Part shown: positions 1 to 57,844 of the stretch, in pieces
Layout of the letters: every line of letters starts with the position of its first letter
Numbering within the stretch: the first letter of the stretch is position 1
Made by a program: the position numbers and the translations under genes
Notes under the pieces: generated by a model
The model's input: only the letters and a program-made list of their open reading frames with translations
Told to the model about the DNA's origin: nothing
The model's database searches: none
Source of the DNA: Anaeramoeba ignava BMAN
Taxonomy: Eukaryota; Protista; Anaeramoebae
DNA length: 57,844 bases
Direction: 5' to 3'
Assembly (NCBI GenBank): GCA_028826165.1
Contig: JAPDFW010000040.1
Coordinates: 1-57,844, forward strand

Positions 1-1497
1 ATTTATTAATATTATTTAATTTAAATTTATTTTATTTATTAAAAAGGAAAAACAAATTAAAAATTAAAAATAATTAAATTAAAAATATATAATTATTATT
101 TTACACATAAATTATTTATTTAAATTATCTAAATAATCAAAATATTTATAAATTATTAATTAATATTATTTAATTTTCAATTTATTTTATTTATTAAAAA
201 GGAAAAAGAACAAATAAAAATATAAAAATAATTAAACTAAAAATATTAAATTATTATTTTAAACATAAATTATTTATCTAAATTATTTAAAAATAAACAA
301 AAATATTTATAAATTATTTATTAAAATTATTTAATTTCAATTTATTTTATTTAATAAAAAAAGGAAAAAAACAAATAAAAATTAAAAATAATTAAATTAA
401 AATATATAATTATTATTTTTTACACATAAATTATTTATCTAAATTATTTAAATAATCAAAATATTTATAAATTATTTATTAATATTATTTAATTTAAATT
501 TATTTTATTTATTAAAAAGAAAAACAAATTAAAAATTAAAAATAATTAAATTAAAAATATTAAAATATTATTTTACACATAAATTATTTATCTAAATTAT
601 TTTAAATAATCAAAATATTTATAAATTATTTATTAATATTATTTTAATTTCAATTTATTTTATTTAATAAAAAGGAGAAAAACAAATTAAAAATTAAAAA
701 TAATTATTTTAAAAATATTAAATTATTATTTTTAAACATAAATTATTTATCTAAATTATTTAAATAATCAAAATATTTATAAATTATTTATTAATATTAT
801 TTAATTTTTATTTATTTTATTTATTAAAAAGGAAAAACAGAAAACATCAAAAGAAATTTAAAATATAAAATATATAATTATTATTTTTACACATAAATCA
901 TTTATTTAAATTATTTAAATAATCAAAATATTTATAAATTATTTATTAATATTATTTAATTTAAATTTATTTTATTTATTAAAAAGGAAAAATTAATTAA
1001 AAATTAAAAATATAATTTTACTCATAAATTATTTATCTAAATTATTTAAATAAACAAAAATATTTATAAATTATTAATTAATATTATTTAATTTTTAAAT
1101 TGTTTTATTTATTTGAAAAAGAGCAAAAACAATATTTAATTAAAAAGATATAAAATATTATTTTAAACATAAATTATTTATCTAAATTATTTAAATAATT
1201 TAAAAATATTTTATAAATTATTTATTTAAATTTATTTTTATTTATTTGAAAAACAAAATAGAAAAACATCAGACAATAAAAGTAAGTGATTTATAAATAT
1301 ATAATAATTATTTTTTAAACATAAATTATTTAAATAATAAAAAATATTTATAAATTATCAATTAAAATTATTTAATTTTTATTTAATTTATTTATTTAAA
1401 AATATAAAAATATTATTTATCTAAATTATTTAAATAATCAAAATATTTATAAATTATTAATTAAATTTATTTTATTTATTTGAAAAAAAAAGGGAAA
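1..1497. repeat. Tandem repeat, about 10 imperfect units of about 155 bp, ending at the BTB start codon
   Basis: The motif (A/C)ACATAAATTATTTAT(C/T)TAAATTATTTAAATAATCAAAATATTTATAAATT recurs near 103, 262, 422, 575, 735, 890, 1021, 1165 and 1318. Confidence 0.85.
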
Positions 1498-1498
1498 A

Positions 1499-2657
1499 AT
1501 GAATCAAAACCAAAACCAAAACGAATTACAAAAATTTAAAGAATTTTTAATAAAAAAACATCAGAAACAAATTTTATCAATATTTAATAAAAAAAAAACA
1601 TCAGATATCCAAATTTATTGTGGAATTGATAAAAGAATACTTTATTGCCATAAATCCATTTTGACTGCTCGTTCATTAACTTTTTTAACCAAAATTTTTG
1701 AAAAACAACAGACAAAATTAACATTTAATAATTTTCATTCAAATATTGTTACACCAATAATGGAATATATTTATAGTGGAGAATTATCTTTTAATAAAGA
1801 AGAATTTGATAAATATTGGGAATTTGCTAATCAAAATAAGTTAAATGATGTTAAAAAACAAATTGAACTTGAAATGAAAGAATATCTACAACTTGATAAT
1901 ATTGCTATCATTTATTTCAAAAGTCAAAACATTTCATCTAAATTTCTTATTGAAAAATGTGAAGAATTTATTATTCCAAATATTCAACAAATTATTCAAA
2001 GATTTGATTTCAAAAATTCACAACTTGAACAAAATATCAGTTTTATTGGATTAATTTCCTTACATCAATCAATTCAAAACAAATTTCAATTATTACAACT
2101 TTTTCAACAAAAATGGAAAGAAAATACCCAAGAAAACATTTACAAATTATTACAAAAACAAAAGAAAGAAGGATTAAATCGAAATTCATTAATTAAATTA
2201 AACCAAAACGAAACTATTAATTCTCAAGAAAAAGAAGAATATTTTGATAATGATAAATTCTTTTCAATTTTATTCACACAAATTCAACAAACACAAACAT
2301 TTACTTTTCAACAATTTCAACAAATCAAAAAAAAATCATTTAATTTAAATGAAACCAAATCCATTTTATTAAATTCAAATATTGAAGAAGAACTTAAAGA
2401 AGAAGACAAAAGAATAATATCTTGTTATAACTTCAATGCAATTAAATATCAAACAGAAAAAAGAATTGAAGAAAAAAAAGAACAAATTAAATCAGAAACA
2501 AGAAAATTAAAAAGGAAAAAAGAAAAAATTGAACAAATGAAACAAAAACAAAAACAAAAACAAAAACAAGAACAAAAACAAGAAATTACTCAATCATTAG
2601 ATGAAGCAAAAATTTATTTTACAAAACTTAAAAATTCAATTCAAGAAAATGATAAAG
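1499..2657 (+). CDS. Exon 1 of a large BTB-ARM-ankyrin gene: BTB/POZ domain, BACK-like helices and a K/E/Q-rich coiled coil
   Basis: BTB signature TSDIQIYC...YCHKSILTARSLTF...IMEYIYSGEL. The exon most plausibly ends at the phase-1 donor G|GTATAA at 2657/2658, so the last codons of the 1499..2680 ORF are intronic. Confidence 0.85.
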
Positions 2658-2732
2658 GTATAATTTTCTTTCAATTTTAAAAACAAAAACAATTTTATTT
2701 TATTTAAATTATTTATTTAACAAAAATAATAG

Positions 2733-2864
2733 ATGAAACAAAAGAATTAATGAAAATTGATATTTCTTTAATTTTTGAATCTATGAATAATTTTCCAACA
2801 AATGAATTTATTCAAGAAAATTGTTGTTTAGCTTTAAGAAAATTTACTGATAAAACTGAAAAGA
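2733..2864 (+). CDS. Armadillo-like repeat exon 1 (phase 1-1, 132 nt)
   Basis: TAG acceptor and GTAAAA donor. In frame with exon 1: [44 protein letters not shown], an ARM-like I..M..FP....Q...C.AL pattern. Confidence 0.8.
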
Positions 2865-3025
2865 GTAAAAACTTTTTACAAAACAAAATTAAGTTTTTAA
2901 ATTTAGATTTTATTTATTAACAAAAAAATCTTTTTAATTTTATTATTTAAATTTTCTTTCTTTCTTTTCTTTTGTTTTTACAAAAAAAAAAACCAAAACA
3001 AATAATAATTATCAATTTAAAATAG

Positions 3026-3154
3026 GAATTTCATTTAATTTACCGAATTTAAATGGATTTAATTTAATTATCAAAGCAATGAATAATTTCCCATTTAACA
3101 GATTTCTTCAACTTCAATCTATTTTAATTATTATTAATATTGGAAAAGAAAACG
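3026..3154 (+). CDS. Armadillo-like repeat exon 2 (phase 1-1, 129 nt)
   Basis: TAG acceptor, GTAAAT donor. [43 protein letters not shown] shares MNNFP with the previous exon. Confidence 0.8.
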
Positions 3155-3230
3155 GTAAATTCAAAATTAAAAATTAAAAACAAAATAATTTAATTTTCAT
3201 TTTTTTTTTGAAATATAAAAAATAAAAAAG

Positions 3231-3361
3231 AAAACAAAACACAAATTGAAACCAATTCTGGAATTGATACAATAATTTCAACAATGGTTAATTTTACAGA
3301 AGATAAAGAAATTTATAACAAAGGAATTGAAGCTTTAGGAGTTCTAGGTTTAAACAAAAAG
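3231..3361 (+). CDS. Armadillo-like repeat exon 3
   Basis: AAG acceptor, GTAAAT donor. [44 protein letters not shown] has the ARM-like ENK..I...GI..II..M pattern. Confidence 0.75.
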
Positions 3362-3497
3362 GTAAATTTCTTTTCATATTTATTATTTCACAAACAAAAT
3401 ACAAAAATTATTTTGATTGAATATAAATTTATTTCAATTTGAAAAACAAATATAAATATTAATTTATTTTTATTAAATTTAATAAAACAAAATAGAG

Positions 3498-3525
3498 ATT
3501 CAAAAACTATTGAAAGAAAAGAAAA
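3498..3525 (+). CDS. Short linker exon (IQKLLKEKK)
   Basis: TAGAG acceptor region and GTAAAA donor. The frame stays open only if the second AG is used or if the upstream A-run has a 1-nt error. The first AG gives a TGA. Confidence 0.45.
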
Positions 3526-3650
3526 GTAAAATTAATTAAAACAACAAAACAACAAAATAATTTTTTTATTAAAATCTTTCTAAATATAAAAAACAAATAT
3601 AAATACAATTTAATTTAATTCAATTTAATTTAATTTTATTTTTGATTTAG

Positions 3651-3718
3651 AAATTGTTGAAAAAAGAAGAAAAGATAAATTAAAACGATTAAAGGAGGAA
3701 TATAGAAAATCAAAACCT
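3651..3718 (+). CDS. Charged linker exon (KIVEKRRKDKLKRLKEEYRKSKP), phase 1-0
   Basis: TTAG acceptor, GTAAAT donor, open frame, purine-rich compared with the flanks. Confidence 0.65.
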
Positions 3719-3825
3719 GTAAATAATACAACAAAAAATTTTATTTAATTTAATTTAAAAATAAATTTTCTTTTTTAAAAATTAATTTTTATTTCTTTTT
3801 CTTTTTTATTCTTTTATTTTATTAG

Positions 3826-3834
3826 GGAGAAAAG
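3826..3834 (+). CDS. 9-nt microexon GGA GAA AAG (GEK)
   Basis: T-rich tract plus TTAG acceptor and GTTCGT donor. Matches the 9-nt exon at 11928 in position. Confidence 0.5.
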
Positions 3835-5397
3835 GTTCGTTTTTTTATTTCATTTCAAAATATAAAAATATAAAAATATAATTTATTTCTATTTATTTCA
3901 ATTTTCAAAAACTTCATATTATTTCATAAACAAAAAAAAATTCAATATTTTCTCTCTATCATAATTATTTTCTCAAATCATAATAATTTATTTTTTTTAT
4001 TTCATTATTTTTCTTTGCCAAAAAAGAAAGAAAATAAAATTTTTTTTAATTTAAAATTTAAAACTAACATAATATTTTTCATTTTTTTGCATTAATAACT
4101 ATTTTCTTTATTTTTGCCATTTTGGAAAAAAACAAACATATTTCTCTTTCTCCTTTCTCTTTCTCTTTAGGAATCTTTTTATTTTGGGAATTAAATTAAA
4201 TAAGATTTATTAATTTCAAAAAAAAATTGATTATTATTGATTAATTTAAATTAATTTAATTTAATTTAATTTAATTTAAAAATAACAAATTATGATTTTT
4301 TATTATTATATTATTTTCAAAATTTGAGAAAGTTGATAATAGAAACATTTATCAAATTAATTAAATTCCTTTTGAGAAAATTGAAATGATTAAATTTAAA
4401 TTAATAATAAAAATAAAAGATTAGAGATATATTTATCAAAAAAAAAACAAACTAAATAATTCTTATATCAAAAATTATTTGAAAACAAATTTGAAAATAA
4501 AGTTTGTTTTTTTTTCTTTCAAAATTTTATTATTAATTATTATTGATTAGATAAGAAATTAATAGAATTCAAGAATGAAGAAAGATTAACAAAAAAACAA
4601 AGAGATATTTGATTTCTTTTTTAATAATTATTTATTTTTATCAATAATAACTAAATTCAATTCTTTTTTTTATAATAAAAAAAAATTGATAAAAATTAAA
4701 GAAATAAAAAATAGATATTTATTTGATAAAATTAAATTTTCTCTTTTTGAAAAAAAAATTGAAATCAATAATAATAATAATAAATATAATACTTTCTCTA
4801 ATCATTTATTTTCCCAATTTATTTATATTTTTCTTTTTTTTGATTAGGATATAATTAATTTAAAATAATTTTTGTTTTTTTTGATTATTAAATCTAAATT
4901 AAATTGTTTTTAATAACAAAAAATTTTAAATCTATTTTATTATTTGGAAATTTATTATTAAAAATCAAAAATATAAATTCAATTTGAAAATTAATTTATT
5001 TATCAAAAAAATTTTTTTCATAATTAATAATCCAGATAATATCTTTATTATTTTCTTTTTCCCAATAAATAAATAAATAAATAAATTTTGTTTTTCATTT
5101 TTGATTTAATGAAAAATTAAAAAGAATGAAAGAAATAAAGTAAAATTTCTAAAGAAAAATTGATAATTATAATTATTATTTATTCATTCTTAATTTATTA
5201 TTTTTCAATTCCTTTTATTTTAATTTCAAAAAAAAAACACAAATTTAAATTAATTAATTTTGAGTTAATAAAAAATTTAAATTATTCTTTTTTAGTTTTT
5301 ATCAATTCAAAAAAAAACAAATTATTTAATTTAACAAATTAATTCTTTTTAACTAATTTTAATTTATTCTTTATTTATTTTTTTTATTCAAATTTAG

Positions 5398-5493
5398 GAA
5401 ACTTTATTTCATTACTTTTCAAAAAAGAAACCAATTGATTTTGAAATTTTCCAAATTTTATTCAAAAAAAGATCTGAATGGAATAAACAAGAT
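5398..5493 (+). CDS. Ankyrin repeat exon A1 (96 nt, phase 0-0)
   Basis: TTAG acceptor, GTATTT donor, ACTAAT branch-like motif near 5352. ETLFHYFSKKKPIDFEIFQILFKKRSEWNKQD. Confidence 0.8.
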
Positions 5494-8400
5494 GTATTTA
5501 TTTTTATTTAATAATAATAATAATAATTAATTTTAAAAAAAATTTAATAATTTTGATTATTTTCAAATAAATTCAAATTCAAATTTATCAAATTTATTAA
5601 TATTTATTTTTATTATTTTTATTAACAAAAGAAAATTCAATTTTAATTTATTTTAAAATTATTAAATTTTTTTTCTCAAAATTTATAAAAATAAAATAAA
5701 AATCGGGAAGTTTTTTCCATTTGATTTTATTTTGTTGGAATTGAAAAAAAAATGATAAGAGCAGATAATCAACAAATTAAGAATTATCTGAAACCAATCT
5801 CAAATTTATTTTATTTCCCTTTTTTTTTTCTGAGATTATAAAAATTGAATTATTTCTTTTTCTGATTTTTTATTACAATTTCCTTTTATTATCTTCTTTT
5901 TTTTTCCATAAAGAAGATATTTATTTTCTCTGATTTTGATTTATTATTTAAAATAAAAAACAGAATTTAAATTTCAAAAATTAGAAAATTTGTTTTTCCC
6001 AAAATTGAAAAAAAATTACCCTTAGAAGAAATTCACAATGAAAAAAAAAGAATTACTTAATCTCTTTAATCCTTTTCATTTTTTTTGGTTGATAATAAAG
6101 AATTAATTTTGTGGAAAACATAATTTCAAAATGAAAAATATTTTGAATAAAAACATTTGGATACTTTTCTCAATTTCACATATTTTCATTTCCTTTTTTT
6201 TACAAAATCAATATCATTATTTCTCCCTTATGTGAGAAGAAGAAAAAAAAATTATATTGAATTATAATATTGAAATTTTGAGATAGATTTGAGAGAAAAA
6301 GGAAAAAAAAAAGATTTTATTTTTTTGAAAATTTCTTTCTTCCTTCATTTCATATAATTATCTTTTCGATATCTTTTGGAAAAAATTCCATTTAAATGAA
6401 GTAATAGAACATTAAAGTGATAAAAATTTCATCTTAAGAGATTCTTTGAGTTAAAAAATTCATAATCAAAATATTCTAATTTATTATCTATTTTTCAAAA
6501 ATTTTTATTTAAACACAAAAAAAATTTGATGGATAATTTTCAATTCCTTTAGTTGAATGAAATAATCAAAAAATTCATCAACCAAAAAAAAACAATCATT
6601 TCCATTCCTTTTCTATTATCTCTAAAATAATTTTCAAGTTTTCGAGTTACTTCTTCTTTTTTTTTGTTCATTTTTTTTGTAATTAATATTTATTTCAAGA
6701 AAACATGAATTAAAATAACAGAAATATATCCTAAATCTAATTAATCTTGATTTAAGATTCAGAAAAAAAAGAATATGAATGAATGAATAAATAAATAAAT
6801 TTTCAATTCTTATTTACAATGAACTTTTTAATAAATTTAAGATTAATTTATTTATATCTTTTTTTTGAAAATGAAGATTGATTTTTTTATGTAAATATTT
6901 CTTTTACTTTTATTATTGAATGAATTTTTATAAAAATTTGTTTTAAAAGAAAGAAATTTGAATATTTTCAATTCAAAAAAAAATAATAAAAAGAATTAAA
7001 ATGTAAAATTTGATTCAAACATTTTAATTATTCATATTCTCATTATTTTTGGGATTCATTTAAATCATACTTCAAAATTAAGGGGAAACAGAAAAAATTA
7101 TGAAATGAAGAATATCCCTTTTTTCATCAAGAATTTTATTCTATTTTTATCAACAAATAATCAATCAATAAATAAATCAATAGATTTATGATGAATATTA
7201 ATTAAAGAAAAAAAATAAAGAAATAAGAAATAAGAAATAACAATTTTTTTCAGATTATTTGATTAATGTTACTTATTATTTTGGTTTTTGAGAACTTACT
7301 TTTCTTCATTTTTTTCTCTTTTTTTTTGATTATCATTTATTTTTTTTTCATTTTGAATATTATCTTGATTTCTTTTTTTCATTATTGTTATTATTATTAT
7401 TCTCCAAAAATTCATAAAAATTATCATCTTCAATGAAACTTTCAAATATGAAAATATATTTATTTTGTTAATTATTCACTTAAATATTTGATTCTGAAGA
7501 ATTTTTTATCAGAATTTATTATTTATATTTAAGATATTTCAACTTCTAATCTTCCACTTTTCTTCCATTAATTTGAAAGAAAATATTTTTTTATTTTTAT
7601 TAATCAATTAATTTCCCTCATCTCATACTTTGATAATTTATTTTAATTCATTTTTTTTTAAAATTTCTGTTAATTATTCTTATAAAAAATGAGGTTCATT
7701 AATTTCATCAATTATAAAGAGTAAATTTTACTTTAATTCTGAATAATTAACTAATCAATTAAAAAAAAAACTTTTTAAAAATTTTGAATAATTGAGAGAG
7801 ATAAATTATGTATCAATTTTGAGAATAAATAAAAATTCAATAAATCATCTACAAAAGATTTTGGAATGTATGATAATTTTTTTTTGTAATTTTCAATAAG
7901 TATTGGGAAATTGAATTATTATTTTTTTTATGATTTCTTTCATTTATAAGACTATCTGTTAATTGTTTTACTTCCTTTTCTAACTCTTGATTTATTGATA
8001 TATTTTCTTTATTCTTTTTTGGATTTGTAAAGAAAATAGATTATATTATCATTATCATTATCATTTTGAAGAGAGATTTTATCATGAACAAATAAAATAA
8101 AATTGAATAAAATTGAATACATAAAAATTATCCAAAATTTTGAAAAGAAGAGAATTATTCTCTTATTTTTGAAATTAACAATAAATAATTTCCCTAATAA
8201 TTCTTTTATTTTTTTTTCATTTTTTTTTTCAAAGTTTTAATCCCATTTTTTAATCAAAATTCCCAAATAAAAATTTAAGTTCAATTTTTTTTTTGATTGA
8301 TTAATTTTTTTTCTCCAGTTGATTTTAATTTAAATAATTAAAGGAAAGATTTATCAATAATCTATTTCAAATAAACAATATAAATTTTTTTTTCATTTTT

Positions 8401-9157
8401 ATTTTTTGAGGAAATTTTTTTATTTAATAAATCAATGAATCTGAATATTGAAAGAATAATTTTCTTTTACAAAGTGAAATAACTTCAAAAGTGATTCTTT
8501 TTCTTTTTTTTACAGAAATATTATTTATTTTTTCATGTTCATATTTTGAAAAGAAAATAAAATACAATAATAAATAATAAATAAATCAACATTATTTTCT
8601 TTTGGAAATATAATTTAATTAAAAAAATAATATCAAAATAACAAATTATTATTTTCTAAAATTAAAAATCAAAAATAAAATTAAAATGAGGAATAATATT
8701 TTTATTTTAAAAACCAAAAATTAATTTATTTTTAAAATTAATTAAATAGAAAAAATCAAAAAAATCAAAAATCAAAATAAATAAAAAAATAAAAAAAAAT
8801 CAAAAAATCAAAAAAAATCAAAATTAAAATCAAAATCAAAATCAAAATCAAAATCAAAATCAAAAATCAAAATAAAATCAAAAAATCAAAATCAAAATCA
8901 AAAATCAAAATCAAAATCAAAAAAAATAAAAATCAAAATCAAAATAAAAAAAAAATCAAAAAAATCAAAATCAAAATCAAAATCAAAAATCAAAAATCAA
9001 AAAAAAAAAAATCAAAAAGAAAAATCAAAAATCAAAATTAAAATCAAAAATCAAAATCAAAAATAAAAATCAAAAATTCAAAAAAAAAAAAAAGATATTT
9101 TTTATTAAATAAAATCAATATATAAATATAAATCAAAATCAAAAAAAAATAAAAAAG

Positions 9158-9160
9158 GGA
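9158..9160 (+). CDS. 3-nt microexon GGA (Gly)
   Basis: aaaaAG GGA GTAAAT, 103 nt upstream of the ankyrin exon. Supplies the consensus G of G-x-T-P. Confidence 0.65.
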
Positions 9161-9263
9161 GTAAATATACATAAATAAATTTCAATTTAAAATAAACTTC
9201 TAAATTAATTAAATTTTTAAAATTAAATTAAAATTTTTTTGGAAAATTTAAAAAACTCAAAAG

Positions 9264-9363
9264 AAAACACCAATTCATTATTTGTTTTGAAAATAAATCA
9301 ATAACAGAAGAAATTATTAAATTAATGATTGAAAACAAAGGAATTAATTTAAACCTTCAAGAT
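9264..9363 (+). CDS. Ankyrin repeat exon A2, first copy (apparent +1 frameshift in a T run)
   Basis: AAG acceptor, GTAAAT donor. Removing one T gives KTPIHYLFENKSITEEIIKLMIENKGINLNLQD. Confidence 0.6.
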
Positions 9364-9565
9364 GTAAATTATTTTTTGAATTTAAATAATAAATAATAAA
9401 TAAATCAAACATTATTTTCTTTTGGAAATATAATTTAATTAAAAAATAATATCAAAATAACAAATTATTATTTTCCAAAATTAAAAATAAAATTAAAATG
9501 AAGAATAATATTTTTATTTCAAAACTCAAAAAATTAATTCATTTTTTTTAAAATTAATTAAATAG

Positions 9566-10412
9566 AAAGTATTCAAAAAAATCAAAATCAAAATCAAAAT
9601 CAAAATCAAAATCAAAATCAAAATCAAAATCAAAATCAAAAATAAAAAATCAAAAATCAAAAAAAAATCAAAAATCAAAATCAAAAAAATCAAAATCAAA
9701 TCAAAAATCAAAATCAAAAATCAAAAATAAAAATCAAAATCAAAAAAAAATCAAAAATAAAAAATCAAAATAAAAATAAAAAATCAAATCAAAAAAAAAA
9801 ATCAAAAAAAAAAAAAATCAAAATAAAAAAATCAAAATCAAAATTAAAATCAAAAATCAAAATTAAATTTTTGGAAAAATTAAAAATCAAAAAAAAAATC
9901 AAATTCATTAAAATTCAAAATCAAAATCAAAAAAAAAAGAAATTAAAAAATTAAAATTCAAAACAAAAATCAAAAAAAAAATCAAAAAAAAATTTTTGAA
10001 AAATAAAAAATAAATAAATCAAAATTATTTTTTTGGAAAATAAAAATTAAAAATAAAATCAAAAATCAAAAAATTAAAATCAAAATCAAAAATCAAATTA
10101 AAATGAAAAATAAAAATCAAATCAAAAAAAAAAAAATAAAATTAAAAATAAAATCAAAATCAAAAATTAAAAATCAAAATTAAAATCAAAAAAAAAAATC
10201 AAAATCAAAATCAAAAAAATCAAAATCAAAATCAAAATCAAAATCAAAATCAAAATCAAAAATCAAAATCAAAAATCAAAAATCAAAATCAAAATTAAAA
10301 ATCAAAATCAAAATCAAAAATAGGATGTAAAATTCAAAAAAAAAAGATATTTTTTATTAAATAAAATCAATATATAAATATAAATCAAAAATCAAAAAAA
10401 ATAAAAAAGGGA
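9566..10412 (+). CDS. Three 3-nt microexons: AAA 9566-9568 (K), GAT 10324-10326 (D), GGA 10410-10412 (G)
   Basis: TAG AAA GTATTC; TAG GAT GTAAAA; AAG GGA GTAAAT. Spliced they give QD-K-D-G-KTPIH, the ankyrin consensus hairpin. Confidence 0.75.
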
Positions 10413-10515
10413 GTAAATATACATAAATAAATTTCAATTTAAAATAAACTTCTAAATTAATTAAATTTTTAAAATTAAATTAAATTTTTTTTGGAAAATT
10501 TAAAAAACTCAAAAG

Positions 10516-10615
10516 AAAACACCAATTCATTATTTGATTTTGAAATAAATCAATAACAGAAGAAATTATTAAATTAATGATTGAAAACAAAGGAATTAAT
10601 TTAAACCTTCAAGAT
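10516..10615 (+). CDS. Ankyrin repeat exon A2, second copy (also 100 nt, frameshifted at the same spot)
   Basis: Near-identical to 9264-9363, with AAG acceptor and GTAAAT donor. Confidence 0.6.
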
Positions 10616-10900
10616 GTAAATTATTTTCCTTTTTTTATTTAAATTTCAAATAATTTTGAAGCAAAAAAAAAGGAAATTTTGATTTTAATTTGATTTCCAT
10701 TATTAATTTCCTGAAAATATATAAATTAATGATCCATTTCATAATTAATGATTTAATATTTAATTCTTTTATTCATTAATTTATTCATTTGAAATTTAAT
10801 AATTAAAATTGAATGAAGAATTATTGAAAAAAAATATTGGTTTTGAATTTAATTTTCAATTCCTTTTTATTTTTTTTTGGAAAATTATTTATTTAATTAG

Positions 10901-11093
10901 AAAGTAAAGAAAATCAATTTCCTTTCATTTTCTTTTTGACAATTTTTTACAATTTCCTTTCAATTTCCTTTCTTTTTGAAAATAGTTTGTAAAATCAAAA
11001 AATCAAAAAATCAAAAAGAAAAAAGACATTTTCTAACCAAAATATTCACCTAAATCAATTTAACAAATTAACAAATTAACAATTAACAAGGGA
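10901..11093 (+). CDS. Three 3-nt microexons: AAA 10901-10903 (K), TTT 10986-10988 (F), GGA 11091-11093 (G)
   Basis: TAG AAA GTAAAG; TAG TTT GTAAAA; AAG GGA GTAAAA. The following introns are 82, 102 and 82 nt. Spliced product QD-K-F-G-KTPF. Confidence 0.8.
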
Positions 11094-11175
11094 GTAAAAA
11101 AAATCTTAATTTAAATTCAAAAAAAAAATAAATTAATTTAAAGGGAAAAATAACAAAAAAAAATCAAAATGAAAG

Positions 11176-11262
11176 AAAACTCCTTTCTATTATTTATACC
11201 TCAATCCTTCCGTAACAATGGAGATGATTCAATTCTTGATAGACAAAGGATATTTACAAGAA
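11176..11262 (+). CDS. Ankyrin repeat exon A3 (87 nt, phase 0-0)
   Basis: AAG acceptor, GTAACA donor. KTPFYYLYLNPSVTMEMIQFLIDKGYLQE. Confidence 0.8.
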
Positions 11263-11769
11263 GTAACAAAATTTATGATTTTTTTTCCTTTTGTTTTAAT
11301 TTTTTTTGAATAAATTTCAATTTCCAAAAAAAAAATCAAAATTAAAAAAACAAAAACAATTAAAACAAGAAATGAAATTGGAATATAAATATAATTTGAG
11401 AATAAGAAAAAATAAATTTAATTCATGTTTTATTTTTTTAATTAAAATTCCAATTTATTTTTTTTCTTCTCTAAATTTTTATTCTCTTTATTCAATTTTT
11501 AATAATTCTTAATTCAAAATAATTTTTAATTTTAATTTTGATTTTAATTTAGAATTTTTTTTTAAAAATTTCAATTTCTGAAAAGATAATTATTAATATT
11601 CCTTGATAATTTGAAATAAAATTATAAGAAATGATAATTATTTATTTACAAAATTTAAAATTAATTTTCTTTTTCTTTTTCATTTGATTTTGAAATTTTT
11701 CTAATCATTTCCATAATAAATTGCAAATTGAAAATCAAATTTTCACACAAAAATTTTACAAATTTGAAG

Positions 11770-11834
11770 ATCAATACTGTTGAAATTGAAAAGGAATTAA
11801 AGCTTTGGATGATGAATTTAACAAATCAGATTAT
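11770..11834 (+). CDS. Probable linker exon (needs one extra A in an A run)
   Basis: AAG acceptor, GTAATT donor. With the correction it reads INTVEIEKGIKALDDEFNKSDY, resembling the 3651-3718 linker (..LKRLKEEYRKSKP). Confidence 0.45.
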
Positions 11835-11927
11835 GTAATTCAAAACAAAAACAAAACAAAACAAAAACATTTTTAATTTAATTTAATTTAATTTTAATTT
11901 TATTTAATTTTAAAAAAATAAATTTAG

Positions 11928-11936
11928 AAAAAGAAG
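11928..11936 (+). CDS. 9-nt microexon AAA AAG AAG (KKK)
   Basis: TTTAG acceptor and GTTTGA donor. Same position in the module as the 3826-3834 exon. Confidence 0.45.
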
Positions 11937-12093
11937 GTTTGAATTATTTTTTGATTAAAATTAACAACAATTAGTTCTTTAATTTATTAACTCATTTTTA
12001 TTATTTAAATTATGAATAATTTGTTTTAATTCATTTATTTTTTTGAATTATTTTGTTTTTCCAATATTAAATTTAAAAACAAAAATAAAAAAG

Positions 12094-12195
12094 AATGGAG
12101 CAACTTTATTACATTATTTTGCACAAAAGAAACCAATTAATAAGGATCTTTTTAATCATTTTATTAATTCAGGAGCTGATTGGAATAAACAAGAT
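12094..12195 (+). CDS. Ankyrin repeat exon A4 (102 nt, phase 0-0)
   Basis: AAG acceptor, GTAAAA donor. NGATLLHYFAQKKPINKDLFNHFINSGADWNKQD is a paralog of A1. Confidence 0.85.
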
Positions 12196-12362
12196 GTAAA
12201 ATAATATAAAATTTTTTCAATTTAAATTACATTTTTATTATTCAAAAACAAAAACAAAAACAAAAACAATTAAATTAAAATTATTTTATTTAAATAATAA
12301 ATAAATATCAAAAATAATCAATTTTTATTTTAAATTGAATAATATTAAATTATTTATAATAG

Positions 12363-12477
12363 GAAGTAAAAATAAATCAAAATCAAAATTTACTTTTTTT
12401 TCTTTTTCTTTTTGAAAAAAATGAATTATTTATTGAATGAAAATTTGTTTTTATTTTATTTTGAAAAAAAATAGTAT
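12363..12477 (+). CDS. 3-nt microexons GAA 12363-12365 (E) and TAT 12475-12477 (Y)
   Basis: TAG GAA GTAAAA; TAG TAT GTAAAA. Confidence 0.7.
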
Positions 12478-12638
12478 GTAAAAATAAACATTTTTTTTGT
12501 GATTTTTCTTTTGAATAAAAATAAAAACAAATTTCCCAAATAAAATAATATTTATTTAGTTCATTTGAAAAAAAAAATAATTTTAAATTTAATTTAATTT
12601 AATTTAATTTAATTTGAAATTGGGGAAATATCAAATAA

Positions 12639-15600
12639 GATTTTGATTTTTAATTTTATTAAGAAAATCATAAGTGAGATTTCTACATGTTTTTTTTATG
12701 TTTTTTTTGAAGTAATTTTGATAAAAAAAAATAAAAGGAAAATGGAATAATTCATTTTTAAATTAATTTTTATAATCATATTCTATTTAATCTTTCAATT
12801 AAGAATAATCTATCAAATAATCTGTATAATATTCTGATTATTCTTTTCATTATTTTGATTCTAACTCTAATTCTGATATCTTTGTTAATTTATATTTCCA
12901 AATATTCTTTGTATCCTTTCTTAGATTTATTTTCTTTGTTATAATTTATTTTCTTTGAATTTTTCTTTCTTCTTTTTGAATTTGTTTTTATTTTTGAATT
13001 TGTTTTTATTTTCAGAATTATCCTTGTTATTTATCTTATTAATTTTATTCTCATTATTGAATTTGATATTTGAATTTGATTTTCTTCATTATTTCTCATT
13101 TTCTATTCATCTTTCTTATATTATATTCTATTTCCCATTAACTATAAATTATGATATAATTTCAAATATCTTCTGAATATATTCTATTGTTTATTTTTTC
13201 ATATATTTACCTTCTGTTAATTTCTTTTATTAGTTTTTTTTTGTTTATTTATTTAATTGAATGAATTGATTTTTATTCATTTATTTCTTATTTCTTGATA
13301 AATTTAATATTTACAAATAAAGAAAATAATTTAATATTTCTTTTCTTTTTCTTTAAATAACATAGATATATATTTCATATTATTATTTTTTTCATTTAAT
13401 AAGTATATTTATTGATTCCATTTATGAAAATTATTAATTTTAGAAGAATAATATTTTTTTTATTGATATTTTAGATATTTTTTTTATTCTTTGATTTTTT
13501 TTTTGGTTTATAATTTAATTATTTCTAAATAAATTATTTTTTTTTCTATCCTTGATTCATTCTAATTTCTTTTTATCTTTCTAAAAAATAAATATTCTTT
13601 GAATTATTTTGAAATATTTTGTATTCCTTATTTCTATCTTATTTATAAAGATTGAATATAATTTCTTGAATTAAGATTTTCTAATTTTATTTTAATTTTT
13701 TTCTATTATTTTCTATCTTCTTATATTTATTTGAATTATGAAATTAGAAATGTTTATTTCATTCCAAAAAGTCAAAATATATGAATATAAATTAATTTTT
13801 TTTAAATAAACTTGATTTAATATGTTTATTAACAATTAAATTTATTCTTTGATATTATTTCTTTTTTTATTAATAATAATAATATTAGGGTTTTTGTTAC
13901 ATAATATAATTATGTAAGAATTGTTATTTTATAAATAATTATTTTATAAATGATTTGAAATATTATTTAAATTGATTATAAACCTTAATTAATTAATTAA
14001 AAAATTGTTTTTTTTTCTGAATTTTTTTTTGAATATTATTTTCAATATATTTATTTGAATTAAGAATAATTTCAAGATATTTAATATTTCCTTTTTATTT
14101 TTATTTTTATTTTTATTTGATTTTAATTCATAATTTTCAAGAATTGTTGTTAATATTATTTGAACTTTAAATACAATTTCTATATATGAAAATTTTTTAT
14201 ATCAATATAATCATATAATCAATAATAAATTTTATCTCTTCAATAATAAAATGATTAATCATTCCAAATATTAAAAAAGGGATAAATAATATTTCTCTTT
14301 CTGATTTATTCAATATTTATTTACCTTATAATATTTATTTAAGAAGTTTTAAATAATAATAATAATATTGATGAAATTTGATAATAATTTTTCTAATTAA
14401 TTTTCTAATTAATTATATCAAAATATTTTTGAATATTTATATTTATTATATAAGGTTATTTTATTTATATTAATTTATTTTGTAATTTTAAAATTTCTAT
14501 TCTTATATTCATTATTTTTTCTAAATCCAATTTATTTATACAAAATATATTCTCATAATAATTTAATTTATTCAAATATTCTTTTCAAAAAAAAATAATA
14601 AATATTCTTATTAATAAATTATTTATAGATAAACATAATTCTTCTTGAAAACATTTAATTTATTACTTTTGGATTCATATTCTTTATTTATTCTTTCATT
14701 ATTCTGTTTATTTATTTAATAAATTGATAATAATAATATTTTTGAATTTTCTTTTTTTCAATATAATATAATATAATATAATAATTTTTGATAAATTTTT
14801 TTATCTTATTATATTCATAAATTGAACTATTTCTTGAATTTTAAATTATTTTTTATTAATTTATTATAAGGAATTATTTATTTAATTTATTTAATATCAA
14901 ATTGTATGATTATTATTTTATTTTCTATTTTATTTTATTTTATTTTATTTAAATATTGATTCTTTAACTTGTATTTTAATTTCATCAATAAGTTATTTAA
15001 ATTATTTTTTATTTATTATTAAATATAATATCTTTTTCTTTTCTTTTTCTTATTCTTCTTTTCATTTCAATTCATTAATTTATTTATCTATTTTTTATTA
15101 TCTATTTTTTATTCCTCAAAATATTTTTTATCAATATTATTTACTTTTTTTTTTGAATTAAATTATGTTAAATTAATTCCAATCTTAATTTTTTTATCTA
15201 TTTATATTTATATTTATATATAAATTTTCTTTTCTTAAATTTATTATCTTTTATATTTCTAATTATTGAAATATTGAGAATTGATTTCTGATTTAAATTT
15301 TTTTTTGATTTCTCAATTCTTCTCATTATTATATCTTGAAATTATTATTTTATTGATTGATAATATTTCTTTTTTTCTTTTTTCTTTTTCTTTTTCTTTT
15401 CTTCTTGATTAATATTTATTTTTGTTTTTGAGATAATTTTTATTTTTAATTTAATTTTTGATTTCCAAAAAAAATGATTTATATTTCTTATTACATTATT
15501 TTGAATATTAAATATGATTTGAGTATTAAATCACAAATGTTTTTTTTTCAATTTTATTTGTTTATTTGATTAAAATATCCTCATCTTATTATATATTTTT

Positions 15601-17360
15601 ATTTCCTTTCCTAATTTTTTTTTCAATTATTTGATTTATTTTATTCATAATTTGATATTGATTTATATATTTCATATATTCTCTAATAACATTTAATTCT
15701 TCTATTTTAATTTATATTAATATTTTTATTATAATTGTTAATTTATTGAGTATATTTACTTATATATATATTATTTGATAAATATTTTTATTCCTATTTG
15801 ATTTATTTCTTAAATTAATAATAATTTTCAAAATATATTCTTTTTTCTCAAATATATTTCTTGTATTATGGAAATTGTTATTCTTTATTTTAGAAATATA
15901 TTTTTAAATTTATTTCTAATTTTTTTTTTGAGTTTTATTTATTCTATTTAATTCATTAATATTAATAAATAAATTATATTTTAAATTTAGAATTGATTTA
16001 TTTTTTGTGAATTTAATTCATTTTATTATTTCAATTTTCTTTCTTTTTTAATATTTTTAAATAAATTTTGAATATTTTTTTTATTTGATATTTTATTCTT
16101 TCATTTTTAAAATTTCAAAAAAAAAGAGTTAATATATTATTTTTATTTTTATTTTGAATAATTCCTAATAGATGAAAATTGATAATATTATTAATAATTT
16201 CAAATATATTAAGAAATGATTTTCTGATAATTAATTTATATAAATTTAAAATTTGTAATATCTTGTTTTAATTAATTTTTAATTTAATATTTTTGAATTT
16301 CTATATTTAATTTGATTTTTTTTCTTTAAATTTATATCTATTTCCTAATTTTATAAAAATAAGAAAAAAATTTTGATATTTCTTGTTATAAATTATTTAT
16401 TTATTATTTTTATAAATTTTTAAATAAGAATAATTAACACTTTTATTTATAAATTATTCAAAATCTTTTTTATTTTTATTTGAATAATTTTAATTTAATT
16501 TAATTTAATTTTAATTTAATTTAATTTAAAGAATTACTTTTTTTTTGTATTATTTCTTTAATCTTATTTAAAATATTATTTCTCATATTTTTTTTATTGA
16601 TTAGATTGAATATTTTCAATTTCTTTCTTTCTTATTAATTAATTAAATTTAATTTTTTTGATAAATTATTTTTTTTATTATTTTGATTTTTCAAATAAAT
16701 AAATTTATCTTGTTTTGTAATTATCTCTTATCTTAGATATTTTAACTAAATAAATATAAATATAAATATAAATATAAAATATAAATATAAATATAAATAT
16801 AAATATAAATATAAATATAAATATAAATATATAAATATAAATATAAATATAAATATAAATATAAATATAAATATAAATATAAATAAAATATAAATAAATA
16901 TAAATATAAATATAAATATAAATATAAATATAAATATAAATATAAATATAAATATAAATATAAATATAAATATAAATATAAATATAAATATAAATATAAA
17001 TATAAATATAAATATAAATATAAATATAAATATAAATATAAATATAAATATAAATATAAATATAAATATAAATATAAATATAAATATAAATATAAATATA
17101 AATATAAATATAAATATAAATATAAATATATTCCTCTTTTCATCTTATTATTTATTCCTTTATAATCTCTCTATCTTTCATAACCTTAAAATATAAATCT
17201 ATATTATTATTATTTCTCTTCAATTAACCTTTAATAATTTAATAAGATTTTAATATATTTATTAAATTAAATTAAATTAAATTAAATTAAATTAAATTAA
17301 ATATATTTGGAAATTAATGGAAAATCTTAATAAATATACAAAATTTCCTCAATTTAATTA
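12639..17360 (-). mobile_element. Full-length degenerate LINE relic of the same family as the intact element
   Basis: The 3' end TTAAGAAAATCATAAGTGAGATTTCTACATG matches 39981-40011. There is 41-nt identity between 16201 and 43731. The RT region near 14260 matches the region near 41812. The 5' end GAAATTAATGGAAAATCT near 17310 matches 44446. Confidence 0.9.
16747..17130. repeat. (TAAATA)n microsatellite inside the ORF1 region of the LINE relic
   Basis: About 64 near-perfect hexamer units, with LINE homology resuming on both sides. Confidence 0.95.
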
Positions 17361-17450
17361 TTTTATTTTTTTCAAAAACAAAAAACAAAAAACAAAAAAC
17401 AATTTAAATCTAATCTTTTCTTTTTAAATTAAAAATAAATAATAAATTAG

Positions 17451-17453
17451 GAT
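17451..17453 (+). CDS. 3-nt microexon GAT (Asp)
   Basis: TAG GAT GTAATT with CTAAT near 17410. Completes QD-E-Y-D-WSPVH. Confidence 0.7.
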
Positions 17454-17647
17454 GTAATTTTATTTATTATTTTAATTTTGATTTTCAAAAAAACACAAAA
17501 AAATATTATTTCAAAAATTATAAATTTTTTAATTTTAAATAACAAAAAAAATATAAGAGAAAATTATTTAAAATATAAATTAAAGAGAAATTTATTTTTT
17601 AATTTAATTTAATTTAATTTAATTTATTATTTCAAAACAAAAAAAAG

Positions 17648-17743
17648 TGGTCTCCAGTTCATTATTTATGTAGGAATGAATCAATTACATTTGATATGAT
17701 TAAATTATTAGTTGATAATGGAGCTAATTTTAATTTAAGTGGA
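17648..17743 (+). CDS. Ankyrin repeat exon A5 (96 nt, phase 0-0)
   Basis: AAG acceptor, GTAAGT donor. [32 protein letters not shown]. Confidence 0.9.
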
Positions 17744-18799
17744 GTAAGTTTTTAATTAATTAATTAATTTTCTTTTTCAAAATATTAATATTAATTTTAT
17801 AAGAAGATATTTCATTTCCATTTTTAAATAAACATAAACATAAACAAAAACAATATTTTTATTTCAATTATTTTATTAATTAAAACAAAACAATTTTGAA
17901 TTTTTTTAAAATTAATAAGAATATAATCAAAAAAAAAGAAATAAATTTTAATTATAATTTTAATTATAATTTTTATTCCAAAAAAAAATCAAAAAATAAT
18001 ATTTATATTTATTATTTGATTATTATATTTCAATTTATTTTAATCAAAAAAAATAAATTCAATTTCAAATTCAATTTAATATTCAATTATTTTCCAAAAA
18101 AGAAATATTTTCATTTTAATTCATTTTTTTTTAAAAATTTTCAACTTTAAAAATTTGAAAAGAAAAAAAAGAAAAAGAAAAAATTTAAAATTAATATTTA
18201 ATTAATTAATTATAATTCCTCTCTCTTTTTTTTATTTTGTTTTTATTTTATTCAGATTTACAAATTTAATTCAATTTTGTTTTATTCTCAATTCAAATTC
18301 TTCTTTCTTTTTATTTTATTTTATTTTATTTTATTTTATTTAAAATTTTGGATATTAAATCAAGAAAAGAAATTTATTAATTTATTAATTTTATAATTTT
18401 AGAAAAAAAAAACAAAAAGGAATTGAAATAATATTTTCCAATTTAATCAAAAAAAATTATTAATTTAATTTAATTTAATTTAATTTAATTTAATAAGATG
18501 TATTTTTTTATTGAAAACTTCAAAATTAAACAAAAAAAAATTAATTCAAAAAAAATTTATTTTGTAAAATTTTGTTTTTGTTTTTGTTTTTGTTTTTGTT
18601 TTTCAAATTTTATACATTTTTTTTGGTTTCTCTCTTGTAATACAATAAAATTCATTTTTTATAAAACTTCAATTTTTCATTTGGTTTTTTTTCCCTTTTT
18701 GAAAATAATTATTATAAATTGAAATTTGAATTGTTTTTAGTGAATTAATTATATTTGACAAAAATATTGTTTTATAATGAAAAAATAAATATTTTTTTC

Positions 18800-19620
18800 T
18801 TTACAAGAGTTTATTGATAAATTATTACACAAAAAAAAATGGAAAAATCTTCAAGAATCAAATCAAATTCTATTTTCAGTTATTATTTCTTTAGTTATTT
18901 TATAATCCATTTTTATTGAGATTAAAAATATTTTGTATAGAAAAAACACTTCTCATACTCTAAATATGTATAATGATAATAAATGATGTTAAAAAAAATT
19001 GTTTTTAAATTTAAGAGAGTTATAATAATATTTATTTAAACAGTATAAAGACTCAAGAATAAAGAGATGATATAATTTTCTGTAAACATAAAAAAATTTA
19101 ACCATTTTTATTTATAAACCTCTTTTTGAATTTCTCAATATAATGATTTATATCCAGTTTAAATTTACATTTGGATTAAATATCTAATAATGATTGAATT
19201 GAGTTTCTATCCTTATCATTAACAATTAAAGAAATTGATATTTTGTCTTTCCATTTAGATGTAAAATTATTGATTTATTCTTTATATTCTTATTTATTCC
19301 TTTAAAATATTCTTTCCTCAAAATATGAATTGAATCAAAAAAAATTTTGTTTTTTCCAGTTTTTATATATTCAAAAATTATTATTAATTCTCTTATATTG
19401 AAACCTTTTCTTGATAAATCACAAATTATTTGTAATTGAATATTCATCAAATCAATTTCTAAATAAATTATTATTAAATTATTGAAAAAAAAAATACAAC
19501 TTTTCAAATAATTCCTTATATTTTCTATTGTAATTTAAATTATATTCAAAAGTTGTTAAAATTTCTTTTCCAATATCTACAGTTATTTTCTCAAATTGAT
19601 TTTCAGTTAAAAAATGAATA
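18800..19620 (-). pseudogene. Decayed coding sequence, possibly a tyrosine-recombinase-like transposon relic
   Basis: Residual ORF 19226..19507 has GFNIRELII (box I G-x-R-x-x-EL-like, Arg absent) and LHLNGKTK. An HI*SMR stretch lies about 95 codons downstream. Motif resemblance only. Confidence 0.25.
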
Positions 19621-21127
19621 TTAATTAAACTAAAAAATTTACCTATAAGAATTGAAAAAAAATAATAAACTTCTTAAAATGAAATAATTTTTAATCAAAT
19701 AAATATCCAAATTATGAATATTATAAAGGGAAATATCTGGAATAAATTCATTAATTTTATTCAGAAAAGAAGATATCATTTCTTTAATTTTTTTTTTGTA
19801 AATTATGAATTATCTAAATAACAAGAAAAAAAACAAAAGATGAAAAAATTGATTTTTTTTTGATTATTATAAAATATTATTTAATTTAATAAAATAATCT
19901 CTTTCTTAAAAAAAATCAATAAATCTCTTATTATCCTGATCTAAAAAAAATCTAAAAAAATAAATAATTAAATAAAAATTAAATGATCTATATTAAGTTT
20001 TACATTAGTTAATAAATTAGAATTTTTTTATATAAATTTTTCAATTTAGATATTGAAATTTTTTCTAAAAGAAAACAAATTTAATAATTGAGGATTATCA
20101 AGAAAAAACTAATCTCTTTTATCCAATAAAATATTTTATCCAAATTATAATAATTTGATTAATATTTTTCATTATATATTTTGAACTAAGATCTCAAAAT
20201 ATTTTTGAAATAAAAATTATTATAATTTCTATTTCTTCTTAATAATTCAATTTTTTTTTTGGAAAGATGAAAATTTTATTAATTTCTTTTTTTTTGATTT
20301 CATTTTTGTTTTTTTTGAAAATAAATTTAATATAGAAAATTTGAGTTTCCACATATATTTTATTCAAAGGAATGAAAAAAATTTTCTTTCTTTTTTTTTT
20401 TTTCAATAAATTGAGACTCATTTAACATAATAATAACAATATATATATATACTTTCTTCCAAATAAAAATATTTATAAAATAAACAAAAAATTTTATTTC
20501 TATTCAAATCAAAATTTAATTCACTTCATTTTTATTTAACAAAAGATTAACATTAAATTCAGAAATTAAAATTTTATTCTTTTCTTTTTTTTCCAAACAA
20601 AAAAAAATTTAAATTTAAATTAAATTCAAATTCAAAAATAAAATTTATTTGTTATTGTTTTTGATAATGAAAAATGAAAATGGAAATTAAATGAAAATTA
20701 GTTTTATTTAAATTTTTTCTTTTTTTCAAAAATCACACATAAAAAAAAATTTAAAAAAAAACAAAATTTTATATTTTTATTATCTATATTTTACATTTAA
20801 TTTTGGATTATTTTTATTTTCAAAAACAATAAAAAACAAAACAAAATTTTTATTCTTTTTTTTTTCCAAGATTAATAAAATGAATAAATTATTTAATAAA
20901 TTTACTTAGAAAAAATAAAAATATTATTATTATTATTTTTAATATTAAATCAAATTTAAATAAAGAAAAATAAAATAATTGATTTATTTATTTTTGAAAT
21001 GAAAATTTAAATTATTTTCCTTTTTCTTTTTCTTTCTAATTTTATTAAATAAATCAAATTTAAATTTAATTTTCTTTATTCAAAATAATAATAAAAATTA
21101 ATTTATTTATTTAAATAAAAATAATAG

Positions 21128-21402
21128 AGAGTAATTATTTCCAAAAAATTAAATAATAATAATCAAAATATTATTTTTTTTTAAATTTAAATTGTTTTTT
21201 ATTTTAATAAAATTTTATTTTTAAAAATAAATCTAATAATAATAATAATAATAATAGTTGGTAAATTTTATTTAATAATTTAATTTTCCATTTTATTTTT
21301 AATTTGGAAAACAAAATTTATGAAATTAAAAACAAAAATTTTTGAATTTTTTTCTAAAACTTTTTTTTTTTGAATAATAAATAAAATTAAATAAAATAGA
21401 TT
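21128..21402 (+). CDS. 3-nt microexons AGA 21128-21130 (R), TTG 21258-21260 (L), ATT 21400-21402 (I)
   Basis: TAG AGA GTAATT; TAG TTG GTAAAT; TAG ATT GTAAAA, separated by 127 and 139 nt in otherwise almost G-free DNA. Confidence 0.7.
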
Positions 21403-21719
21403 GTAAAATATTAATAATAAAAATTAAATAATAAATTTATTAGATATTATTTTATAAAATTTAAATATGTAAAAAGAAAGATTTGAATTATATTTTTTTT
21501 TAAATATTTTCTTTTCTCTTTTATATTTAAATTTTTATTTTTTTCTTTTCAAAAAAAAAACAAGTTTTACAAAATAATTCTTAAAATTAAATTTAAAATA
21601 AATTAAATTAAATTGGAAAAGAAAAGAAAACAATTTTATTTTTTGAATTTGAAATTATTATTTTGTCTTTTCTTTTGTAAAAATTTTTAAAAAAAAAAGA
21701 AGATATTTTATTATTATTA

Positions 21720-23057
21720 GGGATTGGGATGTATTTGGTTTGCATCCGCTGAAAAGTATATGAATCCGCTTTTTCAATATCGAATGAGCGGAAAAATCTT
21801 TTTCAGCTTATTTCGACTTCTTCGTCGAAAAAAATAAAAAGAAATTGAAATGAAATTTTGTTCTTCATTTTTTTTTCTCAAAGAAGAGAATGAAAGAAAA
21901 ATTGATCAAAGAAAAATTGATCAAAAAAAAATTGGAAGCCAAAAAATTTCAAAAAGAAAAAAAATTTTGATTTTGCTTCTCAGAGTGGATTTCCATTTCT
22001 GATATGATAATTGGTTAGAGCTGCACATATCCCAAAAGTTGTAGAGTATAAATTTACTCTTTCTCCTCTCCAAACTTGATTCATTGAACCCCAAAAATTT
22101 TTCATCCTTGCATAATAATGTTCTATAACAATGCGAGTTCTTGCAATTGTTGCATTGTAAAATTCCGATTCGAGATCTAAATTCCCTCCTCGAGGTTTTT
22201 TGAAAGGAATTTCTGCTTGAGTAGAATGTTGAATCCCAATATACCCTTTATCTGCCATAATAGAATAAGATTGGAACATAGCACTTTCTCCAGAAATTTC
22301 AAAGATTCTTAGATCATGAATAGAACCTTCCACTCCAGTGAAGAAAGACATACACAACCCAGAACATGAATTAATCGTTTGAGATTTTATCACATGGCAT
22401 TTGTGTTTTCCACTAAAATACTTCTTTTGTTCGAATCGATCTTTTGGTCTTTGACACCTTTGACAAGTCACATCCACAATTCCCAATACATTTGGAAATT
22501 CAGCAAATGATGATCCTTGAGCTTCTTGTTCTGCTTTTCCAATCCATCTTATCTGATCTTGAACAAGTATGGGTTCAATTCTTTGAAGTGTGTCAGTAAC
22601 AAGATCTCTTGCCCAAGTTTGAGATATTCCAAAATCACTCCCAAGACGATTCCATGAAGGATAATGTTTTAACCAAACTAAAGTCATCAGAAGAGTTGTT
22701 TCATCAGATAAAATTGTTCTTCTTGCTCCTCTACCCTGTACCTGAAATGCTTCTGCAACAAGATAAAATAGTTGTTGCAATTCTGTAAGATCGAAATTCG
22801 TTAAAATCTTCATCCGATTATCGTCTGAATATTCATCCAAATTCTCATAGCTTATATAACCTTCAAATTGATCATCATCTGAATCAGATTGTTCTTGAAT
22901 CAAATCGGGCTGGTTATTTTGCTCATTTTGTGAATAAAATTCATCAATTTCTTGCATCAAAAAAAATTCAAAAAAAAATTCTTGCGAAAAAAAAATGATC
23001 TGAACAAAATTTACATAAATTCCTTAATATTTTATTGATAAGGATAAATCCCAAATT
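21720..23057 (-). mobile_element. Compact single-ORF PIF/Harbinger/IS5(ISL2)-superfamily DNA transposon, about 1.3 kb
   Basis: Sharp GC rise. The left end GGGATTGGGATGTAT follows TTA, and there is an imperfect inverted match ATAAATCCCAA at 23044-23054. Subterminal ATCCGCT repeats. The right boundary and TSD are uncertain. Confidence 0.7.
21980..22957 (-). CDS. DDE transposase (HTH_Tnp_4 plus DDE_Tnp_4/HARBI1-like), 325 aa from the ATG
   Basis: LLMTLVWLKHYPSWNRLGSDFGISQT (HTH), IVDVT, YFSGKHKCH, GSIHD, ADKGY and RIVIEH..ARMK. Intronless and intact. Confidence 0.92.
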   Translation of the reverse strand: MQEIDEFYSQNEQNNQPDLIQEQSDSDDDQFEGYISYENLDEYSDDNRMKILTNFDLTELQQLFYLVAEAFQVQGRGARRTILSDETTLLMTLVWLKHYPSWNRLGSDFGISQTWARDLVTDTLQRIEPILVQDQIRWIGKAEQEAQGSSFAEFPNVLGIVDVTCQRCQRPKDRFEQKKYFSGKHKCHVIKSQTINSCSGLCMSFFTGVEGSIHDLRIFEISGESAMFQSYSIMADKGYIGIQHSTQAEIPFKKPRGGNLDLESEFYNATIARTRIVIEHYYARMKNFWGSMNQVWRGERVNLYSTTFGICAALTNYHIRNGNPL

Positions 23058-24887
23058 TAATATTTTCCTTCTTCATAATTTTTTTTGTAATTACTTTTAT
23101 ATTCATTTTTATATTTTCAATTCTTAAGTTAATTAAATAATATTTTCTTTTTTTTTTGTGTTTTTTTGTATAAATTAATAATATTTAAATTAAGAAATTG
23201 TAAAATTTACTCTTAAAAAATATTGGGAAAATTGAATTTATAAAATTAAAAAAAAATTTGATAATAATAATATTTTTAATATCCTTGATAATTATGAGAA
23301 ATTCTTTTTCTTTTTAGAAATAATTTCAATTTTTTTTTTAAATTGATTAATTAATAAATCTTATAAATTTTCTTTTGTAAATTGATTAAGATAATAAAAT
23401 AAGATTTAAATTCCTTTTTATTTCTTTTTCTTTTAGTTAATAAATAAATAAATATTTTTATAGATTTAATTTTTATTTATTAGGAAAATATTTGATTTAT
23501 TTTTTCTCTTCTCTTTTTTTTTTCAATTTAAATTTGTTATAAATTTAATATGTTATTATTTTAATTAAGGAAGAGAATATCTTCAAAATTTATTAATTAA
23601 TCAAATTAAAAATTAAATTAAATTGATTGAATATATTTCTTCTGAAAATTCATTTTATTATTTTTAAAAATTTGAAAATTTCTTATTAAAACAAAAACAA
23701 AAACAAATTTATTATTATTATTATTTTTATTTCTTTAATAATTTTATTTGAAAATATTTTTATGTTAAATTTCTTTTGAATTTAATATAATTAATTTTAT
23801 TTTTAAAAAAAAAGAAAAGAGAAATTTTTTAATATTAAATTTAACTTTCTAAATTCCCTAAGTTGAAATTAATTAATTAATTAATTAAAATTTGATATTG
23901 AATTATAATATAGATACATAATTTTCACTTATTATTATTATTGTTCTTTTTTTTCATAATTTAATCAAAAAAATATTTTATATCATTAATATTATATAAT
24001 TTTGAAATATCAAATATTTAATTTATAATAATTTTATTAATGATATTAATTATCAAATTTTTTATTTTTCCAAAAATAAAAATAAAAATAAAAAATTTGT
24101 GTTTTTTTTTCTCTCAGATTAATATCCTTGTTTATAATATAAAAAAAAAGTTGTTTTTTGTTTTGTATATAATTACATTTATTACATAATTTAAATGTGA
24201 AAAAAAAATATTCAAAATTTAATTTCAAGAGTTTTTGTTTTGTTTTGTTTTTTTGATTTAATAAATTTAAGATTTAATTAGTAAATTTTTGGAATTAATT
24301 AATTAATTAATGAATATTGAAATAAAGAATTTTATGAAAAAAAAATGAATTTGGAAATATTGTATAATTTTATTTGGAAATATTATATAAATAAGATAAT
24401 ATTAATATTATCAAGAAGATATATTTATTTTTATATATTTATTTTTTATTAATTTATATAATTATTCAAATTCTTCTATTTGAAAAAAAAAAGAATATTA
24501 AATATTTTTTCTCTCTCTTAAAAAAAATAATTTCAAGATTTTACATAAACAAAAAATAATAATAATAATTATAATTGAATATTTAATTATATTTAATTTC
24601 AGAATATTCAATAATTTGATTATCAATTTCTAAATTTTGATTATTTTCTTCTTAAATAAATTCTAAATTTTCCAAGATTTAAAAAATTTTTTTATTTCAA
24701 TTAATTTTTATTTTGGATTATTATTATAATAATAATAATAATAATAATTTATCAAAAAAAAATTGATATAAAAATATTAATTTATTCAAGAAACAAAATA
24801 ATATTTTTATAAAGAAAAAACAAATTATTTAAATTTTCTTTCTTTTTAATTTTAATTTTAATTTTAATTTTAAAAAAAAAACTTTAG

Positions 24888-25011
24888 TATGTAACAAAAA
24901 ATTGATTTTTAATAATAAATAAATAAAAAATTTTTTTAATTATTTAATTAATTGTTTTTATTTAAAATATATTTTTGATTTTTATTCAATTTAATAAAAT
25001 AATATAAGGAT
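24888..25011 (+). CDS. 3-nt microexons TAT 24888-24890 (Y) and GAT 25009-25011 (D)
   Basis: TAG TAT GTAACA; AAG GAT GTAAAA, the latter 74 nt before exon A6. Confidence 0.7.
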
Positions 25012-25085
25012 GTAAAAAACAAAAAAAATAAATAGAAATAATTTTAATTTTTTTTTTGATTTAAAAAACAAAAACAAAAAAAAAG

Positions 25086-25181
25086 TATACACCTTTACAT
25101 GATTTATGTCAAAACACTTCAATTACAAAAGAGATGATTGAATTATTATTTGATAAAGGAGCTGATTTTCATATTCAAATT
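25086..25181 (+). CDS. Ankyrin repeat exon A6 (96 nt, phase 0-0)
   Basis: AAG acceptor, GTAAAT donor. YTPLHDLCQNTSITKEMIELLFDKGADFHIQI has canonical TPLH and GAD. Confidence 0.92.
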
Positions 25182-28100
25182 GTAAATAAAATTTTGAAAA
25201 AAAAACATACAAAAAAAAGAAGAAAAAAGAAAAAATAAGATATTTTTAAATTTAAATTTAAAATAAATTATTGAAGAAAACAAAATAAAAAAAAAAAGAA
25301 TTGATTGATTATTAATAGATTTATTTACATTTAATAAATTATTTAAAAAAGAAAATAAATTTCTCAATAATTTTCCTTTTATTTCCTTTTATACAAATTT
25401 TCTCAATTTTTTTTTCTTAATCATATTAACATCAACTATTTATATTCAAAATTTAAGAAAAATCAAAAAAAAAAAAAAAAAAAAACAAAAAGAAAAAGAA
25501 ATCAAAAAAAAAAAAAAAAAAAAAAAAATTTTTTAAAGAAAATCAAATTTAAAAAGAGTTTTTGTTTATTTTATTTTATTGAATTTTATTTCTTTTTATT
25601 TTATAAGAGATTGAAGGAAAAAAATGTTATAAATTGGAGAAATTTAAAATTTGGAAATTTGTTAATTTTTCTTTTCTTTCAATTATTCTACTTTTTTTTT
25701 CACAATTATCCTTTCTAATTACATCTTTTTGATTTTATTTTTAACCTCAATATCTTAATCAATAAAAGGTTTTTATTTTTATTTTTTATTTTTTATTTTT
25801 TATTTTTTATAAAAATATAGATATTCATATTTCAATTCTTTTATATTTTGTTTAATAGTTATTTTTTTTGTTATTAGATTTTATCCAATGAATATTATTT
25901 TTAAAATAAAATAAAATAAAATAAAATATTTGTAATATTCTTTCTCTAAATAATATAAGAAATATCTCAATAAATATCTAAAATGAGTATCTTTATAATT
26001 TAATGTTTTGAAACAAAATGTATCAATTTATTGTGAAATATCAACTTAATATTCAATTTTGATTATATTTATTTTTCTAAAATTATAAACAAATTTTTTA
26101 ATTTGAAAACAAAAAAAAATCAAGAAAAACTTTTAATTTCATATTTTTTGTAAAATGAAATGTGAATTATTATTTAATTTTGATAATTATTTTCATTTTT
26201 AATATAATTATTATTCTTAATTTTCATTTAATTTTGATTATCATTATTATTATTATATTTTTTTAATTATATTTTTATTGATTTTGTTATAATAAAATAT
26301 ATATACAGGAAAAGAATAAAATTCTTGAAGAATTTCAATAACATTACTAAAGTTTAGATGTATAAATTTTTTTATAAACTCTATAAAATTAGTATATTCT
26401 TCTTTTAATATTAACCTAAATATTGTTAATCAATCAATTAATTAATTTAATTTTATATAAATTCATCTCTTTCTTCTTTTTTCTTTTTTCTTTTTTCTTT
26501 TTTCTTTTTTCTTTTTACAAATTTAATCTAATCAAAACTTGAAATATTACAACCATAAAATATTTATTTCATGAGTTTTGTATTCCTTTCAAAATTAACT
26601 TCGAAACACAAGAATTTAAATTTTGAGAAAATGAAATGTGTAAAAAAAATATGAAAAAATTTTTTGATTTAATAATCAATTTATATGTTTGATTATTATT
26701 AGTTAATTTAACATCTTCTAATTTAGATTGATTTTGAGAGAAAGATAAATTGAAATTTTGAAATTTCTTTTCTTTTCTTTTTATCTTGGAATATTTAAGT
26801 TTTGTGATTAAATTTATTCATTTTCATTTTAACTTGAATTTTCAATATAATTAATAATTATAATTATAATTAGAATGATTTGAAGGAATTTATTGATCTT
26901 TTTTTTTACTTATTTGAGATTTTTTGTATTTTTTTTTCCTTTTTTTTTAATTTAAAATTTGAGAAAGTTGTATAAAATGTAAAAATATTTCAGTATTCTT
27001 ATAATTCTCCTTAATAAACATGAATTAAAATTATAAAATATTTTAATTTCCCATAAAAAAAATTATCTTTAATTATTTTATTATTACCTAACTTATTATT
27101 GAATTATATTTTCCTCTTAGATAATTATCCATTGTGTTTTTTTTCTTTATAAAAGAGAATTTTATAACAAAATTTTATGGATATATTGAGATCCTATATT
27201 TACTAAAATTGAAAAAAAAATACTTTGTTTTTTTTTCAAATTTTTTATTTATTTAAGTTATTATTTCTTTTTCTTTTTGTTTTTGTTTTTAATTTTCTTC
27301 TATTTTCATTAATTTATAGAATTTCAAAGTTTTTTTTTATATCATAATGAAAACCTGAATTTCAGTTATACAATATATAATTAATAAATTTAGAGAATAT
27401 ATCTTTAATGATTTTAAGTAATTATATTTGTGTTTATCAAAATGGAATAGATTATGAATATTCAAATTCTTTGGTTTGAAACACTTTTGAACAGTAACAT
27501 TAATCACACAAATAATATAATGGAAAATTAAAGAATTTTATATTAAAATTTTATATTAATTTATTTTGAAAATTCTAATATATTTACTATTCTTTAATAA
27601 TAATATTTTCAATTATTTTTGAGATTTCATTAATAAAATCAAAATCAAAAAAAACAAAAATATAATAAAAATAATAATATTTAAGAAGAAAAAGAAGAAA
27701 TGAAAATGAAAAAAAAAATATTAGAAAAAACTTTATAAAATTCCTGATTTAAATTTTTACAAAGAGAAAATAAAGATCAATAACAATATCCTTATTAATA
27801 AAAAATAAAAAATAAAAAATAAATTTATTTTTTTTCTAATTTTTCAAAGATATAATATTTTTGAAGGTAATTGAGAATGATTAAGAGAATATATTTATTT
27901 TTTTGAAAAATTAATTTATTTTGTTATTTCTGATAAAATATTAGTAAATATTAATTTTTTTTTGTTAGATTATAAATTGAAATAAATTCTTCTATTGAAA
28001 AAATTGATTTTTATTTTATTTTTTTATTTTTTCATTAATGGGAATAATTCCATAATATTTTTAAGAGAATTTTCCTTTTTTTTATTATTAAAAAATTATT

Positions 28101-28604
28101 TTAATTTGTTTTTGAATGTTTATCTATTTTATTAAATATTTCTTCATTAATTTTTTTTAAGTTAAATTATTTAATTTCAAAATAAAGAAAATTTACAATT
28201 CTGTGAATAAATATATTAATAAAGTGAATAAAATTATTAAGATATGAATAGATAAAAAAGAAGAATAAATTAATTTTATTTTTTTTTGATAAAATTTTAA
28301 AAAAAAAAGGGAAAATTATTATTTTAATCTCTTGAATATCTATAATATTTTTTTTTGAATTTAAATATTTAATAAAAGTAAGAATAAAAATAAAAAGAAA
28401 TAAATTTTTGAAAATTATTAGAAATATAATAATTATTATTTTTATTAATTTTATATTTATAGATTATTATTTCATCTTTTCATTTTTATTTTAAATAATT
28501 TAATTAAGGAAATACACACAAAAAAAATAAATACACAATTTTTTCTTCAAAATAAACAATAAAAAAAAATTAATAAATTTATAAAATTTTTAAATTTTAA
28601 ATAG

Positions 28605-30173
28605 AAAGTAAATTATTTATTTAATAATAATATTTTATTTTATTAATCTTTTTTTTTTACATTTCAAGTCAATATCAAAATAAATTTCTTTTTCTTTCTT
28701 TCTAAATTTTTTTTATGGATAAATATTATTTTTATTTTATATTTTTTTATTAATTTTTGGAAAGGAAATAATTAATTAATTAATTAAAAAATAATTTATT
28801 CCAATTTTATTCCTCTTTTTGTTTTTTTTTCCAAATTAAAATTATTTTTATTAAATAAATATTATTTTTGAAAATAAAACCCAAAAAAAAATAATATAAT
28901 AAACTTATTATTATTATTTATTTATTTATAATTTAAAAATAAAATTAAATAAAAAAAAATAAAAAAAAAAATAAAAATAAAAAATTAATTAATTTGAATA
29001 AAATTTATTTAAATAAAAAAAAAACCAATAAATTATTTAAAAATTAAAAATTAAAAATTTAAAATTGAAATTGAAATTGAAATTGAATAAATCTTTTTTT
29101 TTAAAAATTTTAAATTAAATCTAATCTTATTAAAATAATCTTTTTTTTTCTTTTCAAAATATTAAATAGGATGTAAATAAATTAATCCCAAAAAAAATAT
29201 TTGAAAATTAATTTTTCTTTTTTTTATTTATTTTTAAATTAAAAATTTTGAATTTTATTAAATAGAGAGTAAATAATAATTTATTAAAAAAAAAAGAATT
29301 TGAAACAAAAACAAATTTTAAATTTTCTTTTTTTTTTGATTTTTTAAAATCAATTAATTTTAATTTTAATTTTAAAATTTTTAAATTTTTATAAAATAAT
29401 ATTTTTTTTAATCAAAATCAAAATGATATTTTAAAAGAAAAAAAAGAAAATAATTTAAGAATTAATAAATTTTTATTTTATGAAATTTAAAATTAAAAAT
29501 TTTTTAAATTTAAAAAGAATTATTATAAAATAAAATAAATGAAAATTAATTAAAATAAAATAATTTTTAAAGAATTTCTTATTCTAATTATTATCAAATC
29601 AAAATAAAAAATAAAAAATAAATCATTTTTTTTCTTCTATTTCTCTTTATATTTATAAATATTTTTATTTTTAATTTTAAAACTAAAATAATATTTTTGA
29701 TAATAAAAAAATTGATAAAATATTTTACAAATAATTTATTTTTGTTTTACTTTTATAATTTCAATTTTTATTTATTTTCTCATTATCTATTCAATTTTTT
29801 CTAATTTTTGAAATTTATAATTTAAATATTTTAATATTAATAATAAATAAATAATAAATAATAATTATATTATTTATTTAATTAAATAAAAATCTTTTTA
29901 TTTTTATATATTTATTTATTTCATAAATTAGATAAATTTTATTAATTAAATCAATAATAATTTAAATTGAAATTATTCCATTTTTTTCTCTTTTTTTTTT
30001 AAATATTATTTTTATTTCTAAATTCAAAAATAAATTTAAAATTAATTTATTTCATTTTCTTTTTTTTTTCTCATTTTTTTTCATTCTTTCATAAATTATA
30101 TGTATATAAATAAATATATTTTTGATAATTAATAATAAATTAATTTTAATCAAAATATTTTAATAAATAGAGT
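28605..30173 (+). CDS. 3-nt microexons AAA 28605-28607 (K), GAT 29170-29172 (D), AGA 29266-29268 (R), AGT 30171-30173 (S)
   Basis: All four read aaaTAG NNN GTAAAT. Confidence 0.7.
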
Positions 30174-30214
30174 GTAAATTAAATTATTCAAATAATTTGA
30201 TTAAAATAATTAAT

Positions 30215-33200
30215 TTTGTTTTGATGTTAATTAGAGATTTACTTTTATTTAAGAAATATTAATAATAATATTAAAATTATTTTATTAATTAAAATGAAAT
30301 AACAAAAAATAAAAAATAAAGAATAATTTTGATTATTTATTTTAGAATATTTAAAAAATAAAACTTACTCAATATATTTTTTTATTTAAATTAATTTTAT
30401 TTGATTATTTTTCTTTTTTTCTTTCTTTCTTTTTTTTTTTATTGTAAAAAAATGTGAATTCCTTTTATTATTATTCAATCTCATAATTTATTTTATCATT
30501 TATTTTTTTTATTTTTTTTTAATTCAGGAAAATAATCAGAATTACAATCAAAATCAGAATTATATTGTGATAAATTTAAACTTTTTAATTTAATTTGATT
30601 TTATTTATTTTAATTTTATTTTATTATCATTTATTTATATAAATATTCATACTTATATTCTTTTTGATATTTTGATTCAAAATTCTTTTCTTCTTCAATA
30701 TAAATATCATTATTGTTATTATTTGATTCTTTTTCTTTTTCAATATCTTCTATGAATTTTGAATTATTCTTTTATACATCTCATAATTTTATGAAAAATA
30801 TTCCTTTTATTTGAATTTTTCTCATTAGAGTTATTTAATCTTTTATTGGTTCAATTTATTTCATTAATTTTTTTGTTATTTGTGAATATTCTTTATATTT
30901 CCACACACACACACACAAAAAAAATGATCTAAATTTTCTACTTATTATAAACAAAAAAGAGGATATTTTTGAGATATTTTTTTCCATATCATTATTGTAT
31001 ATGTTTAACCCATTCTTAAATATTGTTAATTTTAATATTTTTTAAACTTTAATCATAATTTTAATAACTTTTTATTTTTAATAATTTTGATTCTTCTTTT
31101 ATTATTTGATGATATTATTCTATTTTCCAACTTAGATTAATTTTCATTTCTTCTATTCATTGAATCAACAGATAATTTTGTGTTTGTATATATTATCTTC
31201 TCCTTCTCTTTTTCTTTATTCTTTTAAATATTCTTTGTTTATTTCTGTTAATTTGTTTCTTGATTTTCATTTCCTTATATTTATTTGTGTTCTTATATCT
31301 AGTGTATTAGTTTTATTTATATAAATAATGAATAATGGATATTTGTTTATTTAAATGTTTGTGTAATTTATGTGTTAATAAGAGTATCTATTTGCTTTTA
31401 TTCTTTTTTTAAAGATGAAATATTTCAATTTCATATAGGATTTGTGTTATGATAAATACCTTATAAATTATCATTTTTAATTGATTATTAATTTGTGGAT
31501 TCATAATTATATTCAATTTTATATATTTATTTTTCAATTTTTCTAAATTATTCATGATATTCCTTTTTATTTTATTTTTATTTTTATTTTTTATTTATTT
31601 TTATTGTTTTCATTAGTTTCTAATCCATAATCTTTGAGTATTTTATTTATAGATTGAATTATTTCTTTTATAATTTCTCTTTCTTTTTTTTATTTCTTTT
31701 TTCATTATTGATTAATACTATTAAATAATTTGTTTAAATTTAGATATATGATATTAAAATATCTATTTTTTCAATAATAAAATATTTTATCATTGTAAAA
31801 ATAATTTGTGAAAGAGTATCTCCTTAATAAATATTTCAATAATAATAATAATAATAACAATAATATTTTTTTTAATATAATAATTTAACTATAGATTTAT
31901 CTATTTACTATTCTGATAATTTTGTCAAAATATTTATTAATATATATTAATATAATCTATACATTTTTTCTATAAATATTTATTTTAATTAATTTGTATT
32001 ATCTAAAATATATCCAATTTATTCTAAAATTATTTTTTAGGGAATTATTAATAGATATTAATTTGTAGTTATTTATGATATATACATCTCTTTTTTTTTA
32101 AATATAAATATATAATTATAATTATTATTCTTTTTTTCTTAAATAATTTATGGTGATATCATTTATATTTTTTATACATTTTTTTTTGAATATTTATTTA
32201 ATTATTGTAAATATTTCTTCATATATATTACCATTCTCACCAATATAAATATTCTTATAAAAATTGATTTTATTATATTTATATGTTGTTGAATTTTTTT
32301 TACTCATTTTTATAGTTTTTTTTTAAATATTTCTAAAGAAGAATATTAGTTTAGATTTTCTAATATTTTCTGAAATTTACATTTTATATATTATTTTTTT
32401 GTTTTTATTTTTAATTTTAATTATTGATTCTCTTGGTTAATTTATAATTTCCTTAATTATTCTTTTTGAAATTTTCTTTCATTTCAGGATCTAATTTGAT
32501 AAATTTCTTATTTCATTGGGTTAATCTTTGAAAAAAAATTTTTTTTCTAATAATTTATTTTATCCATTTTTTTATCCTAAATATTTCCTTCTAATTTGGT
32601 TTTTCTTATTGTAAAAAAAATATATAATTAATTTAAATCTTATTTTCTCTTTTTGTTTCTGTGTAAATTTTCACTGTTTTGTTTTGTTTTTTTGAAAATT
32701 TTCTTTTTAAAATTTGTGATTATTTCTGGATTTAAAATTAATTCATTTCCAATTTTTGTTTTTTTTTCTTCTTCTTTTATTTTCTTTAATAATTTAATTT
32801 GAAATTCTTTTTTTTATATTTTTATAATATTTGAATGTTGTTATTTGTGTGAAATTTTAATTTGTATTGATATTATAAATATTTTATAATCAGATAATTT
32901 TCTTTCTATTTTATCAAATATTTTTATTGATTGAGTTTTTATTTTATTATTAATACAAAAATGATCTATATTTCTGTTTCTTGTATTTTCTGTGTTTAAA
33001 ATTATTTCTACATTTTTTAAGTATTTTCTTTTTATAATTTCATTTTCTGTTAGATTAAAAACTTATTCAATAATGAATTTCTCTTCTTTAATATTTCCTT
33101 TAATTTTTTTTTGTTTTTAATATAAATTTAAATAATATTTATATTGAAAAAAAAAATTTAAATTGAATAAATAAGTTAATTCTAAATTTCTTTCCTTATT

Positions 33201-34285
33201 TCAATGATTATTTTCCCCTTTTTCCTTTTTTTACTTTTTTTTAGAATATAATGTATTTTTCAAAATATCATTAAATTTAATTAATCCGTTTATATTTATA
33301 GATTTTATATTAATTATATATTCATCTCCAGTTAATTTCTTTTTTTGAAATTGATTTTATTAGGGTTTATTAAATTTATTTTTTTGTTTTCATTTTTCAA
33401 AAAAAAAATTGTATTGATAATTTCATTTTTATTTCATATTTTCATTTGATTATATTGTTTTTTTTGAATAATTGTAAAGATATATTAATTTTTTTTTCAA
33501 TATTTAAAGAGTTTGGAATATATTTAGAAAAGGTTTTATAATTTAAATTTTATTGAAATTTCTTATTTTTGTTTGTTTCTTTTTATATATTTTGAATTTT
33601 TATATTTTTTGTTTAAGTGTCGAATCAATTTTCCAATTCTTTATTAATCAATTTTTTTTTATCATTTCATCTTGAAATAATTTCCTATCTTTTATATTAT
33701 ATATTATATATATTTTTAAAAAAAAAAAGGATTTCTTATAAGAATGATTAATAAATTTAGAGAGAATTTCCCTTAAATTAATTTCTCTTATTTTCTTTTT
33801 ATTAAATTATATTCATATTCAACTTTGAAAATTAAAGAAGTTTTTAACCAATTATGTAAATCTAAATTCTTATAATAAATTGTTTATTCTTCAATTAATT
33901 TATTTTATTCACTATTTCCTTCATTTCCATTATAAGTATTTGTAATCAATATTATATATTCTGTATCATTTTTAATTATTTAACTAATGTTTATTTGATT
34001 ATTTATTTTATTCTCTTTATTTTCTTTTTATCTCAAGTTATTTTTTATTTTTTATTAAATTGAAATTAAAATTTTAATTCCTCTAAAAATCACTTATATA
34101 TTTATATATATTTATTTTTTTTAATGGATATATATTATTTGGAAATGATTTTGATATATTTAATTTACTTTTTTCTAATATCCTTTAAAGATATAATAAT
34201 CTCTCAAGATATATTTATATTTATTAATAAAGGGAGAATTTGCAAATACATTTAAATTTCTCCACTTTATAATTTCAAAATGAAA
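30215..34285 (-). mobile_element. Degenerate LINE relic (more divergent subfamily)
   Basis: The minus strand near 31790-31835 reads NIY*GDTLSQIIFTM, against GIYQGDPLSPLIFGM in the intact copy. The zinc-knuckle region near 30920 and the 5' end GGAGAATTTGCAAATACA near 34233 match the intact element. The 3' boundary is approximate. Confidence 0.8.
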
Positions 34286-34323
34286 AAAGAGAAGAAAAAG
34301 AAGAAGAAAAAATATATTTTTAA

Positions 34324-34800
34324 TTTGATTTGATTTGATTTCATTATTGAAATATTAAATGAGATTTTAACATATTTTTAAGTAATTTTGAAAATAAAAA
34401 TAATTTATTCTCAACTTAGATTAATAATAAGTTTCTATAGAGTTTTCCAAAAGAAGAAGATATTATAACATAATATGTATTATATTCCAATTCTTCTTCT
34501 CATGATTTTAAATTTATTTATTTTGAATTTATTTTTTGAATTTGAAATTTTAATTTTAATTTTTAATTTTGAAATTGATTATAATTGTAATTTCTTTTTT
34601 ATTTTATATTCTTAAATATTCTTTGAATTTTTTCTTAAATTTCTTTTTTTTTTTCAATTCAATTCCATTTTTTTATTATCTATTATTTATTATATTTTTA
34701 TTTTTTTAGATTTTTCTTTAATTTTGTTTTATTCCATTTTGAATAAATTTGAAGTTAAATATTTTCAAAATATTATTTTTATTATATATACAAAACAAAC
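34324..34800 (-). mobile_element. 3' fragment of another LINE relic with a (TTTGA)n tail
   Basis: TTATTGAAATATTAAATGAGATTTTAACAT resembles 39978-40010, and 34435-34505 resembles the ORF2 C-terminus at 40131-40200. Confidence 0.75.
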
Positions 34801-34868
34801 AAAGTTGAATAAAGAATTTAATTAATCAAAATGATTTACATTAATAATTTTATTTATAAATCTTTTTA

Positions 34869-35955
<1,087 letters not shown>

Positions 35956-36429
35956 TTAATAATTTTAATTTTTAATAATTAATAATAATAATAATAAAAA
36001 TAATAATTTTTTAATAATAAAATAATAATAATAATTCTTTTTAAATTTAATTTTTAATAAATTTAATTAAATTTAATTTGTTTTTAATTTAAAAAAAAAT
36101 AAAAAAAATTATTTTTTTTAAAAATTTTTTTTTATTAAAAAAAAATTAAATAAAATTAATTTTTAAAATAAATTAAAATTTAATTTAAAAAATAATAATA
36201 AAATTTTTATTTAAAAAAGAAAAATTTAAAATTTTAATTTGATTAAATAAATAATCTTTTTCTTTTGTTTTTTTTATTTATTGATAATTAAATATAAAAA
36301 TAATTAAAAAGAATAAAAAAATTATTTTTGATTTTTTTTTTGTTTAATTTGAAAATTCTTTTAATGAATTTTTCAATAATAAATAAATAATTTGAAATTT
36401 AAATGAAAAAAGAAAAAAAAAAATTATTA

Positions 36430-39400
36430 GAAGTTAATTTGATTCATCATTCAATTTTATCATTCATTTTCTCATATTTTTTATTCTCTGAATTTTATTC
36501 TTTTGATATTGATTTAAGATTGTATTCTTAGTTAAAATATAAATATAAATATAAATATAAAAATAAAATATAAATATAAATATAAATATAAATATAAATA
36601 TAAATATAAATATAAATATAAATATATAAAATATAAATATAAATATAAATATAAATATAAATATAAAATATAAATAAAAATATAAATATAAATATAAATA
36701 TAAAATAAATAAATATAAATATAAATATAAATATAAATATAATAAATTATATGAAGAATTTATTTTATTTTTTTTTTTTTTTAATTTTATTTTTTTTTTT
36801 TATTAATTTTGATTTAGAAGAAATTTCTTTAATTTTCAATTAATTTAAAAAGTTATAATCAAACACATTTTCTTTTTCAATTTCATTATTATATTATTTT
36901 TATTTCTTTTTAATTTTTATATATTATTTGTAAATTTAGATATAAATTGAAATATTTTCTTTTAGATATTTTATTATTTTTTTTTCATAAATTTCTTTAC
37001 TTTAGATTATTCTAATTAAAATTATTGGATTTATTTATTTTATTTTTGTATTTATTCTTCTTTGATTATTTTATGTAAATAATTAATATTTTTCTTTTTT
37101 TTTCTTTTTTTGATTATATTCTTTATATCATAAAAATATCTATTTAATTCATTTGTGAATATTCTTAGTTTTAGAATAATTGGAAATTTTTGTTATATTC
37201 TAGTTAATATTTCAATTTTTTTTTTAAAATAAAATTTTTTTGGTTTCATATTTTATTACTTCATAATATTATTTTATTTTTTAATTTGAAATATTTTTTT
37301 CATTTATTCAATTCCTTTAACTAATAAATAATTTTGGATATATTTTTTATTAATTATTTTTCCTTAAATTTGATTATTTTTTCCTATTTCAAATTAGAAG
37401 TAATTATATATAATTTACATGAAATATTCCTTATTTATATCTATATTTAATAATTTTTTTTTAAATTTTTGTATATATATTTGTTTATTTTTAATATTTA
37501 AGTTATTTATGGGTTTATTAAATTGTTAATTTGTTGATATTCTTTTTGTTTCAATGTAAAGGTTTATGTTTCATAAATTAATTGTAGAATAATGATTATT
37601 TTTTATATTTCAATTTTTATATGATTATTTGTGAATATATTCATAATAAATTTTTAATTTTATGAAGTTATTCTTGGATTTTTTTCTAAGTTGTTATCAA
37701 TATACTTTTTTTTTGTATTTAATATTATTTCAAGATATTTTATTTAATTATATTTATTATTTATTATTTTATTTTGATTAAGATTAAGTTCAAAGTTTTT
37801 TCTTTTAATATTTGATTGATAAATTATTGAAAAATTTATTTTTTTTTTGTGAAGTAATATTCTTTTGATTTTATATTAATATTATCAAATTATCATTATA
37901 TATTTACATATACATATATTCTATTAATGATTCTATTCATATAATTATAAAATAACTTACAATTACAAATATAATAAGAAACAAAAAGATCATTCTGTTA
38001 AATTACAAATAATTATCTATTATAATAATTTATTAAGAATTTCTTGATATATTAATTTTTTGATAAATTTTTTTCAACAATAATAATAATTCTTATAATT
38101 GAGTAAACAAATATATCAAAAACACTTTTAAATATCAATTTAAATTATAACAAAAGAGATTATTTAAATTATTAATATTTTTTCTTCAATTTTAAAATGA
38201 ATATTCTGGAATTTAAACATTTTCAGAATTTTATTTGTTTTTATATTATTCTTTTATCAATATATATATTTAATTTATTACAATCAAATTATTAATATAA
38301 ATGAGTATTTAGTTTTTTTTTTTTAAATTTCCTTTTATATAATTTTCTCATTTGTATATCTTAATAATGGTTTTTAAAACATTTTATTTATATTTTTTTT
38401 GAAGAATTATCAATATTTTATATTTATTTGATTTATATAAATGTTTTTGTACATATCTATTTTATTATAATCAAATATTGAAATGTTTGTTTTTAGATAT
38501 TTTAATGTTTATATAAAGTCTATCTAAATGAAATAATAATAAGTTTAAATTCCCTATATTTTTTAAAATTTCTATATTTATATTTTCAATTTTATTATTT
38601 ATTAATAATTATTAATATTTATTAGAAATATTATTCCATTTTGAATATTAATTTTATTAATTTTATTTGTTTATATATGTATATATATATTTGAGTGATT
38701 ATTTTTATTTCATATTAATAATTAGTTTGATTTATATTATTAATTTCAATATCTTTTTATTATTTTATTCCATTTTTTTTTCCTTAATAATTTCTTTTCC
38801 AATTAAAATTTGTTTTTTTTTCTTTATGAAAGATTGAGAAGTTTATAATTTATTTTAGTTTTTTTTTTGTATCTATATAAATAATATTCCTTATTTTGAA
38901 ATTATTTTTTTTTTCATATTTTTTTTGATTATATTAAGTTTTAATATTAATTTTGTATATGGAAATATTTCTTCTTCCATTTTTTTTAAAGTAATTTTGT
39001 TTAATATTTCTCTTTGATTAATTAATAAAATTGTAATTTAATTATTTTAAATGAGTTTTTGAATATTATTTTAATTATAAGTATTTTATGATTAGATATT
39101 TTGTTTTTTGTTATATCAATTATTTGGAAAATATTGATTTTTTATTTCATTATTAATACAGAAACAATTTATATTTCTTTGTTTTGTAATTATTTTGGAA
39201 TTCTTAATAAATTTGTTTTGTTTTCTATTTCTTCTTTGTATTAAATTAAAAATTCCCTTTCAATAATTTATATTTATTAATATATTTATATTGTACTTCC
39301 ATAATTTATATTATTAATTTATATTTTCTATTTCATATAAAAAGTAATAATGTTAATATCAGAAATTTTTATATGTAAAATATCTGTATCTTTATTTCTC

Positions 39401-39944
39401 TATTTCTTCTTAAAAATATTTTTTTTTCTCTTAATAAACTTCCTTTTGGGAAACTTTCATATTTATGAAAATAAATTATTTTCTTCAAATATATTTCTTG
39501 ATTATTTCAATTATTTGTGGTAATAGAATTTTATTTTTATTTTATTTTATTTTGTGTTTTTTCCTAGTTTAAGAAGTATATTTATGTTTATAGAAACAAT
39601 ATTAATTGAATATTCTTCATTTAATGATATTCTTTTTTTTCTTTTAATTTTTTTTGTCTAATAGATATTTTTTTTCTCAATTATATTTACATTTTTCAAA
39701 TATTTATTAAATAATCTCATTTTTTTTATTCCCAAATTTTATATTCTATAAATATATTTATGAATAATTATCAATATATTATAATTATTAATAACTGAAT
39801 ATTTTTTCAAATATATTTAAATGAGATTTGTTAATTACAATTTTGTTTGATTTCTTTCTGTATATTTTTTTTTCAAAATTTTTTTATATTTAATTATTTC
39901 TTTTTAATTTGGAATCAATTTGTCATTCTAATTCATTTAATTTT
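36430..39944 (-). mobile_element. Old LINE relic, 3' part, interrupted by the intact LINE
   Basis: Eroded RT motifs near 37890-38000 and an APE-start-like region near 39770. It continues collinearly at 44520-45160. The left boundary is approximate. Confidence 0.7.
36535..36742. repeat. (TAAATA)n microsatellite
   Basis: About 33 imperfect hexamer units. Confidence 0.9.
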
Positions 39945-39983
39945 TGAATTATTTGATTTTTGATTTTGATTTTGATTTTATTA

Positions 39984-40004
39984 AGGAAATCTCAAGTGAG
40001 ATTC
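39984..40004 (-). other. LINE 3'-terminal stem-loop followed by AAUAAA and the repeat tail
   Basis: The element-strand RNA GGAAUCUC-ACUU-GAGAUUUCC forms an 8-bp stem with one bulged U, followed by UUAAUAAAAUCAAAAUC. Confidence 0.6.
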
Positions 40005-40119
40005 CTGCATGCTTCTTTTGTAAATAATTTTTGAAATGAAAAATAAGAAATGAAGATAAAAAAATTTAAAAACTTTAAAAAAAGAAGAGTAAGTGGAACA
40101 TCTCATTTTTTGACTATAT

Positions 40120-43100
40120 TTAGTCGCTCTCTATTGAGCTTTCCAAGGAAGAAGAATCTGGAGCATAATCTGTATCATATTCCGATTCTTTTTCCCATGA
40201 CTTTGTTTCTGATTCTGAATCTGATTCAGATATTTTCGATAGTTGATATTTCCAAGTTTTCTCTGGATTTTTTCTTAGATTTCTTCTTCTGTTATTACTC
40301 TTTATTATCTTTGTTTTTTTCTCTTTTTCATTGGTTTCTCTTTTTTTGTTCTTTTTCTTTTTCTCTTTCTTTTTCTCTTTCTTTTTCTCTTTCTTTTTCT
40401 TTTTCTTTTTCTTTTTCTTTCTTTTTCTTTCTTTTTCTTTCTTTTTCTTTTTTTTGATCTTCATTTCTTTTTGATTTGATTTCTTCTTTTTTGATTTGTT
40501 CCTTACCTTTTTGGGTTTGTTTTTATTCTCATTATCATTTTCATTATTGTTTTCATTATTAATTTCATTATTAATTTCATTATTGTTTTCATTATTAATT
40601 TCATTATTATTTTCATTATTATTTTCATTATTACTTTCATTATTATTCTCATTATTCATGTCACTTTGTTGATTTTCATTTTGATTTCTTTCTTCATTTC
40701 CAATATTCTCTTCATCTATCTCAATTGTATTCTCATCCATTATCATTTCTGATCTAATCTCAAAAGCTTTTTGAATATATTCTATAGTTTTGTCATATAT
40801 TCCCTTTCTGCTAATTTCTTTCATTAATTTAATTGTTTGTTTTATTGGATGTATTGATTTCAACCATTTATTTCTTATCTCTTGATACATTGGACATTTC
40901 CAAAGAAAATGATCCAATGTTTCTTCTTCTTCTCCACAACATGGACATTTCACATCACTATTTCTCATGTGGTGGCTATATGATTTAAGTCCATTTGTGA
41001 ATATTCTTAATTTCATTAATATAGTACTTTTTTGATATTTTAAATATGTTTTTATTTTTGGTTTTTTAGGTTCTAATTTAGTAATTTCTGAATAGGCTAT
41101 TGTTTTCCATCCTGAATTGATACTCATTTCTTGGTGCCTTGCTAAACATAAATATTTTTGGATGATTTTCAAGTTTTGATTCTCCCATATTTTATCATTT
41201 CTCTCTCTTTCATTTGTGAAGATTGGACATAATTCTTTAAGTTCTGATTTTTCAATTTTATCTAATTTTTCTCTTATTTTCCACCTACGCACATTTATTT
41301 GTGTTCTGGAACTGGGGGTATTTGTTTCATTTCGAAAGGTAAGCGTAGGTGAATGAAAGTTTATTTTTAAAATTAATTTCATGTGTTTGTTCACCATTAA
41401 ATCCATTTTTTGATATTGTTTCTTTCTGAGTATTAATGCCTCTGTGCCATAATATAGTTGTGGAAGAATCGTCATTTTATAAATTATAATTTTCAAGTGA
41501 TTAGAAATTTGGTTGGATTGTATTATAAATCTCAATTTTTGAAAAGTTTTTTCACATTTTTCTATATTATTTTCTATATGTTTCTTTGCATCAAGTATAA
41601 TCCCAAGATATTTAACATTCCTTTTTTGTTTTGTTATTATAGTTTTATTTTTATTAGGTCTTAATCCATAATTTTCAAGAATTTGTAATATTGATTGAAC
41701 TTTAGTTATGACTTTATTATAAGAATTTTTTACTAATAGTATCATATCATCAGCATACATTTGGATATGATCAACCCTTAGTTTTATTTCCTCAATTATG
41801 AAGTGACTGACCATTCCAAATATTAAAGGAGATAATGGATCTCCTTGATAAATACCACATCCATTTCCCTTATAATATTCATTTAATAGTTTTTTAATAT
41901 TATTATTGCTGATGAATTTATTAATAACTTTTCTAATTAATCCATGATCAATAGTATCAAAACATTTTTGAATGTCTATACTTATTATATATGGTTCTTT
42001 TATTTCTTTCAATTTCTTTTGTAACTCTAAGACTGCTATTCTTGTATCCATCATTTTTCTAAAACCCATTTGTTGATACGAGATGTATTCCCATATTGGT
42101 TCAATTTCTTCAAGTATTCTTTTCAAAAATATTCTCACTAAAGCATTATTTATAGATATTGGGCGATAATTTGAGATTTGGTTAGGATCCCCTTGTTTAA
42201 AGATGAACACCATTCTTCTTGAAAGCATATATTTTATTACTTCTTGGTTGGGATCTCTTATCCATTCTCTCATCATTCTGTTTACTGATTTGATAAATTC
42301 ATAATATTTTGGATGTTCTCTTTCAATGTAAGGATTTTGATACATTTCGATTTTATCATAATCACAAGTAGAACTATTTCTTGAGTTTTGAATTGTTTTT
42401 ATTAATTTATCATGGGGAAATATTTGTTTGATTGATCTTATATCAGGTTCTATATTTATTATTTTATTTTCTATTTCTTGGAGTATTGATTCTTGAACTG
42501 GAATTTTAATTTTATCTATAAGTTGTTTAAATTCTTTTTCTTTTTCATTATTATTAAATATAATATCTTTTCTAGATTTTGTTATCCTTTTTACTTCTTT
42601 CCAATAATTTGTTTTGCTTTGGTTATCTATTTCTATCCCTCTCATGGTTTCTCTCCACCTTTTCCTTAGAGCTTGTTTCCAATTATATTTATTTTTTGAG
42701 TTAAATTCTGTTAAGTTAATTCCTATCTTATTTTTTGTATTTATATGGATGATACTTCTTTTTTTGAATTTTTCTTTTACATTTTTAATTATTGAAATGT
42801 TGAGCATTGATTTCTCAGATAAATTTTGTTTTCTTAATTTTTCTATTATCATATCTTGGAATTGTTGTTTTGTCGGTTGGTAATATTCTTTTCTCTCTTC
42901 ACTCAATATATTGATTTTCTCAATTGTAACTATCATTTTATGATCTGAGAGATTTTCTTCTTGATTAATATTTACTGTTTGTGATAAAATTTCTCTATTT
43001 TGATTTTTGACGCAGAAATGATCAATATTTCTTATTGCACTATTCTCAGTATTATGTATTATTTGAGTATTAAATCTGAAATGTTTTTCCATTTCTTTGT

Positions 43101-44067
43101 CTGTTTGATTAAAATCTCCTGCTATTATATATCTTTCCTCTCCTAATTTTTCAATAATATCGTTTAATTGACTCATCATTTGAAATTGTGTTCCATGTCT
43201 CATATAGACTCCAATAATATTTAATTCTCCTATTTTAATTTGTATAATATCCTTATCTGGATGTTTTATTTCTTGAGCATATTTTGATATACATTTTTTG
43301 ATGATTATTGCTATTCCTCCTTGTGCTGTTGTTCCATATCCTTGTTTCTCAAATGAATGATAGTTTTCAAAATATAATCTTTTTCTCAAGTGAGTTTCTT
43401 GTATAATAGCAATTGTTATTCTTTGTTGGAGGAATATTTTTTCTAATTTTTGGATCTTTCCTATTTTATTTAGTCCATTGATATTTATAGATGCTATTCT
43501 GAATGAGAATTGATTTATTTTTGTTAATTTAGTTCCTTTTATTGTTTCAATTTTGTTTCCTTCTGTTGTTTTTAATTGAATTTTGAAATTTCTTGGTATT
43601 CTATTTCTTTCATTTTTACAATCTCGAAAAAGATTTAATATGTTATTTTTTCGATCCCATATCTCAGCTTGATGATTCCCTTTTTGAATGATTCTCAGTG
43701 GGTGAAAATTGTTAATAATGTTAAGAATTTCAAATATATTAAGAAATGATTTTCTGATAATTAATTTATATGAATCTAAAATTTGTAGTATCTTGTTAAA
43801 ATTTGTTTCCATATAATATTTTGAATTTCGATAATTAATTGTTTTTCTTAAATTTGTATCAATTTCCCAATTGTGTTGAATCAGAGAATCTGAAATTTCT
43901 TGTTGTAAATTGTGAGTTCTCTGATAACTATATGGATTATGTTGTTTATAAGTTTTTAAATAAGAATAATTAACGCTTTTATTTATAAATTCTTGTAAAT
44001 CTTTTTGAATTATTCTCTTTGATTTCATTTGAGGAATTGCTTTTTGTATTGTTTCTTTTGATCTCAT
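40120..44067 (-). CDS. LINE ORF2: N-terminal extension, APE endonuclease, reverse transcriptase, CCHC zinc knuckle and low-complexity tail (1315 aa)
   Basis: APE motifs SININGL, IQETH, AGDFN, IDH and SDH. RT motifs YRPIS, QMGFR, DIQKCFD, QGDPLSP, YADD and YLG. Knuckle CPCCGEEEETLDHFLWKC. Confidence 0.97.
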   Translation of the reverse strand: MRSKETIQKAIPQMKSKRIIQKDLQEFINKSVNYSYLKTYKQHNPYSYQRTHNLQQEISDSLIQHNWEIDTNLRKTINYRNSKYYMETNFNKILQILDSYKLIIRKSFLNIFEILNIINNFHPLRIIQKGNHQAEIWDRKNNILNLFRDCKNERNRIPRNFKIQLKTTEGNKIETIKGTKLTKINQFSFRIASININGLNKIGKIQKLEKIFLQQRITIAIIQETHLRKRLYFENYHSFEKQGYGTTAQGGIAIIIKKCISKYAQEIKHPDKDIIQIKIGELNIIGVYMRHGTQFQMMSQLNDIIEKLGEERYIIAGDFNQTDKEMEKHFRFNTQIIHNTENSAIRNIDHFCVKNQNREILSQTVNINQEENLSDHKMIVTIEKINILSEERKEYYQPTKQQFQDMIIEKLRKQNLSEKSMLNISIIKNVKEKFKKRSIIHINTKNKIGINLTEFNSKNKYNWKQALRKRWRETMRGIEIDNQSKTNYWKEVKRITKSRKDIIFNNNEKEKEFKQLIDKIKIPVQESILQEIENKIINIEPDIRSIKQIFPHDKLIKTIQNSRNSSTCDYDKIEMYQNPYIEREHPKYYEFIKSVNRMMREWIRDPNQEVIKYMLSRRMVFIFKQGDPNQISNYRPISINNALVRIFLKRILEEIEPIWEYISYQQMGFRKMMDTRIAVLELQKKLKEIKEPYIISIDIQKCFDTIDHGLIRKVINKFISNNNIKKLLNEYYKGNGCGIYQGDPLSPLIFGMVSHFIIEEIKLRVDHIQMYADDMILLVKNSYNKVITKVQSILQILENYGLRPNKNKTIITKQKRNVKYLGIILDAKKHIENNIEKCEKTFQKLRFIIQSNQISNHLKIIIYKMTILPQLYYGTEALILRKKQYQKMDLMVNKHMKLILKINFHSPTLTFRNETNTPSSRTQINVRRWKIREKLDKIEKSELKELCPIFTNERERNDKIWENQNLKIIQKYLCLARHQEMSINSGWKTIAYSEITKLEPKKPKIKTYLKYQKSTILMKLRIFTNGLKSYSHHMRNSDVKCPCCGEEEETLDHFLWKCPMYQEIRNKWLKSIHPIKQTIKLMKEISRKGIYDKTIEYIQKAFEIRSEMIMDENTIEIDEENIGNEERNQNENQQSDMNNENNNESNNENNNENNNEINNENNNEINNEINNENNNENDNENKNKPKKVRNKSKKKKSNQKEMKIKKKKKKEKERKRKKKKKKKKKKEKKKEKKKEKKKKNKKRETNEKEKKTKIIKSNNRRRNLRKNPEKTWKYQLSKISESDSESETKSWEKESEYDTDYAPDSSSLESSIESD

Positions 44068-44495
44068 TTTAAAATATTTTCATGTTTCTCTTGATTAGAT
44101 TGAATATTTTCAATTTCTTTCTTCTTAATTATTAATGGATTCTTAATAAAGTTATTTGAATTCAATGTTTGATAAATTATTTTTTCTATATTTTCTTTAT
44201 GTGACCGTTGATTTCGATCCGTTATTTTTTCTTTTAATTTCTCAAGTTGATTTTCTTTTGAAGTGTAACTCTCTCTTGCTTTAGATACTGTAATTGAATA
44301 ACCTTCTCTCCATGTTCTTCTTTGTTCTTTTCTTGCTTTCTTATCGTGAATTACTTTAAAGTGTCCATCGGTACTATCCTTATTCCTTCTCAAGTATCCT
44401 CTCACTATTTTATATGGTTTTAATATGTCAAAGAAGACATGTTTTGAAATTAATGGAGAGTCTGCATAAACATACAGGTTTCCCCATTTGTCCAT
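44064..44495 (-). CDS. LINE ORF1, 143 aa from the first ATG, possibly RRM-like
   Basis: Lies upstream of ORF2 with an ATGA stop/start overlap. NLYV...GHFKV...ITVSKAR resembles RRM strand spacing. The ORF-track start at 44504 is a TTG. Confidence 0.75.
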   Translation of the reverse strand: MDKWGNLYVYADSPLISKHVFFDILKPYKIVRGYLRRNKDSTDGHFKVIHDKKARKEQRRTWREGYSITVSKARESYTSKENQLEKLKEKITDRNQRSHKENIEKIIYQTLNSNNFIKNPLIIKKKEIENIQSNQEKHENILK

Positions 44496-44519
44496 TTTTT
44501 TCAAAGAAAAAAAAAAAAA

Positions 44520-45160
44520 TGAATTATTTGATTTTTTTGGAAATTGTTGAATATTATTTCTGTAAAAAAAAAGGATTATAATTATAATATATTTTGAAAT
44601 GAATATAATTAATAAATTTGATGTAATTCCCTTAAAATTATTATTTAATTTCTTCTTATAACATAATTTACTTCCTCTTTATGTATATTTGAATTGTTTT
44701 TTTTATTTATTTAATTCAATTAAAAATAAGTGTTTTTATAATAAATTACTTCTTCTTGATTATTTTCTTCTGTAACAATTAAATTAACATATCTTTTTTC
44801 TTTAATTAATACAAAATTTTCTCATTATCATTTAATTTTTTTCAATAATATTAATATAATCCTGATTAATAATATTGTTAATAATTTCATATTCTTCATT
44901 AATATTATCTTTATTTTTGATTTTTATTTTTTTCATTTAAATTTAAATATTGTTTCTATTCTTGATTAATCTCCTTTTTTTATTTATTTATTTCTCTTTT
45001 TTTCTATTTTTCTTGATTCTTATATTAGGAAATATATTTTGTTTAATATCTTTATATTTAACAATATTTATCAATTATTATCAAGATTTTCATTCAAAAA
45101 TATAAAGGAGAAATCTGCAAAAAATATATATATTTATTTCTCCAATTAATCATTTTTAAA
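44520..45160 (-). mobile_element. 5' part of the old LINE relic that was split by the intact LINE
   Basis: GGAGAAATCTGCAAAAAATATA...TTTCTCCAATTAATCATTTT near 45107-45157 matches the element 5' end at 44455-44500. Confidence 0.75.
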
Positions 45161-45271
45161 ACAAAAATAATAAACAAAATTTATTTCTTTTTATTTTTTA
45201 TTAATCTTTAATCAAATTTTTTTTTAAAAAATTAAAATACAAATAAATAAAAAACAAAATAAATCAAATAG

Positions 45272-45513
45272 GATGTAATTATTTTATAAATTTTAATTAC
45301 AATCAAAATCAATTAAAAAGAAAAAGAAAAAGAGAAAGAAATAATAATAATAATTCTTTCTTATTTAAAAATAATTTAATTAATAAAATATTTCTTTTCT
45401 TTTTTAAATATAAATTTAAATTTAAATTTTAAAAAAATAGTTGGTAAATTTTGAATAAAAAAAAAAAAAATTAATAAATTAAAATAATATAAAAATAAAT
45501 AAATAAATAGAGA
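45272..45513 (+). CDS. 3-nt microexons GAT 45272-45274 (D), TTG 45441-45443 (L), AGA 45511-45513 (R)
   Basis: TAG GAT GTAATT; TAG TTG GTAAAT; TAG AGA GTAAAA. Confidence 0.7.
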
Positions 45514-48500
45514 GTAAAAAATGATAATAACAAAAATAATAAATATTTTTATATTATTCAAACTTCTTTTTGTTTTTAAATTTCTTTCTTCCAATTTTTT
45601 TTTATATTGAAAATTAAATTATTTCATATAAATAAAATAAAATAATGAAGAGAGAAAAATTAAATAAAAGAAATATCTCCAAACTTCTTCTTATTCTTGA
45701 AACTCAAAAACAAAATAAATTTCAATTAAAAATAATTTTTAAATTTTAATAAATAAATAAAATTTTCCCAATATTTAATATTTAATTTTATTTAAATTTT
45801 ATTCTTAATTTAATTAATTTCAAAAAAAAATAATTTTAAAAGAAAAAATTGAAAAAGAAAAATTTTTTGTTTTGAGTTTTATAATGAATGAAATTCCTTT
45901 TTTTTATATATATATATATTTTATAACAAAAATTTTATCTCTTCTTCTTCTCCCTTTTTTTTTAATTAGAATTTTTTTTTTTTAAAAACAAAAAAACCAA
46001 GAATTGAAAAATTTTATTGAAAAAAAAAGAGATAAAAAAGATTATTATCATTTTATTTTTTCAAAATTAATCAAATATTTTAAATTTAATTTCCTATCTA
46101 TATTTAGAAATTCTTAAATCAAAAAACAAAAAAATAAAAATATTTCTTTTTATTTCTCTTATTATTAAAAACATAAAAATTTCTCATTTTAAATGAATAT
46201 AAATTTCCAAAATTTTATTTTATTTTTATTTATTTAAAAAATTTAAATTAATTTCTTTAGTAAATTATAAAATTGAAAAAAAAAAAGAAAACAAAAGATT
46301 ATTTTTATATTTAGAAAGAATTTATTATTCTATAATAATAATAATATCAATATAAATATAAATATCATGAAAATGTGAAAGAATTTATAGATAAGAATAT
46401 TTTTTCCTCCTATTTTATTTGAATATAAATTATAAAATTCAAATTAATTTATTTGTAAAAATATTTAATCTCAAAAGTTTAATAAATCCTCAAAAAATAA
46501 TAAAAAAAATAATAAAAAGTGGAATAATATTTAAAATATAATTTCTATAAATTAAACATTTTCAAAAAAATTATATATAATATATATAATAGAAGAAATA
46601 AGAAAAATATTTAATAATCAAAATTGAAATTATTAATAAAAAAAATATAAAATCATTTCCAAAATATTAAGAAATTATTTTCAAAGTTAACAAAAAAAAA
46701 AGCAAATAAATAAACAAAAAGATATTTTTAAATTTTGTTATAAATAAATATCTAACAATAAAAGTTATAAAAGTTATAAAAAAGAAAATTATAGAAATAT
46801 AAAGTTGATTGTTTATTTACGATTAATATTATATTATTTTTATTTTTATTTTTATTTTGGATTATATTATGGAAATTTTCAAGATTAAAAAAACAAACAA
46901 AGTATTAATTTCTCAAATTTGTTTCATTTATTTTTCTTTTTTCTTTCAAAAAAAAAAATTTAAAAAAGAATTTATTCAATAATTATTGAAATAGATATAT
47001 AGATAACAATAAATTAAGAATTTCTTCAAAAATCATTATATATAATTTTTTTTTTGAATTATAAAAACAATCAAAAAAAGAAAAAAGAATTTAATTATTC
47101 AAATTATTGAAAACAAATCAAAAATAAAACTATTCACAAATAACAAATAAAATGAAAAAGAGAAAAGATTTATCATTATCCAAAATAATAATAATAATAA
47201 TTCAAAAAAAAACAAATGAAAAGAAACAAACAATAAATATCAAATCAAAATCTTAACTTTTCAATTTTCAAAATTATAATTAATTTTAGAAAAACAAAAT
47301 TTTAATTTGATTTAAGAAGAAAAAGAAGAAAAAGAAGAAAAAAAAATTTAATAATATTTTCTATTCTTTTAATATTTGATCTAAATTATTTTTTTATGAA
47401 TTGAATTGAAATAAATTTAATTATATTTAAATTAAAAAAGAAATTATAAATAAAAAAACATCAAATAATTATTTGGATTTATATTTTCTTCATTAATTAA
47501 TTTTTTTTTTGATAGAAAAATAAAATGAAAAATGAAATAATTTTTAAACTAAAGATACAATAAAATTATTTTTTCTCTTATTATTAGAGAAAAAAAAAAT
47601 GAAAATCAAAATATATCAAAGATAATTTTTAATAATTATTTCTTGTGATGATTATTTGGAAAAAGAAATTAATTTCTAATTTTATTCAAATAATATTTAA
47701 AATCTTTTTTTATAATAATAATAATAATAAGAGAAAAAATAATTTAATCTATTCTTAATTCAATTAACATAATTTATCATTTCATTCTTTTTTAAAAAAA
47801 TTTTTTATTTAATTAAAAAATGTTAAAATATAATATAATCTGAAAAATAAAAATAAAAATAAAACTAAAAATAAAACTCTATTGGAATCATATTCAATAA
47901 ATTTCTTGATTTATCTTTCATTTTTTTTTTAGTAAATTATAAAGAAAAAAAAATTTATTTATTTATTCTTTATTTGAAATTATTTTTAATCAGAAAAAAG
48001 AAATAAAGAAAGAAAGAACTCAATTCATTTTTTTTTCTTTCCCATTATTATTATTATTAAAGATAAAAAGATAGAAGTTAATTTAATTTATTTTATTAAA
48101 GAAATTTTTAAAAATGAAGTTTTATTTTATTTTTATTTTTATTTTTATTTTTATTTTTATAATTAATTAATTAAAGTTTTAAAATTCTAATTTAATTGAT
48201 AAATTTATTGTTTTATTGAAGAAATATCAAAAAAATCAAAACTAATAAATCAAAAATGAAAATGAAAATGAAAATGAAAATGAAAATGAAAATGAAAAAA
48301 TCTTTCTATTCAAATAATTTTTTCTTTTATTTTAATTTATATTTTTATATTTATACATTTATCTCTTTTTTCTTTCAATAATAAATCAAAATTTTTTAAA
48401 ACCAAAAAAAAATTAAAAATTATTTTAAAAAATAAAAATAAAAATCAAAAATTTTAATAATTTGAAAATTAATATTAAAATATTATTATTATTATTTTTA

Positions 48501-49569
48501 TTCATTTTTTTATTGATTAACAATAATATTCCCTTTTTTTTTAATTTATTTATTATTTTTCTTTTCTTTATTAAATAATTTATATTTTTATTTATATTTG
48601 TTAAAAAAAAAGATATAAATAACAAAAAGAATAAATAGAATATAAAATATATTTTATTTTCTAAATTCTTCTTCTGAAAAAAAAAAGGGGAAAAGTAAAA
48701 GATCTAGAAAAATATTATTAATATTAATAAAATAAAGGAAAATTTAATTTAATTTAATTTTTAAAAATAAAGTGAAACAAAACAAGAAATAAATATAAAT
48801 TTATTTAAATATTAATTGAAATGAAAAGAAAAGAAAAAATTTTCAAATTAAAAAACAACAATAAATATAAATATAAAATATAAATAATATTAATAAAAAA
48901 AATGTATTTTTCTTTTATTTTTTCTTCTTATTTTTATTTTTATTTTTATTTTTATTTTTTATTTGGAATAATAAAAATTGTTTTTAAAATTAAAATTAAA
49001 ATTTAATTTAATTTAATAAATTTGAGAAAAGAAATAATTATTTATTTTTTTGTTTGGAATTATTAAATTATTTACTTTTATTTTTAAATTTAATAAAAAT
49101 AAGAATAAGAATAAGATATAAACTTATTAATGTATATTTTTTATAATTTTTAAATTTTAATCAATAAATTTATTATTTTAATTATTTTGATTATTAAAAT
49201 AAAAGAAAATTAATATAAAAAAAATCACAAAATCAAATATTATTTTTTTCAAATTCTTTTTGATTATAATAAAAAAAAATTGGAAAATAAAAGAATAATA
49301 AATTAACAATAAAAACAAAAACAAACAAACAAACAACAAGAATTAATTTCCCTTTTCCTTTTTTTTTATTTTATTTTATTGAGAAATTTTTTTAAATAAA
49401 AGTCAAAAGAAGAAAATTTATTTCAAAATTAATTAATAAAAAAAAATGAGATAAAATAATTTAATTATTTATTAATAAAAAATGAAAAAATACACAAAAA
49501 GAAAATTTTATCAATTTTTATTTTGTTTTAAAATTATTTCTTTAATTATTATTATTATTAACCAAAAAT

Positions 49570-49850
49570 TTAAAAAATAAATAATAAATAAATAAAATTT
49601 TGATTTGAAATTAATTAAATTAAAAAATAATTGAAATGTTGTAAATTTTAAAAATTTTTAAATTCAAATTTTTCAAAGGAAAAAAATTGAAATAAAAATA
49701 ATTCAAAATTATTTTTGAAAAATTTGAAAAATTTGTTTTTATTTTTAATTTAATTCATTATTTATGCAACAAATCAATTACAACAGATAACTAGGATTTT
49801 GATTAATAAAAGGAGTTAATTTCAATTTACAAGAGTAAAAATTTACAAAC
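49570..49850 (+). pseudogene. Corrupted duplicate of ankyrin exon A8 and its upstream intron
   Basis: TTCATTATTTATGC..AACAAATCAATTACAACAGATA..TAGGATTTTGATTAATAAAAGGAGTTAATTTCAATTTACAA matches 50645-50730 with indels, and the acceptor is lost. Confidence 0.75.
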
Positions 49851-49859
49851 TTTTTAAAA

Positions 49860-50463
49860 TTTTCTTTTGAGTTCACATCTCAAAAAGAAAAAGGGATCAC
49901 AATTTGAATTTCATTTTGAAGATTTTAATATGCTTTATCAACCATTAATGAATATTCTTGAAAAAATCTTCCATACCAAGCTCATGAGAAAAGTTGTTTC
50001 ATTTTAAATTTCATAATTATTTATTTTTGTTTGATTATTGAAAAAAGTTCGACTTTGATTGAAATAAACTAAGAAAATCTTAAAATCCAAAATTTGTTAG
50101 AATTTTTAATCTCTGTTCATTATTATTTTTGCAGTTCAATAAATTTTATTGAATCAAAAAATCTAATTTTTCTTCATTATCAGAAAATTAATATAAAAAA
50201 GAATTGGTTAATGATTTTATTGAGAATTTTGATAAAATTAAAATAAAATTGGAAAAAATGATCAAAAATAATTTTTCAAAATAATTCACCGAGATCCTTT
50301 TTATTTTAGGGACATTTTAAATAAAAGAAACTTCCTCATTTTATTTTCAAAATTAATCATTTGAGATTGAATCTCAATTAACATCTACGGAAAAAAATTT
50401 CGAGGATAATTTTTGCGACCAAATATAGATATAAAATTAACCAAGAGGATTCCATCCCAACTT
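49860..50463 (-). mobile_element. 5' fragment of a Harbinger-like element related to the 21.7-23.0 kb copy
   Basis: The minus strand reads KILTNFGF* and ETTFLMSLVW, against MKILTNFDL and ETTLLMTLVW. The terminus CCATCCCAACTTTAA shares the TTGGGATG terminal motif. Confidence 0.8.
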
Positions 50464-50634
50464 TAAAAATAAATAATAAATAAATAAAATTTTGATTTGA
50501 AATTAATTAAATTAAAAAAATAATTGAAATAAAAATAGGTAAATTTAATAAAAAAATTTTTTAAATTCAAATTTTTCATCATAAAAAACAATAAAAAAAA
50601 ATAATTCAAAATTATTTTTAAATTTTTTATTTAG

Positions 50635-50730
50635 GAATCTCCACTTCATTATTTATGCCAGAACAAATCAATTACAACAGATATTATTAGGATTTTGATT
50701 AATAAAGGAGTTAATTTCAATTTACAAAAA
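50635..50730 (+). CDS. Ankyrin repeat exon A8 (96 nt, phase 0-0)
   Basis: TTAG acceptor, GTAAAA donor. [32 protein letters not shown]. Confidence 0.9.
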
Positions 50731-52048
50731 GTAAAAAAAAATTTACAAAAAAAAATAAATTGAATAATAATAATAATAATCAAAATATTATTATTATTAT
50801 TAATTTTATTTCAAAAACAAAAATAAAAATAATTTAAAATTATAATTTTCTTTATGTAATAATAAAAACAAGAAATCTAAATTTTGTTTATAATTTCAAT
50901 TTTAATTTTTTTTTATTATAAAAAATAATTATTTACAAAAAAAGAAAAAAATTAAAAAAAAAAATTTGAAAGAGAAAGAGAAAGAGAAAGAAAATATTTT
51001 TATTTTTATATTTATTATTTAAAAGAATAATAATTAATAAATTTAATATATAAATTTAATTTTAATTACAAAATAATAATAATAATAAGTTTTAGATAAT
51101 TTTAAGTTATGAAATAAAAATATTATTTTATTTATAAATCTTTATTTAATAACAAATTTAAATTAATTCTTTTTAAAATAAATAAATAATTAATTAAACA
51201 CAAAAGAAACTTCAAATTATTTTTCATTTATTTAACAAAAAAAAAATGAAAAATAAAACCAAAATTTTATAAAATTCAAATAATTTTTTTTTTGATAAAA
51301 TTTTTTCAATTTGAAATGAAATGATAAAATAAAAATAAAATATTATTAATTATTATTTAGATAAGAAATTTTGAAAAGATAAATATATTTTTTATTTATT
51401 TATTTCAAATAAACAAATTAAATAAATAAAAGAATTAAAAATAATCAGAATTATTGAAAAAAAAAAGAAAGAAATTATTAATTTATAAATAAATTTATTA
51501 TTCTTAATCTAAATATTAAATATTAGAGAAAAAATAAAATAAAATTTATTTAATATTCATTTAGATTAAAATAATCAAAATTATTGAAAACAAAAACAAA
51601 AGGAAATTTTTATTTCTTTTTTCTTTAAATTATTCAAAATGATATTTTCTTTTCATATTTTTATTTTTTTTTCATTTTTAAAATTATAAAATATTAATAA
51701 ATCATTTCATTCATTTTTATTTATTTATATATTATAATTCAATTTTATTAATAATTTCCAAGTATTTATAATAAATATATAATTTTGAAAAATAAATTTT
51801 TAATCTCAAATCATAAAAAAATATTATTTATTTATTTATTAATTAAATTTAAAAACAAACAAACAAACAAACAAACAACACAAATTTATTCCAAAATAAA
51901 AAAATTTATTTCTAATAAAAAGAATATTTTTCATTTTCATTTCCTTTTTCTTTCTTTTTTTTTTTAAATTTATAAAATAATTACAAAGAAAAAAAAATAT
52001 TTAATTAATTTAATAATTATTTATTTTTGATTTAAAATTATTAAATAG

Positions 52049-52051
52049 ATT
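52049..52051 (+). CDS. 3-nt microexon ATT (Ile)
   Basis: aaaTAG ATT GTAAAT. Confidence 0.6.
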
Positions 52052-55000
52052 GTAAATATTTTAAAATAAAATTTAATCAAATCAAAAATAAAAAGAAAAG
52101 AAAAGAAAAGAAAAGAAAGAATAATTATTTTATAATTCATTTCAATTTTAATTTTATTTTAAATTTATATATTTAATCAAATTTTTTGTTTATTAATTTA
52201 TAATAATAAATATTTTATTTTATTAAATTTTAAAATAACTCTTCTTCTTCTTCTTTTTATTTATTTTTATAATAATAATAATTTATTATTTACTTAATTT
52301 TTCATTTTATTTAATAATATTAATATTTATTTTTGAAATTTTATATTTATTATACAAAATAAAAATAATTAATTTCCCTCAAAAAATAATAATATTAATA
52401 TTAATATTAATATTATTTTCATTTCAAAATTTTTCATTTTATAAAATTTAATTTTTTTCTTATTTATTAAAAATTATAAATTTATTTATTCATTTACTTC
52501 TATTTTTTTTTATTATTCTTTTATTTACATATTTTTATTTTTATTTTGGAAAAAAAAAACAACAAATTTAAAATTTAATTCTTTCAATCTAAAATATTAT
52601 TTAAAAATTAAAGAAAATGAAAAAAAAATAAATGAATAAATTTATATTTTTATTTTTATTTTTATATTTTCTTTAAATTGGAAAATAAAATTTAAAAAGA
52701 AAAATATTATTTTTTTATTCTCAAATCTTATTTTTTGAATTTCAATTTTGATTTAAAAAAGAAAAATTCAATAATTTCTTTTTTGAAATATGATTAATGA
52801 TTATTATTTATTTTTTTCAATATTAATATATTTTGAATTTGAGAAATTTAATTATCAATAAACTTTTTATTCAAATTTAAATATTTTTTTTCTTTAGTGA
52901 ATAATAATTAAATTTATATCAACTCTTTTTATTTGAGAAATTATTTTTATAATATAAAGATAAGTTATTATAATTTGTTATTAAATTAAATAAAATTATT
53001 CTTTTATTTTATTTTAAATTTTAATATTAAATTTTTTCTTTTCATATTTTAAAATATTGAGAGAAAGATGAAAAAAAGAATATGAAAAAGGAAATAATAT
53101 TTTTTATATCATTTTTATTTTTATTATAATCTGAAAAGTAAATCACAATAAATTAAATTAAAATCAATTTTTTATTTTAAAAAAATTTGGGAAAAAAAAA
53201 AGGAAATATTTATTATTCTCTCTAAATTGGATATTGGAATTATTTTTATAAAAAAAAAATAAGAATAAATTATTTAATCTTTTAAATAAAAATAATATTT
53301 AATTAAAAAAAAATCTATTAAATAAATATTCAGAATAAATATTGATTTAATAAATTCTTTAATATCATTTTTCTCTTTCATTTTTTTTTATATTTCAATA
53401 TTTTAAACAAAGAAAATTTAAAAAAAAAATTCATTTTCTATTTATTTATTTATTATTAAATTTTGAAAAAAAAAATAAAATTATTTTTTGATTTTACAAT
53501 AAATTTGAGTTTATCAATATTTTTATTGAATATTCTTTTATTGAAAATTAAATTATTTCCAATTTATTAAATATAAAAATTTTTTAATGAAATATTAATT
53601 TAATTTATTAAATTTTTTTTTTGGAAATTTTGAAAGAGAATGAAATTGAAAATTATTTTTTTTGATTATTTTATATCCTTTTAATTAATTAATTCAATTT
53701 CTTCTTAATTTTAATTTTAATTTTATTAGATTTATTCTCTTCCTTCTTTTTTTTTTTTAAAAAAAAAGTGATTATTATCAAATTGATTTTTAATATTAAT
53801 AAGATTTAATTTAATTTAATAATTGAAAAAAACAAAAACAAAATTTTATTCTTAATAATATTGAATAAATTCTTAATTTGAATAATATTTTATTTTTATT
53901 TTTATTTAATTTAATTTTATAATATAAATTTTAATTAAATATTTGTGTTAATGTGAATAAAAATTAATTATTTTTTTATTCAAATATAAACTCAAAACAA
54001 TAAATATTTCTTTTATATTAATTATTACAAAATAATAATAATAAAAATAAAAATGTTACATTAAATCCAATATTTATTTATATTATTTTTTTGAAATAAA
54101 ATTCTTCTTCAATTTAATAATTTTGATATTATCGAAATTTTAGAAATAAAATAAGATATTAAAATTATTTTATTTCTCCTTTTAAAACTTCTTTCTTATA
54201 TAATTCACATATTTTTTTTTGTTTTTAATTATATTTATTTTTGTTTCGTTTCATATTTACTCAATTATAATCAAAGAAATATTAAGAAAATAAAGAAAAA
54301 ACCAAATATTATTTTTATTTTTATTTTTATTTTTATTTTTGATAATATTAAAATATTATTTCTAGATTATTAAAAATCAAAAACCAAAAATCTGTAAATA
54401 TTATAAGATAATCTAAATTTAATAAAATTTTATTCTTTTAAATTTTTTTTTAATTTAATAAATTGTAATATAAATTAAAATTGATTAACAATTTGTAATT
54501 ATCATAATTCACATATATTATTTAATTATTTTTTTTATAAACTAAATAATGAAATGAATTAAATTTAGATATCAATAATTTTTGTTTTTATATTTATCTT
54601 CTTTCTATTTCCTTACTTTTTATTTATTTATTTATTTATTTTCATTCTTTTATTTATTTATACATATAGATTTTCTAAATAATTTATTTTATTCCTCAAG
54701 ATAATTTACAAAACAAAAACAAAAACAAAAAAATTTGGATTGAAAATTATTTCATTTTTAATCATAATCTTATACTTTGAAAATAAAATATAAAATAATT
54801 ATAATTATTAAATCAAAATTGAAAGAAAAAAAATATTTAAATTGAATATTAAAAACAAAAAAAGAAAGAGAAGATAAATTTAAAATATTTTTTATTTTTA
54901 TTTAAGATATTTAAAATTAAAACAAAAAATAATAAAAATAAAATCCAATTCTTAAATTCTCTAAAATAAATAAATTATTTATTAAGAAATCCAAAAAAAA

Positions 55001-55419
55001 ATATGATTATGAAATGAATAAACGAGAAATTATTGAATAAAAATAGTAAATATAAAATGATTAAAAGTGAGAAAGATAAATAATTAGAAAGAAAAGAAAA
55101 AAAGAAAATTTCAATAAATATTTCTTTATAAAATGTTTTAAAAATAATAAAAACAAAAATAAAAATAGAAACAAAGAAAAAAAAAAGAATTTTATAATAA
55201 TAATATTATATATATATAAAATTAACACTCAAATCAATAATATAAGAAATTATTTTATTTTTATATTTGTGAAATTAAATAATTTCAATAAAAATAAAAA
55301 TAAAAATAAAATAAAAACAATCATTTTAATTTGAATAAAAAAATCAATTATTGAAAAGAAAAAAATTAATATTTAAAGGGAAAAGAGATAATTCCTTTTT
55401 CTTTTAATTAAATTTCTCA

Positions 55420-56470
55420 AAATAAAATTATTATTAAAATAATTTTAAAAATTTAATTTTTAAAATAAATTCATTTTTTCAATTATAATTAAATTTATTA
55501 TAATTTTAAAAAAAATTAAAAAAAATTATTATTTCAAATTATTTTATTTTTAAATTTTAAAAAAATAAAAATTATTATTAAAATAATTTTAAAAATTTAA
55601 TTTTTAAAATAAATTTATTTTCTTAATTATAAATAAATTTATTTTAATTTTATATTAAATTAAAAAATATTTATTATTTCTTAAATTATTTTTATTATTT
55701 TTTAAATAGGTTTTAAATAAAAATTATTCTTTAAAAATAATTTTAAAAATTTAATTTTAAAATAAATTTATTTTTAAATTGCAAAAAATTTTATTTATTG
55801 TTTTATATTAAATTAATAATTTTTATTTAATTTTTTTAAAAATTTATTTTATTATTTTTAAAATTATTCCAAATAAAATTATTATTAAAATAATTTTAAA
55901 AATTTAATTTTTAAAATAAATTCATTTTTTTAAATACTTTTTAAATAAAATTATTTTAAAATAAATTACAAAAATAAAAAATTTTTAAAATAAATTCATT
56001 ATATTAATTATTTTTAAAAACATAAAATGTGGTAAAATTTTAATTTATTTTAAATTTAAATCATCCTAAAAATATTATTATTATTTTCCAAAAAATTATT
56101 TTATTATTTTTAAAATAAAATTATTATTAAAATAATTTTAAAAATTTAATTTTAAAAATAAATTCATTTTCTTAATTATAAATAAATTTATTATTATTAT
56201 TATTTTATATTAAATTGGGAAAAATATTTATTATTTTCTCTTAAATATTTTATTATTTTCTTTTTAAAGACAGGATGTAACAAATTCACTAAATAACACC
56301 TGGGGTGACCACCCCAACGACCTTTTTAAAATGAATGTAATCTATTTTTAATTAGAGTAAATTTATTTTTATATTGTCAGTCTTCAAAAATGCCATTTGA
56401 CATTTGTTATTTTTCTTTTTAAATTTATTTTATTATTATTTTAAATAGGATGTAAATAAAATTGTTGCTG
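55420..56470 (+). repeat. Noisy tandem repeat (about 140-180 bp units) with GAT microexon motifs at 56274-56276 and 56449-56451
   Basis: AAATAAAATTATTATTAAAATAATTTTAAAAATTTAATTTTTAAAATAAATT(C/T)ATTTT recurs near 55420, 55563, 55715, 55871 and 56113. CAG GAT GTAACA and TAG GAT GTAAAT are intact, and TAGGTTTTAAAT at 55707 looks corrupted. Confidence 0.65.
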
Positions 56471-57844
56471 GCTACAATACATATTAAAAATATCAATTTT
56501 AAAAAGACCTTTTTAAAGTAAACAACTAACCATTTTCAGACTTATTCATAGTGGGGTCAGGGAAATTTACCTTTGTAACAATCCATCTTCTCGATTGATA
56601 ACAATCGACATTATGACACACACCTTTCTAACTTTTTTTTGATAATTATTTTGTTTTTATTATCCATTGAGAACAAAATAAAAATAGTTTTGTTTTATTT
56701 TGTTATAAAAGAAAAAGAAAAACGACCGAAAAACATTTTGAAAAACAAAAATCTTTGATCGAACCAGACAACAAGAAAAAGAGAGTTGAGTGCAACATAA
56801 TCTATTTTATTCAGAAATAACGAAAACTAGTGCAACCTGATTATTTGCCAAAACCACCACAAACCTTTTATTTAAACAGATCTTTCCTTTTATAAAAACT
56901 GAAAATAATAAAATAAAAAAAAACAAAAACAAAAATGATTCCGATTTTTATCTTAACTCTAATACCAGAAAAATAAAATATGTTATAAAGAAAATTTATT
57001 TCCAAAAAGTGATATTTTTAAATGTTTTGTTATATTTTTAAAATAAAAAATTAATTAAATTTAATTATAATATTAATATTATTTCTAATATATATTCTTA
57101 AATTTATAAACCAAAAAAAAGGAGAATTTAAAATGATAAATGTAAATGAGTATTATTATTATATGCTAATATTGATTTATAATAATTATTCTATTAATTG
57201 AAATAGTCAATTTTATTTTATTGATTTTGTAAATTAATTTACATAGATAATATTAATATAATAATATATATTTGATAGCACTGACCAATCATATGACCGA
57301 CCTATTCAATAACCTGAAGGATCAACAATCAACTAGAAAAGAATGAAGAAGAATATATTATACATTTATATAAATTTATTATTAGGGTCTCTTTATTGTA
57401 TTCTCCACTGACCTTAGTTTATTTGAAAATTAAAATAAAATATAAACAATAGGAGATAGAGATATTAGACTATTATATCCCTTCAAACAAACAACATTTA
57501 TCCATATTACATTGGGAGACTTATTTGCCTTTGAAAGGAAAATTAAATAAATTGAGCGAACGACCCGCCATCTAAATGATGAATATATATTATAAAATAA
57601 TTAATTCACCACACTATTCTTTTTGATTAAAAGAGGAATTATTAATAGTCAATTTGACCGAGAGAAATATATATAGATCAATTTGACTAATAATAAATAA
57701 AATTATTATTATTATTATTATTATATATATATTATTTTCTGGAAGTATTTGAAATTTAAAATTATATTTTCCTCCATTTAACAAATTAAATTATTTTGAT
57801 AATTTAATAAAATAAAATTTAGATTAAATTAACACCCAATTTAA

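Follow-up and report, generated by a model that had tools for sequence, protein, structure and literature searches.

Recursive splicing, as in Drosophila Ubx and the vertebrate RS exons, removes an intron stepwise at internal AG|GT sites; its ratchet points are zero-length exons (AG|GTAAGT) that leave nothing in the mRNA and lie in very long introns. Introners, present in Micromonas, Aureococcus, fungi, and dinoflagellates, are mobile, near-identical introns found at dispersed sites and in any codon register. In the micro-exon genes (MEGs) of schistosomes and tapeworms, exon skipping is thought to allow protein variation. DeMarco et al. reportedly described in 2010 that the schistosome MEGs have long runs of short symmetric exons, with lengths that are multiples of three. 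The phrase "consecutive micro-exons" appears in a tapeworm genome paper. Exons of 3 nt are documented in Drosophila homothorax and human MAP4K5, and exons of 1 nt in plant APC11 and VPS55 (PMC7392893, PMC8632122, PMC8831610). In the literature searched there are single micro-exons, micro-exon families of plants, and RPS24. Serial single-codon exons were not found there, in agreement with a sequence-only reading of the present locus that knew of no described equivalent. Micro-exons are not mentioned in the Anaeramoeba ignava genome paper and its supplements (PMC11550330), and none were found for Anaeramoeba in the literature searched.

The locus in this report is from A. ignava BMAN, a free-living, culturable protist, an amoeba with a very AT-rich genome. 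The window, by which we mean the whole stretch of DNA analysed (57,844 nt, contig JAPDFW010000040.1), contains ankyrin exons separated by introns in which small AG-NNN-GTA "islands" are found. We consider it likely, on the sequence, that spliceosomal genes of A. ignava truly use these islands as exons of a single codon each, and several independent sequence tests point to their inclusion in mRNA.

Exons and islands of the window

Seven large ankyrin exons, all on the + strand, are discussed here. Exon A (KTPIHY...NLNLQD, 9264-9363) and its duplicate, exon B (10516-10615), are each 100 nt long. Exon C (KTPFYY...GYLQE, 11176-11262) is ankyrin-like, with 29 codons in an open frame, and alone lacks a Pfam match. 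Exon D (NGATLLHY...ADWNKQD, 12094-12195) has 34 codons and matches Pfam Ank positions 1-32, and exon E (WSPVHYLC...NFNLSG, 17648-17743) has 32 codons and matches Ank/Ank_3 from profile position 3. Exons F (YTPLHDLC...ADFHIQI, 25086-25181) and G (ESPLHYLC...NFNLQK, 50635-50730) also have 32 codons each. The exon edges are as first read: exons A, B, and D end in ...NLQD, ...NLQD, and ...NKQD, and the exons that follow the three gaps begin with KTP, KTP, and WSP. The proposal that hairpin positions are absent from the exons also holds, since the alignments of exons E, F, and G to the Ank profile begin at position 3 and stop at position 30-31 of 33, leaving out the "d-G" positions. Against PF00023 and PF13606, single exons score 15.8-22.4 bits, where the cut-offs are 21.1-22.3; E and G attain the one for Ank_3, and D and F fall below it. 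Whole paralogous proteins match PF00023, PF12796, PF13606, and PF13637.

The ten AG-NNN-GTA islands claimed for this region are all present on the + strand, each with AG before and GTA after it; the donor is GTATTC at island 9566 and GTAA at the other nine. A GGA (Gly) island (aaaaag|GGA|gtaaat, 9158-9160) lies 103 nt upstream of exon A. The gap from 9364 to 10515 holds AAA (Lys, 9566-9568), which is followed by an intron consisting of a 755-nt (AAAATC)n satellite, GAT (Asp, 10324-10326), and GGA (Gly, 10410-10412), a duplicate of the 9158 unit. The gap from 10616 to 11175 holds AAA (Lys, 10901-10903), TTT (Phe, 10986-10988), and GGA (Gly, 11091-11093), and that from 12196 to 17647 holds GAA (Glu, 12363-12365), TAT (Tyr, 12475-12477), and, 4973 nt past the Tyr island, GAT (Asp, 17451-17453). 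The count of exactly three per gap is correct here, with no further + strand AG-NNN-GTA inside these gaps. As a general statement it stands only in part: three is the commonest chain length but not a rule, the range being 0 to 13 in the family, and canonical ankyrin genes having a single island for each repeat.

Sixteen more + strand islands lie outside these gaps, from 21128 to 56449. They include AGA 21128, TTG 21258, and ATT 21400 (21128-21402); TAT 24888 and GAT 25009 (24888-25011); AAA 28605, GAT 29170, AGA 29266, and AGT 30171 (28605-30173); GAT 45272, TTG 45441, and AGA 45511 (45272-45513); and ATT 52049, GAT 56274, and GAT 56449 (52049-56451). A different feature, a 9-nt micro-exon (AAAAAGAAG, in the context ttag|...|gtttga) at 11928-11936 on the + strand, is homologous to a 12-nt exon encoding KNNE in KAJ5069518.1 and probably belongs to a second gene with a start near 11.7 kb.

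Not everything in the first reading of the locus survived. In exons A and B it had, without noticing, used one frame for the start and another for the end, whereas each of these exons is frame-broken: the KTPIHY and ...NLQD frames are one base apart, so that the KTPIHY frame hits a stop (in exon A directly after KTPIHYLF), and exon B has a TGA in its 3' frame too, hence stops in both candidate frames. The loops DKDGKTP, DKFGKTP, and DEYDWSP had been built from the three island triplets. The codons are indeed at their sites, but because exons A and B are broken, the DKDGKTP join and half of the second join are probably not productive at the window locus, at least the first part of which is probably decaying.

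Rfam has no match within the window, three window ORFs have no exact match in the protein collection, and none of 151 fetched proteins contains the window exons.

Island statistics, paralogues, and repeat period

Both counts suggested by the sequence-only reading were run and came out in its favor. For AG-N(k)-GTAA with k=0 to 6, the + strand of the window gives 4, 10, 6, 24, 3, 5, and 1 sites, a sharp peak at k=3 with no enrichment of the other spacings, and the minus strand has 5 sites at k=3. The motif AGNNNGTAA has 29 matches on both strands together, compared to 7.31 ± 3.15 in dinucleotide shuffles, none of 100 of which reached 29. The same pattern recurs in 179 kb of family loci, where k=3 has 469 coding-strand sites versus 4 on the opposite strand, and every other k from 0 to 30 has at most 48. 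Exon sizes of 6, 9, and 12 nt, and of 6-30 nt generally, are not enriched in these 179 kb, so that exons of 3 nt form a size class of their own.

The pattern extends over the genome: in 171 kb of A. ignava sequence, the coding strand carries 486 non-redundant islands and its complement 15. Only one of the 486 is a stop codon, compared to 44.6 expected (P=2e-19), and G+C across island positions 1, 2, and 3 is 41%, 27%, and 4.5%, a codon-like gradient in which the third position is 95% A/T and the first is 31% G. The loci used for these statistics were picked for ankyrin exons or for the motif, a choice of which the stop-codon and codon-position tests are independent. The island consensus is AAATAG|NNN|GTAAAT, and donor position +4 is A in 93%. 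The median spacer from one island to the next is 76 nt long, equal to the published modal intron length of A. ignava (76 nt; PMC11550330, Supplementary Note 1), and fits the introns of the host, the shortest of which is 35 nt and which have a G+C content of 8% (PMC11550330). Islands carry ordinary A. ignava splice signals, with ordinary short introns between neighbors.

Island conservation was compared among A. ignava paralogues. Compact genes on contigs C71, C20, and C93 are paralogues of the window locus, which is swollen by comparison. Between C71 and C20, the AG..GTA frame is kept at 36 of 36 islands, and two tandem copies with many intron indels between them have identical codons at all ten. 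Particular residues recur as well: K-D-G is conserved among paralogues; the middle aromatic of the window's Tyr island is kept (K-Y-K, N-Y-K, K-Y-N); a Trp island recurs as the fourth after WSPVHY-type exons; and a chain ending in aromatic-Asp precedes every [WYH]TPLHDLC exon, as do Y-D (24888 and 25009) before exon F in the window. With few stops, a G+C gradient, strict strandedness, spacers of 76 nt, and paralogue conservation, the islands behave like codons and like spliced units.

The islands also account for the ankyrin period. In the canonical ankyrin genes L037, L011, and L040, each 32-codon exon is followed by one island, which gives the canonical 33-residue period (a gene of the canonical type lies at C10:30682-33777). 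Intronless ankyrin ORFs of A. ignava have a spacing of 33 (40 cases) or 34 (10 cases) and never 32. In the subfamily of the window, 32 codons plus three islands give 35, the period of homologues in A. flamelloides (35 in 37 cases, 32 in 3), which are K-rich at the three extra positions; the first residue is K in 17 of 30 A. ignava island triplets. As annotated, the subfamily's A. ignava proteins repeat every 32 residues, and the ankyrin period of some 33 residues, with G-x-T-P-L-H following a hairpin, results only when islands are counted.

Public gene models skip the islands, as had been predicted. The NCBI models KAJ5072428.1 (C71, about 546-554 kb) and KAJ5069518.1 and KAJ5069519.1 (C93, 125-132 kb) represent compact paralogues that are presumably expressed. 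They run from one large exon straight into the next, and their annotated "introns" of 328-1106 nt contain 2-13 islands each, about 60-90 nt apart in the longer chains; loops of 8-13 islands occur on C93. These models were built with RNA-seq mapped by Hisat2. The pipeline called one 12-nt exon (the KNNE exon of KAJ5069518.1) and no 3-nt exon, and intron sequence is read as protein in KAJ5072428.1, e.g., "GVKQ...". A homologue search with KAJ5072428.1 returned NCBI genome models only. Stranded poly(A)+ RNA-seq (HiSeq 4000, 2x100) exists for A. ignava BMAN (PMC11550330).

A working model for these genes would have introns recognized singly, by intron definition. A 3-nt exon has no room for donor-bound U1 and acceptor-bound U2AF at the same time, and the introns would therefore have to be removed in sequence: with one flanking intron gone, the codon would belong to an exon of greater length, which would make the following intron spliceable, a ratchet resembling recursive splicing except that one codon is left per step. 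In the protein, each large exon of 32 codons would supply the two helices, and the island codons the tip of the beta-hairpin between repeats. Repeats of the canonical 33-residue kind would take one island codon for the tip. Those of the xTPxHYLCxNxSIT subfamily, which includes the window, would most often take three (K-D-G, K-D-K, K-Y-K, G-E-E), and some loops up to 13.

Alternative readings and what they would mean

Chance would suffice if AG-NNN-GTA were simply frequent in A-rich DNA and the count inflated by copying of one unit, and two of the ten islands are in fact copies, because the units 9100-9365 and 10350-10616 are duplicates. With island flanks that are diverse, a count unmatched in the shuffles, and the strand ratio and lone k=3 peak given above, this explanation is practically negligible. 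Also very improbable is that islands never reach mature mRNA, the stretch between large exons being spliced out whole, as annotated, or in pieces, with loss of the three bases. On this view, islands would be by-products of intron multiplication, such as mobile-intron junction scars. The NCBI models checked skip them all, a near-identical intron family (GTAAATAATTAAAT...ATTTAATAAATAG) flanks 178 of them, and the distant metagenomic homologues P0003 and P0007 have continuous 32-residue repeats, so that the three residues are not structurally indispensable and a loop lacking them is feasible. Scars, however, would not avoid stop codons or produce a G+C gradient over the three positions, and would have no reason to keep particular residues across diverged paralogues. 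Discarding the bases would require a regenerated donor, that is, an island starting with GT, and none was seen; nor are zero-length (k=0) sites enriched. As origins of the cloned arrays, both target-site duplication and tandem duplication of a codon-plus-intron unit were rejected, with no adjacency signal (10 adjacent identical codons versus 10.7 expected) and codons 5-10 times more divergent than introns.

Two further readings are compatible with single-codon exons in the genome at large or build on them. Whether the window copy itself is dead, a segmental duplicate whose islands are fossils without a working message, we judge to be evenly balanced. Exons A and B are broken; satellites of the (AAAATC)n and (ATAAAT)n types fill the introns, along with a minus-strand LINE (40120-44067) and a minus-strand DDE transposase ORF (21980-22960); exon E is 100% identical on four other contigs, on several of them near the low-coordinate contig end; and the whole contig is only 57.8 kb. 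Two more points, together with the broken exons, count against single-codon exons at this locus: the 4973-nt intron implied between the 12475 and 17451 islands exceeds every annotated A. ignava intron, of which the longest is 4168 nt (PMC11550330), and near-identical copies of the window locus lack the downstream island chains present in the compact paralogues. On the other side, exons C to G are open with intact splice sites, and the islands retain AG/GTA and conserved family residues such as the Y-D before exon F. Death of this copy would in any case concern it alone and leave single-codon exons in place for the genome; the window islands appear to be inherited members of the system and no proof of a protein made from the window copy. 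Rather doubtful, by comparison, is that the islands are optional, frame-neutral cassettes with subsets that differ by transcript and give combinatorial diversity of hairpin tips or loops. With 3 nt in phase 0-0, all islands are symmetric and any subset keeps the frame; paralogue chains number between 0 and 13 islands; and at the position preceding exon E (GAT at 17451), copies with almost identical flanks carry GAT, AGA, or AAA. The hairpin tip is also the usual binding surface of ankyrin repeats. Mostly constitutive inclusion is favored instead by the conserved residues that occupy set places in the chains (aromatic-Asp, Trp, K-D-G) and by periods of exactly 33 and 35 residues.

More tentatively than the single-codon exons themselves, and only slightly less doubtfully than optional inclusion, it is possible that A. 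ignava spreads short introns in strict one-codon register, in runs of up to 62. Non-ankyrin arrays elsewhere in the genome have up to 62 islands, the array of 62 lying at C137:610.5-615.3 kb, and the regions affected would be ankyrin hairpins in the window and, elsewhere, loops of low complexity and others. The divergence is 5-11% of sites for cloned introns and 50-67% for the codons between them; together with the 3-nt size class and the variable island among near-identical copies, this divergence suggests the one-codon register. The exons being frame-neutral, a cell could pick subsets and vary binding loops residue by residue.

If single-codon exons are confirmed in RNA, this would be the most extreme exon fragmentation known, with one codon per exon and hundreds of such exons per genome. 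The spliceosome would then routinely handle back-to-back 3-nt exons, forcing a model of ordered intron removal, and the published proteome would be systematically wrong, with all hairpins of these ankyrin genes absent from the NCBI models checked. Introns that are 3 nt apart, cloned in sequence, and separated by unrelated codons bear on intron multiplication and open it to study, and spreading in one-codon register, if true, would be a new way of making introns and of diversifying proteins.

Comparison with known systems

The likeness to recursive splicing is that each step exposes the next donor right at the joined upstream exon. Unlike ratchet points, the A. ignava steps would leave one codon, in introns of about 76 nt, and ratchet points (k=0) are not enriched, with 4-5 on the + strand versus 6-9 on the minus strand in the window and 15 versus 9 in the 179 kb.

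Introners are approached elsewhere in A. ignava, where the near-identical short-intron family lies on both sides of 178 islands; in the window, the introns are mutually different and have private satellites. Unlike introners, the A. ignava copies are exactly 3 nt apart over dozens of codons, and the signature of target-site duplication is absent at the cloned introns.

MEG exons are 6-36 nt long and make up the bulk of a small secreted protein, whereas the A. ignava islands are one codon long and confined to the loops of a repeat protein; most coding sequence of the window family is in 87-102-nt exons, which sets it apart from the schistosome type.

The micro-exons of animals and plants are likewise spliceosomal, 1-3 nt long, bounded by canonical AG/GT, missed by aligners and annotation, and conserved. 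They are single or at most two or three neighbors, as in rice (5 + 12 nt) and RPS24 (3, 18, and 22 nt), and sit among normal exons and long introns, whereas those proposed for A. ignava number in the hundreds, in uninterrupted runs of 3-13 separated by 76-nt introns.

Islands and exons in the window

The window is 87% A+T, and on its forward strand short, G+C-richer exons encode ankyrin repeats of the form xTPxHYLCxNxSITxxMIxLLxxxGAxFNLxx. A sequence-only reading had proposed that three back-to-back 3-nt exons build the ankyrin hairpin loop; the ten islands behind this proposal, each an AG-NNN-GTA unit around a putative single-codon exon, are all present where they had been placed, and the three gaps singled out hold exactly three islands apiece, reading K-D-G, K-F-G, and E-Y-D. 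The statistics it suggested bear this out: AG-N(k)-GTAA occurs 24 times on the forward strand at k=3, compared to 0 to 10 times for other k within 0 to 12 and 5 times on the reverse strand at k=3, and the 29 matches on both strands compare with 7.3 ± 3.2 in dinucleotide shuffles, none of 100 reaching 29. Sixteen additional forward-strand islands, reaching position 56449, extend the original set.

One correction concerns the exons at 9264-9363 and 10516-10615, whose two ends had been read in different frames, KTPIHY at the 5' end and ...NLNLQD at the 3' end. These exons, a duplicated pair of 100 nt apiece, are broken in the assembled sequence: the frame starting with KTPIHY meets a stop after eight codons, and the exon at 10516-10615 has a TGA in its other frame too. 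Frame checks found five forward-strand ankyrin exons open, at 11176-11262, 12094-12195, 17648-17743, 25086-25181, and 50635-50730. The window probably contains two genes, one running from an ARM-like N-terminal part (2750-3442) through the exon at 11176-11262 and a second from ~11.7 kb; the first is the frame-broken one. Just upstream of the ARM-like exons (2750-2917 and 3284-3442) is an intronless BTB/POZ-domain gene (1499-2677, forward strand; Pfam E=3.5e-12). Judged from its sequence, the window copy has about even chances of being productively expressed.

The locus is a swollen relative of compact paralogous genes, and one of its implied introns measures 4973 nt. Implied introns at 9569-10321, 8760-9090, and 16750-17120 are filled with private microsatellites, two of them (AAAATC)n and one (ATAAAT)n, and an (AAAATC)n intron extends to the acceptor of the following island. 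Another implied ankyrin intron contains, on the reverse strand, a 1315-aa open reading frame (ORF) of LINE retrotransposon type by eye (40120-44067) and, upstream of it, a 146-aa ORF (44064-44504); a 326-aa reverse-strand ORF (21980-22960), by eye a Harbinger/DDE_Tnp_4-type transposase, lies between the islands at 21400 and 24888. The exon at 17648-17743 has copies with 100% identity on four further contigs. Across seven near-identical copies of it with ~400 nt of flank (the window and loci L042 to L047), the island at 17451-17453 reads GAT, AGA, or AAA, i.e., three base changes in 3 nt, with almost none in the flanks.

Genome-wide occurrence and coding signature

The A. ignava assembly comprises 147 contigs and 42.8 Mb, the window being all of contig C42. 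The genome is 80.65% A+T overall and 91.86% in its 32,108 introns, which have a modal length of 76 nt and a maximum of 4,168 nt (PMC11550330). The assembly has 7,824 first-look ankyrin candidates, >100 intronless actin genes, and >150 TLD-domain matches (556 first-look candidates). The genome contains 58 copies of the 13-mer AATAG-GAT-GTAAA and none of its reversed control. Islands are present on the coding strand of every ankyrin locus with short open frames. Such loci, with three cloned-intron arrays (L001 to L003), make up a 171-kb sample, selected for ankyrin exons or the island motif, with 486 nonredundant islands on the coding strand versus 15 on the opposite one. A single stop codon occurs among the 486, compared to 44.6 expected from trinucleotide frequencies (P=2e-19), and G+C falls from 41% to 27% to 4.5% over island positions 1, 2, and 3, as codons of an A+T-rich genome should show. 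The median island-to-island spacer, 76 nt, equals the species' modal intron length.

Coding repeats can themselves produce spacing peaks, so flank composition needs checking; AG-N6-GTAA is common (15 to 27 per 3 kb) in seven intronless ankyrin ORFs (L014, L021, L025, and L031 to L034) because a coding motif is repeated within tandem ankyrin repeats. When spacings of 0 to 30 nt were scanned over 179 kb of family loci, k=3 alone stood out (469 coding versus 4 opposite strand), with no enrichment at 6, 9, or 12, which indicates that single-codon exons are a separate class rather than the tail of an exon-size distribution. We consider the genome-wide reading as single-codon exons quite probable on these sequence data.

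Probable place of island codons in the protein

Four sequence tests, drawing on paralogues and annotated proteins of the sister species A. flamelloides, suggest that island codons are part of the protein. In three canonical ankyrin genes (L037, L011, and L040), one island follows every 32-codon exon, and exon plus island give D-x-x-G-x-T-P-L-H with a 33-residue period; intronless A. ignava ankyrin ORFs have a repeat spacing of 33 in 40 cases, 34 in 10, and 32 in none. Annotated A. ignava proteins of the window's subfamily, which omit the islands, have a period of 32; among their A. flamelloides homologues, 37 periods are 35 and 3 are 32. Adding three islands to 32 codons gives the matching 35, and Lys is abundant at the three added positions in A. 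ignava and A. flamelloides alike. Continuous 32-residue repeats do occur in distant homologues. Of the 33 positions of the Pfam Ank profile, the exons at 17648-17743, 25086-25181, and 50635-50730 cover those between 3 and 30-31, which leaves the "d-G" positions missing from them. Searches used exons singly, and in a profile-free search the exon at 17648-17743 retrieved multi-repeat A. ignava proteins with exon sequences identical to those of the loci examined.

Specific island residues are conserved among paralogues despite differing chain length and sequence. The chain of islands before every [WYH]TPLHDLC exon ends in aromatic-Asp (in the window, Tyr at 24888 and Asp at 25009), Trp recurs as the fourth island downstream of WSPVHY-type exons, and the triplets K-D-G, K-D-K, K-Y-K, and G-E-E are recurrent. 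Between paralogues on contigs C71 and C20, splice dinucleotides are kept at 36/36 islands and intron columns are 92% identical; in a tandem pair of copies with many indels between their introns, 10/10 island codons are identical.

Arrays of 20 to 62 consecutive 3-nt islands separated by cloned introns are found at C137:610500-616000 (L001, forward strand), C57:593500-597500 (L002) and C1:409000-411500 (L003; both reverse), and C87:271-278 kb. Their near-identical introns are 69 to 105 nt long (GTAAATAATTAAAT...ATTATTTAATAAATAG), and the islands encode low-complexity peptides, Ser/Asp/Glu/Asn-rich, Lys-rich, or hydrophobic. Introns differ at 5 to 11% of sites, codons at 50 to 67%, and adjacent identical codons are not in excess in these arrays; it looks as though introns spread among pre-existing codons rather than codon-plus-intron units being duplicated. 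The strict 3-nt register of such spread is possibly the more novel question.

Splicing, annotation, and known systems

The splice signals, spacing, coding signature, and conservation of the islands are matters of observation. Spliceosome footprints make a 3-nt exon too small for acceptor-side and donor-side complexes simultaneously, and for this reason removal would be sequential: short introns would be recognized one by one and removed in order, every step lengthening the exon for the following one. Inclusion may be mostly constitutive, as the exact repeat periods and conserved island residues suggest, with room for combinatorial use, as all islands are frame neutral and chain lengths vary.

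The expectation that gene predictors would miss the islands proved correct for KAJ5072428.1 on contig C71, with 2 to 7 islands in each annotated "intron" of 328 to 1106 nt, and for KAJ5069519.1 and KAJ5069518.1 on C93, with 2 to 13 in each of 326 to 1075 nt. Twice, at 12685-12852 and 17536-17592 of L071+L072 (C71), the KAJ5072428.1 model passes from a Gly island into A-rich intron and translates it ("GVKQIIQ..." and "GVKQNKTK..."), and KAJ5067457.1 (L004, 145-170) likewise ends in translated intron ("SVKNIISR*"); the published proteome is thus artefactual in parts. The NCBI pipeline called a 12-nt exon (KNNE), whose homologue in the window is a 9-nt exon at 11928-11936. Exons of 3 nt are beyond the annotation pipeline's reach, and gene models without islands are no evidence for island skipping.

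Flatworm micro-exon genes have runs of symmetric 6- to 36-nt exons, and recursive splicing uses zero-length sites; it resembles the proposed process in its stepwise removal, but the A. ignava islands would leave one codon per step. The genome paper, which used poly(A)+ RNA-seq with Hisat2 mapping, mentions no micro-exons in its text or supplements (PMC11550330). Our literature search turned up no account of single-codon exons in runs. Isolated micro-exons of 1 to 3 nt are known, and known to be mis-annotated (PMC7392893, PMC8632122, and PMC8831610); they are as small as the A. ignava islands, but in A. ignava single-codon exons come in runs, which by their sequence appear to be a new and extreme form of the known micro-exon phenomenon.

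Follow-up and report, generated by a model that had tools for sequence, protein, structure and literature searches.

Runs of single-codon exons between ankyrin exons in Anaeramoeba ignava appear to be constitutive loop-coding arrays of a multigene family, contracted in one copy

Anaeramoeba ignava is a protist, an anaerobic amoeba living with bacterial symbionts. A stretch of 57,844 nt from strain BMAN (GCA_028826165.1, JAPDFW010000040.1:1-57844; hereafter the window) carries 96-nt ankyrin exons separated by runs of exons that are each one codon long. Do these runs allow one gene to express many loop sequences and lengths by variable inclusion, as an earlier note proposed (up to 32 x 128 combinations), or is every codon normally included, with loops differing between gene copies? 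A genome search identified paralogues with 96-nt ankyrin exons and arrays of such units on C93, C73, C79, C108 and C25. The nearest copies of the window gene are those of C79 and C108 (93-97% identical). We defined a unit in the window as an AG-NNN-GTA single-codon exon on the plus strand. The interval between exons A5 and A6 contains exactly the five units R, L, I, Y and D, and that between A6 and A8, for which at least seven had been claimed, exactly seven (K, D, R, S, D, L and R). The features from A5 to A8 are as follows.

17648-17743, plus strand: A5, 96-nt ankyrin exon ending ...NLSG, flanked by AG and GTAAGT
21128-21130, plus strand: unit AGA (R), score 13.3; codon identical in C79, C108 and C25
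21258-21260, plus strand: unit TTG (L); TGG (W) in C79 and C108, GTG (V) in C25, flanks identical
21400-21402, plus strand: unit ATT (I); GCT (A) in C79, C108 and C25
21720-23003, minus strand: PIF/Harbinger-type DNA transposon in intron; transposase ORF 21980-22960 (DDE_Tnp_4, E = 6.6e-26)
24888-24890, plus strand: unit TAT (Y), kept in the copies; aromatic at this array position in most paralogues
25009-25011, plus strand: unit GAT (D), kept in the copies; last unit of the array in most paralogues
25086-25181, plus strand: A6, 96-nt ankyrin exon ending ...HIQI
28605-28607, plus strand: unit AAA (K), identical in C79
29170-29172, plus strand: unit GAT (D); TCT (S) in C79, flanks identical
29266-29268, plus strand: unit AGA (R), identical in C79
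30171-30173, plus strand: unit AGT (S); TAT (Y) in C79
39962-44519, minus strand: non-LTR (LINE) retrotransposon in a 15-kb intron (RVT_1, Exo_endo_phos), missing from C79
45272-45274, plus strand: unit GAT (D); GAA (E) in C79
45441-45443, plus strand: unit TTG (L); ATG (M) in C79
45511-45513, plus strand: unit AGA (R), identical in C79
49702-49791, plus strand: degenerate ankyrin pseudo-exon (possibly the A7 of the earlier note), a decayed local duplicate of exon 50635; C79 has one copy
50537-50540, plus strand: fused AG-GT, where the GGT (G) unit of C79 (386301) is gone by an exact 3-nt deletion between 50538 and 50539
50635-50730, plus strand: A8, 96-nt ankyrin exon ending ...NLQK

A weight matrix for the splice sites, with 234 units of compact paralogues as its training set, passes exactly the same 5 + 7 units in the two intervals. 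One further candidate, ATT at 36519, is followed by GTATT, a weaker site, and fails the matrix. In the family, the acceptor of a unit is a strong (A/T)AG and its donor is GTAAA; with scores of 11.4-18.2 (training median 15.3), the window units are ordinary, strong sites. Across the window, 25 sites pass the matrix on the plus strand compared with 4 on the minus strand (binomial p = 1e-4). The pattern AG-N(k)-GTAA occurs 24 times on the plus strand at k = 3 (5 on the minus strand) and 0-10 times at every other k, and 3 nt is the sole enriched spacing in the window; at a compact locus there are 62 matches at 3-nt spacing versus 0-6 at other spacings. Genome-wide, ATAG-NNN-GTAAAT has 970 matches versus 126 for its control, and 4-nt spacing has 82 versus 215 for its own control. 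The 25 window units have 27% G+C (13% across the window) and, as claimed, none is a stop codon; the first 100 genome-wide matches listed are likewise free of stops. The claim that every subset of units preserves the frame also holds.

These figures bear on the idea that splicing normally takes out an entire array as a single intron, with unit-bearing mRNAs being minor and the AG-NNN-GT sites serving at most as stepping stones for long introns. The NCBI gene models of family members do join the 96-nt exons directly, in frame and with near-canonical 32-residue repeats; in P0022 and P0041 the first junction so formed recreates G-x-TPLH. However, P0022 and P0041 are predictions, their sister models P0077, P0013 and P0002 read into introns, and the NCBI models look like prediction artefacts because several of them do so. 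The enrichment at 3-nt spacing is not seen at zero spacing (AG-GT; 4 on the plus and 6 on the minus strand of the window, and 1 versus 62 at the compact locus). The codons are enriched in G+C and stop-free among the genome-wide matches listed, and the introns of compact arrays are 54-100 nt, so stepping stones are unneeded. Given also that units are present in a transcript (below), we consider removal of whole arrays highly improbable.

The units lie where the earlier note placed them, in the hairpin between repeats. Against Pfam Ank_3 (cut-off 22.3 bits), exon 17648-17743 scores 22.3 bits and exon 50635-50730 scores 22.4 bits. Both span positions 3-29 of the 30 in the profile, and the units sit where the exons miss its last and first positions. 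Exon 25086-25181, searched singly against Pfam, had no match at E < 0.01; it shares 84% identity with exon C93:125623, which lies within P0022 (PF00023, PF12796 and PF13606). Each 96-nt exon encodes 32 residues, and the repeat period, about 33 residues in typical ankyrin repeats, is 37-46 once the units are counted. The G of the G-x-TPLH start belongs to the 96-nt exon itself at one junction and to a single-codon exon at other junctions. A search with a family HMM found no extra ankyrin exon inside either interval except the fragment at 49702-49791, and no hidden ankyrin exon splits the arrays in the window, C79 or C108. The upstream exons end in G or I as described (...SG and ...QI), and these endings are the rule for those two repeat types across the whole family.

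RNA-seq of the A. ignava BMAN strain has been reported (PMC11550330). In the protein databases searched, P0148, a protein from an A. ignava Trinity transcript (EukProt EP01156), is the only transcript-derived family member, and word-indexed protein searches with P0022 (residues 205-390) and P0148 found no new members. P0148 is encoded by a compact paralogue on C73, and its loop residues map to successive AG-NNN-GT units at C73:176663-177616 (14) and 177858-178331 (8). All of these units are included in genomic order (14/14 and 8/8). As this is a single assembled transcript from a single paralogue, minor isoforms could go unseen. The 22 units of C73, which have AG and GT at their borders and occur in mRNA, are thus spliceosomal microexons, and the proposal that the 3-nt units are genuine coding exons is borne out on this paralogue; those of the window are assigned by sequence signals. 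A structure prediction of P0148 from its single sequence (AlphaFold, no alignment) had a mean pLDDT of 40 and was unusable.

This transcript bears on variable inclusion, in which one gene would yield many loops. Skipped forms would be in frame and free of stops and so would escape nonsense-mediated decay, 3 nt leaves almost no room for exon definition, which makes some skipping plausible, and the micro-exon genes of Schistosoma vary through exon skipping (PMC10526429). On the other hand, the sole transcript has 22/22 units in order and the splice-site scores of the window units are ordinary. Moreover, the canonical ankyrin glycine and other structurally conserved residues are themselves single-codon exons in the family, tandem paralogues on C93 agree in array length (13/10 and 13/10), and the window arrays are contracted rather than expanded. 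We therefore regard variable inclusion as quite improbable.

The arrays had been described as expanded, which comparison with the family contradicts. At the two junctions equivalent to those of the window, paralogues have 5-14 and 4-14 units, and compact C93 (124123-131121), with the same exon types, has 13, 10 and 8 units and then again 13, 10 and at least 7. At the first junction, C79 encodes R W A K N D Y Y D (9) and C108 encodes R W A stop H P D W D F Y Y D (13; one strong unit has TGA), compared with R L I Y D (5) in the window; at the second, C79 has 8 units and the window 7. As the nearest copies carry more units at both junctions, we infer that the window arrays have contracted. The intron that contains the Harbinger element, an insertion shared with C108 and missing from C79, holds extra units in the copies (4 in C79 and 8 in C108) that the window lacks. 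At the second junction, the exact deletion of the GGT unit leaves two introns abutting in the window.

The ends of the arrays are conserved: those leading into the second exon type close with an aromatic residue and D, and those leading into other types close with the canonical ankyrin G. In compact members, the units are separated by AT-rich introns of 54-100 nt, and introns next to each other show no greater similarity than introns far apart (0.17 versus 0.18, shuffled 0.09), which rejects recent tandem duplication of intron-plus-codon units in these arrays. As the introns within arrays are unrelated in sequence, the arrays are old and have been maintained.

Where, then, does loop diversity reside? 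Microexon codon sites differ at 21% between near-identical copies (8/37 for C79 and 7/33 for C108). In the same copies, divergence is 1.2-1.3% at intron A/T sites, 3.4-5.1% at intron G/C sites, 1.0-1.6% in ankyrin exons and 0-1% at splice-site positions (0-1 of ~90). The microexon excess is significant (Fisher p = 5.5e-8 and 1.7e-6), and the codons of this subfamily evolve about 15 times faster than the neighbouring introns. Local mutability near G was rejected as the cause, as non-exon G-NNN-G contexts differ at only 0.6-1.2%. General hypervariability of microexon codons in the family was not found: in two other groups of recent paralogues they differ at 0-7% versus 1.3-10% for introns, and are not faster. 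The loop diversity that is visible is at the DNA level, among gene copies. The earlier suggestion of a diversification system for recognition proteins is upheld to the extent that the family carrying the units is diversifying and probably encodes recognition proteins.

The part of the window gene upstream of A5 contains the following.

1499-3870, plus strand: BTB/POZ domain (PF00651) and ARM-like region, the 5' part of the same gene; P0001 maps here (NCBI model named 'protein aardvark', which continues into an intron)
9264-9363, plus strand: A2a, 100-nt ankyrin exon; it has one T more than its intact 99-nt counterpart in C108, giving a frameshift and in-frame stops
10516-10615, plus strand: A2b, ankyrin exon, a tandem duplicate of A2a with the same +1 T frameshift
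12094-12195, plus strand: A4, ankyrin exon (34 aa), followed by single-codon exons E (12363), Y (12475) and D (17451)

The frameshifts in A2a and A2b fall in T runs, where assembly errors are possible. The 3' end of the gene might lie past the contig end.

Judged from its sequence, the window copy is probably a decaying paralogue. Its introns contain the Harbinger and LINE insertions and microsatellites, and the pseudo-exon at 49702 is a further sign of decay. It is also possible, though rather unlikely, that the architecture is the same and constitutive but that this copy works, its long introns being spliced and its shorter arrays and codon changes being adaptive variants of recognition loops under diversifying selection. 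The two frameshifted exons weigh against a working copy, as do the 7 kb between 50730 and the window end, where neither an ankyrin exon nor a C-terminal one was found, the kilobase-scale introns (3-15 kb, versus 54-100 nt in compact members), and ankyrin exons that are not measurably more conserved between copies than introns. In favour of a working copy are the codon-specific substitution excess, far above any neutral site class, the consensus splice sites of all 12 units together with the near absence of splice-site changes noted above, and the intact state of the three 96-nt exons in range (A5, A6 and A8). In addition, the published annotation has 32,108 introns with a mean of 300 bp, so introns well over 100 nt are annotated in the species. 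Codon substitution above the neutral rate argues for recent selection on the copies, which fits poorly with decay.

In combination, the results slightly favour (probability roughly 0.55) constitutive loop-coding arrays, contracted, in a probably decaying copy of a multigene family. The window would be one copy of an A. ignava family, with at least six BTB-ARM-ankyrin copies, that joins a BTB/ARM N-terminus (elsewhere a kinase or other domain) to an ankyrin domain, in which the repeat helices would come from one 96-nt exon and the inter-repeat loop would be built residue by residue from 3-nt exons. Introns are likely to be removed singly by intron definition, probably 5' to 3', so that ligation to the long exon upstream would come first for every tiny exon. 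Such sequential removal, with full in-order inclusion as in the paralogue, would make the arrays constitutive and leave no menu. Loop diversity would arise in the germline DNA of paralogues, by the routes seen here: codon replacement, exact codon deletion, gain or loss of units via splice-site mutation, and larger deletions.

A broader reading, which we hold tentatively and think unlikely, is that the arrays form a codon-modular system through which variable recognition loops evolve and are perhaps also expressed. If so, each loop residue could be replaced, deleted, silenced or created with the frame untouched. The roughly 15-fold excess would then reflect very strong diversifying selection on BTB-ARM-ankyrin adaptors, or codon-targeted exchange, for which the splice-site consensus shared on both sides would act as microhomology. 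RNA-level variable inclusion, if real, would add a somatic layer above the DNA diversity.

The architecture makes loop residues independent evolutionary units, and the codon-restricted divergence of near-identical copies is a clean signal of diversification in apparent substrate-recognition proteins. For exon recognition by the spliceosome the arrays are a hard test case, as their exons have next to no length. Public annotation misses them, as models skip the arrays or enter introns; thus the loop sequences of whole families and the 32,108-intron count are probably wrong.

Isolated 3-nt microexons are known in animals, in Drosophila homothorax, RPS24 and MAP4K5 (PMC7392893, PMC11162997, PMC8632122). 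In both cases one codon is spliced as its own exon, but those of animals are single, rare and often regulated, whereas those of A. ignava occur in runs, with ~1000 stringent matches genome-wide. Up to 14 consecutive 3-nt exons in a transcript, and at least about 1000 in a 43-Mb genome, go beyond the microexons described in the literature searched. The Schistosoma micro-exon genes are similar in having runs of very short symmetric exons, any of which can be lost without a frameshift, in families linked to protein variation (PMC10526429). They differ in that their exons are of mixed length (3-81 bp), separated by long introns, and form the bulk of small secreted proteins. In A. ignava, the exons are uniformly 3 nt, up to 14 are consecutive in RNA, introns are normally 54-100 nt, the arrays encode only inter-repeat loops, and the window gene starts with BTB and not a signal peptide. 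Exon skipping is documented in the Schistosoma genes, whereas full inclusion is seen in the one A. ignava transcript.

Dscam1, likewise a recognition protein, has short coding units arrayed in tandem, and exactly one exon is chosen per cluster through competing RNA structures. The units here are not alternatives of one another, and the 14/14 and 8/8 inclusion in the sole transcript separates them from a mutually exclusive cluster. Recursive splice sites of long Drosophila and vertebrate introns are zero-length exons that leave nothing in the mRNA. The likeness lies in adjoining 3' and 5' splice sites and in the sequential intron removal that is likely for a 3-nt exon; the difference is that A. 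ignava units leave three nucleotides in the mRNA. Zero spacing is unenriched, and one such site was created in the window by codon deletion. In DARPin libraries, variation is concentrated at ankyrin hairpin/loop positions, and substrate adaptors of the BTB or F-box type that evolve rapidly form expanded paralogue families. The A. ignava genes resemble both, with variation at the ankyrin hairpin/loop positions and BTB joined to a fast-evolving putative binding domain in an expanded set of paralogues, but their loops, with 5-14 extra residues, are far longer than the DARPin hairpin.

Three 96-nt ankyrin exons (A5, A6 and A8) frame two intervals of the window in which single codons stand between AG and GT. 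These features are as follows.

17648-17743, + strand: 96-nt open exon with clear ankyrin sequence and AG/GT borders (A5)
25086-25181, + strand: 96-nt open exon with clear ankyrin sequence and AG/GT borders (A6)
50635-50730, + strand: 96-nt open exon with clear ankyrin sequence and AG/GT borders (A8)
21128, 21258, 21400, 24888 and 25009, + strand: AG/NNN/GTA units R, L, I, Y and D, first interval
28605, 29170, 29266, 30171, 45272, 45441 and 45511, + strand: AG/NNN/GTA units K, D, R, S, D, L and R, second interval

A splice-site weight matrix trained on 234 chained units from compact paralogues passed these 12 units and no others within the two intervals; a weaker site at 36519, considered as an extra unit, was rejected. 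Across the window, 25 sites pass on the + strand versus 4 on the - strand (p = 1e-4). The 25 include no stop codon and have 27% G+C compared with a background of 13%. Among AG-N(k)-GTAA patterns in the window, k = 3 alone stands out (24 versus 0-10 at other spacings). A family HMM detected no additional ankyrin exon in either interval except a fragment at 49702-49791, a decayed copy of the exon at 50635 that arose by local duplication. The earlier note had counted five units (RLIYD) and at least seven (KDRSDLR) without stops, and the matrix, spacing and HMM results show this to be correct in every particular.

At spacing 1, AG-N-GTAA shows a mild sense-strand enrichment (10 versus 4 in the window; 6 versus 0 in the compact locus), and this excess may stem from exon ends of the form AG-A/GTAA. 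Many acceptors, both in the window and in compact arrays on contigs C73 and C93, are AAG or CAG preceded by A-rich, not pyrimidine, tracts. Two GAT units (56274 and 56449) are in or beside a terminal stretch of the contig (56270-57844) that is richer in G+C, looks non-genic and is probably another mobile element, and these units may lie outside the gene.

Three lines of evidence identify the 3-nt units as real exons. Genome-wide, ATAG-NNN-GTAAAT occurs 970 times versus 126 for the reversed control, compared with 82 versus 215 when four Ns separate the same motifs, and there were no stops among the first 100 ATAG-NNN-GTAAAT matches listed. In compact family members, units are chained at 54-100-nt intervals, and the introns within a chain are mutually unrelated in sequence, so a recent origin by tandem repetition is rejected for the arrays. 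The decisive line is the protein P0148, a translation of an A. ignava Trinity transcript from EukProt that was recovered when the exon at 25086 served as query in a full HMMER scan. Its loops between ankyrin exons have 14 and 8 residues, all of which correspond, in order, to successive AG/NNN/GT units of a paralogue (C73:176663-177616 and C73:177858-178331).

Dozens of ATAG-NNN-GTAAAT units also occur at ~70-nt intervals on the - strand of contig C1 (C1:409308-413054 and C1:1057922-1068449). The second run comprises mostly ATT, ATG, ATC, CTT and TTG codons and, if spliced in, would spell a long hydrophobic stretch codon by codon.

The NCBI models for the family (P0022, P0041, P0077, P0013 and P0002) join the 96-nt exons directly or read through into introns, which we consider to be gene-prediction failures rather than evidence for skipping. 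P0022, P0077 and P0041 are KAJ5069519, KAJ5069518 and KAJ5067461, and P0002 is on contig C79. As the public A. ignava annotation skips every single-codon exon or translates intron sequence downstream of an ankyrin exon, its intron counts and the loop sequences that it gives are probably systematically wrong. A. ignava is an anaerobic free-living metamonad with a genome of 80.65% A+T overall and introns of 91.86% A+T, and its annotation has 32,108 introns with a mean length of 300 bp (PMC11550330). The assembly totals 42.8 Mb, and the window, which is one complete contig of it (C42), has 13% G+C. Runs of 3-nt exons are unmentioned in the genome paper (PMC11550330), in a paper on inteins in these genomes (PMC10710043), in a 2026 A. 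pumila preprint and in the results of full-text literature searches. Thus, as far as could be found, this remarkable phenomenon is undescribed in the literature searched.

Of the 30 positions in the Ank_3 profile, the 96-nt exons cover 3-29, so that the arrays take the place of the repeat's last and first positions, at the inter-repeat hairpin, which is where the earlier note had placed them. AlphaFold, run on P0148 as a single sequence, gave a model too poor to inform on the loops.

The genome search that had been proposed for other 96-nt ankyrin exons with flanking arrays found them in a family with dozens of members (e.g., on contigs C93, C79 and C108), of which A5, A6 and A8 are three consecutive repeat types. 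A compact tandem pair on C93 has 13 and 10 units at these two junctions, twice over, and other members have 5-14 at the first and 4-14 at the second. The only three-unit junction is the one preceding the exon at 17648. The ends of C79 and C108 carry collinear, near-identical copies of the window (93-97% identity).

Units of the first interval in the window and its nearest copies
C108: 13 units, R W A (TGA) H P D W D F Y Y D
C79: 9 units, R W A K N D Y Y D
Window: 5 units, R L I Y D

The units missing from the window adjoin a Harbinger element, in sequence that the window lacks. C79 has eight units in the second interval; the eighth, GGT, lies 112 nt upstream of the last exon, and the window has lost it by an exact 3-base deletion that fused AG/GT at 50538/50539. 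One TGG unit of C108 was silenced in C79 through loss of its AG. The arrays were previously described as expanded, which is wrong: given the paralogue ranges, the counts in the nearest copies (13 and 9 versus 5; 8 versus 7) and the exact loss of GGT, the window arrays are contracted members of a series that varies in length.

The TGA unit at C108:197143 has a very strong splice-site score (17.8), which means that the copy is dead, the site goes unused or TGA behaves oddly here. Entire repeats, in addition to loop codons, differ between copies. A 13.6 kb block with ankyrin exons A1-A4 (3909-17526) is present in the window and absent from C79, where the NCBI model joins an ARM-like region straight to the equivalent of the exon at 17648.

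Sites in an alignment of the window to the C79 and C108 copies were divided into classes.

Divergence of the window from the C79 and C108 copies
Microexon codons: 8/37 (C79) and 7/33 (C108), about 21%
Intron A/T sites: 1.2-1.3%
Intron G/C sites: 3.4-5.1%
96-nt ankyrin exons: 1.0-1.6%
Splice-site positions: 0-1%

For microexon codons the excess has strong statistical support (Fisher p = 5.5e-8 and 1.7e-6). It is not a general trait of G-NNN-G contexts, as others in the same introns differ by only 0.6-1.2%. Codons differ within identical flanks at 17451 (GAT/AGA/AAA), 21258 (TTG/TGG/GTG), 21400 (ATT/GCT), 29170 (GAT/TCT) and 30171 (AGT/TAT). Two other recent-paralogue groups have no such excess, and thus it is a property of the BTB-ARM-ankyrin subfamily. 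The simplest reading is diversifying selection on a putative recognition loop, though a codon-targeted exchange process may be responsible. Under either cause, the visible variation is germline, between paralogues, and involves both loop sequence and loop length.

The window introns are 3.4, 3.5, 3.4, 15.1 and 5.1 kb long, versus <100 nt in compact members, and contain the following.

21720-23003: Harbinger transposon
39962-44519: LINE, absent from C79
8750-10320, 16742-17143 and 34865-36035: long microsatellites, (AAAATC)n-like, (ATATAAAT)n and (AAT)n

The BTB-domain ORF (1499-2680) is 100% identical to an NCBI Anaeramoeba ignava protein. Ankyrin exons at 9264-9363 and 10516-10615 each have one extra T relative to intact C108 exons, which breaks the frame, and no ankyrin or C-terminal exon was found in the 7 kb downstream of 50730. 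Judged from these sequence features (long introns, transposons, frameshifts and no 3' end), the window gene is probably a decaying copy. Both frameshifts fall within stretches of T and might be assembly errors, and the 3' end might be beyond the contig. The window, C79 and C108 share the (AAT)n tract, and a ~160-bp tandem repeat at the contig start (1-1400) also occurs upstream of the C79 copy (C79 about 352,000-353,900).

The earlier note had suggested that variable inclusion of units generates combinatorial loops by alternative splicing. This is so far unsupported: the sole transcript (that of P0148, from a paralogue) includes all units in genomic order, and window units have typical splice-site scores. 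Moreover, array length is conserved between tandem paralogues although residues differ, array ends are conserved (aromatic-D ahead of the second exon type), and in several arrays a single-codon exon encodes even the canonical ankyrin glycine of G-x-(S/T)P. The best-supported picture is that the arrays are constitutive single-codon exons and that the diversity resides at the DNA level, among the paralogues of a fast-evolving family of which the window is a contracted and probably decaying member.
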